A stretch of 64,000 bases of DNA, taken from positions 1 through 64,000 of the forward strand of contig CT868048.1 in NCBI GenBank assembly GCA_000165425.1, written 5' to 3'. Both the position numbers and the translations under genes were made by a program. How positions within the stretch are numbered: the stretch's first letter is position 1; each line of letters begins with the position of its first letter. Source of the stretch: Paramecium tetraurelia (taxonomy: Eukaryota). The notes under the pieces were generated by a model, which was not told the origin of the DNA, did not search any database, and saw only the letters and a list, made by a program, of their open reading frames with translations. Positions 1 through 64,000 of this stretch are shown piece by piece.

Positions 1-2111
1 TAGCAAACTCCAATTTAACATATAAATGAAAAATCATTAATCTTAGAACAATAACAATTTTAACAAGGCAAAGACATGTTTTTTTCACAAATCAACTCTA
101 ATGCAAAACCTCCTAGACCACAAAGAACCTACAATACAGAAAATAATTTCATAAAATTGACTTTATAAAACTCTGAAAATGAAAATTAAATAACAAATAT
201 CCAATATAATTAATAGAATTAAATTAAAGAGATTGTGAATAAGCTAAAAGAATAACATGGCAATCAAAATATCATTCTTCAATACGAAAATACTATCTTA
301 CAACCAGAATTAAGCTTATAACAATAAATAAGGGAAATAAGAAACAATATAACTCTCAAATATAAAATCGATTCATAAGAACTATAACCTCCAGCTTAAT
401 TAATTAATTCTAATTACACTGTGGCAACTATAACAAAATAATAGAGAAGCAAAGTCACTCTACAAAAATAATTAAGCAATGCTTTTAAAATTAAAACAGA
501 AGTTTTTCCTTCATAACAATTGGATTTCTAAGTTCCTGAAAATAATTTTGAGAATGGAGATAATAATTATTCATCATTGTAGAATTTCTTTTCTGGTCGA
601 AAAAGATTTTTGCAGACAGTAATTGAATAAAGTCCTGATAATCAACTAAGAAATAAATAGCCTTGTGAGGTTAACCAATTTAGAGTTAAGAGTTCTAAAC
701 CTGATAACTAATAATTAAATAACCTATAATAAAGACCAAGAGATAAAAGAATAGATTTGGTTAGACATATTTCAAATCCAAATCCAGGTCCAAATGTTCA
801 ATAACCTATGGAGAATATCCCAATAATAGTCGATTCATAAAGTATTAATTAAAATCAAAACGATATTTATTAAAATTAATTATATTATCAGGAAGAACAA
901 AAGCATAATAATTAACTTTAATAAATACTTGTAAATACTACTAAATACCTTTTTTTCAAGTGTTAAACCAACGATTGCAATTATTTTTGTATAGTGACCT
1001 ATTTTCATAATTAAAATTATTATTGCCAAAACTGTGACAAGTTAAGTGTTATAGTTGATTTTCATTTAAAAACCTTAACTTTTTAATGTTGTCACACTTT
1101 AAACTGTTTTGATATCATCAGAAAAGTGTAAAATGCTATATAAAATGAATAACTTGCTCGTTGTAGTGATTGTAAATAAGAGTTAGATTATAGACTGATT
1201 AAATGCTTCGATAAATCTAAATACTATATTAATATAAAATTAATAATTGATGCTTAACTTTTGAAGCGCTCAATATTGAAGAATACATAATTAAGAATTG
1301 CTGAATGCACAGGATCCGATTGTAATTTTTATACCATATGGGATTCTAATAAAAATTAAATACATTAAGGATTTTGTATTTCGTGTAACTAGAGAATTGC
1401 TTTTCGTATGGAAGTTAAGTTAAATTTTCTTAATAAGATTGATTGTGGACATGAACTATCAGCATAGTAATGATAGGATTAGCCTTGATGCATAGGGAGA
1501 GGGTTTTGCTTTTGTCATATNNNNNNNNNNNNNNNNNNNNNNNNNNNNNNNNNNNNNNNNNNNNNNNNNNNNNNNNNNNNNNNNNNNNNNNNNNNNNNNN
1601 NNNNNNNNNNNNNNNNNNNNNNNNNNNNNNNNNNNNNNNNNNNNNNNNNNNNNNNNNNNNNNNNNNNNNNGAAAGGACATGAACTATCAGCATAGAAATT
1701 AATAGGATATAGCCTCTGATGCATAAATTAGAAGGGATTTATGCAAAATGTCCATAATGCACAAGATTTTCATATCATTAAAGTTCTTTGAGTAATTTTG
1801 TTCTTAGGGAATGTAATACATATGATTACGTTTTCAAAAGTTAATTAGAAATCCTCAAATAGTAATTTGATGATAAGAGGGAGGTTGTTCTTTCTTAATG
1901 TAGTACCCTTGGATGTATTTGTGTTTATGCATATTAGGACAGAACTATCTGTGTTTCTAAAGAACAGGTTGTCTTTTCTCAATAATTTGGTTTGAATAAT
2001 TCAGAGATATTTAGTTTTTGTCCTTTATGCTTAAGATTTTCAAATTCTAATGAATGGAAATCAAGGACAAGATTACGAAGATAAGCAAATATACAATTTG
2101 GATATTCTTGA
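1..2111 (+). CDS. 5'-partial protein with a ubiquitin-like segment, a Q/N-rich linker and repeated RING-like (CxH...CxxC) / IBR-like (Cx4C...CxxC) zinc modules; spans an N gap
   Basis: Frame 1 is open in code 6 from base 1 to about 1470. It gives FIKLTLQNSENENQITNIQYNQQNQIKEIVNKLKEQHGNQNIILQYENTILQPELSL, then CQTNDCNYFC..YCQNC, CCHTL..ARCSDC, CTGSDCNFY..FCISC and IDCGHEL. After the gap it continues AKCPQC..CSTLGC..FCPLC to TGA at 2109-2111. The frame breaks only in low-quality sequence next to the gap. Confidence 0.7.
1521..1670. other. assembly gap (150 N)
   Basis: Run of N; the two flanks are imperfect copies of each other (GGACATGAACTATCAGCATAG on both sides). Confidence 0.95.
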
Positions 2112-2214
2112 TTATGTATGGGGTGTCATTGTATTAATAAATTATTTATGTCTATTACGAATCTAAATATATGGTAACTGGAGTAAGGCAGAAACATAAA
2201 TGAGATGAAATGAT

Positions 2215-2221
2215 AAAAAAA
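2215..2221 (-). terminator. RNA polymerase III oligo-T terminator of the 5S gene
   Basis: A7 on the + strand gives T7 immediately 3' of the 5S coding region. Confidence 0.85.
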
Positions 2222-2341
2222 GGGTTGTCAACACGAGGACTTCCCAAGCGGTCCCCCACCTTAGTACTAACCTCGCCTTAAGCCGCTTAACTTCGGAGTT
2301 CGAATGGGATCCGGTGCTTTAGGCTTAGTATGGCCGACAAC
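2222..2341 (-). rRNA. 5S ribosomal RNA
   Basis: The reverse complement reads GTTGTCGGCCATACTAAGCCTAAAGCACCGGATCCCATTCGAACTCCGAAGTTAAGCGGCTTAAGGCGAGGTTAGTACTAAGGTGGGGGACCGCTTGGGAAGTCCTCGTGTTGACAACCC (120 nt). It has the canonical eukaryotic 5S motifs and a terminal helix GTTGTC/GACAAC. Confidence 0.98.
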
Positions 2342-2361
2342 GATATTTACATCTCACATCT

Positions 2362-2370
2362 CTATTTATA
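2362..2370 (-). promoter_or_regulatory. TATA-like element about -21 to -29 upstream of the 5S gene
   Basis: TATAAATAG on the minus strand at the expected distance; the AT-rich background lowers specificity. Confidence 0.45.
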
Positions 2371-3498
2371 ATCCTTATAATTATTATTATTATTACTAAG
2401 ATAAAATTTAAATTAAGAAATAATATATAGAATTTATATTTAATCTGAGTTGTTATTTTACTTTAAAATAATGATATATTATAATTTAATTAAAATTATT
2501 GAAGAAAAAAATGTTGTTAAAATTATTTATTGATTCTTAAAGAGAAAGTGATTATGAAATTATTTAAAGATTACCATTCATAAAAAAGAGTAGAAATATA
2601 TTATTAATGAGTGTATATTTTATTATTAAAATAAATCTTTAATCTTGAGTATTTTAAGATTTTTAATTGCTCTCTTGAATTAAATCATTATATTTTGAAT
2701 AAATATAATGTATAAATTGATATGTATTATTTAATATAACCAACGATAATAAAGAATAAAGATAGACAAGAATCTTATTTTATAATCATAAATTTAAAAT
2801 TGTAATAAAAAATTCTTATTCTAACAAAACCAGAACAAGCTTTTTCATTAATATAATATATAAATTTATAAAATATATTTCAAAAGAGTATGGAGTATTG
2901 ATAAAGTCATATTAAAATGGATGATATAAGGATGGTATTACAAAAACATAAAAATTATAAAGCAATATCAATAATGGAGATTAGGGAAATTATGTAAATA
3001 AGTTTATTGACTTATAAATTGAAATTAGAATAATAGTTGAATAAATTAATACTTGTTATGTAGAATTAATAATTCATAAATTACACTAAATGTAAAACAT
3101 ACATAAAAAAGTAAATTTACAAGTTAACATCATAACAAGATTACTTATTAACATTAACATAGAGAACGAGAAATGATAGATTAAAACTTTATTTAAAGGT
3201 CAAATGAATGAAAGTGTGAACTTGAAAAATGCAAGGATTGCAATTTACAAAGAGATGACTGTTTACTTAATTAGTTAAAATAATGTCGTTTTTAGATTAT
3301 GTTATAATTATTAGACATTATGGGACTTTTATATTATTAATTAAAAGTATTCCTAATGGAATAATTTAGATAAACAAGTATTTCAAATCAAATAAGGATT
3401 AAATTTGATCATTAGATGATTAAGAAATCTCATTAATTATATATATCAGTTGTAAATCAAACTTATTAATTTAATTATAAATAATAAATAATTTTTAC

Positions 3499-3648
3499 NN
3501 NNNNNNNNNNNNNNNNNNNNNNNNNNNNNNNNNNNNNNNNNNNNNNNNNNNNNNNNNNNNNNNNNNNNNNNNNNNNNNNNNNNNNNNNNNNNNNNNNNNN
3601 NNNNNNNNNNNNNNNNNNNNNNNNNNNNNNNNNNNNNNNNNNNNNNNN
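3499..3648. other. assembly gap (150 N)
   Basis: Run of N; the flanks 3391-3462 and 3649-3720 are imperfect copies (AATAAGGAT..TTTGATCATTAGATGATTAAGAA). Confidence 0.95.
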
Positions 3649-3765
3649 AATAAGGATCATATTTGATCATTAGATGATTAAGAATTCTTCACCAATCATA
3701 TATATCAGTAGTAACTCACACCCCCCCTCCCCTTCCTCCATCACACACCATCTTACTTAATAGAA

Positions 3766-5680
3766 ATGATTAGGGTATTATCTCAAGATAAAATGATGAT
3801 CCCTCCATATCATTTAGATCAACCTTAACATTAGTCATAAAAAGGTTATAGAGTTTAATCGTCTGCTACAATTTTGGATCTATAGAATCATATTAAGAAA
3901 TATTTAGATGATGATTCTGAAATATAATTTTATTTTGAAAAAGATAAACTCTTTAGTGGAGTTCTAAATACTTATTTAATTAATATTATCAAAAATATAC
4001 CTGGTAGAACTATCTATTATAGAAAGGTTTCGTCACACAAAAATACTCACACTTAATCATATAAATCATCGAAATTTGAATATGAAAGTCAAAATAATGA
4101 TATCAAATAATCCAATCAAAATATTAGCACTCAATCACAAATCATATAAGGAGAATATTAATTAAATAAACCAGTAAACATACAAAATTAACAAGAATAA
4201 AATAGTCTTACAAAGATTTAACATTCTTAAAACAATTATATTAATAGGGGGGGGGTTAAAGCAGATGCTTAACCTATTTAATAAGCAAAACCACAGAGTA
4301 CAATAGATTCTAGAAATATATAATCAAATGTATTAGGAACCGAAAATCTAAGGTATTTTATTTATCTATATAGGTAATAAGTTTAATCTCAGATTTATTC
4401 AAATTTAACTCGATCATAATTATAAAATTAAGAGCTTTAATAGTTAAAATAAGAGAAATATTAAACAGATTAATAGAACTAGGAATTATAATCACAAGTT
4501 AATAAATTAAAGTAAAAAATAATATAATTTACTAGAACTAGATTACTAGACTATGAAGAGAGAATAAGGAATCAATAAACTGAAAATGAAAAGATAAGGT
4601 CAGATTTTAAAGATTAAAAGTAAAATTGTTAATTTAACTAATTTAGCTAATAAATTTAATACGATCTTTCTAAACTTAAAGATGATTATGAAAAATTAAA
4701 TTAAGAAAATGGAAAATTAAAAATTGAAAATCAAAAATTAAGCAATGAAAATGATACCTTATAAAAAAACCTTGGAGAAGCAAAGCTTAAACCTTAAACA
4801 TATATTGAAGTATAAAAAGATAATTCTAATAACCAACCAAAATTAAGGATTTAAGAAATAAGTCCGCTTGAACGAACAAAAGAATAAAATCCTCTCTAAA
4901 GTTCATAGATATACTAGTCTTAGTGCTATAATACAGGTATTTCAAATATCATTAATATAAGGTTATTAATAGAAAAGTTACAAAAATAAATGTGGCCATA
5001 ACATAGATATTTCTTAGATAGAAGCCTTACTAACTTAGGCACTTAAAAACAATTCAAAAGCATTATGCAAACAGTGCTAAAAACCGATCTAATCAAAGCT
5101 GTGCTTATTGACCGAATTTGGTAAACAGTATTTAGAAGCAAACAATTAAAAAGACCTTAAGCTAATTTTTTAAAATTTACAGAGAAAGTAGTTAAAATCT
5201 CAAGAAAAATTAGTAAAATGTTCAACTGTTAGTTGTCAATTCTTTTGCATTTGGTAGTAAAACTAAAATTTAAGGTTTCCGCAATAAAAAAATGGACTTT
5301 GCCTCTAATGTTTATCTAATTCTGTTATTGGCAATGAACTATAAGCGTCAACCCATTAAGACTTTTAAAATAATGCCTCATAATATGGATAATAGGAATA
5401 ATATAGATAATAGAAATAATTTGGATAATAGGAATAATATAGATAATAGCAATAATTTGGATAATAAGAATAATTTAGATAATAGCAATAATTTGGATAA
5501 TAGGAATAATATGGATTATAGCTATAATATGGATAATAGGAATAATTTAGATAATAGCAATAATTTGGATAATAGGGATAATTTAGATAATAGCAATAAT
5601 TTGGATAATAGGAATAATTTAGATAATAGCAATAATTTGGATAATAGGAATAATTTAGATAATATAGATAATATGGATGA
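3766..5680 (+). CDS. Ubiquitin-like + coiled-coil + one-zinc RING-like + IBR-like protein with a C-terminal Q(F/Y)(G/R)QQx repeat tail
   Basis: ATG at 3766 gives MIRVLSQD..YRVQSSATILDLQNHIKKYLDDDSEIQFYFEKDKLFSGVLNTYL. A frame-restoring 25-nt intron (4937-4961) is followed by YKNKCGHNIDISQIEALLTQALKNNSKALCKQC..VKCSTVSCQFFCIW..GLCLQCL. TGA at 5678-5680. Confidence 0.8.
5381..5677 (+). repeat. coding tandem repeat, 18-nt unit (36-nt higher-order period), 15 full units plus 3 half units
   Basis: The unit TAA T(T/A)T (G/A)GA TAA TAG (G/C)AA translates to alternating QFGQQE / QFRQQQ. Confidence 0.95.
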
Positions 5681-6041
5681 AAATTTATATAGTTATCATT
5701 CATAGATTTATCCAATTTTATTAAATTAGAGTATATATATATATAACTACTTCTTATTTAAAACATCTTTTTTTACACTTCTCTTTTTGTTTGATATATA
5801 GATTATTTTAATTGTAATTATTTAAAAAAAAGTGATGAATTAATGAGCTTTCCTACAAAAGTCAACATTTATAGATCACAATAAGAATATTATAGATGAG
5901 AATATTAAATAAATTTGTGTATGATTTTCTTCTATTATGGATCTTGGTTAAAATAATTATTAATCACTAAAATACATCAAATGCTACTATTTTGAAGATA
6001 TACAATTATATTTAGATTATAAATAAATAAACAATTATGAA

Positions 6042-8600
6042 TCAATAAAATATTCCTTAAGCAAAATATTAAAATTTATCGTACCTGAAATATGTTATAA
6101 TTATTATATTACCATCTAGCTCTCCAATTATCTAGAGACTTATTGATTAATCCTTAGACATATACAAATAATTCAGCATCAGAAGTAACTCCTGGGTTAA
6201 ATCTGTCTTCTAATTCTTTCAACGCTAATTCTCCTTTTGAGAAACAAGGCAAAGTGGTTCCATGGCCTGTGTACATCATTTCAACCAATAATAAGATTTC
6301 CTTTTAGTGTTTCTAACAAGCTTTGAAGCCTCTACCTAATTTAAATGCAATACTTATAGAATAGTTTTCTAAAGTGATCCTAAAACAAGTACCCTTTTAC
6401 TCCACCCAAAACTTTAATGTAGTCTGATAATAATTTAAAAGGGACTTTTCCTTCAAACTCCATGCCTTTACCTGGTGCTATCGATAAAAAGAACCCAAAA
6501 TCTATATGAATTAAATGACCTTAATCATCCAATAATATATTGCCATTATGTCTATCTTTGACTTATAAAAAATAGCACACTAGACCGTAGGCAACAAGTG
6601 ATTGGACATAATTCTATAATGCTTATTCGATATTATCTCTAAAAAAAGATCTAAAAAAGTCTGAAAAATCCGAGAATTAGGTATATTTGGTTTATAAATT
6701 TTTTTGTAAACTATCAATTGTAGTAGCATTTTTTATCATTTCAATCATTCCACAATCTGGTCCCAAAGATAAAACTTCATAATATCTTAATTATAAAGGT
6801 AAGCCTTCTTTTTTGAATATTTAATCAAACTAACAGATTAATTGTAATGCAAATTGTTCTTGTTTCAAATTATCTCCAGTCTTTATAATTAGATGAACTA
6901 ACTCCCAGGATTTCAATTTTTAAAATGGAGATGATTTCCTTATCCTTTCTTATTATGAAGTTGAATTCTCTCCGAAGATTGTTTTTTTGATTTCTAAATA
7001 CTCACCCTCTGTCAAAACTACACCCTTCCCATTCTAAAGATAGCTTACTCTAGAGTTTAGAGTGCTTTGATCCATCTTAGAATTCTGCAATTGATTTTAG
7101 GATTGAGAATATTGATCTTCCAAACTAAAGGCCAATTATTAATTAGGGGGTTTAATTTATTATTAATCGACCATTTCATCTGTATCTGATTCATTTTTAT
7201 TGCTCTCTAGTCTATTTCTATAGAATTGTCCAATTCCATTATTATTTTCATATGAGCCATCTATTTTTGTCTCGTTCTATTTCATTGTTTGAAATTCGTT
7301 GTGGAATGACATTTCAGCATCTGCAATAGAAAATGTTCTTTGTAATTAAATATTATTATTGCTTTGATTTTGCATAACAATTTGACTTTATGTAATTGAT
7401 TTGGATTTGATCATCTATAAAAATTGAAAAAATAACATACATTAATCTTGATGGGTTTAGAAATTTGGGTATCTAGCAGTTGTTATTCGTTATAATGACC
7501 TTCTACTTCTGGTCTAAATATTTCTAAAGTCAAACTAAAAGGACTTCGAATTTTGGTAGAAAATACCCGACTTTCTTTCGAAACAACATTTAGAATAGCG
7601 TAATTTCTGATGGAATTCTTAACGAAGGGAACATACACAGCAGCTGGTAAATTTTGGTTGATTTTATTTAAGAACCGATGCAATTACTCAGTTTTTTTCT
7701 GATGTTTTGAAAGCTCTTCCGAAATTTTAGTAATGTCATTCCAAAAATTGATATTTGATTAAAATGCAAGATCCTCCTATAAATTATTGTCTTCCTTATT
7801 CTAAAAGATGGAAACATAATCTTATAGTTCTATTTCCTCATGCTTGGTTACCAAACAATCCTAAAGGTTTTTCTCCTTGATGTAATCTGTCCAATCTTCA
7901 GTTCCATAAATTTAAACAATTTCATTCTGTTTCCAAGATTTAATTCTTATCGACCCTTAATAAACTGCTTGTTCTTGCTTATCCTTTTTGTTCGACAACA
8001 TGATTGATTTGACTAAGACATCATCTTTGAATGAATCTTCCAAATGAATCTTTAACAATTATGTTGCTATCAATAGATTACCTTGATAATTCGTTGTCAT
8101 TTTATCCTCAAATTCCTTAACAAACTGTTAAACAATCTTGAATTCAACCTTGTAATTGGGAGATATAATTTTTGAAAGGCTTATCAGCTAAAAATAAACA
8201 AGATGAGCAAAAAAGAAATCAATTGAGGAGGCTTTAATGATGAATTCGATCAACCGATCATCCTATAATTGTTGATGGAAAACCATAAAATTAATAAGCT
8301 GCGGGATATAATACTCCAGATCAGTTCGTATAAGATTCATTTAAAAATTGGGGTTGATACGACATCGTTGGAGCATCTCTATGGCCTTTGTTTTATTATC
8401 TGAAATGTATAGACGAATCATGACTTCCAAAATGGCTTCGTCTGAAATCTAAAGGAATTAGGAAAATATACATCAGAATTGTTCTTAGTGTATTTCTTGA
8501 GTATTTTATTTGATTTCTTAAAGGTTTTTGGAAATTCAGACTTATTCTATCTACTGAAACACAAACAGCCTGTGGTTTTAGGTTATTCTCCTTTTTGCAT
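6042..8600 (-). CDS. PI4KB: Phosphatidylinositol 4-kinase type III beta (Pik1-like)
   Basis: YYIPQLINF (PIK helical region); [75 protein letters not shown]; C-terminus RWYDKFQYFAQGIFY*. Small introns near 8449-8471 and 6084-6111. Confidence 0.93.
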
Positions 8601-8816
8601 TTTTAGTTAAATATAACTAATTATTTAAAAATATATTGTTTAGGATGGTTAAATTATTGGAATAAATTGAAGTAGCTGGTGAAAACGATGAGGAAGGAAT
8701 ATACGAATGTGGCGATTACATTTTGCAGAACATATCTGATATATAAATAAACGAAAAATAAAAATAGATCAATCATTCTATAAACTAAAAAATTGCAAAG
8801 AATATCATTTGGTACA

Positions 8817-9923
8817 TCATAAATCATTGTCTTCTTCACAAGATTGAAAGTCATCTTCAGACTTTTGTTATTGTTTTATTTGTTCGCTATTTTATTAAAG
8901 TTACTAGAGCTTGATTAATTCCTGGCAAACTAGATTCTTAATAAGTTTCCCCTATTTAAATAGATCAACATATGTAATTTAATCTATCAACTTGATTTAG
9001 TCTACAGCTATCTGATAATTGGGACTGACCTCTTGAGGTGGCCTACAATTATATAATACAAATTACCAAAAATTATCGGACTTATCATTGGCCATTCCTC
9101 CATACTTCTTTTCTAATTGCGATGGATTTGCATATTACAATAGTGAGATTGGACAACTCTCAAAGAGTATTTTATTGACCTAAGAATGTCAGTTTATTGA
9201 TTTACAGTGATATCTTCCAGGAAAGTTTTTATCATAGCCCAAGTGATGCTGAGTGTTTTATTGCAATTAATGACGTAGCATTTGTGCATTCTTGATCTGT
9301 AATTACTGGATAGATAATTCATGATCCTATAAAGATCTTGTTTTGGCAACCCCATTATGCCAAGTCCTCCTAAATCCATTATGACAATCCTAAATAGTTG
9401 TATATATTACCAACTTTCTATTTGACCAGGCAACATACAATTATATAAGACATAATCAAGAAACAAGGTCATTGATTATAGTAGGAGATCTAAGTCTTTA
9501 ACTCCTGCGACTTTCTGAGCATTTACAACGAGGATTGGACGAAATCTGTTGTCTCTTCCATGCATATAGATCACTCCTTATCTCTATGGAATGAATTTAA
9601 ATGATACCAATAATATAGGATTCACTTTAGGATCTAGACTCTGTCTCCATGCATCATAGTTTTTAATAGCTTCCAAGCATTTTTCAAACTTAAATTTAGT
9701 TGCATATAGCATTCTTAAAATGAAGGAATCCTCCTTTTGCACCTAATATTTTTGCTTAAATTATTGGATGGATTGTATTTCATTTTGAGTAAATTGAATT
9801 TGACCATCAAAGAACTTCCGTATTTCGTACTTCTTGAACTTTATCAGAATTTCATGCTCTAATTGCTTATGTGACAATATTACCCTCTGGAAAATAAAGA
9901 TAAAATTCTTTATTAAGCAGCAT
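8817..9923 (-). CDS. CRAL-TRIO / Sec14-like lipid-binding protein
   Basis: DSFILRMLYATKFKFEKC; GVIYMHGRDNRFRPILVVN; PGQIESW.IVIMDL; LSSNYRSRMHKCYVIN; QLEKKYGG; WPP. Several tiny introns; TGA at 8817-8819. Confidence 0.9.
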
Positions 9924-9951
9924 TATAATTATTTAATTATTTAACCGTCAT

Positions 9952-11275
9952 ATGGGTTAAGCAAATTGTGCATGTGTAAAAACAGTTAGTTTTGATCATA
10001 ACCAAATTGAAAGTGATAAAAGATTGAGAGTGAGTCGGAAGGAAAACCAGATTGAAGATGAAGAAATTAAACTATTGAAAAGCATAATAAAAATATAAGC
10101 ACTCCTGAGAGGCTGGATTGTTAGAAAAAAGTATCACTATGTATAAGTGTAACTGTACAATACTAAAGTTAATAACATTTTGAAGTAGTTCTCATTAACA
10201 CACTTGTCAAAATTCAGCAAAGTACACATCAACAAATATTTATTAGATGCCCCCATTTCCATTTTCTGAGTATCGCTATTAAGATACAGAAAGTGACTCT
10301 TATGACAATAGATTCTTTAGAAATGCAGTTTTGTTAGAGAATGGTGCAATTTACATAGGAGAATGGTCAGGAGACAAGAAATTTGGAAAAGGAATACAAA
10401 TATGGAAAGATGGTTCAATATATGAAGGATTCTGGATAAGAGATATGGCAAATGGTAAAGGGAGATTGTATCATGCGAACGGAGACATATATGATGGAGT
10501 ACATAATCACATTAAACAATTTAATAGGATTGGGAAGATCATAAATCAAAAGGATAAGGAGTATATATCCACTCAGATGGGGCTAGATATGAAGGTAGCT
10601 GGAATAATGATTTATAAAATGGACAAGGCGTAGAAATATGGCCAGATGGAGCCAAACATGAAGGTGAATACAGCAATGGAGTCAAGCATGGAAAAGGCAG
10701 ATTTGGTATCTTTTATCATTAATAATTTAATATTAGTTTGGGCAGATAAAGCATCTTATTGTGGCTAGTTCTTAAACAATCAAATAAATGGAGTGGGTAG
10801 ATATGTATGGCCAGATGGCAGAAAGTATTGTGGAGAATGGTTGAACAACAAAATGCATGGAACTGGTCTGTTCTCATGGAGTGATGGTAGAGTTTACATA
10901 GGGGAATATCAAGATGATAAAAAACATGGTCAAGGAGTATTCGAATGGTATAGTTGTTACCTTAATTGTAGGCCTGATGGTAGAAAATATGTGGGGTATT
11001 GGTTAGAAGGAAAGTAACATGGTAGAGGACTCTTCATTGCTGGAGCCTAAAGGAAACAAGGAGAATGGAAGGGTGGTAACAGAGAAAGATGGATTATCTT
11101 TGAGTCAGATACTGATTTGGATTCTATTGAAAAGAAAATGAATTAACTCAAGATCTACTATTCATCTATTGACGATTCTCAACTTTTGGATAAATCAAAA
11201 AAACCATTGCCATTACCTAATAGTTCACTTACCAAAGGGGAAAAATTCAAGCCTTTATAAAATCATAACTTTTGA
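9952..11275 (+). CDS. IQ-motif + MORN-repeat protein with an N-terminal MGQANCAC acylation-type motif
   Basis: [17 protein letters not shown] (IQ); about 9 YxGxWxxxxxxGxG MORN repeats; 4 tiny introns; TGA at 11273-11275. Confidence 0.92.
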
Positions 11276-11843
11276 TTATCAACTATATAATACTAATAAT
11301 TTTATTGTATTTGTTTATTAAATCAATTGAGGATAGATACTAATAAACGTATTGTCTTTCAAAAGTAACTATTATCTAAATATATACATTCTTTCAGTAA
11401 TTATATCATCCATCTATAGGTTAAATTAATAAATATATTATAAATTCAATGGTTCTATCTTAGTTTAATTATCAATTAAAAAAATAGAAATTACCAAAAA
11501 TATGTATTTAGAAGAACTAGAAAGTCTAGTAAATTTTATGGATGTAATTTTTTTATTACCTAATTTAATATTTCCAGATTCTATTTTAATTTTATTGATG
11601 GTTTTAATTATTATCTCTTCCTCAACCTATATTAGGATTTATGGATATTTCAAATTTTATTTATATTTCTAAAATCTATTTTAAATCTATTTAAACTTAT
11701 GAATTAGTTACTATTGAGCTTTATTCTGTAAAATTCTAATTCTAGATATAAATAAAGTGGTTTTTACATTAAAATTTATAAGTGATTATCTATAATTTAT
11801 TTTTAGATAATAAACATGTGTAGAATGTATGAATTCTTAATGA

Positions 11844-13742
11844 ATGAACAAAGATCTTCATTTTTATTGTGTAAAGCCTGATTAATATTTTTGGAATTTT
11901 TAAAAAGCAATGTAAAAAGGTGTTACTTCCCACAGTCCCAGTTCAGAACATAGCCATACTGAGCCTAGAGAAACATCACTGCCAAAATTCGAGTTTGAAT
12001 ATCCTCATTCCTGTTATGGGGTGGTAGTTCAAAGCACAAAAAATTCTAACAAACTGAACTAATTGCTGATTCATCAAGTGAATCTCTGCTTCCACCTTAT
12101 CGTATTTTAAAATCAAGGAGAAGAAGTTAAAGAAGTAATAAACCGAAAAGTGCTTGTTAGTAGGAAATTCGTTGCATCAAATAGCCAAGAAAATTATAAA
12201 ACCTAAAATTTCATATCAACCAAACATATTTCCTTTGAAGGCTTTAAAACCAAAATAGTGAAAAGTAAAATCAATGGAATTTTTTTTGATGATGAAAATA
12301 TCCCAATGATCTTGAATTTCAACTTAATAATGCTAATTTATGAACCTATTATAATTCAATTAACTTGTCAAATAACTTTTATATTGAACCTACTATCCAC
12401 TCTTATAAAGCCTATATTGGTAAAGGTAATAATGGACAACTAGTATAGTGGATTTTAAAAAAAGATGATGGTCGTCAGTTGTTGATAAAGACAAAGAATA
12501 AGCCAACTTTTTATGGCAATAATTGAGGAATAACTCCTACATCAATTTGATTCCTGAATCAATTTAAGAGATCTGTTAATAAAATATTAGTATTTAAGAA
12601 TAATTAAATATTGTTGATATTTAATATCAAAATTTATTCCCTTAATACTTATGCCTTGAGTTGTAGAAACTCAACAAAAAGTAGGAAAGAATTTCAAAAT
12701 TATCTCATAAGATCAAGCTGATACATTCTCTTCGAATCTAAGACTATTTGAAATAAATAACAACACAAAACTGCATAATCATATTTAAAATAATACACAT
12801 TTTTGTAGTAAAAAGAATCTCTTGTATAATATGAAAAAGTATTATGAATAAAAAGGATTAAATGTTTTTGATTTCTTGCCTCAAACTTATCATATCAAAA
12901 ATAAAGTGGTGGATCTATTTGTCTATAAAATCCGAATAATTCTATTTGGATTGTTAAACCTGCCGAATTTACTAATAGAGGTCATGGAATTCACATATTC
13001 AAGACAATAAATGAAGTCTAATAGTTCTTAAGAAGTATTCATCATCATAAGAATGGAGTCTAGAAGACTTTTATTGTTTAAAAATATATTGAAAATAAAT
13101 TACTTTATAACCAAAGAAAATTTGATATTAGATGATATATCTTATTTACTTCTATCAATGGATAACAGAAGGGCTATTGGAATTAAAATGGATACAAAAG
13201 AACTTCTAGCTTTGAATTCAGTTTGGTCAATTTACAAATCAGATTGATTCATCTAACTAATGATGCTATTTAAAAGCATTCAGAGGATTATGGTAAACTT
13301 GAAAATAGGAATAAGGTTTCATTTGATGAATTTAATAATTTCTTGCCAATTGATTTTTACTCAACAATTTACACTTAAATGAAGAATATTGCACTTGATC
13401 AATTCAAAGCAACCTGTGGTAAATTGGATCCTAAAAGGAAAGAAACACCTTTGAGGTGTGTGGATTAGATTTTATGATTGATGATAAATCTAAGGTTTGG
13501 CTAATTGAAACAAACACAAATCCTTGTCTGGAATGTTTAGGCCCTCTCTTACCTAAATTAATCCCTTAATTAATAGAAGATCTTTTTAAACTTATATTAG
13601 ACCCACTTTATCCTCCTCCTTAATTTTTTACTCTAAAAAGTTTATATATGATTAATTTGAAAATAAATTTGAATTAATATTTGATTAGACAATGCTGGAT
13701 GTACCACAAATATTCACTTTAAACTTAATAGATGAGCAATGA
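11844..13742 (+). pseudogene. Tubulin-tyrosine-ligase-like (TTLL, probably glycylase-type) pseudogene
   Basis: TTLL motifs YIGKGNN, FLPQTYHI, WIVKPAEFTNRGHGI, IVQKYIE, RKFDIR, IHLTNDAIQK and FEVCGLDFMIDD..VWLIETNTNPCL lie in different frames with no GT..AG introns to join them. In-frame TGA at 12466-12468 and 13133-13135; frameshifts near 12910-12940 and 13441-13450. Confidence 0.85.
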
Positions 13743-14382
13743 TTTATTTATAATATTTAACTAATCTATCAAAATTATTAAGAAAAAATCTAAGTATAAC
13801 AATTTTATAGAGAATTGTATCAAAAGACAAATAAATAATTTAATGCCTAATCAAAAAATTATTTTACTTTATATTGAATTTATTGTTTATCATAATATGC
13901 AATTTGAAACACCTTCTTAACTCAAATATGTTATAAAAAGTAGATTAATAATACCTTTAGATCTGATTAATTAAATGCATTTTTTGATCTTATCACAATA
14001 TTTCAGAGTTGTATTGGTTACTTAATTAAAAGAAGCCAAAAGAGAATGCTTGATTTTTTATTATTTAGAACCATTTATTGTTTATAATAAATCATCATTT
14101 TAAAATAAGAATAATATGGTATCAATAAAAGCTATGTCCTATTTGCAATATGTAATTCTAAATGAAGAAAGCTTTACAAAAAGGAAGATGTATCAGGATT
14201 GAATAAATCTTCTTGAGGAGTAGGCGAATTCCAATTAAAAGTTTAATAGGAATGAAGAAAGCTGAGTATGTATTGGGTGAACCCAAGTTTTAATTCCTGT
14301 TTCTTCAAAAGCTGTTTGCACTAATGTTACGAAATCAGGCCAAATGAAACATTTAAAAATTTATATTTTTCTGTAATAAATT

Positions 14383-17300
14383 ATGCGATGGATAAATTCA
14401 TTGATTATGTACCTTTACTTGAAATAATCATCAAAAGTGTAGAAACTAATTCAATAAAAGTCAGAGAGTAATTTGAAGAAAGTAATTTTTGGTATTTATG
14501 AGTTAAGATTGAACTTGTGAATGGTGAAGTAAAGGCTCTTACTGGTTATGGAAAATCTTATATAGGCAATAAGGTCTAATCATTTACTTTTAAGTAACAT
14601 ATTCTAGAAGTGTTATCCTTTCTCTGGAGATTCGAAATACTAATGATAATGGTCTACATCATTATCAGCTGGGCTCTTTAGGATGATGCAGCCAGGTAAT
14701 TAAAATTTGTATATTCGGAAGCAATTTAGTTCTTTTGTTTCAAAGCATAGTATTGCTATTGGATTATTGTCTGTTTGTAATAAAGTCTGTTCTAAAATTT
14801 CGTAATTTTAGAATAGTGGAATCACAATTGAATGAATAGAGATATAGCATATTGGAGAATTTTATTCATTCCAAAGAACCTTTGGCATCAGATTCTTCTG
14901 AAGATATAAACACTTATTTCTATCCATAAAAATAAGTATTGAGAGAATAGATAAAAGTTGGTGATATTGTTATCTTATAAAAAAAACATGAATGTCCTGC
15001 AGATGTATTACTATTGGAATCGAGTCATCAGGTTGTATAAATAGATTAGAATGAATTTGGTATTCAAACACCTAAAATAACAATTCCTTGTTAATCTACT
15101 TTTAGTAATTTAAATCGTTTATCTTTAGTATAACCAAAATCTGATACAAAAGGAGTATTGGTTGAGTTCAAATTAACTTTGAATGGACAGATCTAGTATT
15201 CCTATCAGCTTGGCAAGAAGTCAAGCTTGATGGGAACAATAAAATTAAAGAATGATCCAAAAGTGTTTAAATTCAATCAGGACAATATTATTTTTAGTGG
15301 GGAGAAGCTATTAAATACGGATTGGGCATTAGGAATAGTTTTGGTAGCAGGGAATAATTGTTTACGTATTTATAAACCAATCAAGCATAAACGATAAAAG
15401 TCATTCCTGTTTATTGGTCTCATAATCCTTGGGTACTTTATAAGTTTGGTATTTGATATGTTAATTGTAGCTTGCAAATCTAAGTTATAAATCAATTTAT
15501 GGAATCCACTTATGTTTCAATTCTATGTTACTTCCATTATATGCAATATTCTATAAGGAGTTCGTCTAGATCTTTCATTACATCAAGCAACCAAGTATTC
15601 AAAAGAAAGTCAAGCCCATGAATGCCATAGGATAAGGAAATAGCCAAGGGAAAGACAGTATATACATTATAAGTATTAAGTTGTTTAAGATGATAAACAC
15701 ATTTGGATTGAATTCAACAAGGTGAAGAATATGACTGAGATCTTTTCATAGGATAACCTGTCGAATTAGGAATAAATTAAAGACTTCTAGATTATGATGT
15801 AATAAACTAATGTAATCATTATTGTAAATTATTTCAGTATTGGAAATGCTCAAAAGTGAATTTGGTGTGTTTGGAATTGAATCAACAGTATTTTCATAAG
15901 AAGAGGAAGATCCAATCAATTTATATTGATGATAAACAATACATGTTCAAATACAAACAATTAGTAACAATTATGAATAGTAATTAAATTTAATTCGGAG
16001 ATAATTATTATAAAACCTTGTTAGACACAGGCAGAGAAAACGATATTTTTGATGAAGACAAGAAGGATTACAGTGAATTGATCAATTCCCATCCTTACTC
16101 GCCTCATAATTAAGAGGAAAGATAAAATTATGGTATGAGTACTAATTTGCAATTTTCACTCTCAAAGAAAACCATTGATGTGTCTTAATAGAAGAAACTA
16201 AAGAATTCCTTAGGGAAAACTATATCAATTAGAACTAGAATTGTAAAGAGTGGGAGTGACTAAAGCTCATCTATCAATTAATTATAGAAGCAATAATTGA
16301 ATGAATAGCAATTTATCACTTAATTGTTTGATGACTTCGACAATCAATATCACGAGAAAGTTGTTGCCTTATTGCTCTTATGTGAGATAGAGAATAAATA
16401 TAATGAATAAAAAAAGACTATAGAAACTTATTGTAAAAACCCATAGGATTATATTTTAATCGAGTTTTGCAATCTCTTAGAATACAAACTTAAATGTAGC
16501 ATTGAAACCGAACGTTAAATTTATGACATAGTTCTCAAAAGTTAACTCAAAATCATTGAAATTCAAGGCAAATTGAAATAATATAAGATCTTAAGTGAAA
16601 ATAAACAAACCAAGAATAGAGTTGGAGTTTATTCTGTGCTCTTAAAAGACCCAGAAGAATTCAATGAAGATGAAGGTGCTCTTCTATATATAAAAATTGA
16701 TACTTCACAAATGTATGAAAACACCAATATGAATATCAATGTGTTAGAAACTAATTCAACTCTATATTATATGTTGAAACGTGGTCAATAACCAACCTTG
16801 TATTTTAAGAAGTAACTCAAAAAGATAGAAGCTAAATAATTCTTGTTAAATAAGATGAATATTATGAATTCATACACCACAGACGAAGATTAATTAGAGT
16901 AATTGTATTTGCAATTGGAATCCTAGGCTGAATTGCTTATGATTATTGGAACTCATGCAAAAATAGATCAAAGTGCTCTTCTGACAATAGATGCATTCTC
17001 ATAAGCAAATGTATAATTATAATCAAAATGATCTTTAGCTAAATACGTGGTTAGTTTCAGCTGAAAATCAATTTGTGGTTCTGAGATTTTTGTTTGATGC
17101 AAAATTTATAGAAAGTGAAAATGAGCTATATTAATTCAGTTCTGGGGATGAGAGAACTTTGAAATTTGCTATTTAGAGCGCCTGCTCAAATCTGATAAAG
17201 TAATAAAGGTAAATGTGAGATTAAACTTAAGAATTTTTGAAGCACAAGACTTTGAAAAGAAGTATATTCTCCTGAGCTGTGAAGCCTTGCTGACTATAAT

Positions 17301-20300
17301 CAAAGATGAGTATCTCTTAAATCATTTTGCCATAATAGTTTAGTTCAGCAGGGGGCTGGCCTTATATGATAGTTTGGAGATCTCAAAGGTAAAATTATAT
17401 AAGATTGCCAAAAAACTCAATATGCAAATTGGATACATAGGAAGTTGTGTAAATAATCAAAGAGTCTATAATATGAGTTAAATATCAATTGATATCAACC
17501 CGAAATGCTACACTCAATCCAAGCCTTGTTATTTAGTAAATTCGTTAAGATGTGCAGAATAAATCCTAATACTCCAGTGTATCAGTTCGTCTTAGTTAGC
17601 CTAATCGATTCTTTACTTTTGGTTATACGAGATGATTCTATTTGTGCTCATTAACCTCATAAATTAAGGGTAATTCTTAACCTAAAGTTGCAACATCCTC
17701 CTTTTATTGAGTCAAACGTTTACAGTGATGATTTAATTACTATCTCATAATCAACGATTCAAGAATTCAGAAGTGCATTACAAAGGGTTAATACCCTAAA
17801 GATGCTTGGTTAAGGTTCTGTTTAATAAAGAGTCATTGATTAAGATATTTCTAGTAGGAGTAATTGATGCAGCAATAGTTAGTATACCATTATATGCTAC
17901 GAAATACTTATACGGAGACTCAAACTACTTACCCTTATCATAATTTGCCTTTATTATCACTCTAGAATTAATAGTCAAAATATAATTGTATTTCTAATTA
18001 TTCGAATAACAATATAAATAGCTTCTGGGATTATTATTATTGAGTGTATTCGTTGTTGCATTGGTGACATTTCTAACTATTCCCGATTATAATGAATATC
18101 ATGTATCTTACTCAGATTTGTTTTATAGCCCTGGATTTATAATAAGGAGTTTAATCTTTGTTTATATATTTGCATTTGTATTTAAATTTGCAGTAGCCTC
18201 TATTTTATAATTGTACAATTTGGAGATGTTCTAGGATCTTTTAATTACAGATGAATCAAATTTTAAAAATATTGAACAGACTAAGAAATAAAGATAAACT
18301 AAGCAGAGCTTATAATTATCTATTTAATCAAGAAAGAAATTTATTAAATCCATTTTGGCAGATAACAATCAGATGGATGACTCCATTTATAAGGCATTGA
18401 ATAATAACATTAATAATGATGAATAAATAGAATTAAAGAAAAATTTGACTTTCAACCAGAAGGAATTCGAGATAAGATATCAAGAGTCTATGAGTTAGAA
18501 TTCAATTTTGTATATCATCTTTGAGGCTGCTGTTTTCATCAATTTATTGATCTAAGTGAACTACATTGAGAATAATATAGCAATCTATATTATCTGGGGT
18601 GTGCAACTGTTCTACAGTATTACAATTCACATTCTATAATACTTGGAAATAACACCTCGTAAGATCTAATAAAACTTGCAATTGATCAGTATCTTAAGTA
18701 GATTTTTATTTTAATATATTACGATATTCTTATTGGATTAGGATTACATAATGAATCAAGTCATTTTCACGTCAATATTTATGATAATCCTCTTAAATTA
18801 TTCAATAAAGCAGAGTCTTAGATTTAAAGGTACAATAATCCTTATGAGTTTAATTAGTTTGGGGGTTGTTTTGAAGTTTATAACACCCAAATATTAATAC
18901 TCTCCATAGAAATAGATAATTTTTATTTTGGCTTTGATAATCATCTGTAGTTTATCGATTGTATGCGGCTATTTCTTATCTTATGTGAATGAGTATTTGA
19001 GGAGACAGAACTTTTTATTGCAAGAGTAATTGGAGAAGGAACAAAAGAAATTGAATGACGCCTTGAGTATATTGATGCCCAGATTTATTAAGGAGAGAAT
19101 GGCAAGAGGATATATATAAATACAAGAAGATCAAGGACCAGTCACAATCCTATTTTGCGAGATTTGCGACTTTGATGATATTATTGAATCTGAGAAGGTG
19201 TCAATCATAAGTTTTCTGGATTCTATCTATAGAACCTTCGATACAATTTGCAACCAGTATAACATCTAGAAAATTGAGACAGTAGGATAGATCTATGTTT
19301 GTGCATCAGGATTAAAAGACTATGATATAATTGATAAGCAATCAAAAAACTCAACATAGAAAATGATTGAATGTGCAATTGCCATGATGGAGTCAACTAA
19401 TAATTTAAAATATTAAGATAAACAGATAGTTATAAAGATTGGAATTAATTATGGGAATGTGATGGCTGGAGTCATTGGCCAACATAAACCATAATTCTCA
19501 TTGATAGGAGACACTGTCAATACAACCAGCAGAGCATGTACAGTATGTGAACCAGGCAAGATTTCATTGACTGAGACTGCCTTTATTAGAGTCAGACAAA
19601 TGAAGTACCAGTTCTAAGTTAAGGAGATCAATATGAAGAATATTTATGTTCTTTATTAACTGGTAATTAATAAGAAGAGCACCTTTGCAGCAAAGGTCGA
19701 CAAGTCACCAATCATTAAGTTGGTGAGTTCAATTTAATTTAAAAGATTGGACTCTAATGATAAGCCAATTAACAATGATCTTATGACAAATGCTGTTAAT
19801 CCTGCAGGGTTCTAATTTGATCTAGCAAGGAAATCATCAATGTCTAGGAATAAATCTGTTTACTAGTTACCTGTTGAGTAATTTGGGAAAGTGATATAAG
19901 ATGTAATCACAGCTAATAAGTTAATATGTAATTATTTAAAATCAAATAGTAGAGGATATATCTAATAGACGTATTACTATGCATAGAAAGAGTAGAGTCA
20001 CTAGATATAAGGAAGTGAATCCTTAAATGATGTCATCACATGATTAAGTTTAATAACCATAATAATAACAATAACAATAACAATAATAATAATAAAAGAC
20101 AGAAGATCCATTAGGAGATTAGTTTGGTGATCTCTTTGATAATATGAAGGTAGCTGATTCTTAAAAAAATGTTGATGATTTAATGCCAAAGAGCCCATAG
20201 AATAATGTTAAAAGCTAGAAATCAATATAAAATAATAATAACAACCATCTTTTTGATTCCACTCTCCAATAGGAAGAAAAAATTGAAATTCCAAAACTAC

Positions 20301-21677
20301 AATAATTAATTGGAAATCAAGAGAAAATTGAAACAGATATTATGTAGGAATTGATTAGAGTCAAATGTGACTTTGGTACGAATCAAGCGAGAAGAGGTAA
20401 ATAAATATGAATAAAATTTAGTATATTTTCGTCAATTCAAATACAAAGAGATGATACGAATTTATAATCATAAATTATTTAAGGATATGGTTTAGTATTG
20501 TTTAATTCTATTTATTTACTTGATGATATTTTAATTGCCCATTTTATTTGCTTTAATGGAATACAAACAATATTTAGGAGTCAATCTTACTATTGAAGGA
20601 TTGAAGATTGCATTCTATTTAATGAGTTGCATTGTTGTTCCATTTTGCTTAAGGGATGCTTATAAATATATATTCTAAATAGGGATGATCATAGGCTATT
20701 TCATTAGTATTTTATTCAACATAATAACAATTATAATTAACGACCCAATCGAAAGATCCTATATTACTCTAATCCTAGCTTTCACTTTATGTTTAGGATA
20801 CTATTTGAGAGCTTTACCCTATTTCACTTCTCGTCATAGAAAACTGCTATTCATTTTAAAATACTTTCACATAATTTTCATCTTATCTTTCGCCAACGAG
20901 TGGAATGAAACAATCATTTTTATTCTCGCCATGGAAATCTTTATATTTGTACAAAGAAATCAAAATGAAGATTTACTTTATTAGAATTACAATATTCACG
21001 ATCAACTCTTGTAACAATAACAAGAATAAAACAAAATAATCAGTCATCTTTTACCTTCTCATATTTTATAATAATATTTTAAAGAATAAGATACAATACC
21101 TGACGTATTTGAGAATGCAACAATCCTCTATGCAGATATAGCAGGCTTTACTAAATATTCTACTAGTGTTGATGCTTAATAAGTATTGTAAATGTTGAGT
21201 TCCCTCTTTAATAAGTTTGATGTTGCTTGCACAGAAAACAATGTTTATAAGTTGTATTCAATTGGAGATAGTTATGTTGTTATAGGAGTTTTAGATGCAA
21301 ACAATGGAATCAGAGAAGAAGAAGCTTATAATGTTGTCAATCTTGGCTTTTAACTACTTGATATAGTAAATTTACTTAAGAAAAATATTCAATATCCTGA
21401 TATCAATATGCGAATTGGAATACATACAGGGAATATAATTGGTGGGATAGTAGGAACAGATATTGTGAGATATGATATATATGGATCAGATGTGGCTATA
21501 GCCAAAAAAATGGAATAGAATTCATAAATTGGAAGAATCATGGTTTCTGAGGATACTATGAAATTTTTAGATGCCACTTACACAGGAGAATTTAGCTATG
21601 TATTTGCTAATCAGATTGAACATCGAAATAGAATTATTTAAGGTTATTATATAGACAAAGTATAAATTGAAGAATGA
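14383..21677 (+). CDS. Alveolate-type bifunctional protein: N-terminal P4-type ATPase-like domain + membrane guanylyl cyclase with two class III cyclase domains
   Basis: ATPase-like part: IKVGDIVILQKKHECPADVLLLESS and NIIFSGEKLLNTDWALGIVLVAG, with many TM segments. First cyclase domain: [60 protein letters not shown]. Second: ATILYADIAGFTKYS..VYKLYSIGDSYVV..MRIGIHTGNIIGGIVGTDIVRYDIYGSDV. About 8 tiny introns restore the frame; TGA at 21675-21677. The start codon is uncertain (alternative ATG near 14344). Confidence 0.92.
20051..20095 (+). repeat. poly-glutamine microsatellite (TAA/CAA) in the inter-cyclase linker
   Basis: TAA TAA CCA TAA TAA TAA CAA TAA CAA TAA CAA TAA TAA TAA TAA = QQPQ12 in the cyclase reading frame. 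Confidence 0.8.
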
Positions 21678-21897
21678 AGCCTTTCTTAATAATTATCATT
21701 ATTATTTAATACAACTTATATTCTGGAACTATTTTCTTTTTTAGTTGAATACTCATAATTGGAAGTAATTCTTTTTATTTTATTAATATATAAGAAATCA
21801 CTTATATTTTTTATTAATTATACTCATATAAATTATAATAAATTTTCAGAAGGCATTTTTTGATTGTTAATATTATAATTTAAAGTAATAAATAATC

Positions 21898-23085
21898 TCA
21901 AGGTTTACGAACATTGATTGATTTTACTCGTTTTCTACTTTTAATAAAATCTTAAAGTTGTAGGGCACCTTCTTCAGTAGTAATCATTATCTTTTACTCT
22001 TACAAAAACAATTAGTATTATTCTTCGCCTATCAAATATAATCCTTATTTTAGTCTAATAAATTAATATTGTTGAGTATGATCTTTAGCAATCAATTAGG
22101 CTAACTTGGAATCTAGTTTATCCTCTTTTATTGGAATGTATTGAGATCCAGTTGCTCTCATTTTTAGAATTTGTTTGATTAAGTTGTCAATTATTTCATC
22201 ATTCTCTATTGGCTATGCAATTTATAGATTTAATTAAATGTTTTAACTTAGTCCATCTATTTCAAATTATGTTAATCTGCTTTTTAATTGTGTTATTTGG
22301 CAGTCAAATTAACTGATAGTTTATTTTAATTTTGTCACTTCCTAATCAACTAAGGATTTCTTATCTAGTAGTTCTTAATAGTTAGTGTCTAAATCCATCA
22401 ATTATTTTAGTAATTGCTTATTCTCTTGAGCCTGTCTTTGCTATAATTTTAATAGATTTTAAAAGTCTATTCTAAAGTCATTTGATGATATTTCTTATTT
22501 AGGTAATTCGACTTTCTCATTTTTCTATTCATTTTATTCTTACAAAGATATCACTTAATTTTCAAGTTCAATTATTCTTTATTTGAGTTCTTTATTCTCT
22601 TATTTCAATTATTCCATTAGATTATCTCCTAAAACAAAGGATTGTATCAACTTTTAATTTGATTCAGATTTCTATCTATTTGTAGGGGTCTTAAATGTAA
22701 ATTTTTTTGCGCTAGCAGTTAGACTTCTTTCTGTTTCATTTTTTCTAAGGGGAGACTCTGATGTTTATGCATTCTATTTTATGTTTAATTTAGATGGTTT
22801 TTCTACATCTTGTATCAAAACAATGTAATATTATCCGATTACATTTGAAAATTTATATTCGCCTGTTGTCTCAGTGATATCCTCATTCATTTGGATTTTA
22901 AAGACCTCATCATTATACTTTAACTGGATTGAGCCCAATTAGCTTTATTTATGTTAATTACAATACTTTACATTAAATGTTAATCCTTCAGTCTAAGGGA
23001 GAGTCACTACTTTGGTCTTTCCTGCCATCGTCACTGAACACTTGAATTGTTATTAAGATTTAAGTGCAATAAGAACCTTATACAT
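21898..23085 (-). CDS. Coiled-coil protein with a divergent C-terminal GAS2/GAR-like microtubule-binding domain
   Basis: Open in code 6 with one 24-nt intron. The C-terminus FIRLKQGLYLIGEEQYQLFLQEQKIMITTEEGALQLQDFI resembles the GAR pattern (IR..EGKY.FG....VR......VRVGGGW..L..FL). Confidence 0.7.
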
Positions 23086-23260
23086 ATTTGTCTGTTATAA
23101 TAAAAATTATAAATATAATCAACCCAATAATTATTTAATTAGAGTATACAAATTCATATCAATTTATCATTTTTAAAAGTGTTCAAATAATTATATCTCC
23201 ATTATTTGACTGAATTAACTTGTGATTATTTTTCAATAATTTAAATAAAAATAAACAAAA

Positions 23261-23684
23261 GATTTTGCAAATTGCTTAGTCATCGGGGCACATATACACG
23301 AATGTAAGCAATTACATAAACATACCCTGGGGTTAAAGTCCTCCTTTCCTTGGGACAGAAAGTGTCGGCATAATATGCTGGTCTGAGAATCGTCTGTTGC
23401 CCTAAGAAGAGAATTGGGATTTCCCATCAAGTATTCTAATCTAACAGACTGCACTAAGAGAGTGTAGTTGATGTTTAATGAAATATTCACTCCTCAGATT
23501 AAGACTGTTGTGGAGACAAGAATGTCTAGGGGTGGAGTTAAATTTCTTAAATTTGAGTTAGATTACTAATTATTTGATGGTCATCTCAATTTGATTAGTA
23601 TGGCCTGACTTTCTTAAGACATCCAATAAATATAAGCTAGTTATACTAACCTATAAACACAAGGGGGCTTATGATTTGCAAATC
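23261..23684 (+). ncRNA. RNase MRP RNA
   Basis: P1 GATTTTGCAAATTG pairs with TGATTTGCAAATC; P2 TTAGT/ACTAA; P3 carries an ATGTAA-GCAA-TTACAT hairpin. CR-I GGGGTTAAAGTCCTC (23329-23343) pairs as P4 with CR-V ACACAAGGGGGCTTA (23657-23671). MRP-diagnostic P8 hairpin GACA-GAAAG-TGTC (23354-23366, GARAR loop); CR-IV TAGTTAT (23638-23644); T5 at 23695-23699. Confidence 0.88.
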
Positions 23685-24039
23685 ACTTGGCTTATTTTTG
23701 TTTAAATTTTCTATTTCCATTATGTAGATTGTTAAGCCATTAAAAAAGCAATGCAGAAATTATCATATATCTGTGTTGAAGATATATGGCAAAAGTAAAT
23801 CTAAATTGGGCATAAATTTCCTATTGATTAGGACTTATATTAAATCAGTTTAGAGACATACCATTATTTTTACTATTACCACTCATTATAATCTTATTAA
23901 AATTAAATTCAAAATTGTAAAGAAATCGCATACAATAAAGCTTAAGCTTCATTACCTACTATCTCTCTATATCTCATTTAATAATCTTAGAGAAAGACAA
24001 TATCTAATAATAATATTGCTATTATTTATAATATTTAAA

Positions 24040-24678
24040 TCAGATCTTTTTTGGTTTCTTTGTCAAATGTGAGCACATGTATTCCAAGATCTCTGATTGA
24101 GTTTTTTTCAATTCTTCAATCTATCTCTCCTGATTTCTAAGTAAGGATACTAAATGATGTATTTCATCGTCCTAATCTAGTAATAATAAAAGGGCATCAA
24201 AATTTTAGAGTGAAAATTTTTAGGACTATTATAATTGTTAATCAATTTTCATTGAAAAAAAATCTTCACTGCTCAAGGGTTTACTAGGTTATTGTGGAGT
24301 TGAATTTACTCGTTACTAAGGTTTGGCAGATTCTTATTAATTCTATAATTTATCACTCTTTAGGAGGTCCATGCTTGTGATTTCATAGTGATAGGCATCA
24401 GAGTTTTAATTAAAGTTTCTCTCAAAGTCCATTAGATCCTTATCTGCCTTAGTTTTTTTTTTGCGATTGCCTTGATAGTCTTCCTCTGATTCAGATGCTT
24501 TGCTTTAATTTTAAAATTGCTGCTTTATCCAAGACTTTATTGTTCGTGTTTTGAGATCGTATTCCTATGCCATGTATTCAATATGTTTATCAGAAGGATT
24601 ACTTCCCAAAGCCTTAAGAATTTATTATCTCTCCATGCTGGAAACAGATCTCTTTGGATAATTGTATCTAGGATTCAT
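24040..24678 (-). CDS. Small protein with an atypical homeodomain-like HTH and a C-terminal coiled coil
   Basis: Intronless 213-codon ORF. KRSVSSMERQQILKALGSNPSDKHIEYMAQEYDLKTRTIKSWIKQQ follows homeodomain spacing; the tail IHHLVSLLRNQERQIEELKKTQSEIL shows heptads. Confidence 0.7.
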
Positions 24679-25222
24679 ACTAGTTAATAAAAATTCAACA
24701 ATCCCTAATGCACATTAAAATCATTTATCATATTTTAGGAAGGAGGATAAAATTAATTCACAAAATAGACTATTGATAGTAGATATAATTATATGTAAAT
24801 ATTTTATTATAAATTACGATCAATTATTTTAGTTTCTTATCAAATTAATCCAATTTTGAATTATTTTCTAATTTCTATTTAATTCTCCAAAACATAATAA
24901 AAATCACTTATAATTCCAAGTCATATATATCTTTAATACAATTAATTATTGTATTCATTAAGGACTTCTTTAATTAAAACTATATACTATCATTTCAGTT
25001 TTATTCCTACCTATTATTTGAGTTGGAATGGAAAAATGTATAATAATTTAACAGAGCCTATTTATAAAAAATAATTATTCTATTAGTTAAAGGACAATTA
25101 GAAAGTGTCTTTTCATAAATTTTGCTGTATTTGTTAAATAAAGGTATTCAAACCCTTATTTGAATTTAATTTAGCTTGAAATTCTTATATTTTTATCACT
25201 TAATTATTTTTAATTTCTCATA

Positions 25223-26966
25223 ATGTAATTAAGAGATGAAGATCATGAATTGTGTAAATTAACACACCTGAATAGAAGTTTTATTTGCACAAATATGGAA
25301 TGTATTTAAGCTAAAAGATTTTAATTGGTATGTCATAAATGTTTAACTTTGTAACACACTAATTAAAAGGGAATTCAGAAATTTAAAAATACTAAAACTG
25401 TTCGCCACTTGGATGATTTTATAGAATTAAAAGATCTATTAAATCAATTAGAATCGAAATATCAAGCAAGGTTTAATTTTCTACAAATATTGCAATAAAA
25501 ATGCTTCGATTTTTAGAAAGAATAGATATAAAAAATCGAAAAATTTCCATTTCATGATTAAAACTTCTTATTATAAGCAAAGGTTGAGGTTGATACTCAG
25601 CTCTAGATGTTTATAAATGAATTAGGTTACCATCAAAGAATGTTGAATGAATCAAAGTAATACAATAATTCAACCTAAAAATCTATCTTGGATTTGTATA
25701 GAAGAAATGATGATAAATTTCATAATGAACTTATCAACAAACAAACTTAGGTTTTTGATAGGGTTAGGACAAGTTTAGCTAAAAAAGGCATAGATTTATA
25801 GAAGATGTTTGCAAAGTATGTTATTTATTTATTTTACTCAAAGCTAAGAGGAGAAACTAATTTAAGCTGATGATAGATTAAAGAAATTAGAAAATCCATA
25901 TGCAACAAATAAACTATTTAAATTTACTTTTATTATTGCAATTCTTATATTGATTAGTAATCAATTCTGCATTTTAACTTAGAAGGATTAAAAGTATATT
26001 CAGATAAAGGAGTCACTTCTGTTTGAATCAGATATCAATCAAATCAAGGAACAAGTGTCTGATTTTCAATAAGAGAATATAATTAAAATTGAAGAAATAA
26101 AAAACACTTTAGAAAGCAAATTAATTAATGAGATTGAATATTTGAAATTATACAATTAACAATTAAAAGTAGAAATGATAGAGTTGTAGAAATAATTTAA
26201 AGAAGTGGCTTACTCTTAAAATTAAACAATAAACACACTTTCGTAAGAACTTTTTAATCGAAAAGAATAAGTGTCAGTACAGAATTAGAGTTCCGATTTG
26301 AATAGTGTACAAATAATAAAATAACCAAATGATTGGGATAATAATAATAAGGTTTTGATAGAGAAGTTTGATTAAGTTGATGAGGATATTAAATAAATAT
26401 ATTCTAAATTTAATAATACAATCTAAGAAGTTAGAGAGTATGTTGATGATCGAATTTTAAGGAATAAATAATTTTTCAATGCTCAGAAGTACCTTCTAGG
26501 TAGAATTGAAATAGATTACCCAATCGTATTGTTGCAAGGCTTTACAATGTATTTAGATTAATATTTAAATAAATCTTTAAGTCTTGATTAAATAGAAGAG
26601 TTAACTAATTCATTCAGCTTAACTGGTATTGCTTGTTTTGGAGGGATATCAGTTAAAAAGCCCACTCATTTTGCTTTGATGGCATGCGATTACGCTTATG
26701 AAATTTTCACAATAACAACAAGCAGAGATAGAGCAAGAAAAAGTCGATCAGGTGACAATTTGTTCTGGTATTTTGTTCCGAGAATTTCAATTGGCTTTGC
26801 ACCGAATGAGAAAGTTCAACTTTAATTAGCGGATAATTTTGAACCATAAGATGAAAGTAGATTTAGTATTTGGGTGGAACATCCTTAAGGTGGTCGAAGA
26901 ATTGGGAATCAAACCTCTTTAATCGATACAACCGAATACAAAATAGCATTGTATGTAATGGAATGA
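25223..26966 (+). CDS. B-box-like Zn finger + coiled coil + single TM + coiled coil + uncharacterised globular C-terminal domain
   Basis: LCKLTHLNRSFICTNMECIQAKRFQLVCHKCLTLQH; hydrophobic LLKFTFIIAILILIS; C-terminus FWYFVPRISIGFAP..DESRFSIWVEHPQGGRRIG; TGA at 26964-26966. Confidence 0.8.
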
Positions 26967-27861
26967 TGAGTTTTTATGTAAGATAATTAAAGTATGTTAA
27001 TTGAAAATATATGATATGACTATTCCTGATAATCTTCCATATTTATTAATTACATTATTGATTTCCTTAATTTTAATAGAAATTAATTAATTAAGTAGTT
27101 GATAACATATATAAATAAATTTATTATTAATTGTGATTATAAAAGAAATTATAGTTACTTTAATTTGTTTATATTATTTTGGATAGTTTTGACTAAAAAT
27201 GATGTTATCAAAGGATATGAAAAACACATTTTGTATTAAAAATGATACTTTTTCATTTCTACAAACTCATACATTCCAAATGTTCAAATAGTTAAACTTT
27301 TTATATTAGAAAAAAGTTACAGAGTTTCTAATTCCCAGAGCCTGAAATAGTTATCAATATATATTACTGATAACTATTTAAGTAAGAATTAGCTTCTTGA
27401 TATGGATTATTTTCTTCTGTCTCGAATTCAAATATATATAATTACCAAAAATTCTGGGTGGTACTTTGTTTCCTCTTTTTTTGTTGTGATTTCATTCGTC
27501 TAAAAGGAGAATATACCTAACACCTCTACTATAGATTTTCAATGGTCTTAAGCCACTTATGTCATTACTTTAGAATTTCGGCATATATAGAATGCTTAGT
27601 TTAATGGAAAATGTTGCACATTATTTCGAAAAGAAGTACATTGAAATAAAATTGTGGGTAGAAGTAGTATCAACGCTAAGATAAAGGTGTGGATTTGAAT
27701 TTAAGAGATTCATTTGAAACAATCTAGAAAAATTAATGATTCGAATAATCAAATAAAATAAATGAATTCTGTTAAATTCTGTTGTTTTTCTTTGGAGAAT
27801 CCAACGAATCTTGTTTTATATTTAAATTAAATAGTTTTAGAAAAATTGAATAATAAAAACA

Positions 27862-28476
27862 ATGAATGGCTTTGAAATAATAGAGTAATCGGACGATTCC
27901 GTAGTGATGAAGGTCAATAGACAATATTTTACTATGTTCTACTCAATGATTTAATCCTAACTAAACAATGAAGAATGTGGAGTATCCCAAGACTTTTTAA
28001 GAAGAATCGTGCCATTTTTTATGAATCAATTCTTAATTTGGGCTATGCAAACCAACGAAGATAATCTAGTCAGTGTTAGGATTACTTTAATGAAGATCAA
28101 AGAGAACAAGAAATCAAATCAAAGGAAATTCGAATTAGGAGATCTTAAGAAAATTCATAATCCAAAGGATATCAAAAAGTATAAATTAGTCAGAGAAGCT
28201 TGGGAATCTTTCTTATACTCTTAACATATCAGAGATTGCATTTAACATAACAAAAGAATCAAATTAGGTTCAATAGTATAGTACATGGAGGCAATCAATA
28301 TACTAATACTTGAGTTGGATAAACCATTCCCTTACAACAAACTTCTATCCAAATATAAATAAGGTGTCAAAAATAAAACACTGCCTGTACAATAATTTCA
28401 ACCTTACTAAGATGAATTCAGTATTCTCTAAGAGGATGAGAATTCCACTTGTTTTACGCTAGGTAGATTGCATTGA
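27862..28476 (+). CDS. hypothetical protein
   Basis: Intronless 205-codon ORF in code 6 (MNGFEIIEQSDDSVVMKV...TLGRLH*) containing the track ORF 28009..28224. Confidence 0.75.
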
Positions 28477-28720
28477 TCTAATAATGATGTTTTGATTAAG
28501 CTATTTAATTACATAATAATTTATAATTGTTAAATTCTAGAAAAATATATATTAAGAAAATTATTATTAGACACAAAAAAGCACCTTAAGTTCTACTCTG
28601 TAAGACTTAATGACTTTATTAATTATAAATGGAGAAACTTTAGACGAATGAATTATAAATAGCATATTCAAACAATATATATATATACAGTTGATTATAA
28701 TAATAAAATTAACGATCCTT

Positions 28721-29257
28721 ATGTATTATCCATCATCTACAACGTATACAACATAAAGTTATAGGAAGTTCAAAAAGTAAGAGGATAAAGTGGAGAATAC
28801 TAATGCAATATAGGATTATCACTTATAAAGAACACTCAAATAAGTGGAATAATTATAAAGAGATCTAGAATAAGCCAAAATGGAAGAGCAAAGTATTGTT
28901 ATATTTAATAGTCAAGATAGTTAAAAGCAGAGAAGATAAGCAGAAGAAAAGCTATATCACTTTCAATTAAAATACGATGATATGAATAAAGAATGCATGA
29001 ATCTTAGAGAAAAAATAGCCAAAGCAGAAGGAGATAGATAAGTTATAAGGGCATAAGGTGAAGGTGAAGTAAAAGCATTAAATGTATAAATAAATTATTT
29101 GGAAAAATAAATTTCAGAGCTTAAATTAGAAAATGAAAAATTAAAAAAGGAAAATGAATAACTTCATCATCAAGTGCTAGATACAAAAAATTAATCTAAA
29201 AAACCAATCTAAAATATACCTTAAAATACATAATAGCGTCCTTAATCATACTATTGA
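28721..29257 (+). CDS. coiled-coil hypothetical protein
   Basis: 179-codon ORF MYYPSSTTYTTQSYRKF...LEKQISELKLENEKLKKENEQL..SYY*. Confidence 0.7.
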
Positions 29258-29467
29258 CTATATTTAAACTTTATGTTTTGAAAATATCAGATACCTCTTA
29301 AATTATCTTTTTTCAATTTATCAAACCCTTTTAAAAGTTAATCTGTATCATTTGTATTCATTTAATTTTTTCTACCATTGCCATACTTAATTAAATTTCT
29401 CAATTAGATTATAACGCTGTTGTTTAATAAATATAATATTTATATAATTAGAGTTTCTTTATAAACT

Positions 29468-29827
29468 ATGAAAGGTTTAGGAGTTTTTCTGATAGGAATT
29501 TACATTGCTATATATGGAATTGCTTTATTGACAGACCCTTGGACATAATTGCATTATGATAGATCAGTTCGTTAGCTAGGAATGAAAAACTTATAATAAT
29601 TTGTTGCCTTAGCTTTGAAAGCAAGATCTTTATATGGATTTGCTCATATTTTTGCAGGATACTGTCTAATGAATAAGTATAATTAATACTAAATAATTAG
29701 AATATCATAGATGAAATTAATAGTAAGTTGTATATTTGCAATCGATATCATAATACAAGTTGGGTTTTAATCAATTCACTAAATTTTTTAAGATGTTATT
29801 TTAATTGGAATAGTCAATTATATTTGA
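29468..29827 (+). CDS. small multi-pass membrane protein
   Basis: MKGLGVFLIGIYIAIYGIALLTD; further hydrophobic segments; one 24-nt intron candidate; TGA at 29825-29827. Confidence 0.7.
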
Positions 29828-30360
29828 GAATTTGATATATGTGTTTATAAGTCAATTGATTTTTAGTTTTGATTCATATACAATTTTTGTTTATCTCTAT
29901 ATATTTTAACTAATTATTTATTAATTGGCACAATTAAAAGTTTCTAATTACTTCGATTAATAATTTTCAGGTATATTTGAAGATATCTATAATTCATTTA
30001 AACAAGAGTTGAAATGTATTTTCGAGCTAAATTAGAAAAATAGTTTGTATTTCAAAATTTAATAAATTTTAGAGATACTTAGATACTTCTGAATCATTTT
30101 AATTATGTATATTGATATTGAAAGTTTAATAAATGGAAAATAAACTTACAATATTTTTATACTTGTATATGATAATCTCAAATTTTTTCTAATATCTAAA
30201 AATTTCTTATCATATAATCACTATTAAATTTATATTTAACCACATTATGGAACTATCAAATATTAGATTTATATTCTAATTATATCAGGTAGATAAATTT
30301 TCGATTTATAAATAAAATTATATATGTTTGATAGAAATTAATGTTATTTTTAGATAATAA

Positions 30361-31166
30361 TCAATCTTTTTTATTAATGTTTTGTTCTTTTGAAGGATCG
30401 TATTTCTTTTTCTTGTTTTCTAATTCAGTCCAATTGTTGAAGTCTTTCTTTTTCATCTAAGCCAGATATTCAGAATAAGTTATTTCTTTTTCTTATCCAT
30501 CGGCTGTCTTTTCATCCTATCCAAATATTTTGAATATTTCTCCATCTAGATTTTATCTCCCGCATCTCACATATAATAATTCCAAAGTGTCTTCGACAGT
30601 TATAGTATTTTTGATGGCTTCTTTGTCATATGCATACATTAAAAACTGCACAAAGTTAAATAAACCTCTTTAATTTTATTAATTATATACCTGGGTTCTA
30701 GGTAAGAAGTATCTTTAATGCATCTTTTGAACATTAATTAAAATTCATACCAGCTGATTTATTCATCCAAATCTTCATCTATTTCCCATATCATTCTTTC
30801 CACTTCATCCCCAATAGGAGTGTATTTTAACTTTTTCATCATTGCATAAATGGCTTTAGCTGAGAATTTGGGTTCATTGGATTTCTTCCTTTTTTATTTT
30901 CCAAGTTTGGTGTCACCATCTGTAGTCTTATTCCCGTCCATTTCTTATTCAACCCTTTTAGGCTCCAGTTGAATCAGCGCATTAAACACCTTAATCAACC
31001 TATCCTTTTCGACAGCCTTAATTTTTTTGCTCATTATTTTTTCTTCCAAAGTCCTTTCATAGACAGGTAGTTTCTTTCTTCTTTCTTGTTCTTCCTGACT
31101 CAAAGGAGATTCACTTCTACTTCTCGATGAATTATTATCCTCTCTATTTTTCTGAGTGCTTTGCAT
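30361..31166 (-). CDS. calmodulin/centrin-like EF-hand protein
   Basis: EVERMIWEIDEDLDEQISWYEFQLMFKRC (EF hand), then EPR/GLFNFVQFLMY..TITVEDTLELLYVR..EITYSEYL; one tiny intron. Confidence 0.85.
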
Positions 31167-31327
31167 TTTTATATTTTAATATAATAAAATTCATTGGATA
31201 TTTATGTTTCATTATATCTCTAGTGAAAATCCTGGAAGAATTAAAAATTTGATGATAAAAATGAATCATTATTTAATAGTTTTAATGAGATTCCCAGGTG
31301 TATATAGTAGCTAAATATAATATGAAG

Positions 31328-31868
31328 TCATTTGTTCTTGAGTTTGTGATTCCATTTGGCCCTCTCAGCCAAAATCTACGGATTTGAACAAGGGGTGGTA
31401 TCTCCGAAATTTCCCAATTGATTCTGATACTAGGTTACGTAATGCTTAATCATTTTCTAATTTCTAAGATTAGTATATTTTTACAACCTATCTCCTATTT
31501 CTACTTGGCAAACGTTGCTTTGCGAGATCCTTAAACTCTGATCTACTAATCTGCTCCTATGAGCTAAAGGATTGTATGGAGATAATGGTTTGTTCCTCAT
31601 GCTTGAAAAACATCTTCTTTTATTGTTATAAGCATCTTGGTTGGTTGATGTGGAATACATGGATTTACTATTTGAAATATATGTTATACTTTAAGTAATC
31701 TAGATTTCTTTAATTTGGTTTAAAGTAGAATGGAATTGCAATGAAATCATCTCCTTTTCTTTTGATATAACTACAAGTGGAGACTTTTGTGTTTTTGAAG
31801 AAATCAAAAGATTGCTCAGTTTTTCTATTGGGTCTTGCCTACAATTAACGATTATTGTTTGAAGACAT
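31328..31868 (-). CDS. hypothetical basic protein, possibly ciliary
   Basis: ORF with one 24-nt intron; motifs KPLSPYNPLAHRSRL, SNVCQVEIGDR, KHYVTQYQN and SNPQILAERAKW. Confidence 0.7.
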
Positions 31869-31902
31869 TATAAAATATTAAAAATAATAATATATAAAAC
31901 AC

Positions 31903-33425
31903 TCAAGCAAAGTTATTTAATCTTTAGGTTAGAGTCTCCTTGTATTAGGCCAAAGAAGGCAATTGTTCAGTAACTTCTTTTCTAATTAACTTTGCTGCCC
32001 ATCTTCTTTCAGCATCTTTGCAAATATCCGATATGTTTCTCCCACTCATCCCATTACTCAATTGACTGAGTATGTCTCTCTCTTTATCAGTCAGATGTTT
32101 GGCATACCTTTAAAAGATCTCTTATCTAGCCTAATTATCTGGCAAATCAAATTTAACAGACAAATCAATCCTACTCAACATGGCAGCATCAAGATCTTAT
32201 TTTCTATTGGTTGCACATATCAATAGTACATTTGTATTGCTTTCAAAAGAATCGATCTTCCTCAAAAGAGTAGACAAGATTCTCCTTGATACCTCATGCA
32301 TTTCTCCTCCTCTTTATTATGCAATCGCATCTATTTCATCAATAAAAATTATAGCTCTTCCCAACTGTTAACAACCCTTCCAAATATCTGCGAATTGTCT
32401 CTCACTCTCTCCATACCATTTCGACATAAAACTCTCAATAGGCAAATAAACCAATGGAATTTAAACTTACTAAGCTATGATCCTTGCAGTTGTTGTCTTG
32501 CCTGTCCCTGGAGGCCCTTCAAACAATATAGCCTTTGGTCTATTTGGCTCATTCTTAACCCTAGTCAAGGCTGTAAGAGAATCATAAACTTCTGGATATT
32601 ATAAGGCCAATAACACTGTGTCTTCTATGTCTCTCTTTTATTTTTCGTAACCTGCCAAATAATTCCAATCTAAGTTTCTCTCCTTGTTATCAGGCATAAA
32701 TATGGTTACACCTGCCTTCTCCAACTCTTGCAGTGTTTTCCCAGTCTTGATTTCTTGTTGTTGTTTAATTTCTGCCTGCACTTGTTAACTAGATGAAAAA
32801 TTCTTAATGTGTTGCAAAGTCCTTGGTCGATTTGCTTCGACATAACAAGCCATAAATGCTTCTAAATCTGCATTTGAAAATTAGTCTGTCTTTTCTAATA
32901 TTATTTACATTGATGGTTTTTCATTTGTCATTTCCCCATAAATATAGATTGTTCCTTGAGTCACTATTTTACTCTTCGGATTCCCTACACTCTCCTCAAA
33001 GTCTATTTGTAAACTATATATTTAATTTTCGAATGTGGAATGAACATCCTTTATTTTGAAGCTCCCTTCTAACTTTTAAAGTTAACTCAACATATTGACT
33101 AATAGTGCAAATATATCACACATTCTCTGGTCAGCTACGAACGTGATAGAATATCTATTTCCCTTGGTTCCAAACCTATTTATACTATAGCACTGCTTTA
33201 TTACTTGACTTCTGGGTAATACTCTGCCTCTGGTTTAGACTCGATTCCAGATCCAAATTAAGATTTCATCTTTAAAATGTCTTATTCTATTTTTTTCCTT
33301 GCCTCCAATATTATTTTATCCTCAATGCAATAGAACGAGGTGAAACTAATGAAACTGGCAGCCAATAGTGGCGTCTTATATCTGATCAAAGGCAGAGCAG
33401 CTATGTTCAAAAATCTTCTAAACAT
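31903..33425 (-). CDS. single-module AAA+ ATPase with a mitochondrial-presequence-like N-terminus
   Basis: N-terminus MFRRFLNIAALPLIRYK; Walker A GPPGTGKT; pore loop SKWYGESE; Walker B IIFIDEID; SRH ATNRKQDLDAAMLSR; MSGRNI. Confidence 0.92.
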
Positions 33426-33614
33426 TCTTCGATTAATTAAAATATTAATTTATAACAAACATATAGGTCATCCTCGATCAAATTCATTCTTTCAATTGTT
33501 TTGTGTTAATATATAAAGATGATTTACCTTTGTAACCACTCTCTTATGCAATCACCTTCTATCCCCCATGTTTTATATTTATTTTACGTGTTTAAATAAT
33601 ATATAGTTTATTTA

Positions 33615-35280
33615 ATGTAATCAATTAAACCCATAGTTCAATAAATCTCATATGCCAGATAGGGAATTAATGAGAAGAAGCACATATCAGAGAATATAGA
33701 AAAAATGAAGGTTGCTTTTGATCAATTGGCACCAGCTATTAGAAATTAGCAAGATTATATCTAAAACATGAATCCATCTTCAATACAAGTTAAGGATGGT
33801 GCTGAGAAATTATAGGAATAGAAAAGGTATTTCTTAAGATTCCTTGATTTAATCAATTATGAATTATCGGAATTAATAACGATCGCAAGAAATACTATGG
33901 GTTTGAAAGATAAGGTTACTAATCCTGATCCTTTTTGGGAAAAGATTCTGTATTAAAAAGTTAAGTTCATAGAATCTATAAAGGATTAATTGACTCCTGA
34001 TACAAATTATTTTGAATTGCTCTTTAAAACGTTAAATCTTAGGGATAATCTAATTATACAGTTTGTTAAAGCACTGTTACATAGAAAACTACTCTTATGG
34101 AAGGATATGAATATAAGGAATGAACCTTTTGTTCATGCCTAGATCAAGGCTTTGTTAAATAATATTGAATCTAAATAAACGAAAGGACAAATAGTAAGTG
34201 AAAAATTGGAGTTTAAAGAAATTGATTTTGCGAATGAAACTGTCCCAGGAGTTTGGAGATATTAGTTAGAATCTAAAGAGGAAAGTTATTCGATCGGAAT
34301 ATTTCTTAATTTATTAAAAGAAACCTATGATGATTTGATTACCAGTTTATTAAATTATTGCAATTTATCAACAGATCCAGCTGCATTAAAATAAGTTACA
34401 AATAATTCAAAATAAGTTTAAAGTTTGAGGCAATAGATTGAGATTTTAGTTGATGAAAATGAGAAATTAAACAAGTAATTGAATGAGTTGAAGGTCACTA
34501 AACGATCTAATGAATTTGTCGAAATTAAGAGATTGCAGCAAGTGATTGAAGAGTTAGAAGTTAGTCTATCTAGGAAAACTAGAGAAATAGATGAATTAAT
34601 GGCTAATTCTAAGGGGAGTCTCAGTTTAATCTAGAATCTTAGAGAAAAACTTAAAGACGTTGAAGAAGAAAACCATAGATATAACAATATATTCTTCCCT
34701 AAATAAAAGGATATTGAGCAACAGACAGGAAAATTACTGGATGAGTTCTTGCAAATTAAAAAAGACATAGATACATACAGTTCTTTGTTTAAGATGGAAA
34801 GTTAAATTAGAGAAAAAGCTCTGAAAAGCAAGGAGTAGTCAGAAGATTAAGTCTAAAAATTGGTTGATATGTTAGGAAGATCAAAATAAAAAGTATTATA
34901 ATATAAAATAAATAAAGAATAAAGAACTTCAGGAGGTCATTAAGTAAAAGGAATCCATAATAAATAAGGTCTTAGAAGCTAAAAGATAGAATATGGAGGA
35001 AATTCAAATTTTGAATAAAGAAATTATTATTCACAAGGACTAAGTTCAATATGAAGTAACTTTATTATGATCATAGTAAAACAGAGTCAAAGAGGTGCAA
35101 TAATAGTTAGATATATTGGAGAAGAAGTATCAGGATATGTTTGAAATCAACACACATTTCAATAAAAGAATTTATGAACTTGAAAGATAGAAAAAAGAGT
35201 TATTAGATATCTTAAAGAAACATGATATTGAACCTGATCCAACTAAATTAAGTTTTATTAATGAACTAATATAATAATGA
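33615..35280 (+). CDS. long coiled-coil protein
   Basis: Open in code 6 from ATG at 33615; E/K/Q-rich heptads; 2 tiny introns near 34893 and 35056; TGA at 35278-35280. Confidence 0.8.
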
Positions 35281-36037
35281 ATTATTATTTAAATAATGTT
35301 TAGATTTTATATTTATCAAACCCTTTGATTAAGTCTACAGAAAAAAATAGAGTTAAGAATATCTAAGTAAAATCATAAAGATTACATGCCATATTATGCC
35401 ATAAATGAATAATTTTCCATTTAAGATAAAATCATAGAATAATACAGAAATTACAAAATAATCATAGAGGTTAATATATAGGAGTATAAACCATTTCAAT
35501 ACATATTGTCAAATATACCTTAATTAATCAATAAAAAACATGAATAAAGAAATACTAATCAATATAGTATCGTAAATTCTCAAAGCAACTTTTTGATTAA
35601 ACGAAATAGACTTAAAAATTGATAGCTGAAGATTCAATTGAAATAGTTTTTATAATAAATATAAACAGAGAATATACTTTTAAATTGTTCATGAATTAAT
35701 TTGATTAGTTGAATCCATAAATTTAAAAAATAAGACAGACATTGAATTGTATTTTCACAAAAACATAAATTCAATCTGTATGCATAAGAAATTGAGAAGT
35801 TTTATAATAAAGAAACAAGTAAATTATATCAAAGTGAGAGAGTAAATATTAAAAAATGAATTTAATAGAGAAATTCTTGATTGGAGTAGTATGTAAGATG
35901 GAATGCATAATGATCCTAGTAGATAGGAACATGTAAGAAGTTCTAGGATATATAAATAATGAGATGAAAAATCATTGGAAAATTTAGAGATAATTTTTTT
36001 AAAGGATAATTTTGGAACTACTATATCAAAAATAAAA

Positions 36038-37355
36038 ATGACAAGAGGGTTTCACGAGGATTAGTAGTTTAAAAAAGAATTTTTATAAATAGTTGATGCT
36101 CATGGGGGAGAGAATTGTAGACATTGGACAAAGGTTGCAAGAGTGTACTTTGAAACGACAGGGATCCAAGTGAACTAAACATACAAGTTAAGGAAGAGAT
36201 GGGAAACATTGACTGGATACAAGGAGAATTTGAGTGAGGAGTAGACAAAGATTCTGTATGAAACTGGGATTAAATGCAGGGGAAACAACAAAGGAGGTTT
36301 GCAGAGTTTTACATAGCAGACAGGAGTTAGGTATATAGAGTGATAGATAAGTTAGAATGTATTTAGGAAGATACACAAAAACCATATCGAAGTGGTTGAG
36401 AGGAGCAATAAAACTATTTCAGGAGATGTACATCCATGATAAGAAGACAAGATATAGAAGGTTGGACGAGGATAATTATCGTTTATCCTATGTTTCTATT
36501 CACATAATGTTGAGAGCCGTAGATGTGAATGATATTGGCGATGATCCTGTATTCTAGGAATTAAAATAATGTGCAATAAGACTGGAGTAGTTGTTATTGT
36601 TGCATGCTAAAATTCACAAAGAATTCGATAAGAGGGAGAACTATGAGAATTATGACATTTACAAGAATTTCTTGAAGCGATGGTAATTTAGGAGAATAAT
36701 GTTTTTTTTGGATTATGTTAATGAGTTGAAACAGATCAGCATAAGTTATTACAAGGAATTGGTCATATTGGCTCATCCTTTGTTGAAGAAGTCTATAGAA
36801 TTGAATAAGAAGACTGAAGTCTATTAGAAGATAATCTTAGAATCTGATTGGCAATCAAAATATCAATTGTATAACTTATGTCAAGCATTACAGGAGAATT
36901 AAGAATACTCTATGTTGATTAAGAAGGCAGCAAAAAAGCAGAAGGATTAACCAGAGAAGGAGGTACAAGAGAATGTATAGGATGTGGAATAGAATGTTTA
37001 GAATGATCATGTGCTACAAGGATATGATGTGGTATCCAAGTCAGTCCATAAGGTTTGCAATAAAATGGCACATGCAAGGATAACTCCGACCGAAAAATAA
37101 AAGTTAAGAACCTTTCGTGGACATTATGTGAGACCAGGTTAAATCAAGTCGAAGGGATGGACTACGATATTGTTTGATCATGACTTGCCTTCGAGTTAGG
37201 ATGAAAGAGAAGTGGAGGATTAGTAGAATCTTAGTAATTTGGATATGAAGGAACTATCTAGAATTTACAATAGCAATTTTGATAAGGACATTGGAAAATT
37301 GTAGGGGAAATATAGGGAAAAAAAATAGAAGAAAAATAAACCATACGCATTTTGA
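36038..37355 (+). CDS. divergent Myb/SANT-domain protein
   Basis: FKKEFLQIVDAHGGENCRHWTKVARVY..KLRKRWETL..LSEEQTKILYE; one 25-nt intron (36331-36355); 431 codons after splicing. Confidence 0.75.
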
Positions 37356-37397
37356 GAATATGTTAAGAATTTATTTTATATAAAAAATTAATATATT

Positions 37398-38568
37398 ATG
37401 ATTGATTTTAGTTATCTGCGACCTCCAGCTGATGTGTTTTAAATCAAACATGATCGTAATTTCAGATGTCTTATCCATTAGCATTCTATATTAAGCATGG
37501 AGAAGGGAAGAATCACGTTAGGAAAATATTCTTTCACTAAGAATTTGATGAATACGAAAAACAAAAAATAAAGGAGTTGATGGCGAGCATCCAATAACAC
37601 AAATTAGCATTGCCTCCTGAGTAATATCATTTTTAATTTTTAGCTGGTGCCAAGAGTTGTCTCTCAAATATTGTTATTCAGGAGGCTTTGAAATCAGCAA
37701 ATGCATTCAGAGGTTACAGAAACATTTGGAGTGGATCAATGACGAAAATTACTAGGTCTTGTCTCCAGAGGCTGAATAATATTTGGTTTAAATTAATAAA
37801 TATTCAATTTAGAAACAAGGCTACATCTATTAATTTGGAAGAGATCACCAATACCGACCTGTTGTTTATATTTAATTGCATATGATTTCGAAAAACAAAC
37901 TTCACGTACCCACTCTTTTAAATGCAGCAACAGCTATTGGGAACATAGTAACTAAGTTTATGTATACTCGTGGTTACGTTGAAAATTGGATAGTCATATT
38001 GGATAGTGGTGGTAGTGGATTATTTGATTTCCCATTCTCCACTCTCAGTATGATTAACGAATTCTTTTCAATCAACTACACTAGTTCATTGCATAAGATG
38101 TTTATATTGAACCCTTCCTTCTTCTTCAACTCCTCCTGGAAATTAATTGAAAGTATTTTCAATCCTATACACAGAAATCATCCACCCTGAGACTGCTGCC
38201 AAAATCAATTTCCTCAAAGCTTCAGATTTCTACAAATTGCAGGAATTAATCCCAGCCGAAGAAATCGAAATCAAATATGGAGGACAACATCCCAATCTAG
38301 TCAATTTCTGGCCTCCCATCAACACTAAGGCTTAAAACAATTAACCAAATGATGAGTTCTAATATGTTTAAAGACCATAAACTCTTACGAAACGTACTTA
38401 AAGTGTTAAGGAATCTGAATATTTTAGTATTGATAATAATTCCAAAGAGTTTTATAATAATTCTAAAATGAAAGGTAATCTATTATTAAAGTAGAATATC
38501 GGATACACGAACAGTTTCAAGAAATTGATTAATAAAACTCAAAATGTTGTTCTTGTAATATAATGTGA
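37398..38568 (+). CDS. CRAL-TRIO / Sec14-like protein with a C-terminal CaaX box
   Basis: GYIYQFGRDHQYRPVVYI; RGYVENWIVILD; NYTSSLHKMFILNP; IHPETAAKI; EIKYGG; FWPP; ends KCCSCNIM*. Confidence 0.9.
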
Positions 38569-38602
38569 AACAAAATAATTTTTTTATTATATTAAATATT
38601 CA

Positions 38603-39564
38603 ATGGATAGAGATCTTATTAAAGGAAATAAAATATGCTATAATTATGAAAAAGAACGATTAAGATAAATTCATAAACACAATCTACAGATAGCACATCC
38701 TTTAAGTATATTACTTAAAAACAATTAACAGTTAGAACTTAAATGGAAAGGTTATCATAAAACTAAAATAAGAAACTCTAATTATAAGAAGAGAGATTTA
38801 CTGAAATTGAAAGGGAAAATCGTATCTTATTAGAGAAGATTTAAAATATCATGAGTACTATTCCGATCTATGTCTAGATAATGAACGCAAAAGAGCCTCC
38901 TCTAATTGGTAGAACAATAATATGACAGCCTCTAATTTTAATTAATCCTAATCAGTCAATAGGAAATAATCACTCAATAAGGAGAAGAGGAAAAAAGAGT
39001 TGGTCAGAATTACCATCGAAAATTAAAGATTAATGAATAGACTCGTTACCAAAAAACCAAATTACAATACCAAAATTATTTTGAAGCAAACCTCAAAATA
39101 ATAATAACTAGCCCAATAGATAGCTGAATACCCACTCAAAAGGTCTAGAATTCAAAGTTCCAATAGACAAAAGAGTGTAGACCTCTCAAGTATATATCAT
39201 CCATCATTAAAGAGAGTAGTTTTATGGGTTTTTTGCCAACCTAGACAAATTTTACACCAAACAATTAACAATCTAGAAAAATTATGCTTTATAAATAAAA
39301 TAAAAAAATTGACGATAAATTGTATTACATTGAAATATTCTATGAAGATGAGTAACATAACAATATATACATATTAGTTTATTTAAAATTACAGTTGACG
39401 ATGAATAAAGTCCAAACACAAAGGTGTTTGAAATGCCTTAAGAAGATGGCTAAATTGTATTGAGGGAGATATATAATAATAATATATTGCAATTAGTAGA
39501 TGCTATAAGTGTTGATAACAACATTCATTTAGCAGGATTGGAATAATTTGAACAATCTTAATGA
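38603..39564 (+). CDS. CFAP97/KIAA1430 (Hemingway)-family ciliary protein
   Basis: EERFTEIERENRILLEKIQNIM and SLNKEKRKKELVRITIENQRLMNRLVTKKPNY match the family pattern; tiny introns. Confidence 0.8.
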
Positions 39565-39900
39565 TCTATCTATAATTTTTGAAAATATCCTTATCTAATT
39601 CTACCAAAACGATTATTTAATGTACTTAATTTGTTATATAATAATATTTTTCTCTTGAATTGATGTAAATCTCAATTTCTGATCAAAACTCTTTGATGTA
39701 AATCTTTTTATTGAATATTTCCACATTGAAAAATATTTCAATATTATGCAATTTAAGATGTTTAAATTTATATATTAATAATTGTATTTTGTTTTATTAG
39801 ATAATAATAAATAAATAGAATTTGTAATTTATTTAAATAAAAGGAGTAAGTAAAATGAGGGTAGTTTTGTTCATTAGGTTTCTTATATTAATAATAAATT

Positions 39901-40633
39901 TCAATGAGGTAACAGGATCAAACTGAGGATCAAGTGACTCAGAAACTTTGCGTAAATGCACGATAGCACTCTAAATGCAAATACCAAGATATTGAATCTA
40001 AGTGTCAATAAACATATTACTGATAAGTGTAAGATAGAAATATTTGCAAAAACATTCCTAAAATTGATAAATTTCCAAAGACATTAAGTGTTTTGTAAGA
40101 CTTACGCATTGCACCTGTAATTCCTGATGCATAATATATGCATTAGAATAGAATGTTAATGCAAAAGCATAGGATTATCATTTGATGGATATCAGCCAAA
40201 GGCACTTTATTGTAAATTAGAGCTAGCTTATGTAAATTCTGAAAGACTTACTAGTTTTTCAATTCTATCCTAATTAATCCAAACCATTGAATCAAAGATG
40301 ATTTCCACAATCATTTAAACACACATAAAAACCAGAAACACTCTTGAATGTGTTAGATAAGTGTCTAAAACTTCATCGACCAAATCAGGTAAATCTTAAG
40401 GATTAATGTAAAATGCCAGTTCATCATCCCCAAAAACCGGTAACATGATTTATTGCGGCTCTTAGATTAACTTCTCATTTTACACGATTGATTCATTTTT
40501 CATAGGACAAACTAAAATAAACATGCTTTAAACTATATGCATAGGATCCATCCTGGTTCACCAATACAGCACCTCTAGATGATCTCAATGTTGTGACTGT
40601 CCCTCCTAACGATCGCCTCTCAGACTTCTCCAT
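39901..40633 (-). CDS. hypothetical membrane protein (about 4 TM)
   Basis: ATG at 40633; introns of 22, 25 and 23 nt restore the frame; hydrophobic segments VFLVFMCVQMIVEIIF, IILCFCINILFQCIYYASGI and FNILVFAFRVLSCIYAKFLSHLILSLILLP*. Confidence 0.75.
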
Positions 40634-41251
40634 TCAATAAAACGGATTTAATGTAATATTATAATAATAAAATAATTCAAGTTCAAGGCCAAGAGATTTA
40701 GATGCGCATTTACAAATCATTATGTTTATATCTACTTTATTTATAAACTCTGATGCATCCAATTAATATTAGTTTTATAAACAATTGTTTAACTAATTTC
40801 ATCCTGTTGTTTGAATATCAATCCTATTTCTCTTTATACTCTATTTAAAGTAATCTCAAAATAACAAAGTGATATTTTGTAATGCATCCTCTCAATTGTT
40901 TCTATGTTTTGTTTTGTTTTTCTAAACTAAATTTAATTTATTATAGCTGTTGAAAATATCGATATATTCAAAGATTGAAATTTGCTAATAAACCATATAA
41001 GTAGTATGTCACAAGTTAACGAATATTCAATTATTGAAGGCTATGCAATTTAGTAAATAGTTTTATTAAAACTACTTAAAATCAACATCAATTATTGGAA
41101 TGTAGTTATTTTTGCAGGAATGATAGACAAATTCAATTTATGTATAAATCCAATTAGAAAAATAATTAATAATCAATTTTGAACTAGATCAACTTAGTAA
41201 TATTAAATAATTCGCAAACAACTATAATTTAATAATAAATTAAAAAAAATA

Positions 41252-42642
41252 ATGATAAGAACTGATTCTTTAGTTAATAAGACAAATTGCCTAAGTATAT
41301 TTCTAATCATTTGTGTTTTTATTGCTCTCACTCCTCCATAAAAAACCACAAATAATAACAGCTTCGAAATTTTTGAAGTCGAAGTGGATGACTTCGAAAT
41401 TAATTACTTTTTAGAGTATGATATTATTTACAATGACACTGATCAATTTGGTCTAGAAACTGTTCAAAATTGGTTGCCAATCCAATCTGAGTTAGCTCAA
41501 CTTAATTTGGCTTTAGATTATTTTTCTAGGTTAAATTTAGACAAACTAATTAAATAACACAATGAATTCCAGGTCTAAGTAGATAAATGTCTCTAATTGT
41601 CTTTGAATTAAGATCTCGAAAATTTTCTAAATAAATTTAATTCCACTATCAATAATGATAGTTAAATAGCTGATTACATGAGCAATTTGTTGAACAAAAG
41701 AAATCAATTACATGAACTCTATATGGAAAGAAAGAATGATTTGGAGAATCTCAACAATGAGGAGAGAATGTTAAAATCATTAATAATAGAATATTAGATC
41801 AATGAATAAGATTCCACTTTTTTGTATAAGAAGATTATCAATTTAAAAAAGTTGAAGTAAACTATTGAGGAATCCAATAAGGAATTAGAAAATATGAATG
41901 AGAAAATCAATTAACAAAAATCACTTGGAGAAGAAGAAGATTTAAGTGAGTATTACAAGAAAGATCAAGATCAAGCTAAAAAGCTTAGACAATTATTCAA
42001 GCCAGCAGGTACAAAATCAGTGGAAATACATAATGAAAAATTGTATGACCTAGTCAATGTGCTGGATTAAAATATCAAATAGTATTCAAGTCCAACAGAG
42101 GTATATTTCAATGGTTTGAACTTTTCTCCAGAATTGAGAAGGAATGCTTTGGAGGAACTCTAACTTCAATATTAAAAGTTGTAGAGTAAATTTGAATAGC
42201 AATTAAAAAATTAAGAGGATTTAGAAAGAGAAATTGAAGAACTTGAAAGATAGAAGAAAGGAAAGGAGAAGAGATATGCTGATGTTTTGAATAAATTAGA
42301 GATAGTCAGAAATGCTTAGAGGATTGTAGAGAAAGATTATGACATTGTGAAACTATAGATAGAAGAGATTACTAAAGAAATCAAAAATATTATGCCAATA
42401 AATAATATTGAGAATAATCAAAGATTGAATGTACAATACTAATATAAATGTAATAATGATTTTATTATTAAATAGAATATATTTATGAGCATTTAGATTA
42501 GGATCAGAAGTGCGTTGAAAAATGTGTCTAATATGATTCATTAAATTAATAATTTTATATGGGAAGATATAAATAATCTTTGTATTTGATACAGAGACAT
42601 TTTTAAGAATTGGACAAACTTTTCAATGAATTCAAAATATGA
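41252..42642 (+). CDS. probable secreted or membrane-anchored coiled-coil protein
   Basis: N-terminal hydrophobic CLSIFLIICVFIAL followed by a long acidic coiled coil; a 26-nt intron near 42450; TGA at 42640-42642. Confidence 0.75.
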
Positions 42643-42798
42643 AAAACTTTATACAAGGTGTTTGATTTGATAATAATTTATATATATCATCTAATTATAA
42701 ATCTTTACTTAAAGTCATTATTCCAACTATTATCCTCCATAAATTAATTTGATATGCAAATAATGTTTTTGTATAATTAATTTATTAAATAATTTATT

Positions 42799-43402
42799 AT
42801 GAGGTAATTAAACGAAGAAGAAACAAAAATATTTTATGAAAAATTGGGAGAATATATTGGTGCAAATATTAAATTATTAATTGAAAATGAAGAGGATCCT
42901 CATGTTTTTAGATTGATCAAGAATAAAGTATATTATATGTCTTTACAAATTGCAAATTGGGCAACCAATGTTGGAAAAGATGAATTATTACAGTATTTCA
43001 TTAAATTAATCTAAGTGTTGGAACATATTTTGGAAAATTTACAAAAACAAAAAAATTTAGATTGAATATCACTTGTTTAGAGATTTTGGCCAAATATGCT
43101 AAACATAAGGTCTGGCTAAAACCTAGTGGAGAACAATCTTATCTCTATGGAAATCATGTAATTAAGGGTAAATTAATAAATTATCCTTGTTTTTAGCACA
43201 TTTAGCAAAAATGTCTGAAAATATTCCCTAGTATGCGAATGTTATCTTATTCTCCTTGTAAGAGAATCCTTTGGGTTTTGGTGTAGCTTCAAGATCAACG
43301 TTGCAATGCAAAGATTTAGATCCAACTACAGTGGTGGTATTTAATCAAGCAGATTTGGGAGAATATTTAAGATCAGAAGATGATAAAAATGTTGAAAAAT
43401 GA
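42799..43402 (+). CDS. NIP7: 60S ribosome biogenesis protein NIP7
   Basis: [85 protein letters not shown]; two tiny introns. Confidence 0.95.
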
Positions 43403-43568
43403 TGATTACTATAAGTATTTAGTTTTGTTAATAGAAATTATTCGAACTTTATATTTAAATGGTTATATTAATGTAGGTTGGTTTGTATTATTGATAGATA
43501 GATAGATTTATTCAATAAAATTTAATATTAAAAATATCTGTTAACAATCTTTGTTATTATATTTGTCA

Positions 43569-43946
43569 ATGTCCACGAAAGTTAGAATTTCTAAAAGAGG
43601 ATAATAATACTTCGTTTCATAAAAAGAGAACTACACTCCATTTTCAAATCTATCACTATGTCCAAAACCCATCATTGCATTAGCTTAATCCTCTTACGAT
43701 CCAAATTTGATTGAATAGACTCTGAATTAACTCAAAATACCTTCATAATAAAAACATGATTCTCATATGAACAGAATGAAATAGATAGCTGATAAATAGG
43801 AATACTATGTTCATGGTTAAGTTAGTTCATACAGTCAAATTGAAACTATTGGATAATTTAGTGATCATTCATTCTATGATTAATTGGAAGCAAACCAAAC
43901 AAAAAATTAATAGAATTACTTTGAAGACTCTTATTAATTATTTTGA
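43569..43946 (+). CDS. small hypothetical protein
   Basis: 126-codon ORF MSTKVRISKRGQQYF...QLF* flanked by AT-rich spacers. Confidence 0.6.
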
Positions 43947-44038
43947 CATACTTTTATTATTATATAAATTTACATCATCAGGATTATAGAATACTTATCA
44001 AAAAAATTTCTTTATATGTCTAATTTAATTAATTAATA

Positions 44039-44645
44039 ATGTAATAAAGTTAAAGTAAAAGAAAATTCTAGGCTATGTTTAAAAGAGTAAAAGAGCGTTC
44101 AGTTTAAATGGCTGTCGAAAAAGTGGAAGAATGGAGACATCTTTTTGAAAATGGCAAAGTCGATAACTAAGGAAATCTTAAAAAGCTAACACTTTAATAG
44201 GCAGCAGAAGAAGTGGGAATTCCTAAAAAAACTTTAGAAGATTATTATCAATTGATAAAGTATACAATAATACAAAATATATAGGAAAGCAAAAGAAATC
44301 TAGCCAATTGAATAGTTATATGATCACAAAATGGGATACTTAAGGTAACTCATAAAATAGAGTTAAAATTTTAAATAAAATGCAATAGAAATAGAAACTG
44401 AAGAATAAAAAGAAGTTTATTCTAGTGATGATGAAGACATACCATATCAAAATTAATAAACAGAATTAGATTACGAAGATTACTTCAACCTTGAGAATCA
44501 ATTTAATTATGATCAGAATTCTCTCGTAATGGTTGTTCAGACTATACCTTAAATTACGTTAATTCATCCAAAGAAATCTGACCCTTGGGAAAATGAAACA
44601 TTAAGTTGTGATTCTGGTCAAGAAACTGATGATGAAGATTTCTGA
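44039..44645 (+). CDS. helix-turn-helix protein with an acidic C-terminus, putative transcription factor
   Basis: KRVKERSVQMAVEKVEEWRHLFENG..LTLQQAAEEVGIPKKTLEDYY (HTH: AA..VGI..TL..Y); 25-nt intron; D/E-rich tail. Confidence 0.8.
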
Positions 44646-44802
44646 ATTCTTTGATTTAAAAGACTTATATATATATGTAAATTATAATTCAATAAAATTA
44701 TCAATAAAAAGTAAACAAACAACAATTTACAATCAAATTTCACTATACATATTACATTACAAGACCAATAGCTTCTTGCCATTCATAATGATATTTAACA
44801 AC

Positions 44803-45404
44803 TCAAATAATCTCATATCGTTGTCTAATTTCTATGTTTTGATTTTTCCTATTAGCATTGATAAATAAGGGTCTTACAATTCTAAAAATTCATGATGAAC
44901 TACTTACAAATCTTAGTGAGTCCATAGAAATGACTTGATAAACTCTTAGTTAATTGTTTAATTTTTGAAAAACAGGACATTTTAGATATGTTGAACACAA
45001 ACTCATATTCTTGATCTGGCTTCAACACGATAATTGATAAATTGCTTTAGTCATCCTAAGTTATAGCTTTATGTTGAATACAATATATTTTTATGAACAT
45101 TTCTATATCCTCTCCCAAATCTTCTATTAGAGTAAATTCATTCCTATGTATTGATTGGGACTAATGATGAATATATAACATACTCTTGAATATATGTGAT
45201 TCTATGGATTTAACTCGATTCATAAACCAAAGCCTACGCTAAAATTGAACTATTTCTTCTAGTAGTTAAATCAAAACTTTTCTATTTCAATAAACTAGTT
45301 TTATCTGTATCCGTATCATCGTGTCGCGATAGTGATTAAACTTTTTTTAGAATTGAATAGTCTTTAAAACTCTTTGACTTTCCAGATTTCCCCAGTTAGT
45401 GCAT
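44803..45404 (-). CDS. hypothetical protein; 5' structure unresolved (possibly disrupted)
   Basis: A long open frame ends in RQRYEII*. Joining it to the ATG at 45404 needs an unusually short (19-nt) intron or a frameshift. Confidence 0.4.
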
Positions 45405-45959
45405 ATTTATGAATTTATTTATTTATTTATCGTAAAATTATAAACTACGTAATTGTCTATTATTTATCTCAAATAAGAGTGATACTTCAATTCTTAAAGA
45501 TTACAAATAAAATGGTACTATTTTCGATATTAATTTGAATAAAACCTTTAAGTAAGTAATCTGATTAAAGTAGGTTTAATTACTTATTGATTAGCACAAT
45601 TGATTATTATATATTTTATCTATTATTTAAGTATAATCTTAATTGGTTAGAATCACTAAATTTAGAAAAATGTATTTAACATTGTTCTTTTATATATTAG
45701 ATACAAATATCTTGAAAATGAGAATGTAATTTATCATGATGATGACCTATTTTTTCTTTTAATTTAAATTAATTCTCAAAGGTTTTAGATTAATGGAAGA
45801 TTTGATTAAGAAATAGAAGACTAAAATGATGCTTTAATTATTTAATTGAATCAAATTATTTTTTATGTGATGGAATAACATAGTACTCAATCTAAAGGTA
45901 GAATATCATTAAAATTACATAATTTAAATTTTAATTAACTTTATTAAATTAATCGTCAT

Positions 45960-47050
45960 ATGAAAAGAAGCATAGCTTCTGTTAAGGACTTAGCTGATTA
46001 TTTTAACGTGGCCATTCAACACAGAGCCAACAATACAATTGTGGCTGGATAGTATGTTGCTAGAAAAGTAATGAAAATATAGCTTATATGATAAGGTTTC
46101 AATCGTGTCCTTATTCATGTAAACGACAAAAGGGAGAGATAAGATTTGTTGTTTGATTTAGTATTTAGCAGATTTATACGAAGCTTGCATTAAATTTTCA
46201 AATATTCCTGAAATTTAAGCAGCATCCTCTGATATGTTTTCTAAAAAAATAGCATCTCGAATTAGAGAGTCTATGAAGAATGGAAGAAAGATATTCAAAT
46301 TCTTAAAATTCTTCGATTCCATTAGATGTTTGAGCAACATCCATGCTAAAAATAAACCAAAATATTATAAAATCACAACCTCTATTATGCATGTGTGCAA
46401 TTTCTTTTATTACATAATGGATCACATTATTTGGGGCATTAATATTGGTGTTCTGAAGTAAGCAATTTAAATAAATTCATAGTGAAATTGTTTCTTTGAA
46501 AGCTAAATCAACCATAAAAGGATATAAAGACTCATTCTCATTAGCAAAAGCTTTGTTAAAATTACTAAAATCATTTTTTGATTACAAGATAATTTATGAC
46601 AAGGAAATGGAATTAGTCAAAGAAATCAAGGAAATACCAGATAAATTGATATATGAAGATGCAATTGCAGTTTAATGTGCTAACAGTTTAATAAATAGTA
46701 GATAAAAAAGAAGAATCAAATAGCTTAATTTTATAGTTACATCGCTTAGAATAGTGATGTTATTGAGAAGATTAAAATTGTTTGGATTAAATAAAAAAAT
46801 CAGCAAAATATTTTATTCCTGTAGTGGTTTAACTATAACTTTAATTAACATCATGGTTTAATTGATCAATAATAATGAATTAATTAATCAAAAATTAGAG
46901 AAAAATGAGAAGGAGAAAGACAAAGATAAAGAAAAAGAGAGGAAGCTTGCAAGAGTGAATTCTTTCATTCCTTAAAATCACCAATTAAAGAAAGTAAAGT
47001 CAGAATTAGAAAGAGTCTTAGGAGAGGACTCAGAAAATGAAGGAGATTGA
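45960..47050 (+). CDS. PEX11: peroxisomal membrane protein PEX11 family
   Basis: FMQTTKGRDKICCLIQYLA and SMKNGRKIFKFLKF (PEX11 N-terminal and amphipathic-helix motifs); FYYIMDHIIWG; 2 tiny introns; TGA at 47048-47050. Confidence 0.85.
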
Positions 47051-47531
47051 AATGATTTAAATAAGACAAGAATCTCTAATTAAATAAAAATATATAGACA
47101 AAATTTTAATATTATTCTTATAGGATGTATTTCTAAAATATTTTGTTAAGTCTATAGCTTTAAGTATTCAACACCATCTAAATACTTACAGACTATCATC
47201 ATTGGTTAATACTTTTAATTTATGTGAAAATTATGAAGTAAATAACTTAAATTATAAAAAGGGATCAATGGAATGTATTAAAATTATGTTATGAAAAGAG
47301 AGTAATATTAATGTTACTCTTTTTTAAATTTGAAAATTTATATAGCCAATAAATTTATTAAGATTATTCTTTAACTGTCTACCTGATGAGTTTGTATCAT
47401 TATTCCAAGAAATCTCTAATATATCAAAAATGGAAATATTTAATTTATTGAGAGTGCTAAAAATAATTTTGTTAGTAGGCAATCAACTTTAGATAAGTGT
47501 TGAAAGAAATCAATGTTTAAAAATTAATGAA

Positions 47532-47954
47532 TCATGGGAATTTATTTTTCTTTTATTGCAAAAATCGAAATACTGAAAATCCTAAATTCTCGCTCTAGCT
47601 TCTTATTCTAATATTCTTAAGTTTATTATTTATATACATGTTCTTTTAATGCTCTTTAGCATGATATGTTATTTAGAGCTTTGGGCTTCTCATCATTCTC
47701 AGATTCCTCAAAAATGACATCGTCAGGAGAATAAACAGTCAATTTCTATTATTAAATTTTAGGACCTTTATGTCCTTCTAAAATTAATGGTTCGAGTAAT
47801 TAAGGAGTTTCTTTGGGTCTTAAATTAATAATGGTTTGGCAGAATACCTAATTTAAGGTTTAGGAGGAGGTTTATCATAAGTATCCAAGTATTCTTAGTA
47901 AGTCATAGATGAGTGATATCGCTATCTTATTTCTTAAGCGTAAAGATTATCCAT
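47532..47954 (-). CDS. small hypothetical protein
   Basis: MDNLYAQEIRQRYHSSMTYQEYLDTYDKPPPKPQ; inferred introns of 29 and 22 nt; ends KKNKFP*. Confidence 0.55.
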
Positions 47955-49496
47955 AATTTTAAATATAAATAATAAAATCTAAATAACATTCATAATTTAT
48001 TTATTACATCAGATGATATCAATTCAACTTCATCTAAAGCTTAATAAATTAAAAACAATTGAATAGATTATAATTTGAAGGCCACTTTCAGTCTAAATAA
48101 TAAAAACATTTCTTAATCATAATTATTTTTCTTTGGATTAAAAGTGTAGACTATCAAATGCTTTGCAAAACCTAAACATTATAATGCAGCGTTTGTTAGC
48201 AGTAAACTGGGTCAAGTACTACTGTTATGGAACATAAAATAAAATTTATTGTAATTCTAAATAATTTATTCTAAATATAAATAAATTACAAGTACAAACT
48301 GTTGCCTATTCACCTTATGAATATCATTGATATTAATAATATTATGTATACATTTAATTTACTCAGATTCTGTAACCTAATTGATGCTCAACAGTTCTTA
48401 TATTTAATTAATATTAATGTATAGAATCAATTCCTGATTTTATAGTTTTATAAGTTATACTATTTATGTGTAATTATTTAATCTAAAAGTGCTTATTATT
48501 CTCTTATATGAAAAGTATAGGAAAGGGCTACTCCAATAGCAGGTTTAATGTCTTCTACTATTAGATTATTATCCATTATTGAAGTGCAGCAATGAAATTA
48601 TATATTTTCTAGTCAATTAATTCCAGTTTATATCGAACCAAATAAATTTTTGTTAACATAACTCATTGAATAATTATATCAAATAATTCTCATCTAAATA
48701 TTTTATAACAACATTATTTTTATTATTATTTCATTGATACAATTGTACAATATTTTTGTTTGAGTCATATCTACTCAGCTTTGTTAGGTTAAATTTAATT
48801 ATTACTATATTAGATAAATTATCCTGCCATTAGATAATATGGTGAATAATCTTAAATTAACAAAAGTCTTAAAGTAGAACGATTCAATCATAAAAGAATA
48901 CTAAAAATAGAATTGTATAGAATTTAATAATATTGTAGTTTGTGTCATTAGAGTTGTAATTATAAATATAAATTTGCTTTTTTAATAATTTCGAATTAAA
49001 AATAAATCAATGTGTACTTATATAATTGTTCCTTTGTTCTTTTTTTGACTTAATTCTAAATTAATAAATAAATAAAAGTGCAAGAAATTTTATATTAGAG
49101 TATTTTATTATAAATGGATCTACTGCAAGAATTTTGGTATTTAGATTGAAATTTATAGATAATTATGCAATAATATGTATAATTTTCTCATTTCCAATAA
49201 TTTTAAACAATTTTTTTCATGTTCTTATATTCAAAATAGTAATAAATATTAATGAATTTTATTAATTAGAATTTTAAGTTGGGTTATATAAATTCTATAT
49301 AGTTTTGTTTTGTTTTGGAACTTAGAATGTACGAAGTTGAACAACATACATAAAGCACAGAATTGAGTCCGAGGATGGTTTTCTCTCACATAATATTACC
49401 AATAATAGTATGGATATTACATCTGATAATAGATGGATGAACAAATAAAAATAAATTTAAGTTTGGTTTAGAGGCAATTATAAATAATTTTCATAA

Positions 49497-49920
49497 TCAA
49501 TTCAAGCTTTTTTTATTCGAATACTAAACTTCAGTACTTAAACTATTCTATTTTTTTTGTTTCTCTTCATCTTTGTTTTATCCAATAGTTTTAAGTCTTC
49601 CTTATTGACTAAGAAAACGATCAACTTTATTCAAAGAAGAAATAATTGATTGATCGCTGTTCTAACAATGTAAGAGATAATTTTATATTTTGACTTCAGG
49701 TATGGGTTTCTAAATAAATAAGTAAAAACATTACATATGAATTATTCCATTCTTCATTGTCATCAATATTTAGTAAACGCGCTTGTATTTTCATAATATT
49801 GCTATTATCATGCGCCAATTCAAATTATGGCATTCCAAGCATTTTTCTTAATTCTAGAAAACCTTTCTTAGAAATTGTATTCTCCAATCTATATCCTTTT
49901 TGTTTGTGAGCCTTTCCCAT
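49497..49920 (-). CDS. small hypothetical protein
   Basis: MGKAHKQKGYRLENTISKKGFLELRKMLG; one 25-nt intron; 133 codons. Confidence 0.65.
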
Positions 49921-50553
49921 TAAATAATATTTGATGTAAATAAAATATTGTTAATTAACTTATGTATTCTACTTATATAGACAGCAAAAAACCGAAGAAC
50001 TGTTAAGGTCTAAGTAAAATATTAAATAAAAAATATAAATTCAATATCTAATAACAATTCGAACTATCTATTTAATGGTAAATATATTAAATTCTTTAAA
50101 ATTGAGGAGTGTTGACTTTATTTTTAATAACCAATTATTCTCCAAAAATTAAAAAATTAAAGCATTTATCTTAGAATAAGGTTCAATTTAGTCCAAATAT
50201 ATGGCATCTTGCTAACAATTCGATTATTGTGAAAATGGGGAAATGAAAATAGAATATTTTGGATTAATATCAACAAATAATAATTTTATTTATTAAAAAT
50301 TTAAATAGAGAATAGACCAGACTAGAAGATTAAAAGGAATTCAATAAGTACCTTTATTACTATTGTAAATAGACATATATTAATATTCGAGAATATATTT
50401 TTACATTTTATTTCTGGAACTATCAAAGCAATACATAAAATAGTTAGTATACGTAATTATTCTAAACTCCAATATCCAATTGCTTATATTAGAAATTAAT
50501 AATTTAGAATTGAAATATAAGTATCTGATATATTAAATAATAAGTATTTTAAA

Positions 50554-51724
50554 TCATTAAAGCCATTCATCTAAAGCTACCTCCTTGACTGAAGGTCGCT
50601 CATTTTAGTTAGTATTCAAGATTTTTTTGATTAAACTTTTTAATTGGATAGACATAGTTTAAGGATAATCTATCTTTCCATTATTTATTGATTTATATAA
50701 ATCTTTGTCATCGTTTCCTCGAAATGGAAATTGTCCTGTGGTCATTTTGAAAAGCAATATCCCCAAAGCCCAAACATCAGCAGGGAAACTATAGGTTGAT
50801 TTATTAACTATTTCAGGTGCCATATATGATGGAGTACCACAAAATATGTTAAGTTTACTGGAAGGGTCAATAGCTATTGAAAATCTAGTGTAAGGAATAA
50901 GTATTATTTTACCCAAAATCAATAATTTTAATTTTGTTATTCAATGGATCAATAAGAATATTCTCCAATTTAAGATCTCTATGCACTACACTTTTGTGAT
51001 GGCAGTATTTTAAGGCATCTACAAGTTAGATGAAGATGTATTTGGCTTAATCTTCATCAAGTTTCTTTTGGGGTTGCTATTTAATGAAAGAATTTAAAGA
51101 AGTTGCACTGTAATATTCCATAATGACATGCAATTGTACTTGGGTTTCACAGGCTCCAACCAATTTGATGATGTTGAGATGTCTTAATTTAGATAATATC
51201 TTCACTTCTCTACAAACATTCTTACGTTTTTGTTAATCATTAATTTTAACCTTTTCATATGTTTTAATAGCACAAAACATTGATCCTTTTTATGCCAATC
51301 TTACAATGGCATAGGAACCTAATCCAAGTACTTTGGATAAGGTGTAATTTTCAATTGACTTTTCAAGTAAATGGTCAGGCAATACACCTTGTAAGATTCC
51401 TTGTTCGATAAAGTTTTCTGTTTGCATTTTGACATTCTCACTTACAACTCTTATTTCTCTTGGTTTTGTTTCAGGGGTTTAAAATCTTGGACTTTGCTTT
51501 TTGGAAGTACCGTGGTACTCAATTGGAGCATTGACTTTAACAGGACTTTTTGCTAATGGAGAGACAGACCTTTTTCCATTAGATTTATTTAACTCATGGA
51601 TTATGTTTTGAAGCTCGGCGATTCTATTTTTGGCTTATTTAATATTATCAATATTAGAGGTGTAATCTTTGAGAGGAGGTCTATTCTCAAATTGGAAATT
51701 AGGACTGCAATAGTTTACGTTCAT
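50554..51724 (-). CDS. Ser/Thr protein kinase, CAMK group (AMPK/MARK-like)
   Basis: [31 protein letters not shown] (intron inside), [20 protein letters not shown]. Confidence 0.95.
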
Positions 51725-51820
51725 TAACAGATAGTTATTATTAATTTTTATTTATTAATTCTTAATTAAAATTGCAAATATATATAGATATACCGCTTGT
51801 GATATAAAATTAATTTTATT

Positions 51821-53079
51821 TCAAAATGTAATAATATTGGGCACTTCTTTAGGATTATTAACTGACCTTATTAAGCAGTTAGGGCAATAACTATAATCAC
51901 TATCGTCATAATGATTTGCAGTTTAATAAAAACAAAAAAAATTACAGCTTGGATTTTCACAGGAAACTACACTAAGATGTGATTTTTAAAGTGGCTTATA
52001 ATTATTGTACATTTAAGATAATTCTAAAGTGGATTTTATCTTTAAGTAATTTTCACCAATCATGCCAATATCCTAACAAATAGTGGCGGAAAAATTAGAA
52101 TTGCAAGTTTCGCATTTTACAATTTAATTATTCTTCACAGCTTGAATTAATAAACTTTCTAATTTGTTCTTTTCTATCATATGTCCACATTTATTTTTAT
52201 ACATTTCAGCGGAATCATTAAATGACAATAAAGCTATTTCATGTTTTTTTGGTTAGAAATTAATTAGTTCTTGTTAATTTTCCTCTTGTCCTTAATACTT
52301 TTAATCAGAGACATCGTTAATTTATATTTTGTTATGAGCTCTAAAATTTTGGGTCCCATTCTCAATTTTAAGTTCTTCTATTTAAGTTTTTAAATTCTAC
52401 ATCTCCTTTTCTTAAAGTTGGGCGTTCATTTATAATTGGGCCAATTAATCTTTTAACTCAAAGTTCTATTGATTTAAATTTTAGATGATTTTCATATTCT
52501 TTGAATTCTAATCTTATAAGTCAGTTAATTAGATTTTATTTCCCTATAAAGTCATTGACATTTCTACTTCTTTTTCTTTTAACACATCAGTTAATTCTTT
52601 GATTTTGGATTATAATTATTAAACTAATTGGTCTTGATTTCTAATTAGAATAAATATCATTACTTTTAATAATCGCCATTATTTTTTACAGTTGATTCAT
52701 CTCTATTGTACAAGGTTCCCGATTATGACTGGGATGAAGATCCTTAAATAGATTAGGAAGTAGTCGAATGTTAAATTCCTGAATTTGTTAACTATTTTTA
52801 ATTTTCTTAAAAATCGCTCATAGATGAGGATTGCTATTATGTTTTTGAGACCTCAAAATTGTAATATATTGAAGATGCTCTAATGTGTTAATACAAAAAA
52901 CAATTTAAGTTTCCTTTGAAAAGTTAATTTTCGGTAAAATAGAAATAAACCTTCTCTTGATCACTCTTTTTAGTTAAATATTGATGTAAATCTACAATAA
53001 GTGTATTATTGTTATAAGTATAACTATCTGAAACGTGTGGGTTTGACAAATTTATGAGGTTTATGTGAAGTTGACTCAT
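51821..53079 (-). CDS. Ubiquitin-like + coiled-coil + one-zinc RING-like + IBR-like protein (paralogue of 3766..5680)
   Basis: MSQLHINLINL..YTYNNNTLIVDLHQYLTKKSDQEKVYFYFTENQLFKGNLNCFL..IYY; 23-nt intron; YKNKCGHMIEKNKLESLLIQAVKNNQIVKCETC..VVSCENPSCNFFCFY..YCPNCL; 412 codons. Confidence 0.85.
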
Positions 53080-53613
53080 CTTGTTATACTTAAGTTTTAT
53101 TAATAAATATTAATGAAATTCATAGTATTATCATAAAAATCCATTCCTAAATTTTGGATCTAAAAAATAGAAAAATATAATCTTATCAGGATAGGAAAGT
53201 TTTCAATCTCTAATAAGATTAGGGTTACTTATCATGAATTGAGAAATGTTGTTTATTAATAAATTTTGGTGGAAATATTTGTCCTGCTTAATTAATTCTA
53301 TTACAATATTCATCAGAAAAAATGCCATATTTGAACATTCTAATTAATGATAATCATTCAATAATTGTAGAAGTTAATAGGATTATAAGGAACTTAATAT
53401 ATTTAAAATATAAAATTCTAATAAAAAGAGTTAGACGAGATATTATATTAGAGAGATAGAGATTTCAAGTTCATTTTGATTAAAAGTATTCTTAGTGTAG
53501 TCTCAAGTAATTTATTAATTTTATTAGATATTAAGTTTATTGTTTGAAAATCTATGAAGAAATTTCTAAATTAAAAATCAAATGTTGATAATAATAAATA
53601 TTGAAATAACAAC

Positions 53614-54901
53614 TCATAATTGATCATTCAATAATAAAAATCTTTGTTATTGATTTTGCAAAAGTATTTATTCTAGTTATTCAAGCCTTGTTGATTGATT
53701 ACTCATCATTGCTATTTAGATCAACATAATAATAATCATTATTGCTATTAACAATACGAAGCCAGCTTCCTTTTGAATTGAGATAGAAGGCAATCCACTC
53801 TTTTCTTTTTAGATTGAAAGATCAGAAGTAGATTTTTTCAGAATTTTGCTAAAAATATTTTCATTATCTAGTTTCATAGATCTAAAGAAATATTAACATA
53901 TTTTACTCTTCATACTCATGAGTTGAATAGGTAGTTTATGATTTAGATTACTTAGCCTAGGTTTCTAATCTGAGTTTCACATTATTGATCCACTTTTCAT
54001 AATCTTCTTTATATCCTGCCATCGTTCTACCTATAATTGTATTTTTCATTATTGTAGACTTAGTAAAGACAACTGACACAAACACTCTAAGAATACATTT
54101 GTTATCTTCTAGTTGAGTAACTTCCCACTTTTCCTCAGCCTAAAAGCAATTTCCATAGGGAACATCTAAGGTGTGTGTGGTGCAAGTATAATTTATCTTT
54201 TGCTGATCTCTTTTATAAGTGAACAATTTGTGCATTCTGGTCTTATCTTTGAAGGGCACTCCTGTGAGTTTCATAACATGTTTCATTTCTCGTTAGTACA
54301 TATCTGAAACATCTTCATTGACTGTCCACTTGGTTAAATTCATATCAGTGTCTTTTTCATTTTAACGATGATCATACACCGAATACAAAGAAGCATTATC
54401 GGCTATGAAGAAATCGAAGAATTTATCTAATGAAAAAGGGAATGTGAATTTGCAGATTTCTTAGTCATTTGAGGATTCTGATTTCAAAAATTGAATTTCG
54501 ACATCAGTATTATCAACTGTTGATTATTCACTGTTTGATGTTTCAGTAGGCACTGTGGATTCACTGAAGGTGCTAAGAGGTTAGCCTTATAATAATGCAT
54601 TCATAAAATTGAACACATGATCCTTATTTTAAAAACTAGTAAAACAATACACCTTATTATTATTTAAGGTGATTTCAATATCATTTTTATTCTTACTCTC
54701 TATTCTTTGGATGTCATTCAGTTTGAATACTAAATTGATCTTACTCCCAGCCAAGTTGGCATAAAAACAAATGTGATTCTCCGCTATGAAAATCCTACCA
54801 TACTTGGAGATTAAGCTTTTGAGAGCACAGGAATAGTCATGAAAGATGATTTCACCTTTAGGCAAGGCAAAAAGTTGAATTAACAATTCTTTAGCTGACA
54901 T
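53614..54901 (-). CDS. GRAM + VASt (StARkin) domain protein with a C-terminal TM, LAM/Aster-like sterol transporter
   Basis: GRAM: IFHDYSCAL..YGRIFIAENHICFYANL. VASt: LDKFFDFFIAD..TDMNLTKW..THTLDVPYGNCFQAEEKWEV. TM: FVLLIAIMIIIMLIQIAM. Confidence 0.9.
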
Positions 54902-54940
54902 TTAATAATATTATTTAAATAGATATATTATTTTACATTA

Positions 54941-55569
54941 TCATTTTTTCTATAATTATGTATTGATAACATGTGCCAATTTCACTATTTCACTTAGATA
55001 AGTTGGTGATACATGTGCACCATTGATATCATAGTTTTCTAGTTTATTTCTCATATTAACTAAATCATGGAAGGGTATCATCTCAGTAATATCATTATTT
55101 GAATTATATCGTTTTATTTATTAAATTTCATTGCGATCAGTTTATGCTCTTGGAGATTAATAAAATCCTTGGAATTGAGTAACCACAGATTTTGGACTAC
55201 TTATGGGATGTCCAAAATTATTATTAACGAATTGTTAAGGCGATGTTGTTATAGATTTAATTCTGAAATAAATTTTATTTTTACTTTTATTGCATACCAT
55301 TAAGAGTTACAGGCGATGATAAATTTTTTGGAGAACAAACACGTATATCTGTTCTTAGTTTATTACCGCTATAATTCTATAATCTACTGGATATGGAATC
55401 GAGAGTTGGAGCACTACAATTTCATTAAAAATTACTTCTTCTTGAATGATTTTCTGTGGCTGTTGATTTAATTGTCTTATCCGATATTTGAATTTGATGA
55501 ATTTCTCTAATACTTATCAGTTAGTCTTTCTCTATATAGTTTGAGATTAAAATTTAGTTAGTCACTCAT
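54941..55569 (-). CDS. hypothetical SP-rich protein
   Basis: ORF with one 22-nt intron; C-terminus PFHDLVNMRNKLE..TYLSEIVKLAHVI. Confidence 0.65.
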
Positions 55570-55853
55570 CAAAGTTAATATACAAATAATTTTATTAAAT
55601 AATCATTAAATATCAACAGAAAAGTAAAACAACCACGTTGAATATTCCTATTCTAATTTTAGTTATACTCATTGTGAAAATTATTCAATAATAATGTTAA
55701 AAAAAGTTTCATTTACATTTCAAACAAAGCGAAATATTTACTATAATATAATATTAACCAATTAATATTCAAGAGTTAAGGAAACATAAACAATATTTTA
55801 ATATATGCTTAAAGGTTTTAGTAGAACAATTTATAGATTTTCATAATTAATAA

Positions 55854-58673
55854 TCATCTCCAAAGTATAGCATTTCCTCCCTAATCAGCTGTTATCATAA
55901 ACCCATTTGCCTTGAGGTAAGCAAATGAAACTATTCCGTATTCATGTTTCTCTATTTTAGTAAGGACCTTGGCTTATTGTATTAAAGTCAAGCTTATAGA
56001 TTTGTCGTTGCTCACGCTAGCTATAAACCCTGGTTATAACCTAATGTATTATGAAGCAATACATAGAAATTTTAGTTATCTTATCTTCATGCAAATTCAA
56101 CTATTTCATTATGACAGCTCTGCCATTTTACCATTGGTATATTTTAGCTATGCCTTTTTCATTACCTGTGATGAATTTCTATTGGATGGATTACTTCTTT
56201 TTCGAAATTAATTAATCTATAGGTGAGACAGCATAGACCAGACAATCATCATTGATGTATTAAAAAGGGTTGATATTTGAAAATGGTAATGAAATGGATA
56301 CAGTCTTGTCGTTATTAGCAGCAACTAGAATACATCCATTTAATAAAGTGAAATCTAAGACTTATTGTCCTTATTTTAAGATTTGCTCTTCAACAATTTT
56401 TAAACTGGTGTCTAATTTCCATAATTTAATAATGCCATCATCTGAACAGGATAGTATCTATTCATCAATATCTAAAAATATGCTGTTCATGCTTCCAGTC
56501 TAGGATACTTGGCTACTTAACTAAGCAGTAGTTGTACTATTAGTAAAGAAGTTTTATGAGAATTGCGGATTGACATGCAAATATTTTATTTTTCTGATAG
56601 AGTTGTTATGTGCTTATGATACAATAAAAGTAGGTTTTAGACTTTTTAAATCCCAACTGCATAACGAGTTACCTGTTTATGGAGAATATCCACTAGAAAG
56701 CAATACTGATTATCCATTGAATTAAAAGGCTCTCAAAGAAAAAACAAATATCCCATGTTTTAGAATTTGAGTTTGTTTTTTTAAATTTACATTATAGATT
56801 ATAATAGTTCCATCAATTATTGCTATGGCTGCTAAGTTTTCATTAACAAAACACACATCAATAATATTCTTATCAGATGGTTTAAAAAAGTGGAAGGGTT
56901 CCCATTCACTTAAACTTTTGCCATCCTATTTGATTTTATATATGCTTTCCTCTAAACAAAATGGTTCACTATTCAACAAATGATACTATTTTTAAATGGC
57001 TTCAATCTCGCCATGTTACTTGTACAGATCCATTAGATTCTAGATCTTTTCCAAAAACAATTAACTAACACTAACAAGCTTATGTTGTAATTTATCTGCC
57101 TTTTTTGGTAACACTTGTTCAGTCTTGACAATGGCACTCAACATATTGTCTATTAATTATTTATTATTGATGAACTTAATCCCCAAAATAACTGCAGGAT
57201 TGTTCGATGCTATTTTTCTAAAATAGTAATTTAAATAATATACTATACAGTCATCATATGAATAAATTGATCAAAGTATTCCTTTGTAAACTACCCCCTC
57301 AATTCTTTAGGAGTAGACTCCTCTATTAAATGAAACTTAACGAACATCTCTTTAACACTGAGAGCTTGTTCTGTTAACAAATTCTTAACATTTTCTCCAG
57401 CCGTACTAAATAGCTTTTCAATTCCTTTATGAATACTCAAGTCATCCCAAGGAATGGCCAATTGTTCAATGATTTCCTTATTCAACACTCTACTCAATCT
57501 GGCACTAAATTCACTCATCTTCATTCTGTCCACACACTTTGTATCTATCAAACAATCCGCACACATTTTTCTATCTTTGTGTTGACAATCCAATTTCACA
57601 CAAATAGCTAACACCTATCTATTTTTATATCTATTTTACTTCTTAATTATGAGCCAAACATTTAAAGTTCACCTTCTGTTATTATTACTAACTTTATTAA
57701 TTACTTGTCTGTTAAGGTTCCTTGGGGGAAGTGATATTTGACTTATCCTCGTTCTATTTAAATCTACCAGATATATTAGTTTAGTCTTTATTCTATACTA
57801 TCCTCTTACTCATTAATTATGGTTTCTGATCCTCATCCAATAGGTACTCCATTGGAGTGGTTAATAAATGAAACAAAAACTATATCTAGATTGAATTTAT
57901 TACTTCTATTGCTGTCATATATTTATTTACTACTTAATTAAACTTAAATACAAAGTCATTTGAAAATTCGGTTATTTTATTTTTCTTCCTCTCTATTTGC
58001 TCGCACATCGTCTCTACTACTCCTTTATTCTAAATCAAATAGATTGCGAAATCTAGGGTCTCTGGATGTGCCTCATTAGCCTTATCTAAAATTGTCATAA
58101 TATAATTATCTCTTTACTCTCTAAGATTAGCTCCAACTAATGTATTGTCTACTCTTTCAATTTGAATGGAAGTCTCTGTGAGGCCCAATAATAATTGGTG
58201 ATCAAAATTGGAACATATTGCTATCCAATAGAAGACAACTTTGTTAAGATCATTTCAATCACCGCTGTAATTTGTCTACTCAAATCAGACTTAACCTAAT
58301 TCTTTTCGTCAAACAATTCCATAAATGCTTCTTATGCATCCTTCGACAAACAGCTTCTTAAGTGTCTGAGATAATCGGAAATTCGAAGTTTCTTAATACA
58401 AGGATAATCTATCAAGCATTCAACACATAAAATTTTATTATTGTGTTGGCAATCATCACACATGCAAACAGCTTTGATTGGTTCATCAGAATGAACTTGA
58501 CAATTATAATTATCAACTTATTATGGTTTTGGAGTCCGAACTTATTATTACTGTTATACTCTTTGTGTTTAAGGGGCACTTTCGCTAACCTCAATTTTTT
58601 TAGGAGCTCTATCACTCTGTTTGCCTCTCGTTGTTTTTTTCTTGGGTTCCTAACATAAAACAGCGTTTCCCAT
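55854..58673 (-). CDS. MGNAVLC-acylation-type protein with two tandem B-box-like Zn finger/helical modules and C-terminal WD40 repeats
   Basis: CQVHSDEPIKAVCMCDDC..LCVECLID and CLAHNQEVLAICVKLDC..MCADCLID; the frame is continuous across 57900-58020; WD40 motifs ILSCSDDGIIKLWK and MITADQGGNAILWR*. Confidence 0.85.
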
Positions 58674-59934
58674 TATTTTAATTTAATTTATTTTTTAATA
58701 TCATTATACTTTATATTAACCATTATACCTTACTAACTTGTTCATCTACCCACACTCACTATTCAAATTCTATGAATATTTTCGTATTTTTCATAACCAT
58801 GAAGGATTTTTAAAATTCAATTGAAAAATAATTGAATCAGCTAATTGACTGTTTAAATTTAATAATTTAATATTAATTGGAAACTAGTATCTAATATACC
58901 AAGTATTTATGATATTAGTTTACACATAATAAAAGAACGTCAATCTTTATATGTTTATTGTGTTATGAATTATAAAATTCATAGCAATTTTCTTCCAATA
59001 AGTTCCAATCATTTTCAAAAGTGTCAGTATTATAATTGCATATGGCATTCTATAATTAAGAATTATTTTCCTGCTGACATATTTAACAAACCCTTTGAAA
59101 TCCTAAGTTTTTATGATTTTCTAATTTTCCAAGTCTATCTCCTCCATATTTCTTGTTTAATAGATAAAGTTAATAAAGTTCCATTCCCTTAAGCAAGTTA
59201 ATAATTTTTTCTTATCATGATTAAAATTATTTATTAAAGATTATATTTTTGATAGGCTAGATTTAAATAATATGGATGATAGTAATCAAAATTAAAGATT
59301 CTTTGACTTAAATTCATTCAGATGATACCGTATCATCCAATTTTTTAACTCATTTATAAAATCATAACCTTCAGCATGTTATATATAAACTCCTCACTAT
59401 TATTTTAATCAATCATTACTTTTCTTTCTACCCAAATTAATTGATATTCTTTATTATATATATATTAAACTATTCTACAAATAAATTAGTTAATAATTAA
59501 TGATTAAAAATCAAATTATCGATATCATCCATATTCAAATAATCAATAGAACCTTTCCATTTAACCCTAAATATTCACAAATTTATAGATCTTATTAAGT
59601 ATAACATTAATAAAAGTTTGCTTTAGATCAATTTAAATTTATTTATATTTTATATGAGATCATTTATATATATAGATTTATGTAAAGGAATACTACCTGG
59701 AATTCTGTTTCAATTTTAAAATTATCGCTATCCCTATTCACTAATTGAATAAATGTATGCAAATTCAGATTAAAAATATTTTAGATCTTTTTCATTAGTA
59801 TAAAAATTTTCATTCTTTATAATTAGATATTTCAATGTATATAGTGTAAATATATTCTTAAAAATGAATTGATTGAATTCATTAGATCAAGAAGAGTTAA
59901 ATTTTAATAATGATGCTTTTTGCAATATTTATAA

Positions 59935-60366
59935 TCAATGTTTAAACATTTTCCCAAGAATGTCACTTATTTTCCCTTCAAAATCACAACTAGGTTCGAG
60001 TACCATTTTATGAAAGGAGTCCACCCATGTGCTGCCTCCTTAATAAGCCTTTATATAATTATTAGAAATCAAACCTAAAATGGAGTTCCGAAGCAATGAA
60101 CACATCCCACTATGCATAATACACAATTCACTAGTTCGAATCCGCAAAACGCCATAAATAGGACGAACAGAACTTTCCAAAGTGTACTTCCAATGCTTTT
60201 GAAGACTACAGAATATGTTATAAAACTGTTACTTTTTGATGTGATATCACAAGTTCTAGCACAATTATGCAAAAATGAATAGTAACTGAACCACTAAGGG
60301 CAACAAAGAATGCACATCACAATTTTGATGGGCTAAATGAATTTAAGAAATTTATACATCTGCCAT
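59935..60366 (-). CDS. small Cys-rich membrane protein
   Basis: MAD/PIKIVMCILCCPQW..LWKVLFVLFMAFCGFELVNCVLCIVGCVHCFG; introns of 25 and 26 nt; TGA at 59935-59937. Confidence 0.7.
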
Positions 60367-60534
60367 GGATATTAGTTTGATAAAGATTTTATTAATTGTT
60401 AATTGTTTGTTTTTTTCGAATTAAATACATTTTATTGTATAAATTTATAGTTGAGAAGCTTTAAATTTCAGTAATATAATTTTTAACAACACATGATTAA
60501 AAAAAACAAAAATAGGATGAATAGATGAAATTCA

Positions 60535-63500
60535 TCAATCACATTAAGAAGCCATGTCTTTAGATACAAGTATTTCATCATTTTTTACTTCTGTAAATTG
60601 TTTGGAAACAGAAACAATTCCTTTTTATTTCATACCCAATTATTTTAATATTTTGTCAGTTGCATAAATCAAAGGAGTGAAATTGTGTTTGTTCACAATA
60701 TTTAGACTCCCACCATTGTTTAACAACAAGTATATCACCTAAGGGAAATAAATTATATTACATCTATTTTATTTGATTTGATCGCCATGTGCATCGGAGT
60801 CCCATCACTGCATAATACATTAGGATTAGCTCCATGTTTCAACATAAAATCAATTAAAATATTGTTTCCATGCATAGAAGCATAATACAGAGCTGTATTT
60901 CCATCTTGATCCATAACATCTATGTCATCCTGTGTATAATAGAACCCTGATTTTAGGATATGATTTGGTTAATTCAATTTAGAATATCTAAGAAGTCTTT
61001 CATGTTTAACAAGAAGAGTCTTGACTTTCGATAAATTTTACGTTGTTACTAATCTACCTTATCTCCCAAATCCAATTGAAGATGGTTCTGCAGTTTCCTC
61101 AGTTTTTAATTTTGTTCTCATTGACTTAGCTAAGGAAATTTCTGATTTTACTCTATTACTTGAAGTTTTAATTCTGATTTGAGGTTTATTAATTAATTAA
61201 ATTGTCATTTCTTTTACGTTTGTTTGGAACTCCTTTTCCGAATTTAGCCTTGTTAATTTTTCTGAGTAAATTCGAAGTTTGTTTTGAAAAAATAATTCCT
61301 TATAATTTTTTAATTTTTTGTAAGCAATTCTTTTTCTGATGGCTCTTTGAATCATAATGATTGAATTTAATTCTTTTTCACTCAGTTTAGGAGGTTCATT
61401 AGGATTTAGAGGATCGAAAATTGGATCTTGTCTTAAAGCTTTATTTGGGCCTGATGAGTAAAACTTTTAAAAGTTTTCTTTTTTATTCCTATCGATTGAT
61501 AATACTCCTAATCTGTATTCATTTTCTTTTTGCCTTTATATCTTAATCCCTTTCAGCTAATCTTTGACCTTCATTACTCTCCCAATCATCAGCAGTCATA
61601 CCATGAGTAGGAACAAATCCTACTTTAGAAGATGGATGGTATCTTCTACGTTTATCTTCTTCATGATTGTATGGTAATGAAAGTGCTTTTAATCTTTATT
61701 TATGAAGTCTCAACTTTTCCTATTCCGCTAGTGTTTCCTTTACAAACATATTACTTTTTTCCAATTGAATAAATCTGAGATACTCTACCTTCTGTATTAT
61801 CTTTCTGACAAAAATCAGAGCGAAGAAGTTCCTGTAAACTTAATCTTTTATGGATATATTGTCTTCTAGCTTTTTGCAAATTCTTTGAAGTTTCTTGACT
61901 TTTCTATCATGCTCCTTTACTTATTTGTTATGTTTAATTGATTCTTAGAGTTGTTTGTCATGTTGTTTGATTTAAGCTTTTCTTTTCGTTATTTATTCCT
62001 TTAACCAAAATGATCTAGCTTATTGAATTTAGCAATTGAGTGACTAATGATTCTAAATAATCTATTAAGCTAAATAATTTTCTAAGTCATAGATTTATTT
62101 TTCTTTGATGTGCATCACTGCTTTCTTGACTTACTTTTAATCAACACATTTATTTAGTAATTCTGATGTATTTGCAAGAAATTTCATTTCCTATGGTGTT
62201 AACCAGTCTCCATTCATATATTTTTACATTTTGACTTCTCGTTATAAATAGACAGGATCATCGATTTTGACTTAATCAAATATCTGCATAAAGGCTACTT
62301 GATTGAAATTACTAGAATTAATTGCTGAATTGTAAGTGTATTGAGCTTTTAATCTTTCCTTTTAAAATTTAGCTTCCAATATTGGATTCCACTGTAATAA
62401 ATCTTGATTGCTTTGTGAATAGAAATTGTTATTTTTAACAATTTACGAAGTTTAAATGGTTTCAATACCTTTTAAATTAACCTTTTTATTTTTGCTAATA
62501 GCATCTGCAATTTTAATTTGATTTTCGTATTCATTTATTTTTTCCATAAGCATCTCTCTTAACTTTTTTTAGAGAACCTAATATTTACTTTTTAAGGTCA
62601 GCCATTTAAATAAATCATTTTGTTGTTTACGATTCTTCATTATTGTGAGTGTAAATTACTTATCTATCATTTGGAGTTATTTATCCTTCTTTGCAATTTT
62701 GAGAACCCAGTCACTCATCAATGAATCGCATTTGCTTTAGAAACTATTTAGCAAGTATGCTTGTCTTTCTTCTGCAGTTTTCATATTACACAAAGTAACA
62801 GCTGAGACATTAAATGATTGCAAAATCTTTTACGCAGTTCCAAAATGATCATACGTAGGTATTTGAGTCTAAAATTTGTGTTTTAAGGTATCAATAATTA
62901 AACTAGACATAAGTGAATTTTGTAAAAACTAAATTACATTATTAAGAATACATCTCCATATCTGTTGACTAAAAAGTTTACATCATTTGTTAAGGTTTAT
63001 GTTGATGCTTATTATTTCACTACTTATTTATGGAAGTATCGATCAACAAAAAATTTGTAAAATTCTTCATTTTTTTGATTTATCTCCTTCTCTGGTTTTG
63101 GCTCTAATTCTATAATTTCATCAGCTCGAGATTGGTTTTCTCCATCATACGAAGATTACTCAACCATTTGACTCTCCTTGATTGTTTTCTTTTTGAATTG
63201 ATTAAATGCCAATCTTCTCTATTTACCCTTCTCAACTGTTACTAATTTTATTGTTTCATTTTAAGCCTCATTTAAAAATTCATTGAATCTCTATTCTATT
63301 TATTCTTCAGTTTCCAAATCAAATTATTATAAAGGTCTTTTTGTTACAGGAAATCTTGATTATTGTTATACTCTTTATTTTTTCATAATTTAATAATAAA
63401 CATCAATTGTGTCTCTTAACAATGTCTTTGAGTTTCGAATCCGATTTTTTGAAATAAGTACATTGAATTCTTTAAGATAATGTTCTTAATTTTAGATTAT

Positions 63501-64000
63501 CTGGAGATTTATATCTACTAGTTAAAGCAGCTAATTTATTCACAGGCTTCTTATCAATCGCTTCTGAAGAATTTAGAAGACTTGATGCTCCTAATTAGCT
63601 TATTCTAGAGACTCTTGGATAATAAAACTTTTTTGTATCAATTTACGGAGGCTATTGCTAGTTTTAAATAATTGGTTCAGTCTTCAATCTTTATCCAATC
63701 ACAGGAGTTTGTATATCTTTTGGTTCAAAAATCTTCAAACCCTGAAGCTTCGAAGTAAAATCAGAGAGAGTTTGGGGAGATGATTAAAATGCTTATTATT
63801 ATTGTTTGATCGGGTGAGAATTTACTAACTTTGATAACACGCTTTTCACATGTACCATTTAAAGGATGTGAGTGATGGGTTTAAATTTTGTCCTTGTCTT
63901 ACTTACATTCATAGGAGTATGGCTGAGGATATAAATTATAGATACATAGATGGATTGCCACTAGAACGAAGAAGTGTTTCCAAATTGGTTGGAGTTTTAT
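60535..64000 (-). CDS. 5'-partial large coiled-coil protein with C-terminal ankyrin repeats
   Basis: DVMDQDGNTALYYASMHGNNILIDFMLKHGANPN, DGTPMHMAI, VIYLLLNNGGSLNIVNKHNFTPLIYA. The upstream frame is largely open with tiny introns, but not all junctions were resolved, so it could be more than one gene. Confidence 0.75.

What the first reader, a model, noticed from the sequence alone, without database searches (positions are those of the whole stretch)
1..53079. Three-member family: ubiquitin-like domain + coiled coil + one-zinc RING-like + half-IBR ('truncated Parkin/RBR-like' architecture)
Seen: genes 3766..5680(+) and 51821..53079(-), about 46 kb apart, align by eye. The N-terminal domains match (TILDLQNHIKK..IQFYFEKDKLFSGVLNTYL..IYY vs TLIVDLHQYLTK..VYFYFTENQLFKGNLNCFL..IYY). 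So do the C-terminal modules (YKNKCGH-I----E-LL-QA-KNN----CxxC ... G--YL ... Cx4CxFFC ... CxxCL). Gene 1..2111 carries the same modules. Established: in a cross-brace RING, ligands 3,4,7,8 (CxH + last CxxC) form the second Zn site; SP-RING SUMO ligases keep only this site; RBR ligases place an IBR (Cx4C...CxxC) after RING1 and need a RING2 catalytic Cys. Inference: this is a ciliate-expanded family of Ubl-bearing, E2-binding ligases or adaptors lacking Zn site 1, the second IBR site and RING2. It may be a lineage-specific ubiquitin/SUMO system; I do not recognise it as a named family.
Basis: partly seen in the sequence, partly recalled or inferred. Interest (0 to 1): 0.78.

Follow-up and report, generated by a model that had tools for sequence, protein, structure and literature searches.

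The report
Paramecium Ubl plus half-RBR-like zinc family
Three genes in this Paramecium window belong to an unnamed, Paramecium-only protein family that joins a ubiquitin-like fold and a coiled coil to a cut-down RING-type zinc module, so it looks like a lineage-specific relative of ubiquitin/SUMO ligases whose activity is still untested.

Summary
The window is Paramecium tetraurelia macronuclear DNA. Genes A (3766-5680, +) and B (53079-51821, -) match in the C-terminal Cys module (34% over 117 aa, E 1e-17). They also match in the N-terminal domain (32% over 59 aa, E 8e-7). Gene C (1-2111) shares only the Cys module (E 3e-8). Its supposed Ubl is not supported, and the gene is cut, gapped and frame-broken.

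AlphaFold models support the proposed folds. The N-terminus is a beta-grasp. The first half of the Cys module best matches RBR RING1 plus its linker helix, at modest scores (Z 5-7). By sequence profile, the closest solved protein is the NSE2 SP-RING (E 2.4e-4). The IBR-like half is only weakly tested. No member has a RING2.

No Pfam model reaches its threshold. An exhaustive profile search of 1.84 billion proteins found 24 relatives. All 22 whose source I saw are unnamed proteins of the Paramecium aurelia complex, falling into about eight clades.

Verdict: a real, undescribed, lineage-specific variant of RING-type ligase architecture. E2 binding and activity are untested. Interest is moderate.

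The parts
3766..4936 (+). Gene A exon 1 (390 codons + 1 nt): Ubl, Q/N-rich linker, coiled coil
   Evidence: Open frame under code 6. P. octaurelia ortholog P0010 aligns from 3766.
4937..4961 (+). Gene A intron, 25 nt (GT..AG), shifts the frame by +1
   Evidence: Read from the sequence. It is needed to join the two open frames. This is consistent with P0010.
4962..5680 (+). Gene A exon 2 with stop: Cys module and Q-rich repeat tail
3787..4029 (+). Gene A N-terminal beta-grasp (ubiquitin-like) domain, about residues 8-88
   Evidence: AF2 model, pLDDT 78.4. Foldseek and VIA matches are all beta-grasp.
4426..4791 (+). Gene A coiled-coil region, residues 221-342
   Evidence: Heptad score is above all 200 shuffles. 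Weak Pfam leucine-zipper and coiled-coil hits.
4991..5077 (+). Gene A one-zinc RING-like site, CGH-x22-CxxC
5219..5311 (+). Gene A zinc ribbon, Cx4C...CxxC (like the first half of an IBR)
5380..5678 (+). 36-nt tandem repeat (8.3 copies) coding the Q-rich tail of gene A
   Evidence: The tail is absent from ortholog P0010.
52664..53079 (-). Gene B exon 1: Ubl and S/Q-rich linker
   Evidence: P0006 residues 1-157 align here (E 1.4e-30). The deposited model P0005 starts later, at a downstream Met, and lacks the Ubl.
52641..52663 (-). Gene B intron, 23 nt (GTA..TAG)
   Evidence: The splice reproduces the P0005 sequence.
51821..52640 (-). Gene B exon 2 with stop: coiled coil and Cys module
52855..53067 (-). 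Gene B N-terminal Ubl-like domain, about residues 5-75
   Evidence: BLASTP to the gene A domain. Aligned with the family. It was not modelled itself.
52103..52189 (-). Gene B one-zinc RING-like site, CGH-x22-CxxC
   Evidence: Modelled. Matches RBR RING1 and the NSE2 SP-RING.
51875..51961 (-). Gene B zinc ribbon, Cx4C...CxxC
   Evidence: Modelled as four short strands with pLDDT 70-92.
1..1473 (+). Gene C, 5'-cut open frame: one partial module (about 844-1053), one full module (about 1072-1398) and the start of a third (CGH at 1444-1452)
   Evidence: 66% identical to P0009 residues 63-544.
1521..1670 (.). 150-N run inside gene C, flanked by near-duplicate sequence
1683..2111 (+). Gene C 3' part with the last zinc ribbon (1899-2030). 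Frames change in about 1700-1830 relative to P0009.

Best explanation
**What it is (shown).** Genes A and B, and in a tandem-module form gene C, belong to an unnamed multigene family. I found it only in species of the Paramecium aurelia complex. A and B encode, in order:
1. An N-terminal beta-grasp (ubiquitin-like) domain.
2. A low-complexity linker.
3. A heptad coiled coil.
4. A C-terminal module with two predicted zinc sites.

The first zinc site is a RING variant that keeps only the CxH and last CxxC ligands, that is, the second zinc site of a cross-brace RING. A long helix follows, then a zinc ribbon with the ligand pattern of the first half of an IBR. There is no RING2 or catalytic domain.

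**How it most likely works (inferred).**
- The coiled coil dimerises the protein.
- The reduced RING docks an E2 of the ubiquitin or SUMO pathway, as SP-RING and U-box domains do without a first zinc site.
- The protein would then act as a RING-type ligase that forms no thioester intermediate of its own, or as an E2-holding adaptor or regulator.
- The Ubl would serve as a docking or regulatory surface.

The family most likely arose from the RING1-IBR part of an RBR ligase, or from an SP-RING. The evidence does not decide between these.
For: - **Paralogy:**
- **Ligand conservation:** eight ligands conserved in 22 sequences.
- **Ubl fold:** AF2 pLDDT 78.4. Foldseek's listed hits are beta-grasp domains, best GABARAP at E 2.3e-3, probability 1.00. 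In the VIA second look, 964 of 995 chains reach Z>=5 and 74 reach Z>=8. The top matches are USP7 Ubl (Z 9.3), Atg12 (Z 9.1, rmsd 2.5 over 79 residues) and Get5 Ubl (Z 8.9). One relative, P0032, is named 'Ubiquitin-like domain-containing protein' by UniRef.
- **RING-like part:** AF2 pLDDT 86.6. Foldseek ranks 1-9 are all RBR ligases, best RNF216 at E 4.2e-3. In VIA, model residues 1-73 align to RNF216 (Z 7.0), ARIH2 (5.9) and HOIP (5.8). The unbiased search of 48,161 chains again puts ARIH2 first, and 10 of the top 16 are RBR by their titles.
- **Sequence profile against the PDB:** NSE2 SP-RING at E 2.4e-4, and 5.9e-3 for the domain alone.
- **Coiled coil:**
- **No RING2:** the module lies at or near the C-terminus in all 24 relatives.
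- **Conservation:** about eight clades with good support, most holding more than one aurelia species, so the family has been kept for a long time.
Against: - No structural match reaches Foldseek E<=0.001.
- The Z scores of 5-7 for the RING-like part are 'middling' by the tool's own note. An unrelated helical protein (SpoIIID, Z 5.6) ranks among them.
- No Pfam RING, IBR, MIZ or ubiquitin model reaches its threshold in any of the pieces or the 22 members scanned.
- A profile of the C-type proteins finds nothing in the PDB at E<=1.
- The Pro after ligand 7 (CPxC), which by my recollection contacts the E2 in many RINGs, is present in only a few members.
- The first-site loops that contribute to E2 binding in RINGs are missing.
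- Zinc binding, dimerisation, E2 binding and any catalytic activity are all untested.
- The zinc-ribbon half was never searched as a separate model.
Confidence: 0.55

Rival explanations
1. The family is a set of divergent SP-RING (Nse2/Mms21-like) SUMO E3 ligases. In this reading a coiled coil is followed by a one-zinc SP-RING that binds Ubc9, the extra zinc ribbon is a lineage-specific addition, and there is no RBR ancestry.
For: - The best sequence-level match in the PDB is human NSE2: E 2.4e-4 for the whole chain and E 5.9e-3 for the isolated SP-RING domain 2yu4. The alignment covers the stretch from NK-CGH to the second Cys pair of the site.
- Pfam zf-Nse is among the three most frequent weak hits, in 4 of 22 members and in gene B at E 0.026.
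- The ligand pattern CxH...CxxC with no first zinc site is the SP-RING pattern. NSE2 also places a helical coiled region before its SP-RING. Both points are recalled.
- SUMO conjugation is required for DNA elimination in Paramecium, as cited in passages of PMC10830130.
Against: - All these scores are below the curated thresholds (14.8 bits against a cutoff of 27).
- The best-ranked structural neighbours are RBR RING1 domains with their linker helix.
- The downstream Cx4C...CxxC ribbon and the weak Pfam IBR hits fit an RBR origin better.
- About eight paralogous clades, with a Ubl attached, are unlike the Nse2 I recall as a single-copy subunit of the Smc5/6 complex.
Confidence: 0.2
2. The proteins are non-catalytic scaffolds or pseudo-ligases. 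The zinc sites are purely structural, no E2 is bound, and the Ubl and coiled coil serve assembly or localisation in some Paramecium-specific structure.
For: - Half of the RING ligands and the whole catalytic RING2 are lost.
- The CPxC proline is mostly absent.
- The family is restricted to one genus and evolves fast: 28-34% identity between paralogs.
- The proteins have long coiled coils and low-complexity tails that vary between orthologs.
- No ubiquitin-pathway gene was found among the 76 ORFs of at least 170 aa that I scanned.
Against: - The eight ligands and several flanking residues (the [YF]xNKCGH and FFC motifs, and SVxNP in many members) are conserved across about eight clades. This points to a specific conserved interaction surface.
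- SP-RING and U-box domains show that a first zinc site is not needed for E2 binding (recalled).
Confidence: 0.25
3. These are ordinary RBR ligases whose RING2, and the missing ligands, were lost only through wrong gene models or sequence errors.
For: - Gene C does show frame breaks and a gap.
- The deposited model of gene B is N-terminally truncated.
Against: - A and B end at in-frame TGA stops 12-16 residues after the last CxxC (B), or after a Q-rich repeat (A).
- The next genes are a kinase starting about 100 nt away (B) and a PI3/PI4-kinase gene on the other strand (A).
- Independently annotated relatives from five species all end at the same point.
- The missing ligand positions are occupied by conserved non-Cys residues in uninterrupted exons.
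Confidence: 0.02

Closest known systems
RBR (RING1-IBR-RING2) E3 ubiquitin ligases, especially those with an N-terminal Ubl (Parkin, HOIL-1)
   Same: - Domain order: a Ubl, then a RING1-like domain, a long helix, and an IBR-like zinc ribbon.
- The best-ranked structural neighbours of the modelled module are RNF216, ARIH2, HOIP, HOIL-1 and Parkin, over RING1 plus the linker helix.
- There are weak Pfam IBR hits.
   Different: - Only 4 of the 8 RING1 ligands are kept.
- Only the first 4 IBR ligands are kept.
- There is no RING2 or catalytic Cys domain at all.
- A coiled coil sits between the Ubl and the zinc module.
- No significant sequence similarity to RBRs was found.
SP-RING SUMO E3 ligases (NSE2/Mms21; Siz/PIAS; Tetrahymena Ema2)
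   Same: - A single zinc site built from CxH...CxxC, with no first site.
- The best sequence-profile match in the PDB is the NSE2 SP-RING.
- Helical or coiled region upstream, as in NSE2 (recalled).
- An atypical SP-RING E3 (Ema2) is known in a ciliate (passages of PMC10830130).
   Different: - Scores are below the Pfam thresholds.
- This family adds an N-terminal Ubl and a C-terminal zinc ribbon.
- It is a multigene family restricted to Paramecium.
Ubiquitin-like (beta-grasp) domains of non-conjugated proteins (USP7 and USP4 Ubls, Get5 Ubl, Atg12, Atg8)
   Same: The predicted fold, with Z up to 9.3 and TM about 0.6.
   Different: - No Pfam ubiquitin-family hit at E<=1 in A or B.
- The domain is at the N-terminus and runs on into the protein, so it is not a conjugatable modifier.

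Membership tests
RBR E3 ligase | RING1 with eight Cys/His ligands (C3HC4, two zinc sites) | tested here: not met
   Only C-x-H and the last C-x2-C are conserved. There is no upstream CxxC in A or B, and no CxxC after the His (alignments).
RBR E3 ligase | Complete IBR (C6HC, two zinc sites) | tested here: not met
   Only Cx4C...CxxC is present, and the proteins end or turn low-complexity within about 10-20 residues. The best Pfam IBR score is 20.5 bits, against a cutoff of 24.3.
RBR E3 ligase | RING2 (Rcat) with a catalytic cysteine | tested here: not met
   No sequence follows the module in B. Only a Q-rich repeat follows in A. None of the 24 relatives has a further domain.
RBR E3 ligase | Fold of RING1 plus the RING1-IBR helix | tested here: inconclusive
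   RBRs are the best-ranked matches (RNF216 Z 7.0, ARIH2 5.9, HOIP 5.8). The Z values are middling, and Foldseek's best E is 4.2e-3.
SP-RING (Siz/PIAS/Nse2) SUMO E3 | Single zinc site from CxH...CxxC, without the first RING site | tested here: met
   The ligand pattern is invariant or nearly so in 22 sequences. Zinc binding itself was not measured.
SP-RING (Siz/PIAS/Nse2) SUMO E3 | Significant match to the zf-MIZ or zf-Nse models, or to solved SP-RINGs | tested here: inconclusive
   - zf-Nse matches 4 of 22 members; the best E in that scan is 0.032, and it is 0.026 (14.8 bits, cutoff 27) for the longer gene B piece.
- The family profile matches PDB NSE2 at E 2.4e-4 and 5.9e-3.
- No SP-RING is listed among the top 50 structural rows.
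SP-RING (Siz/PIAS/Nse2) SUMO E3 | Binds Ubc9 and stimulates SUMO transfer | not testable with these tools
   This needs biochemistry.
Ubiquitin-like beta-grasp domain | Beta-grasp fold (a mixed sheet packed on one helix) | tested here: met
   Predicted model only. In VIA, 964 of 995 chains reach Z>=5, with USP7 Ubl at 9.3 and Atg12 at 9.1 on top. Foldseek's listed hits are beta-grasp domains.
Ubiquitin-like beta-grasp domain | Match to the Pfam ubiquitin-family models | tested here: not met
   No such hit at E<=1 for A or B. APG12 matches 1 of 22 members at E 0.038. UniRef names one relative a Ubl-domain protein.
Ubiquitin-like beta-grasp domain (in gene C) | Same N-terminal domain as in A and B | tested here: not met
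   - Best BLASTP E is 1.7.
- hhalign probability is 0.8%.
- The region is deleted in P0015 and shortened in ortholog P0009.
- It was not modelled.

The most novel reading that the evidence does not exclude
The family is a new kind of ubiquitin/SUMO-pathway component: a dimeric 'E2 clamp'. A RING reduced to its second zinc site, together with the RING1-IBR-type helix and ribbon, would hold a charged E2. The protein's own N-terminal Ubl would occupy the E2 backside or the allosteric ubiquitin site that RBRs use. This would give a self-activating or self-inhibiting ligase module that works without RING2, and would be a Paramecium-specific conjugation branch.
Probability: 0.1. Interest if true: 0.7.

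Novelty: new variant of a known kind. Interest (0 to 1): 0.42.

Why it matters
If these proteins bind an E2, they would show how far a RING/RBR scaffold can be cut down and still work: one zinc site, half an IBR and no RING2. They would also add a genus-specific branch to the ubiquitin or SUMO system of an organism in which SUMO conjugation is needed for programmed DNA elimination. If they do not bind an E2, they are an example of a ligase module turned into a structural domain.

In practical terms, the family has no Pfam model and no name. At least one deposited gene model (gene B) lacks its Ubl. The alignments made here could seed a family definition and corrected annotation.

Tried and rejected
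- **Whole-genome search:** no genome is held for this window.
- **Word-based homolog search:** it found only 2 proteins and 4 proteins. The family census therefore rests on the exhaustive profile search. That search used a three-sequence profile over 50%-identity representatives. Per-species counts and more distant relatives (other Paramecium species, other ciliates) may have been missed.
- **Three-sequence profile against PDB sequences:** only two chance-level hits, coronavirus PLpro at E about 0.09.
- **C-type profile against the PDB:** nothing at E<=1.
- **Complex prediction, Ubl against C-terminal module of ortholog P0006:** no verdict, score 0.00, controls not run. This says nothing for or against an intramolecular contact.
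- **SP-RING structures:** none appears in the top 50 rows of either VIA search. This absence does not exclude them.
- **The protein-atlas search** did not take the code-6 protein. So there is no language-model neighbour list, no expression evidence and no read-level check of the introns.
- **Literature:** four full-text searches listed no paper describing this family. I saw listings only, plus passages of PMC10830130. ParameciumDB expression tables and papers' supplements were not consulted.
- **Truncated canonical RBR:** considered and rejected; see the rival explanations.
- **Chance similarity:** rejected on the E-values.

Full report
**Source and gene models.** The window has about 26% G+C and long open frames only when TAA and TAG are read as Gln. 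A search with the C-terminal part of gene B returned a 100% identical 'unnamed protein product (macronuclear) [Paramecium tetraurelia]' (P0005) and a 78% identical P. octaurelia protein (P0006).
- Gene A is 3766-4936, then a 25-nt intron (4937-4961), then 4962-5680. It encodes 629 aa.
- Gene B is 53079-52664, then a 23-nt intron (52663-52641), then 52640-51821. It encodes 411 aa.
- The B splice reproduces P0005 exactly. P0005 starts at a downstream Met and lacks the first 85 residues. The ortholog P0006 (412 aa) has them, and aligns to 53079-52618 at E 1.4e-30.

- The C-terminal modules share 40/117 residues (E 1e-17). The N-terminal domains share 19/59 (E 8e-7).
- Gene C (1-2111) shares the Cys module with A (32/116, E 3e-8) and marginally with B (E 0.002).
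- An HMM of the module finds one partial and two full copies in gene C's relatives, and the corresponding copies in the window's gene C up to the gap.
- Gene C's N-terminal region does not match the A/B domain (best E 1.7; hhalign probability 0.8%). That region is deleted in relative P0015 and shortened in ortholog P0009.
- Gene C is also imperfect. It is cut by the window start, since P0009 residues 63-544 align to 1-1467. It is broken by 150 N (1521-1670) whose flanks are near-duplicates. It needs frame changes in about 1700-1830 relative to P0009. I cannot tell a pseudogene from poor sequence next to a gap.
- tblastn with ten relatives hits only these three loci in the window.

**Family size and range.**
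- A profile of the three window modules (A1) was scored against 1.84 billion representative proteins. It found 24 with E<=1e-3, 20 with E<=1e-10 and 5 with E<=1e-30.
- Of these 24, 20 were looked up. All are 'unnamed' or 'uncharacterized' proteins of the aurelia complex: P. sonneborni 9, P. octaurelia 4, P. primaurelia 4, P. pentaurelia 2 and P. tetraurelia 1. Two more are P0005 and P0006. One is the window's own gene C translation, and one (P0027, 79 aa) was not looked up.
- No canonical RBR or other named ligase reached E<=1e-3.
- A maximum-likelihood tree of 29 module sequences resolves about eight well-supported clades. Most hold more than one aurelia species, and A, B and C fall in three different clades. 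The family therefore predates the aurelia radiation and is not a three-member family.
- In P. octaurelia, the orthologs of C and A and a further member (P0020) carry accession numbers two apart on one contig. The B ortholog is reported on a contig of the same length (648,795 bases). This suggests a conserved cluster.

**Domains.**
- Pfam gives nothing above threshold for the six window pieces or for 22 family sequences scanned singly. The recurrent weak hits are zf-Nse (4/22), IBR (4/22), a C4 zinc ribbon (4/22) and zf-RING_4 (2/22). Gene C's module reaches IBR at E 5.2e-4 (20.5 bits, cutoff 24.3).
- In the 22-sequence alignment the Cx4C...CxxC cysteines are invariant. C-x-H, the first CxxC, an aromatic residue and a fifth Cys (the FFC motif) are at least 90% conserved.
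- Heptad periodicity marks residues 221-342 of A (above all 200 shuffles) and, more weakly, two stretches in B. The coiled-coil part of the family profile also draws many coiled-coil proteins from the PDB.

**Predicted structures.**
- *N-terminus of A.* The first 100 residues, modelled with an 18-row alignment, give pLDDT 78.4. Foldseek finds nothing at E<=1e-3, but the matches it lists are beta-grasp domains at E 2-11e-3 with probability about 1.00 (GABARAP/Atg8, USP4/11/15 Ubl, Atg12, BAG6 and ubiquilin Ubls, SUMO-3). In the VIA second look, 964 of 995 chains reach Z>=5 and 74 reach Z>=8. The top matches are USP7 Ubl at 9.3, Atg12 at 9.1 (rmsd 2.5 over 79 of 88 residues) and Get5 Ubl at 8.9. 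UniRef independently names one relative (P0032) a ubiquitin-like-domain protein. I take the beta-grasp as established at the level of prediction.
- *C-terminal module of B.* The 132 residues, modelled with a 22-row alignment, give pLDDT 86.6. The model is a short hairpin, a helix, a second short helix, a 26-residue helix and four short strands. Foldseek's best nine hits are all RBR ligases (RNF216 at E 4.2e-3, then Parkin and HOIL-1), but none reaches E<=1e-3. VIA aligns model residues 1-73 to RING1 plus the RING1-IBR helix of RNF216 (Z 7.0, rmsd 2.9, 71 residues), ARIH2 (5.9), HOIP (5.8), 1wim (5.6; recalled to be the RNF144A RING1) and Parkin residues 243-329 (about 4.5).
- *Unbiased search.* The search of 48,161 chains gives the same order. 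Ten of the top 16 are RBRs by title, but the unrelated SpoIIID scores Z 5.6 among them, and only 4 chains reach Z>=5. By the tool's own note these Z values are middling. The consistency of the family hit carries the argument, not the scores.
- *Zinc-ribbon half.* It was covered only by three collinear alignments of high rmsd, to ARIH2, HOIL-1 and ARIH1 (107-108 residues, rmsd 6.9-9.2). It could not be modelled separately.

**A second affinity.** The 22-sequence family profile searched against PDB sequences puts human NSE2, an SP-RING SUMO ligase, first (E 2.4e-4). The isolated NSE2 SP-RING domain (2yu4) comes fourth (E 5.9e-3). The alignment covers the stretch from NK-CGH to the second Cys pair of the site and runs on into the following helix. 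The other hits are coiled-coil proteins. This is the same signal as the weak Pfam zf-Nse hits, not independent of them. So the one-zinc RING variant looks like an SP-RING by sequence and like RBR RING1 by predicted structure. I lean to an RBR origin because of the helix and the IBR-like ribbon that follow, but this is not shown.

**What is absent.** There is no RING2.
- B stops 12-16 residues after the last CxxC, and a protein-kinase gene starts about 100 nt further on.
- A continues only into a Q-rich tail coded by a 36-nt tandem repeat, which the P. octaurelia ortholog lacks.
- In all 24 relatives the module lies at or near the C-terminus.
- Neither A nor B has a CxxC pair upstream of CGH. 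Gene C has a CxxC 17 residues upstream, belonging to the preceding ribbon, but still lacks ligands 5 and 6.

**Mechanism (inferred).** The architecture suggests the following.
1. The protein dimerises through the coiled coil.
2. It presents two reduced RING modules.
3. Each module docks an E2.

By recollection, SP-RING and U-box domains bind E2s without a first zinc site, and the RING1-IBR region of RBRs holds the E2-linked and allosteric ubiquitins. Without RING2 the protein cannot use the RBR thioester mechanism. It would have to act as a simple RING-type activator, an E2 holder or a regulator. The Ubl could dock on ubiquitin receptors, on the E2 backside or on the module itself. My one test of the last idea gave no verdict.

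Arguments against E2 binding are the loss of the first-site loops and the rarity of the CPxC proline. The neighbourhood gives no help. Among the 76 ORFs of at least 170 aa that I scanned there are kinases, cyclases, CRAL/TRIO, MORN, TTL, AAA, GRAM/VASt, WD40 and ankyrin genes, but no ubiquitin-pathway gene.

**Comparison and novelty.** The family fails the defining features of RBR ligases: full RING1, full IBR and RING2. It reaches no curated threshold for SP-RING or ubiquitin families. It is therefore not a member of any of them, but a new variant within the RING-type ligase world.

I found no paper on it in four full-text searches (listings only). Passages of PMC10830130 show that an atypical SP-RING ligase, Ema2, works in Tetrahymena DNA elimination, and that SUMO conjugation is required for DNA elimination in Paramecium. 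That makes the SUMO reading worth testing.

**Verdict.** Interest is moderate at 0.42: an uncharacterised, conserved, genus-specific ligase-like architecture, which is not in itself surprising for a ciliate.

Noticed in passing
window 2223-2341 (-): A complete 5S rRNA gene (Rfam RF00001, 113 bits, E 3.9e-24) lies between genes C and A. No tRNA genes were found in the window.
   Followed up: yes
window 1521-1670 and 3499-3648: There are two runs of exactly 150 N. Each is flanked by near-duplicate sequence; for example, GGACATGAACTATCAGCATAG occurs on both sides of the first. They look like scaffold gaps with overlapping, error-prone contig ends, or like masked stretches.
   Followed up: partly
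window 5380-5678 (+): A 36-nt tandem repeat (8.3 copies, 92% matches) codes the QQFGQQEQFRQQ-type tail of gene A. The P. octaurelia ortholog P0010 has no such tail.
   Followed up: partly
window 52824-53079 (-): The deposited P. tetraurelia protein for gene B (P0005, 325 aa) starts at an internal Met and omits the conserved Ubl-coding region, which the P. octaurelia model P0006 includes.
   Followed up: yes
relatives P0022, P0024, P0025, P0032: One clade of the family starts with MGxxxS (MGGGQS, MGAGSP, MGGASS). This looks like an N-myristoylation signal and hints at membrane attachment for that clade. The motif is recalled and was not tested.
   Followed up: no
window 14687-21674 (+): Long open frames hold two adenylate/guanylate cyclase catalytic domains (E 1.4e-38 and 6.9e-40). 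They probably belong to one large multi-exon cyclase gene.
   Followed up: no
window 50870-51820 (-): A Ser/Thr protein-kinase gene (Pkinase, E 1.1e-38) starts about 100 nt downstream of gene B's stop codon, in the same frame.
   Followed up: no
P. octaurelia and P. sonneborni relatives (P0020/P0009/P0010; P0028/P0016/P0014): Accession numbers of family members are consecutive or nearly so on one contig. A further member therefore probably lies just upstream of gene C, outside this window.
   Followed up: no
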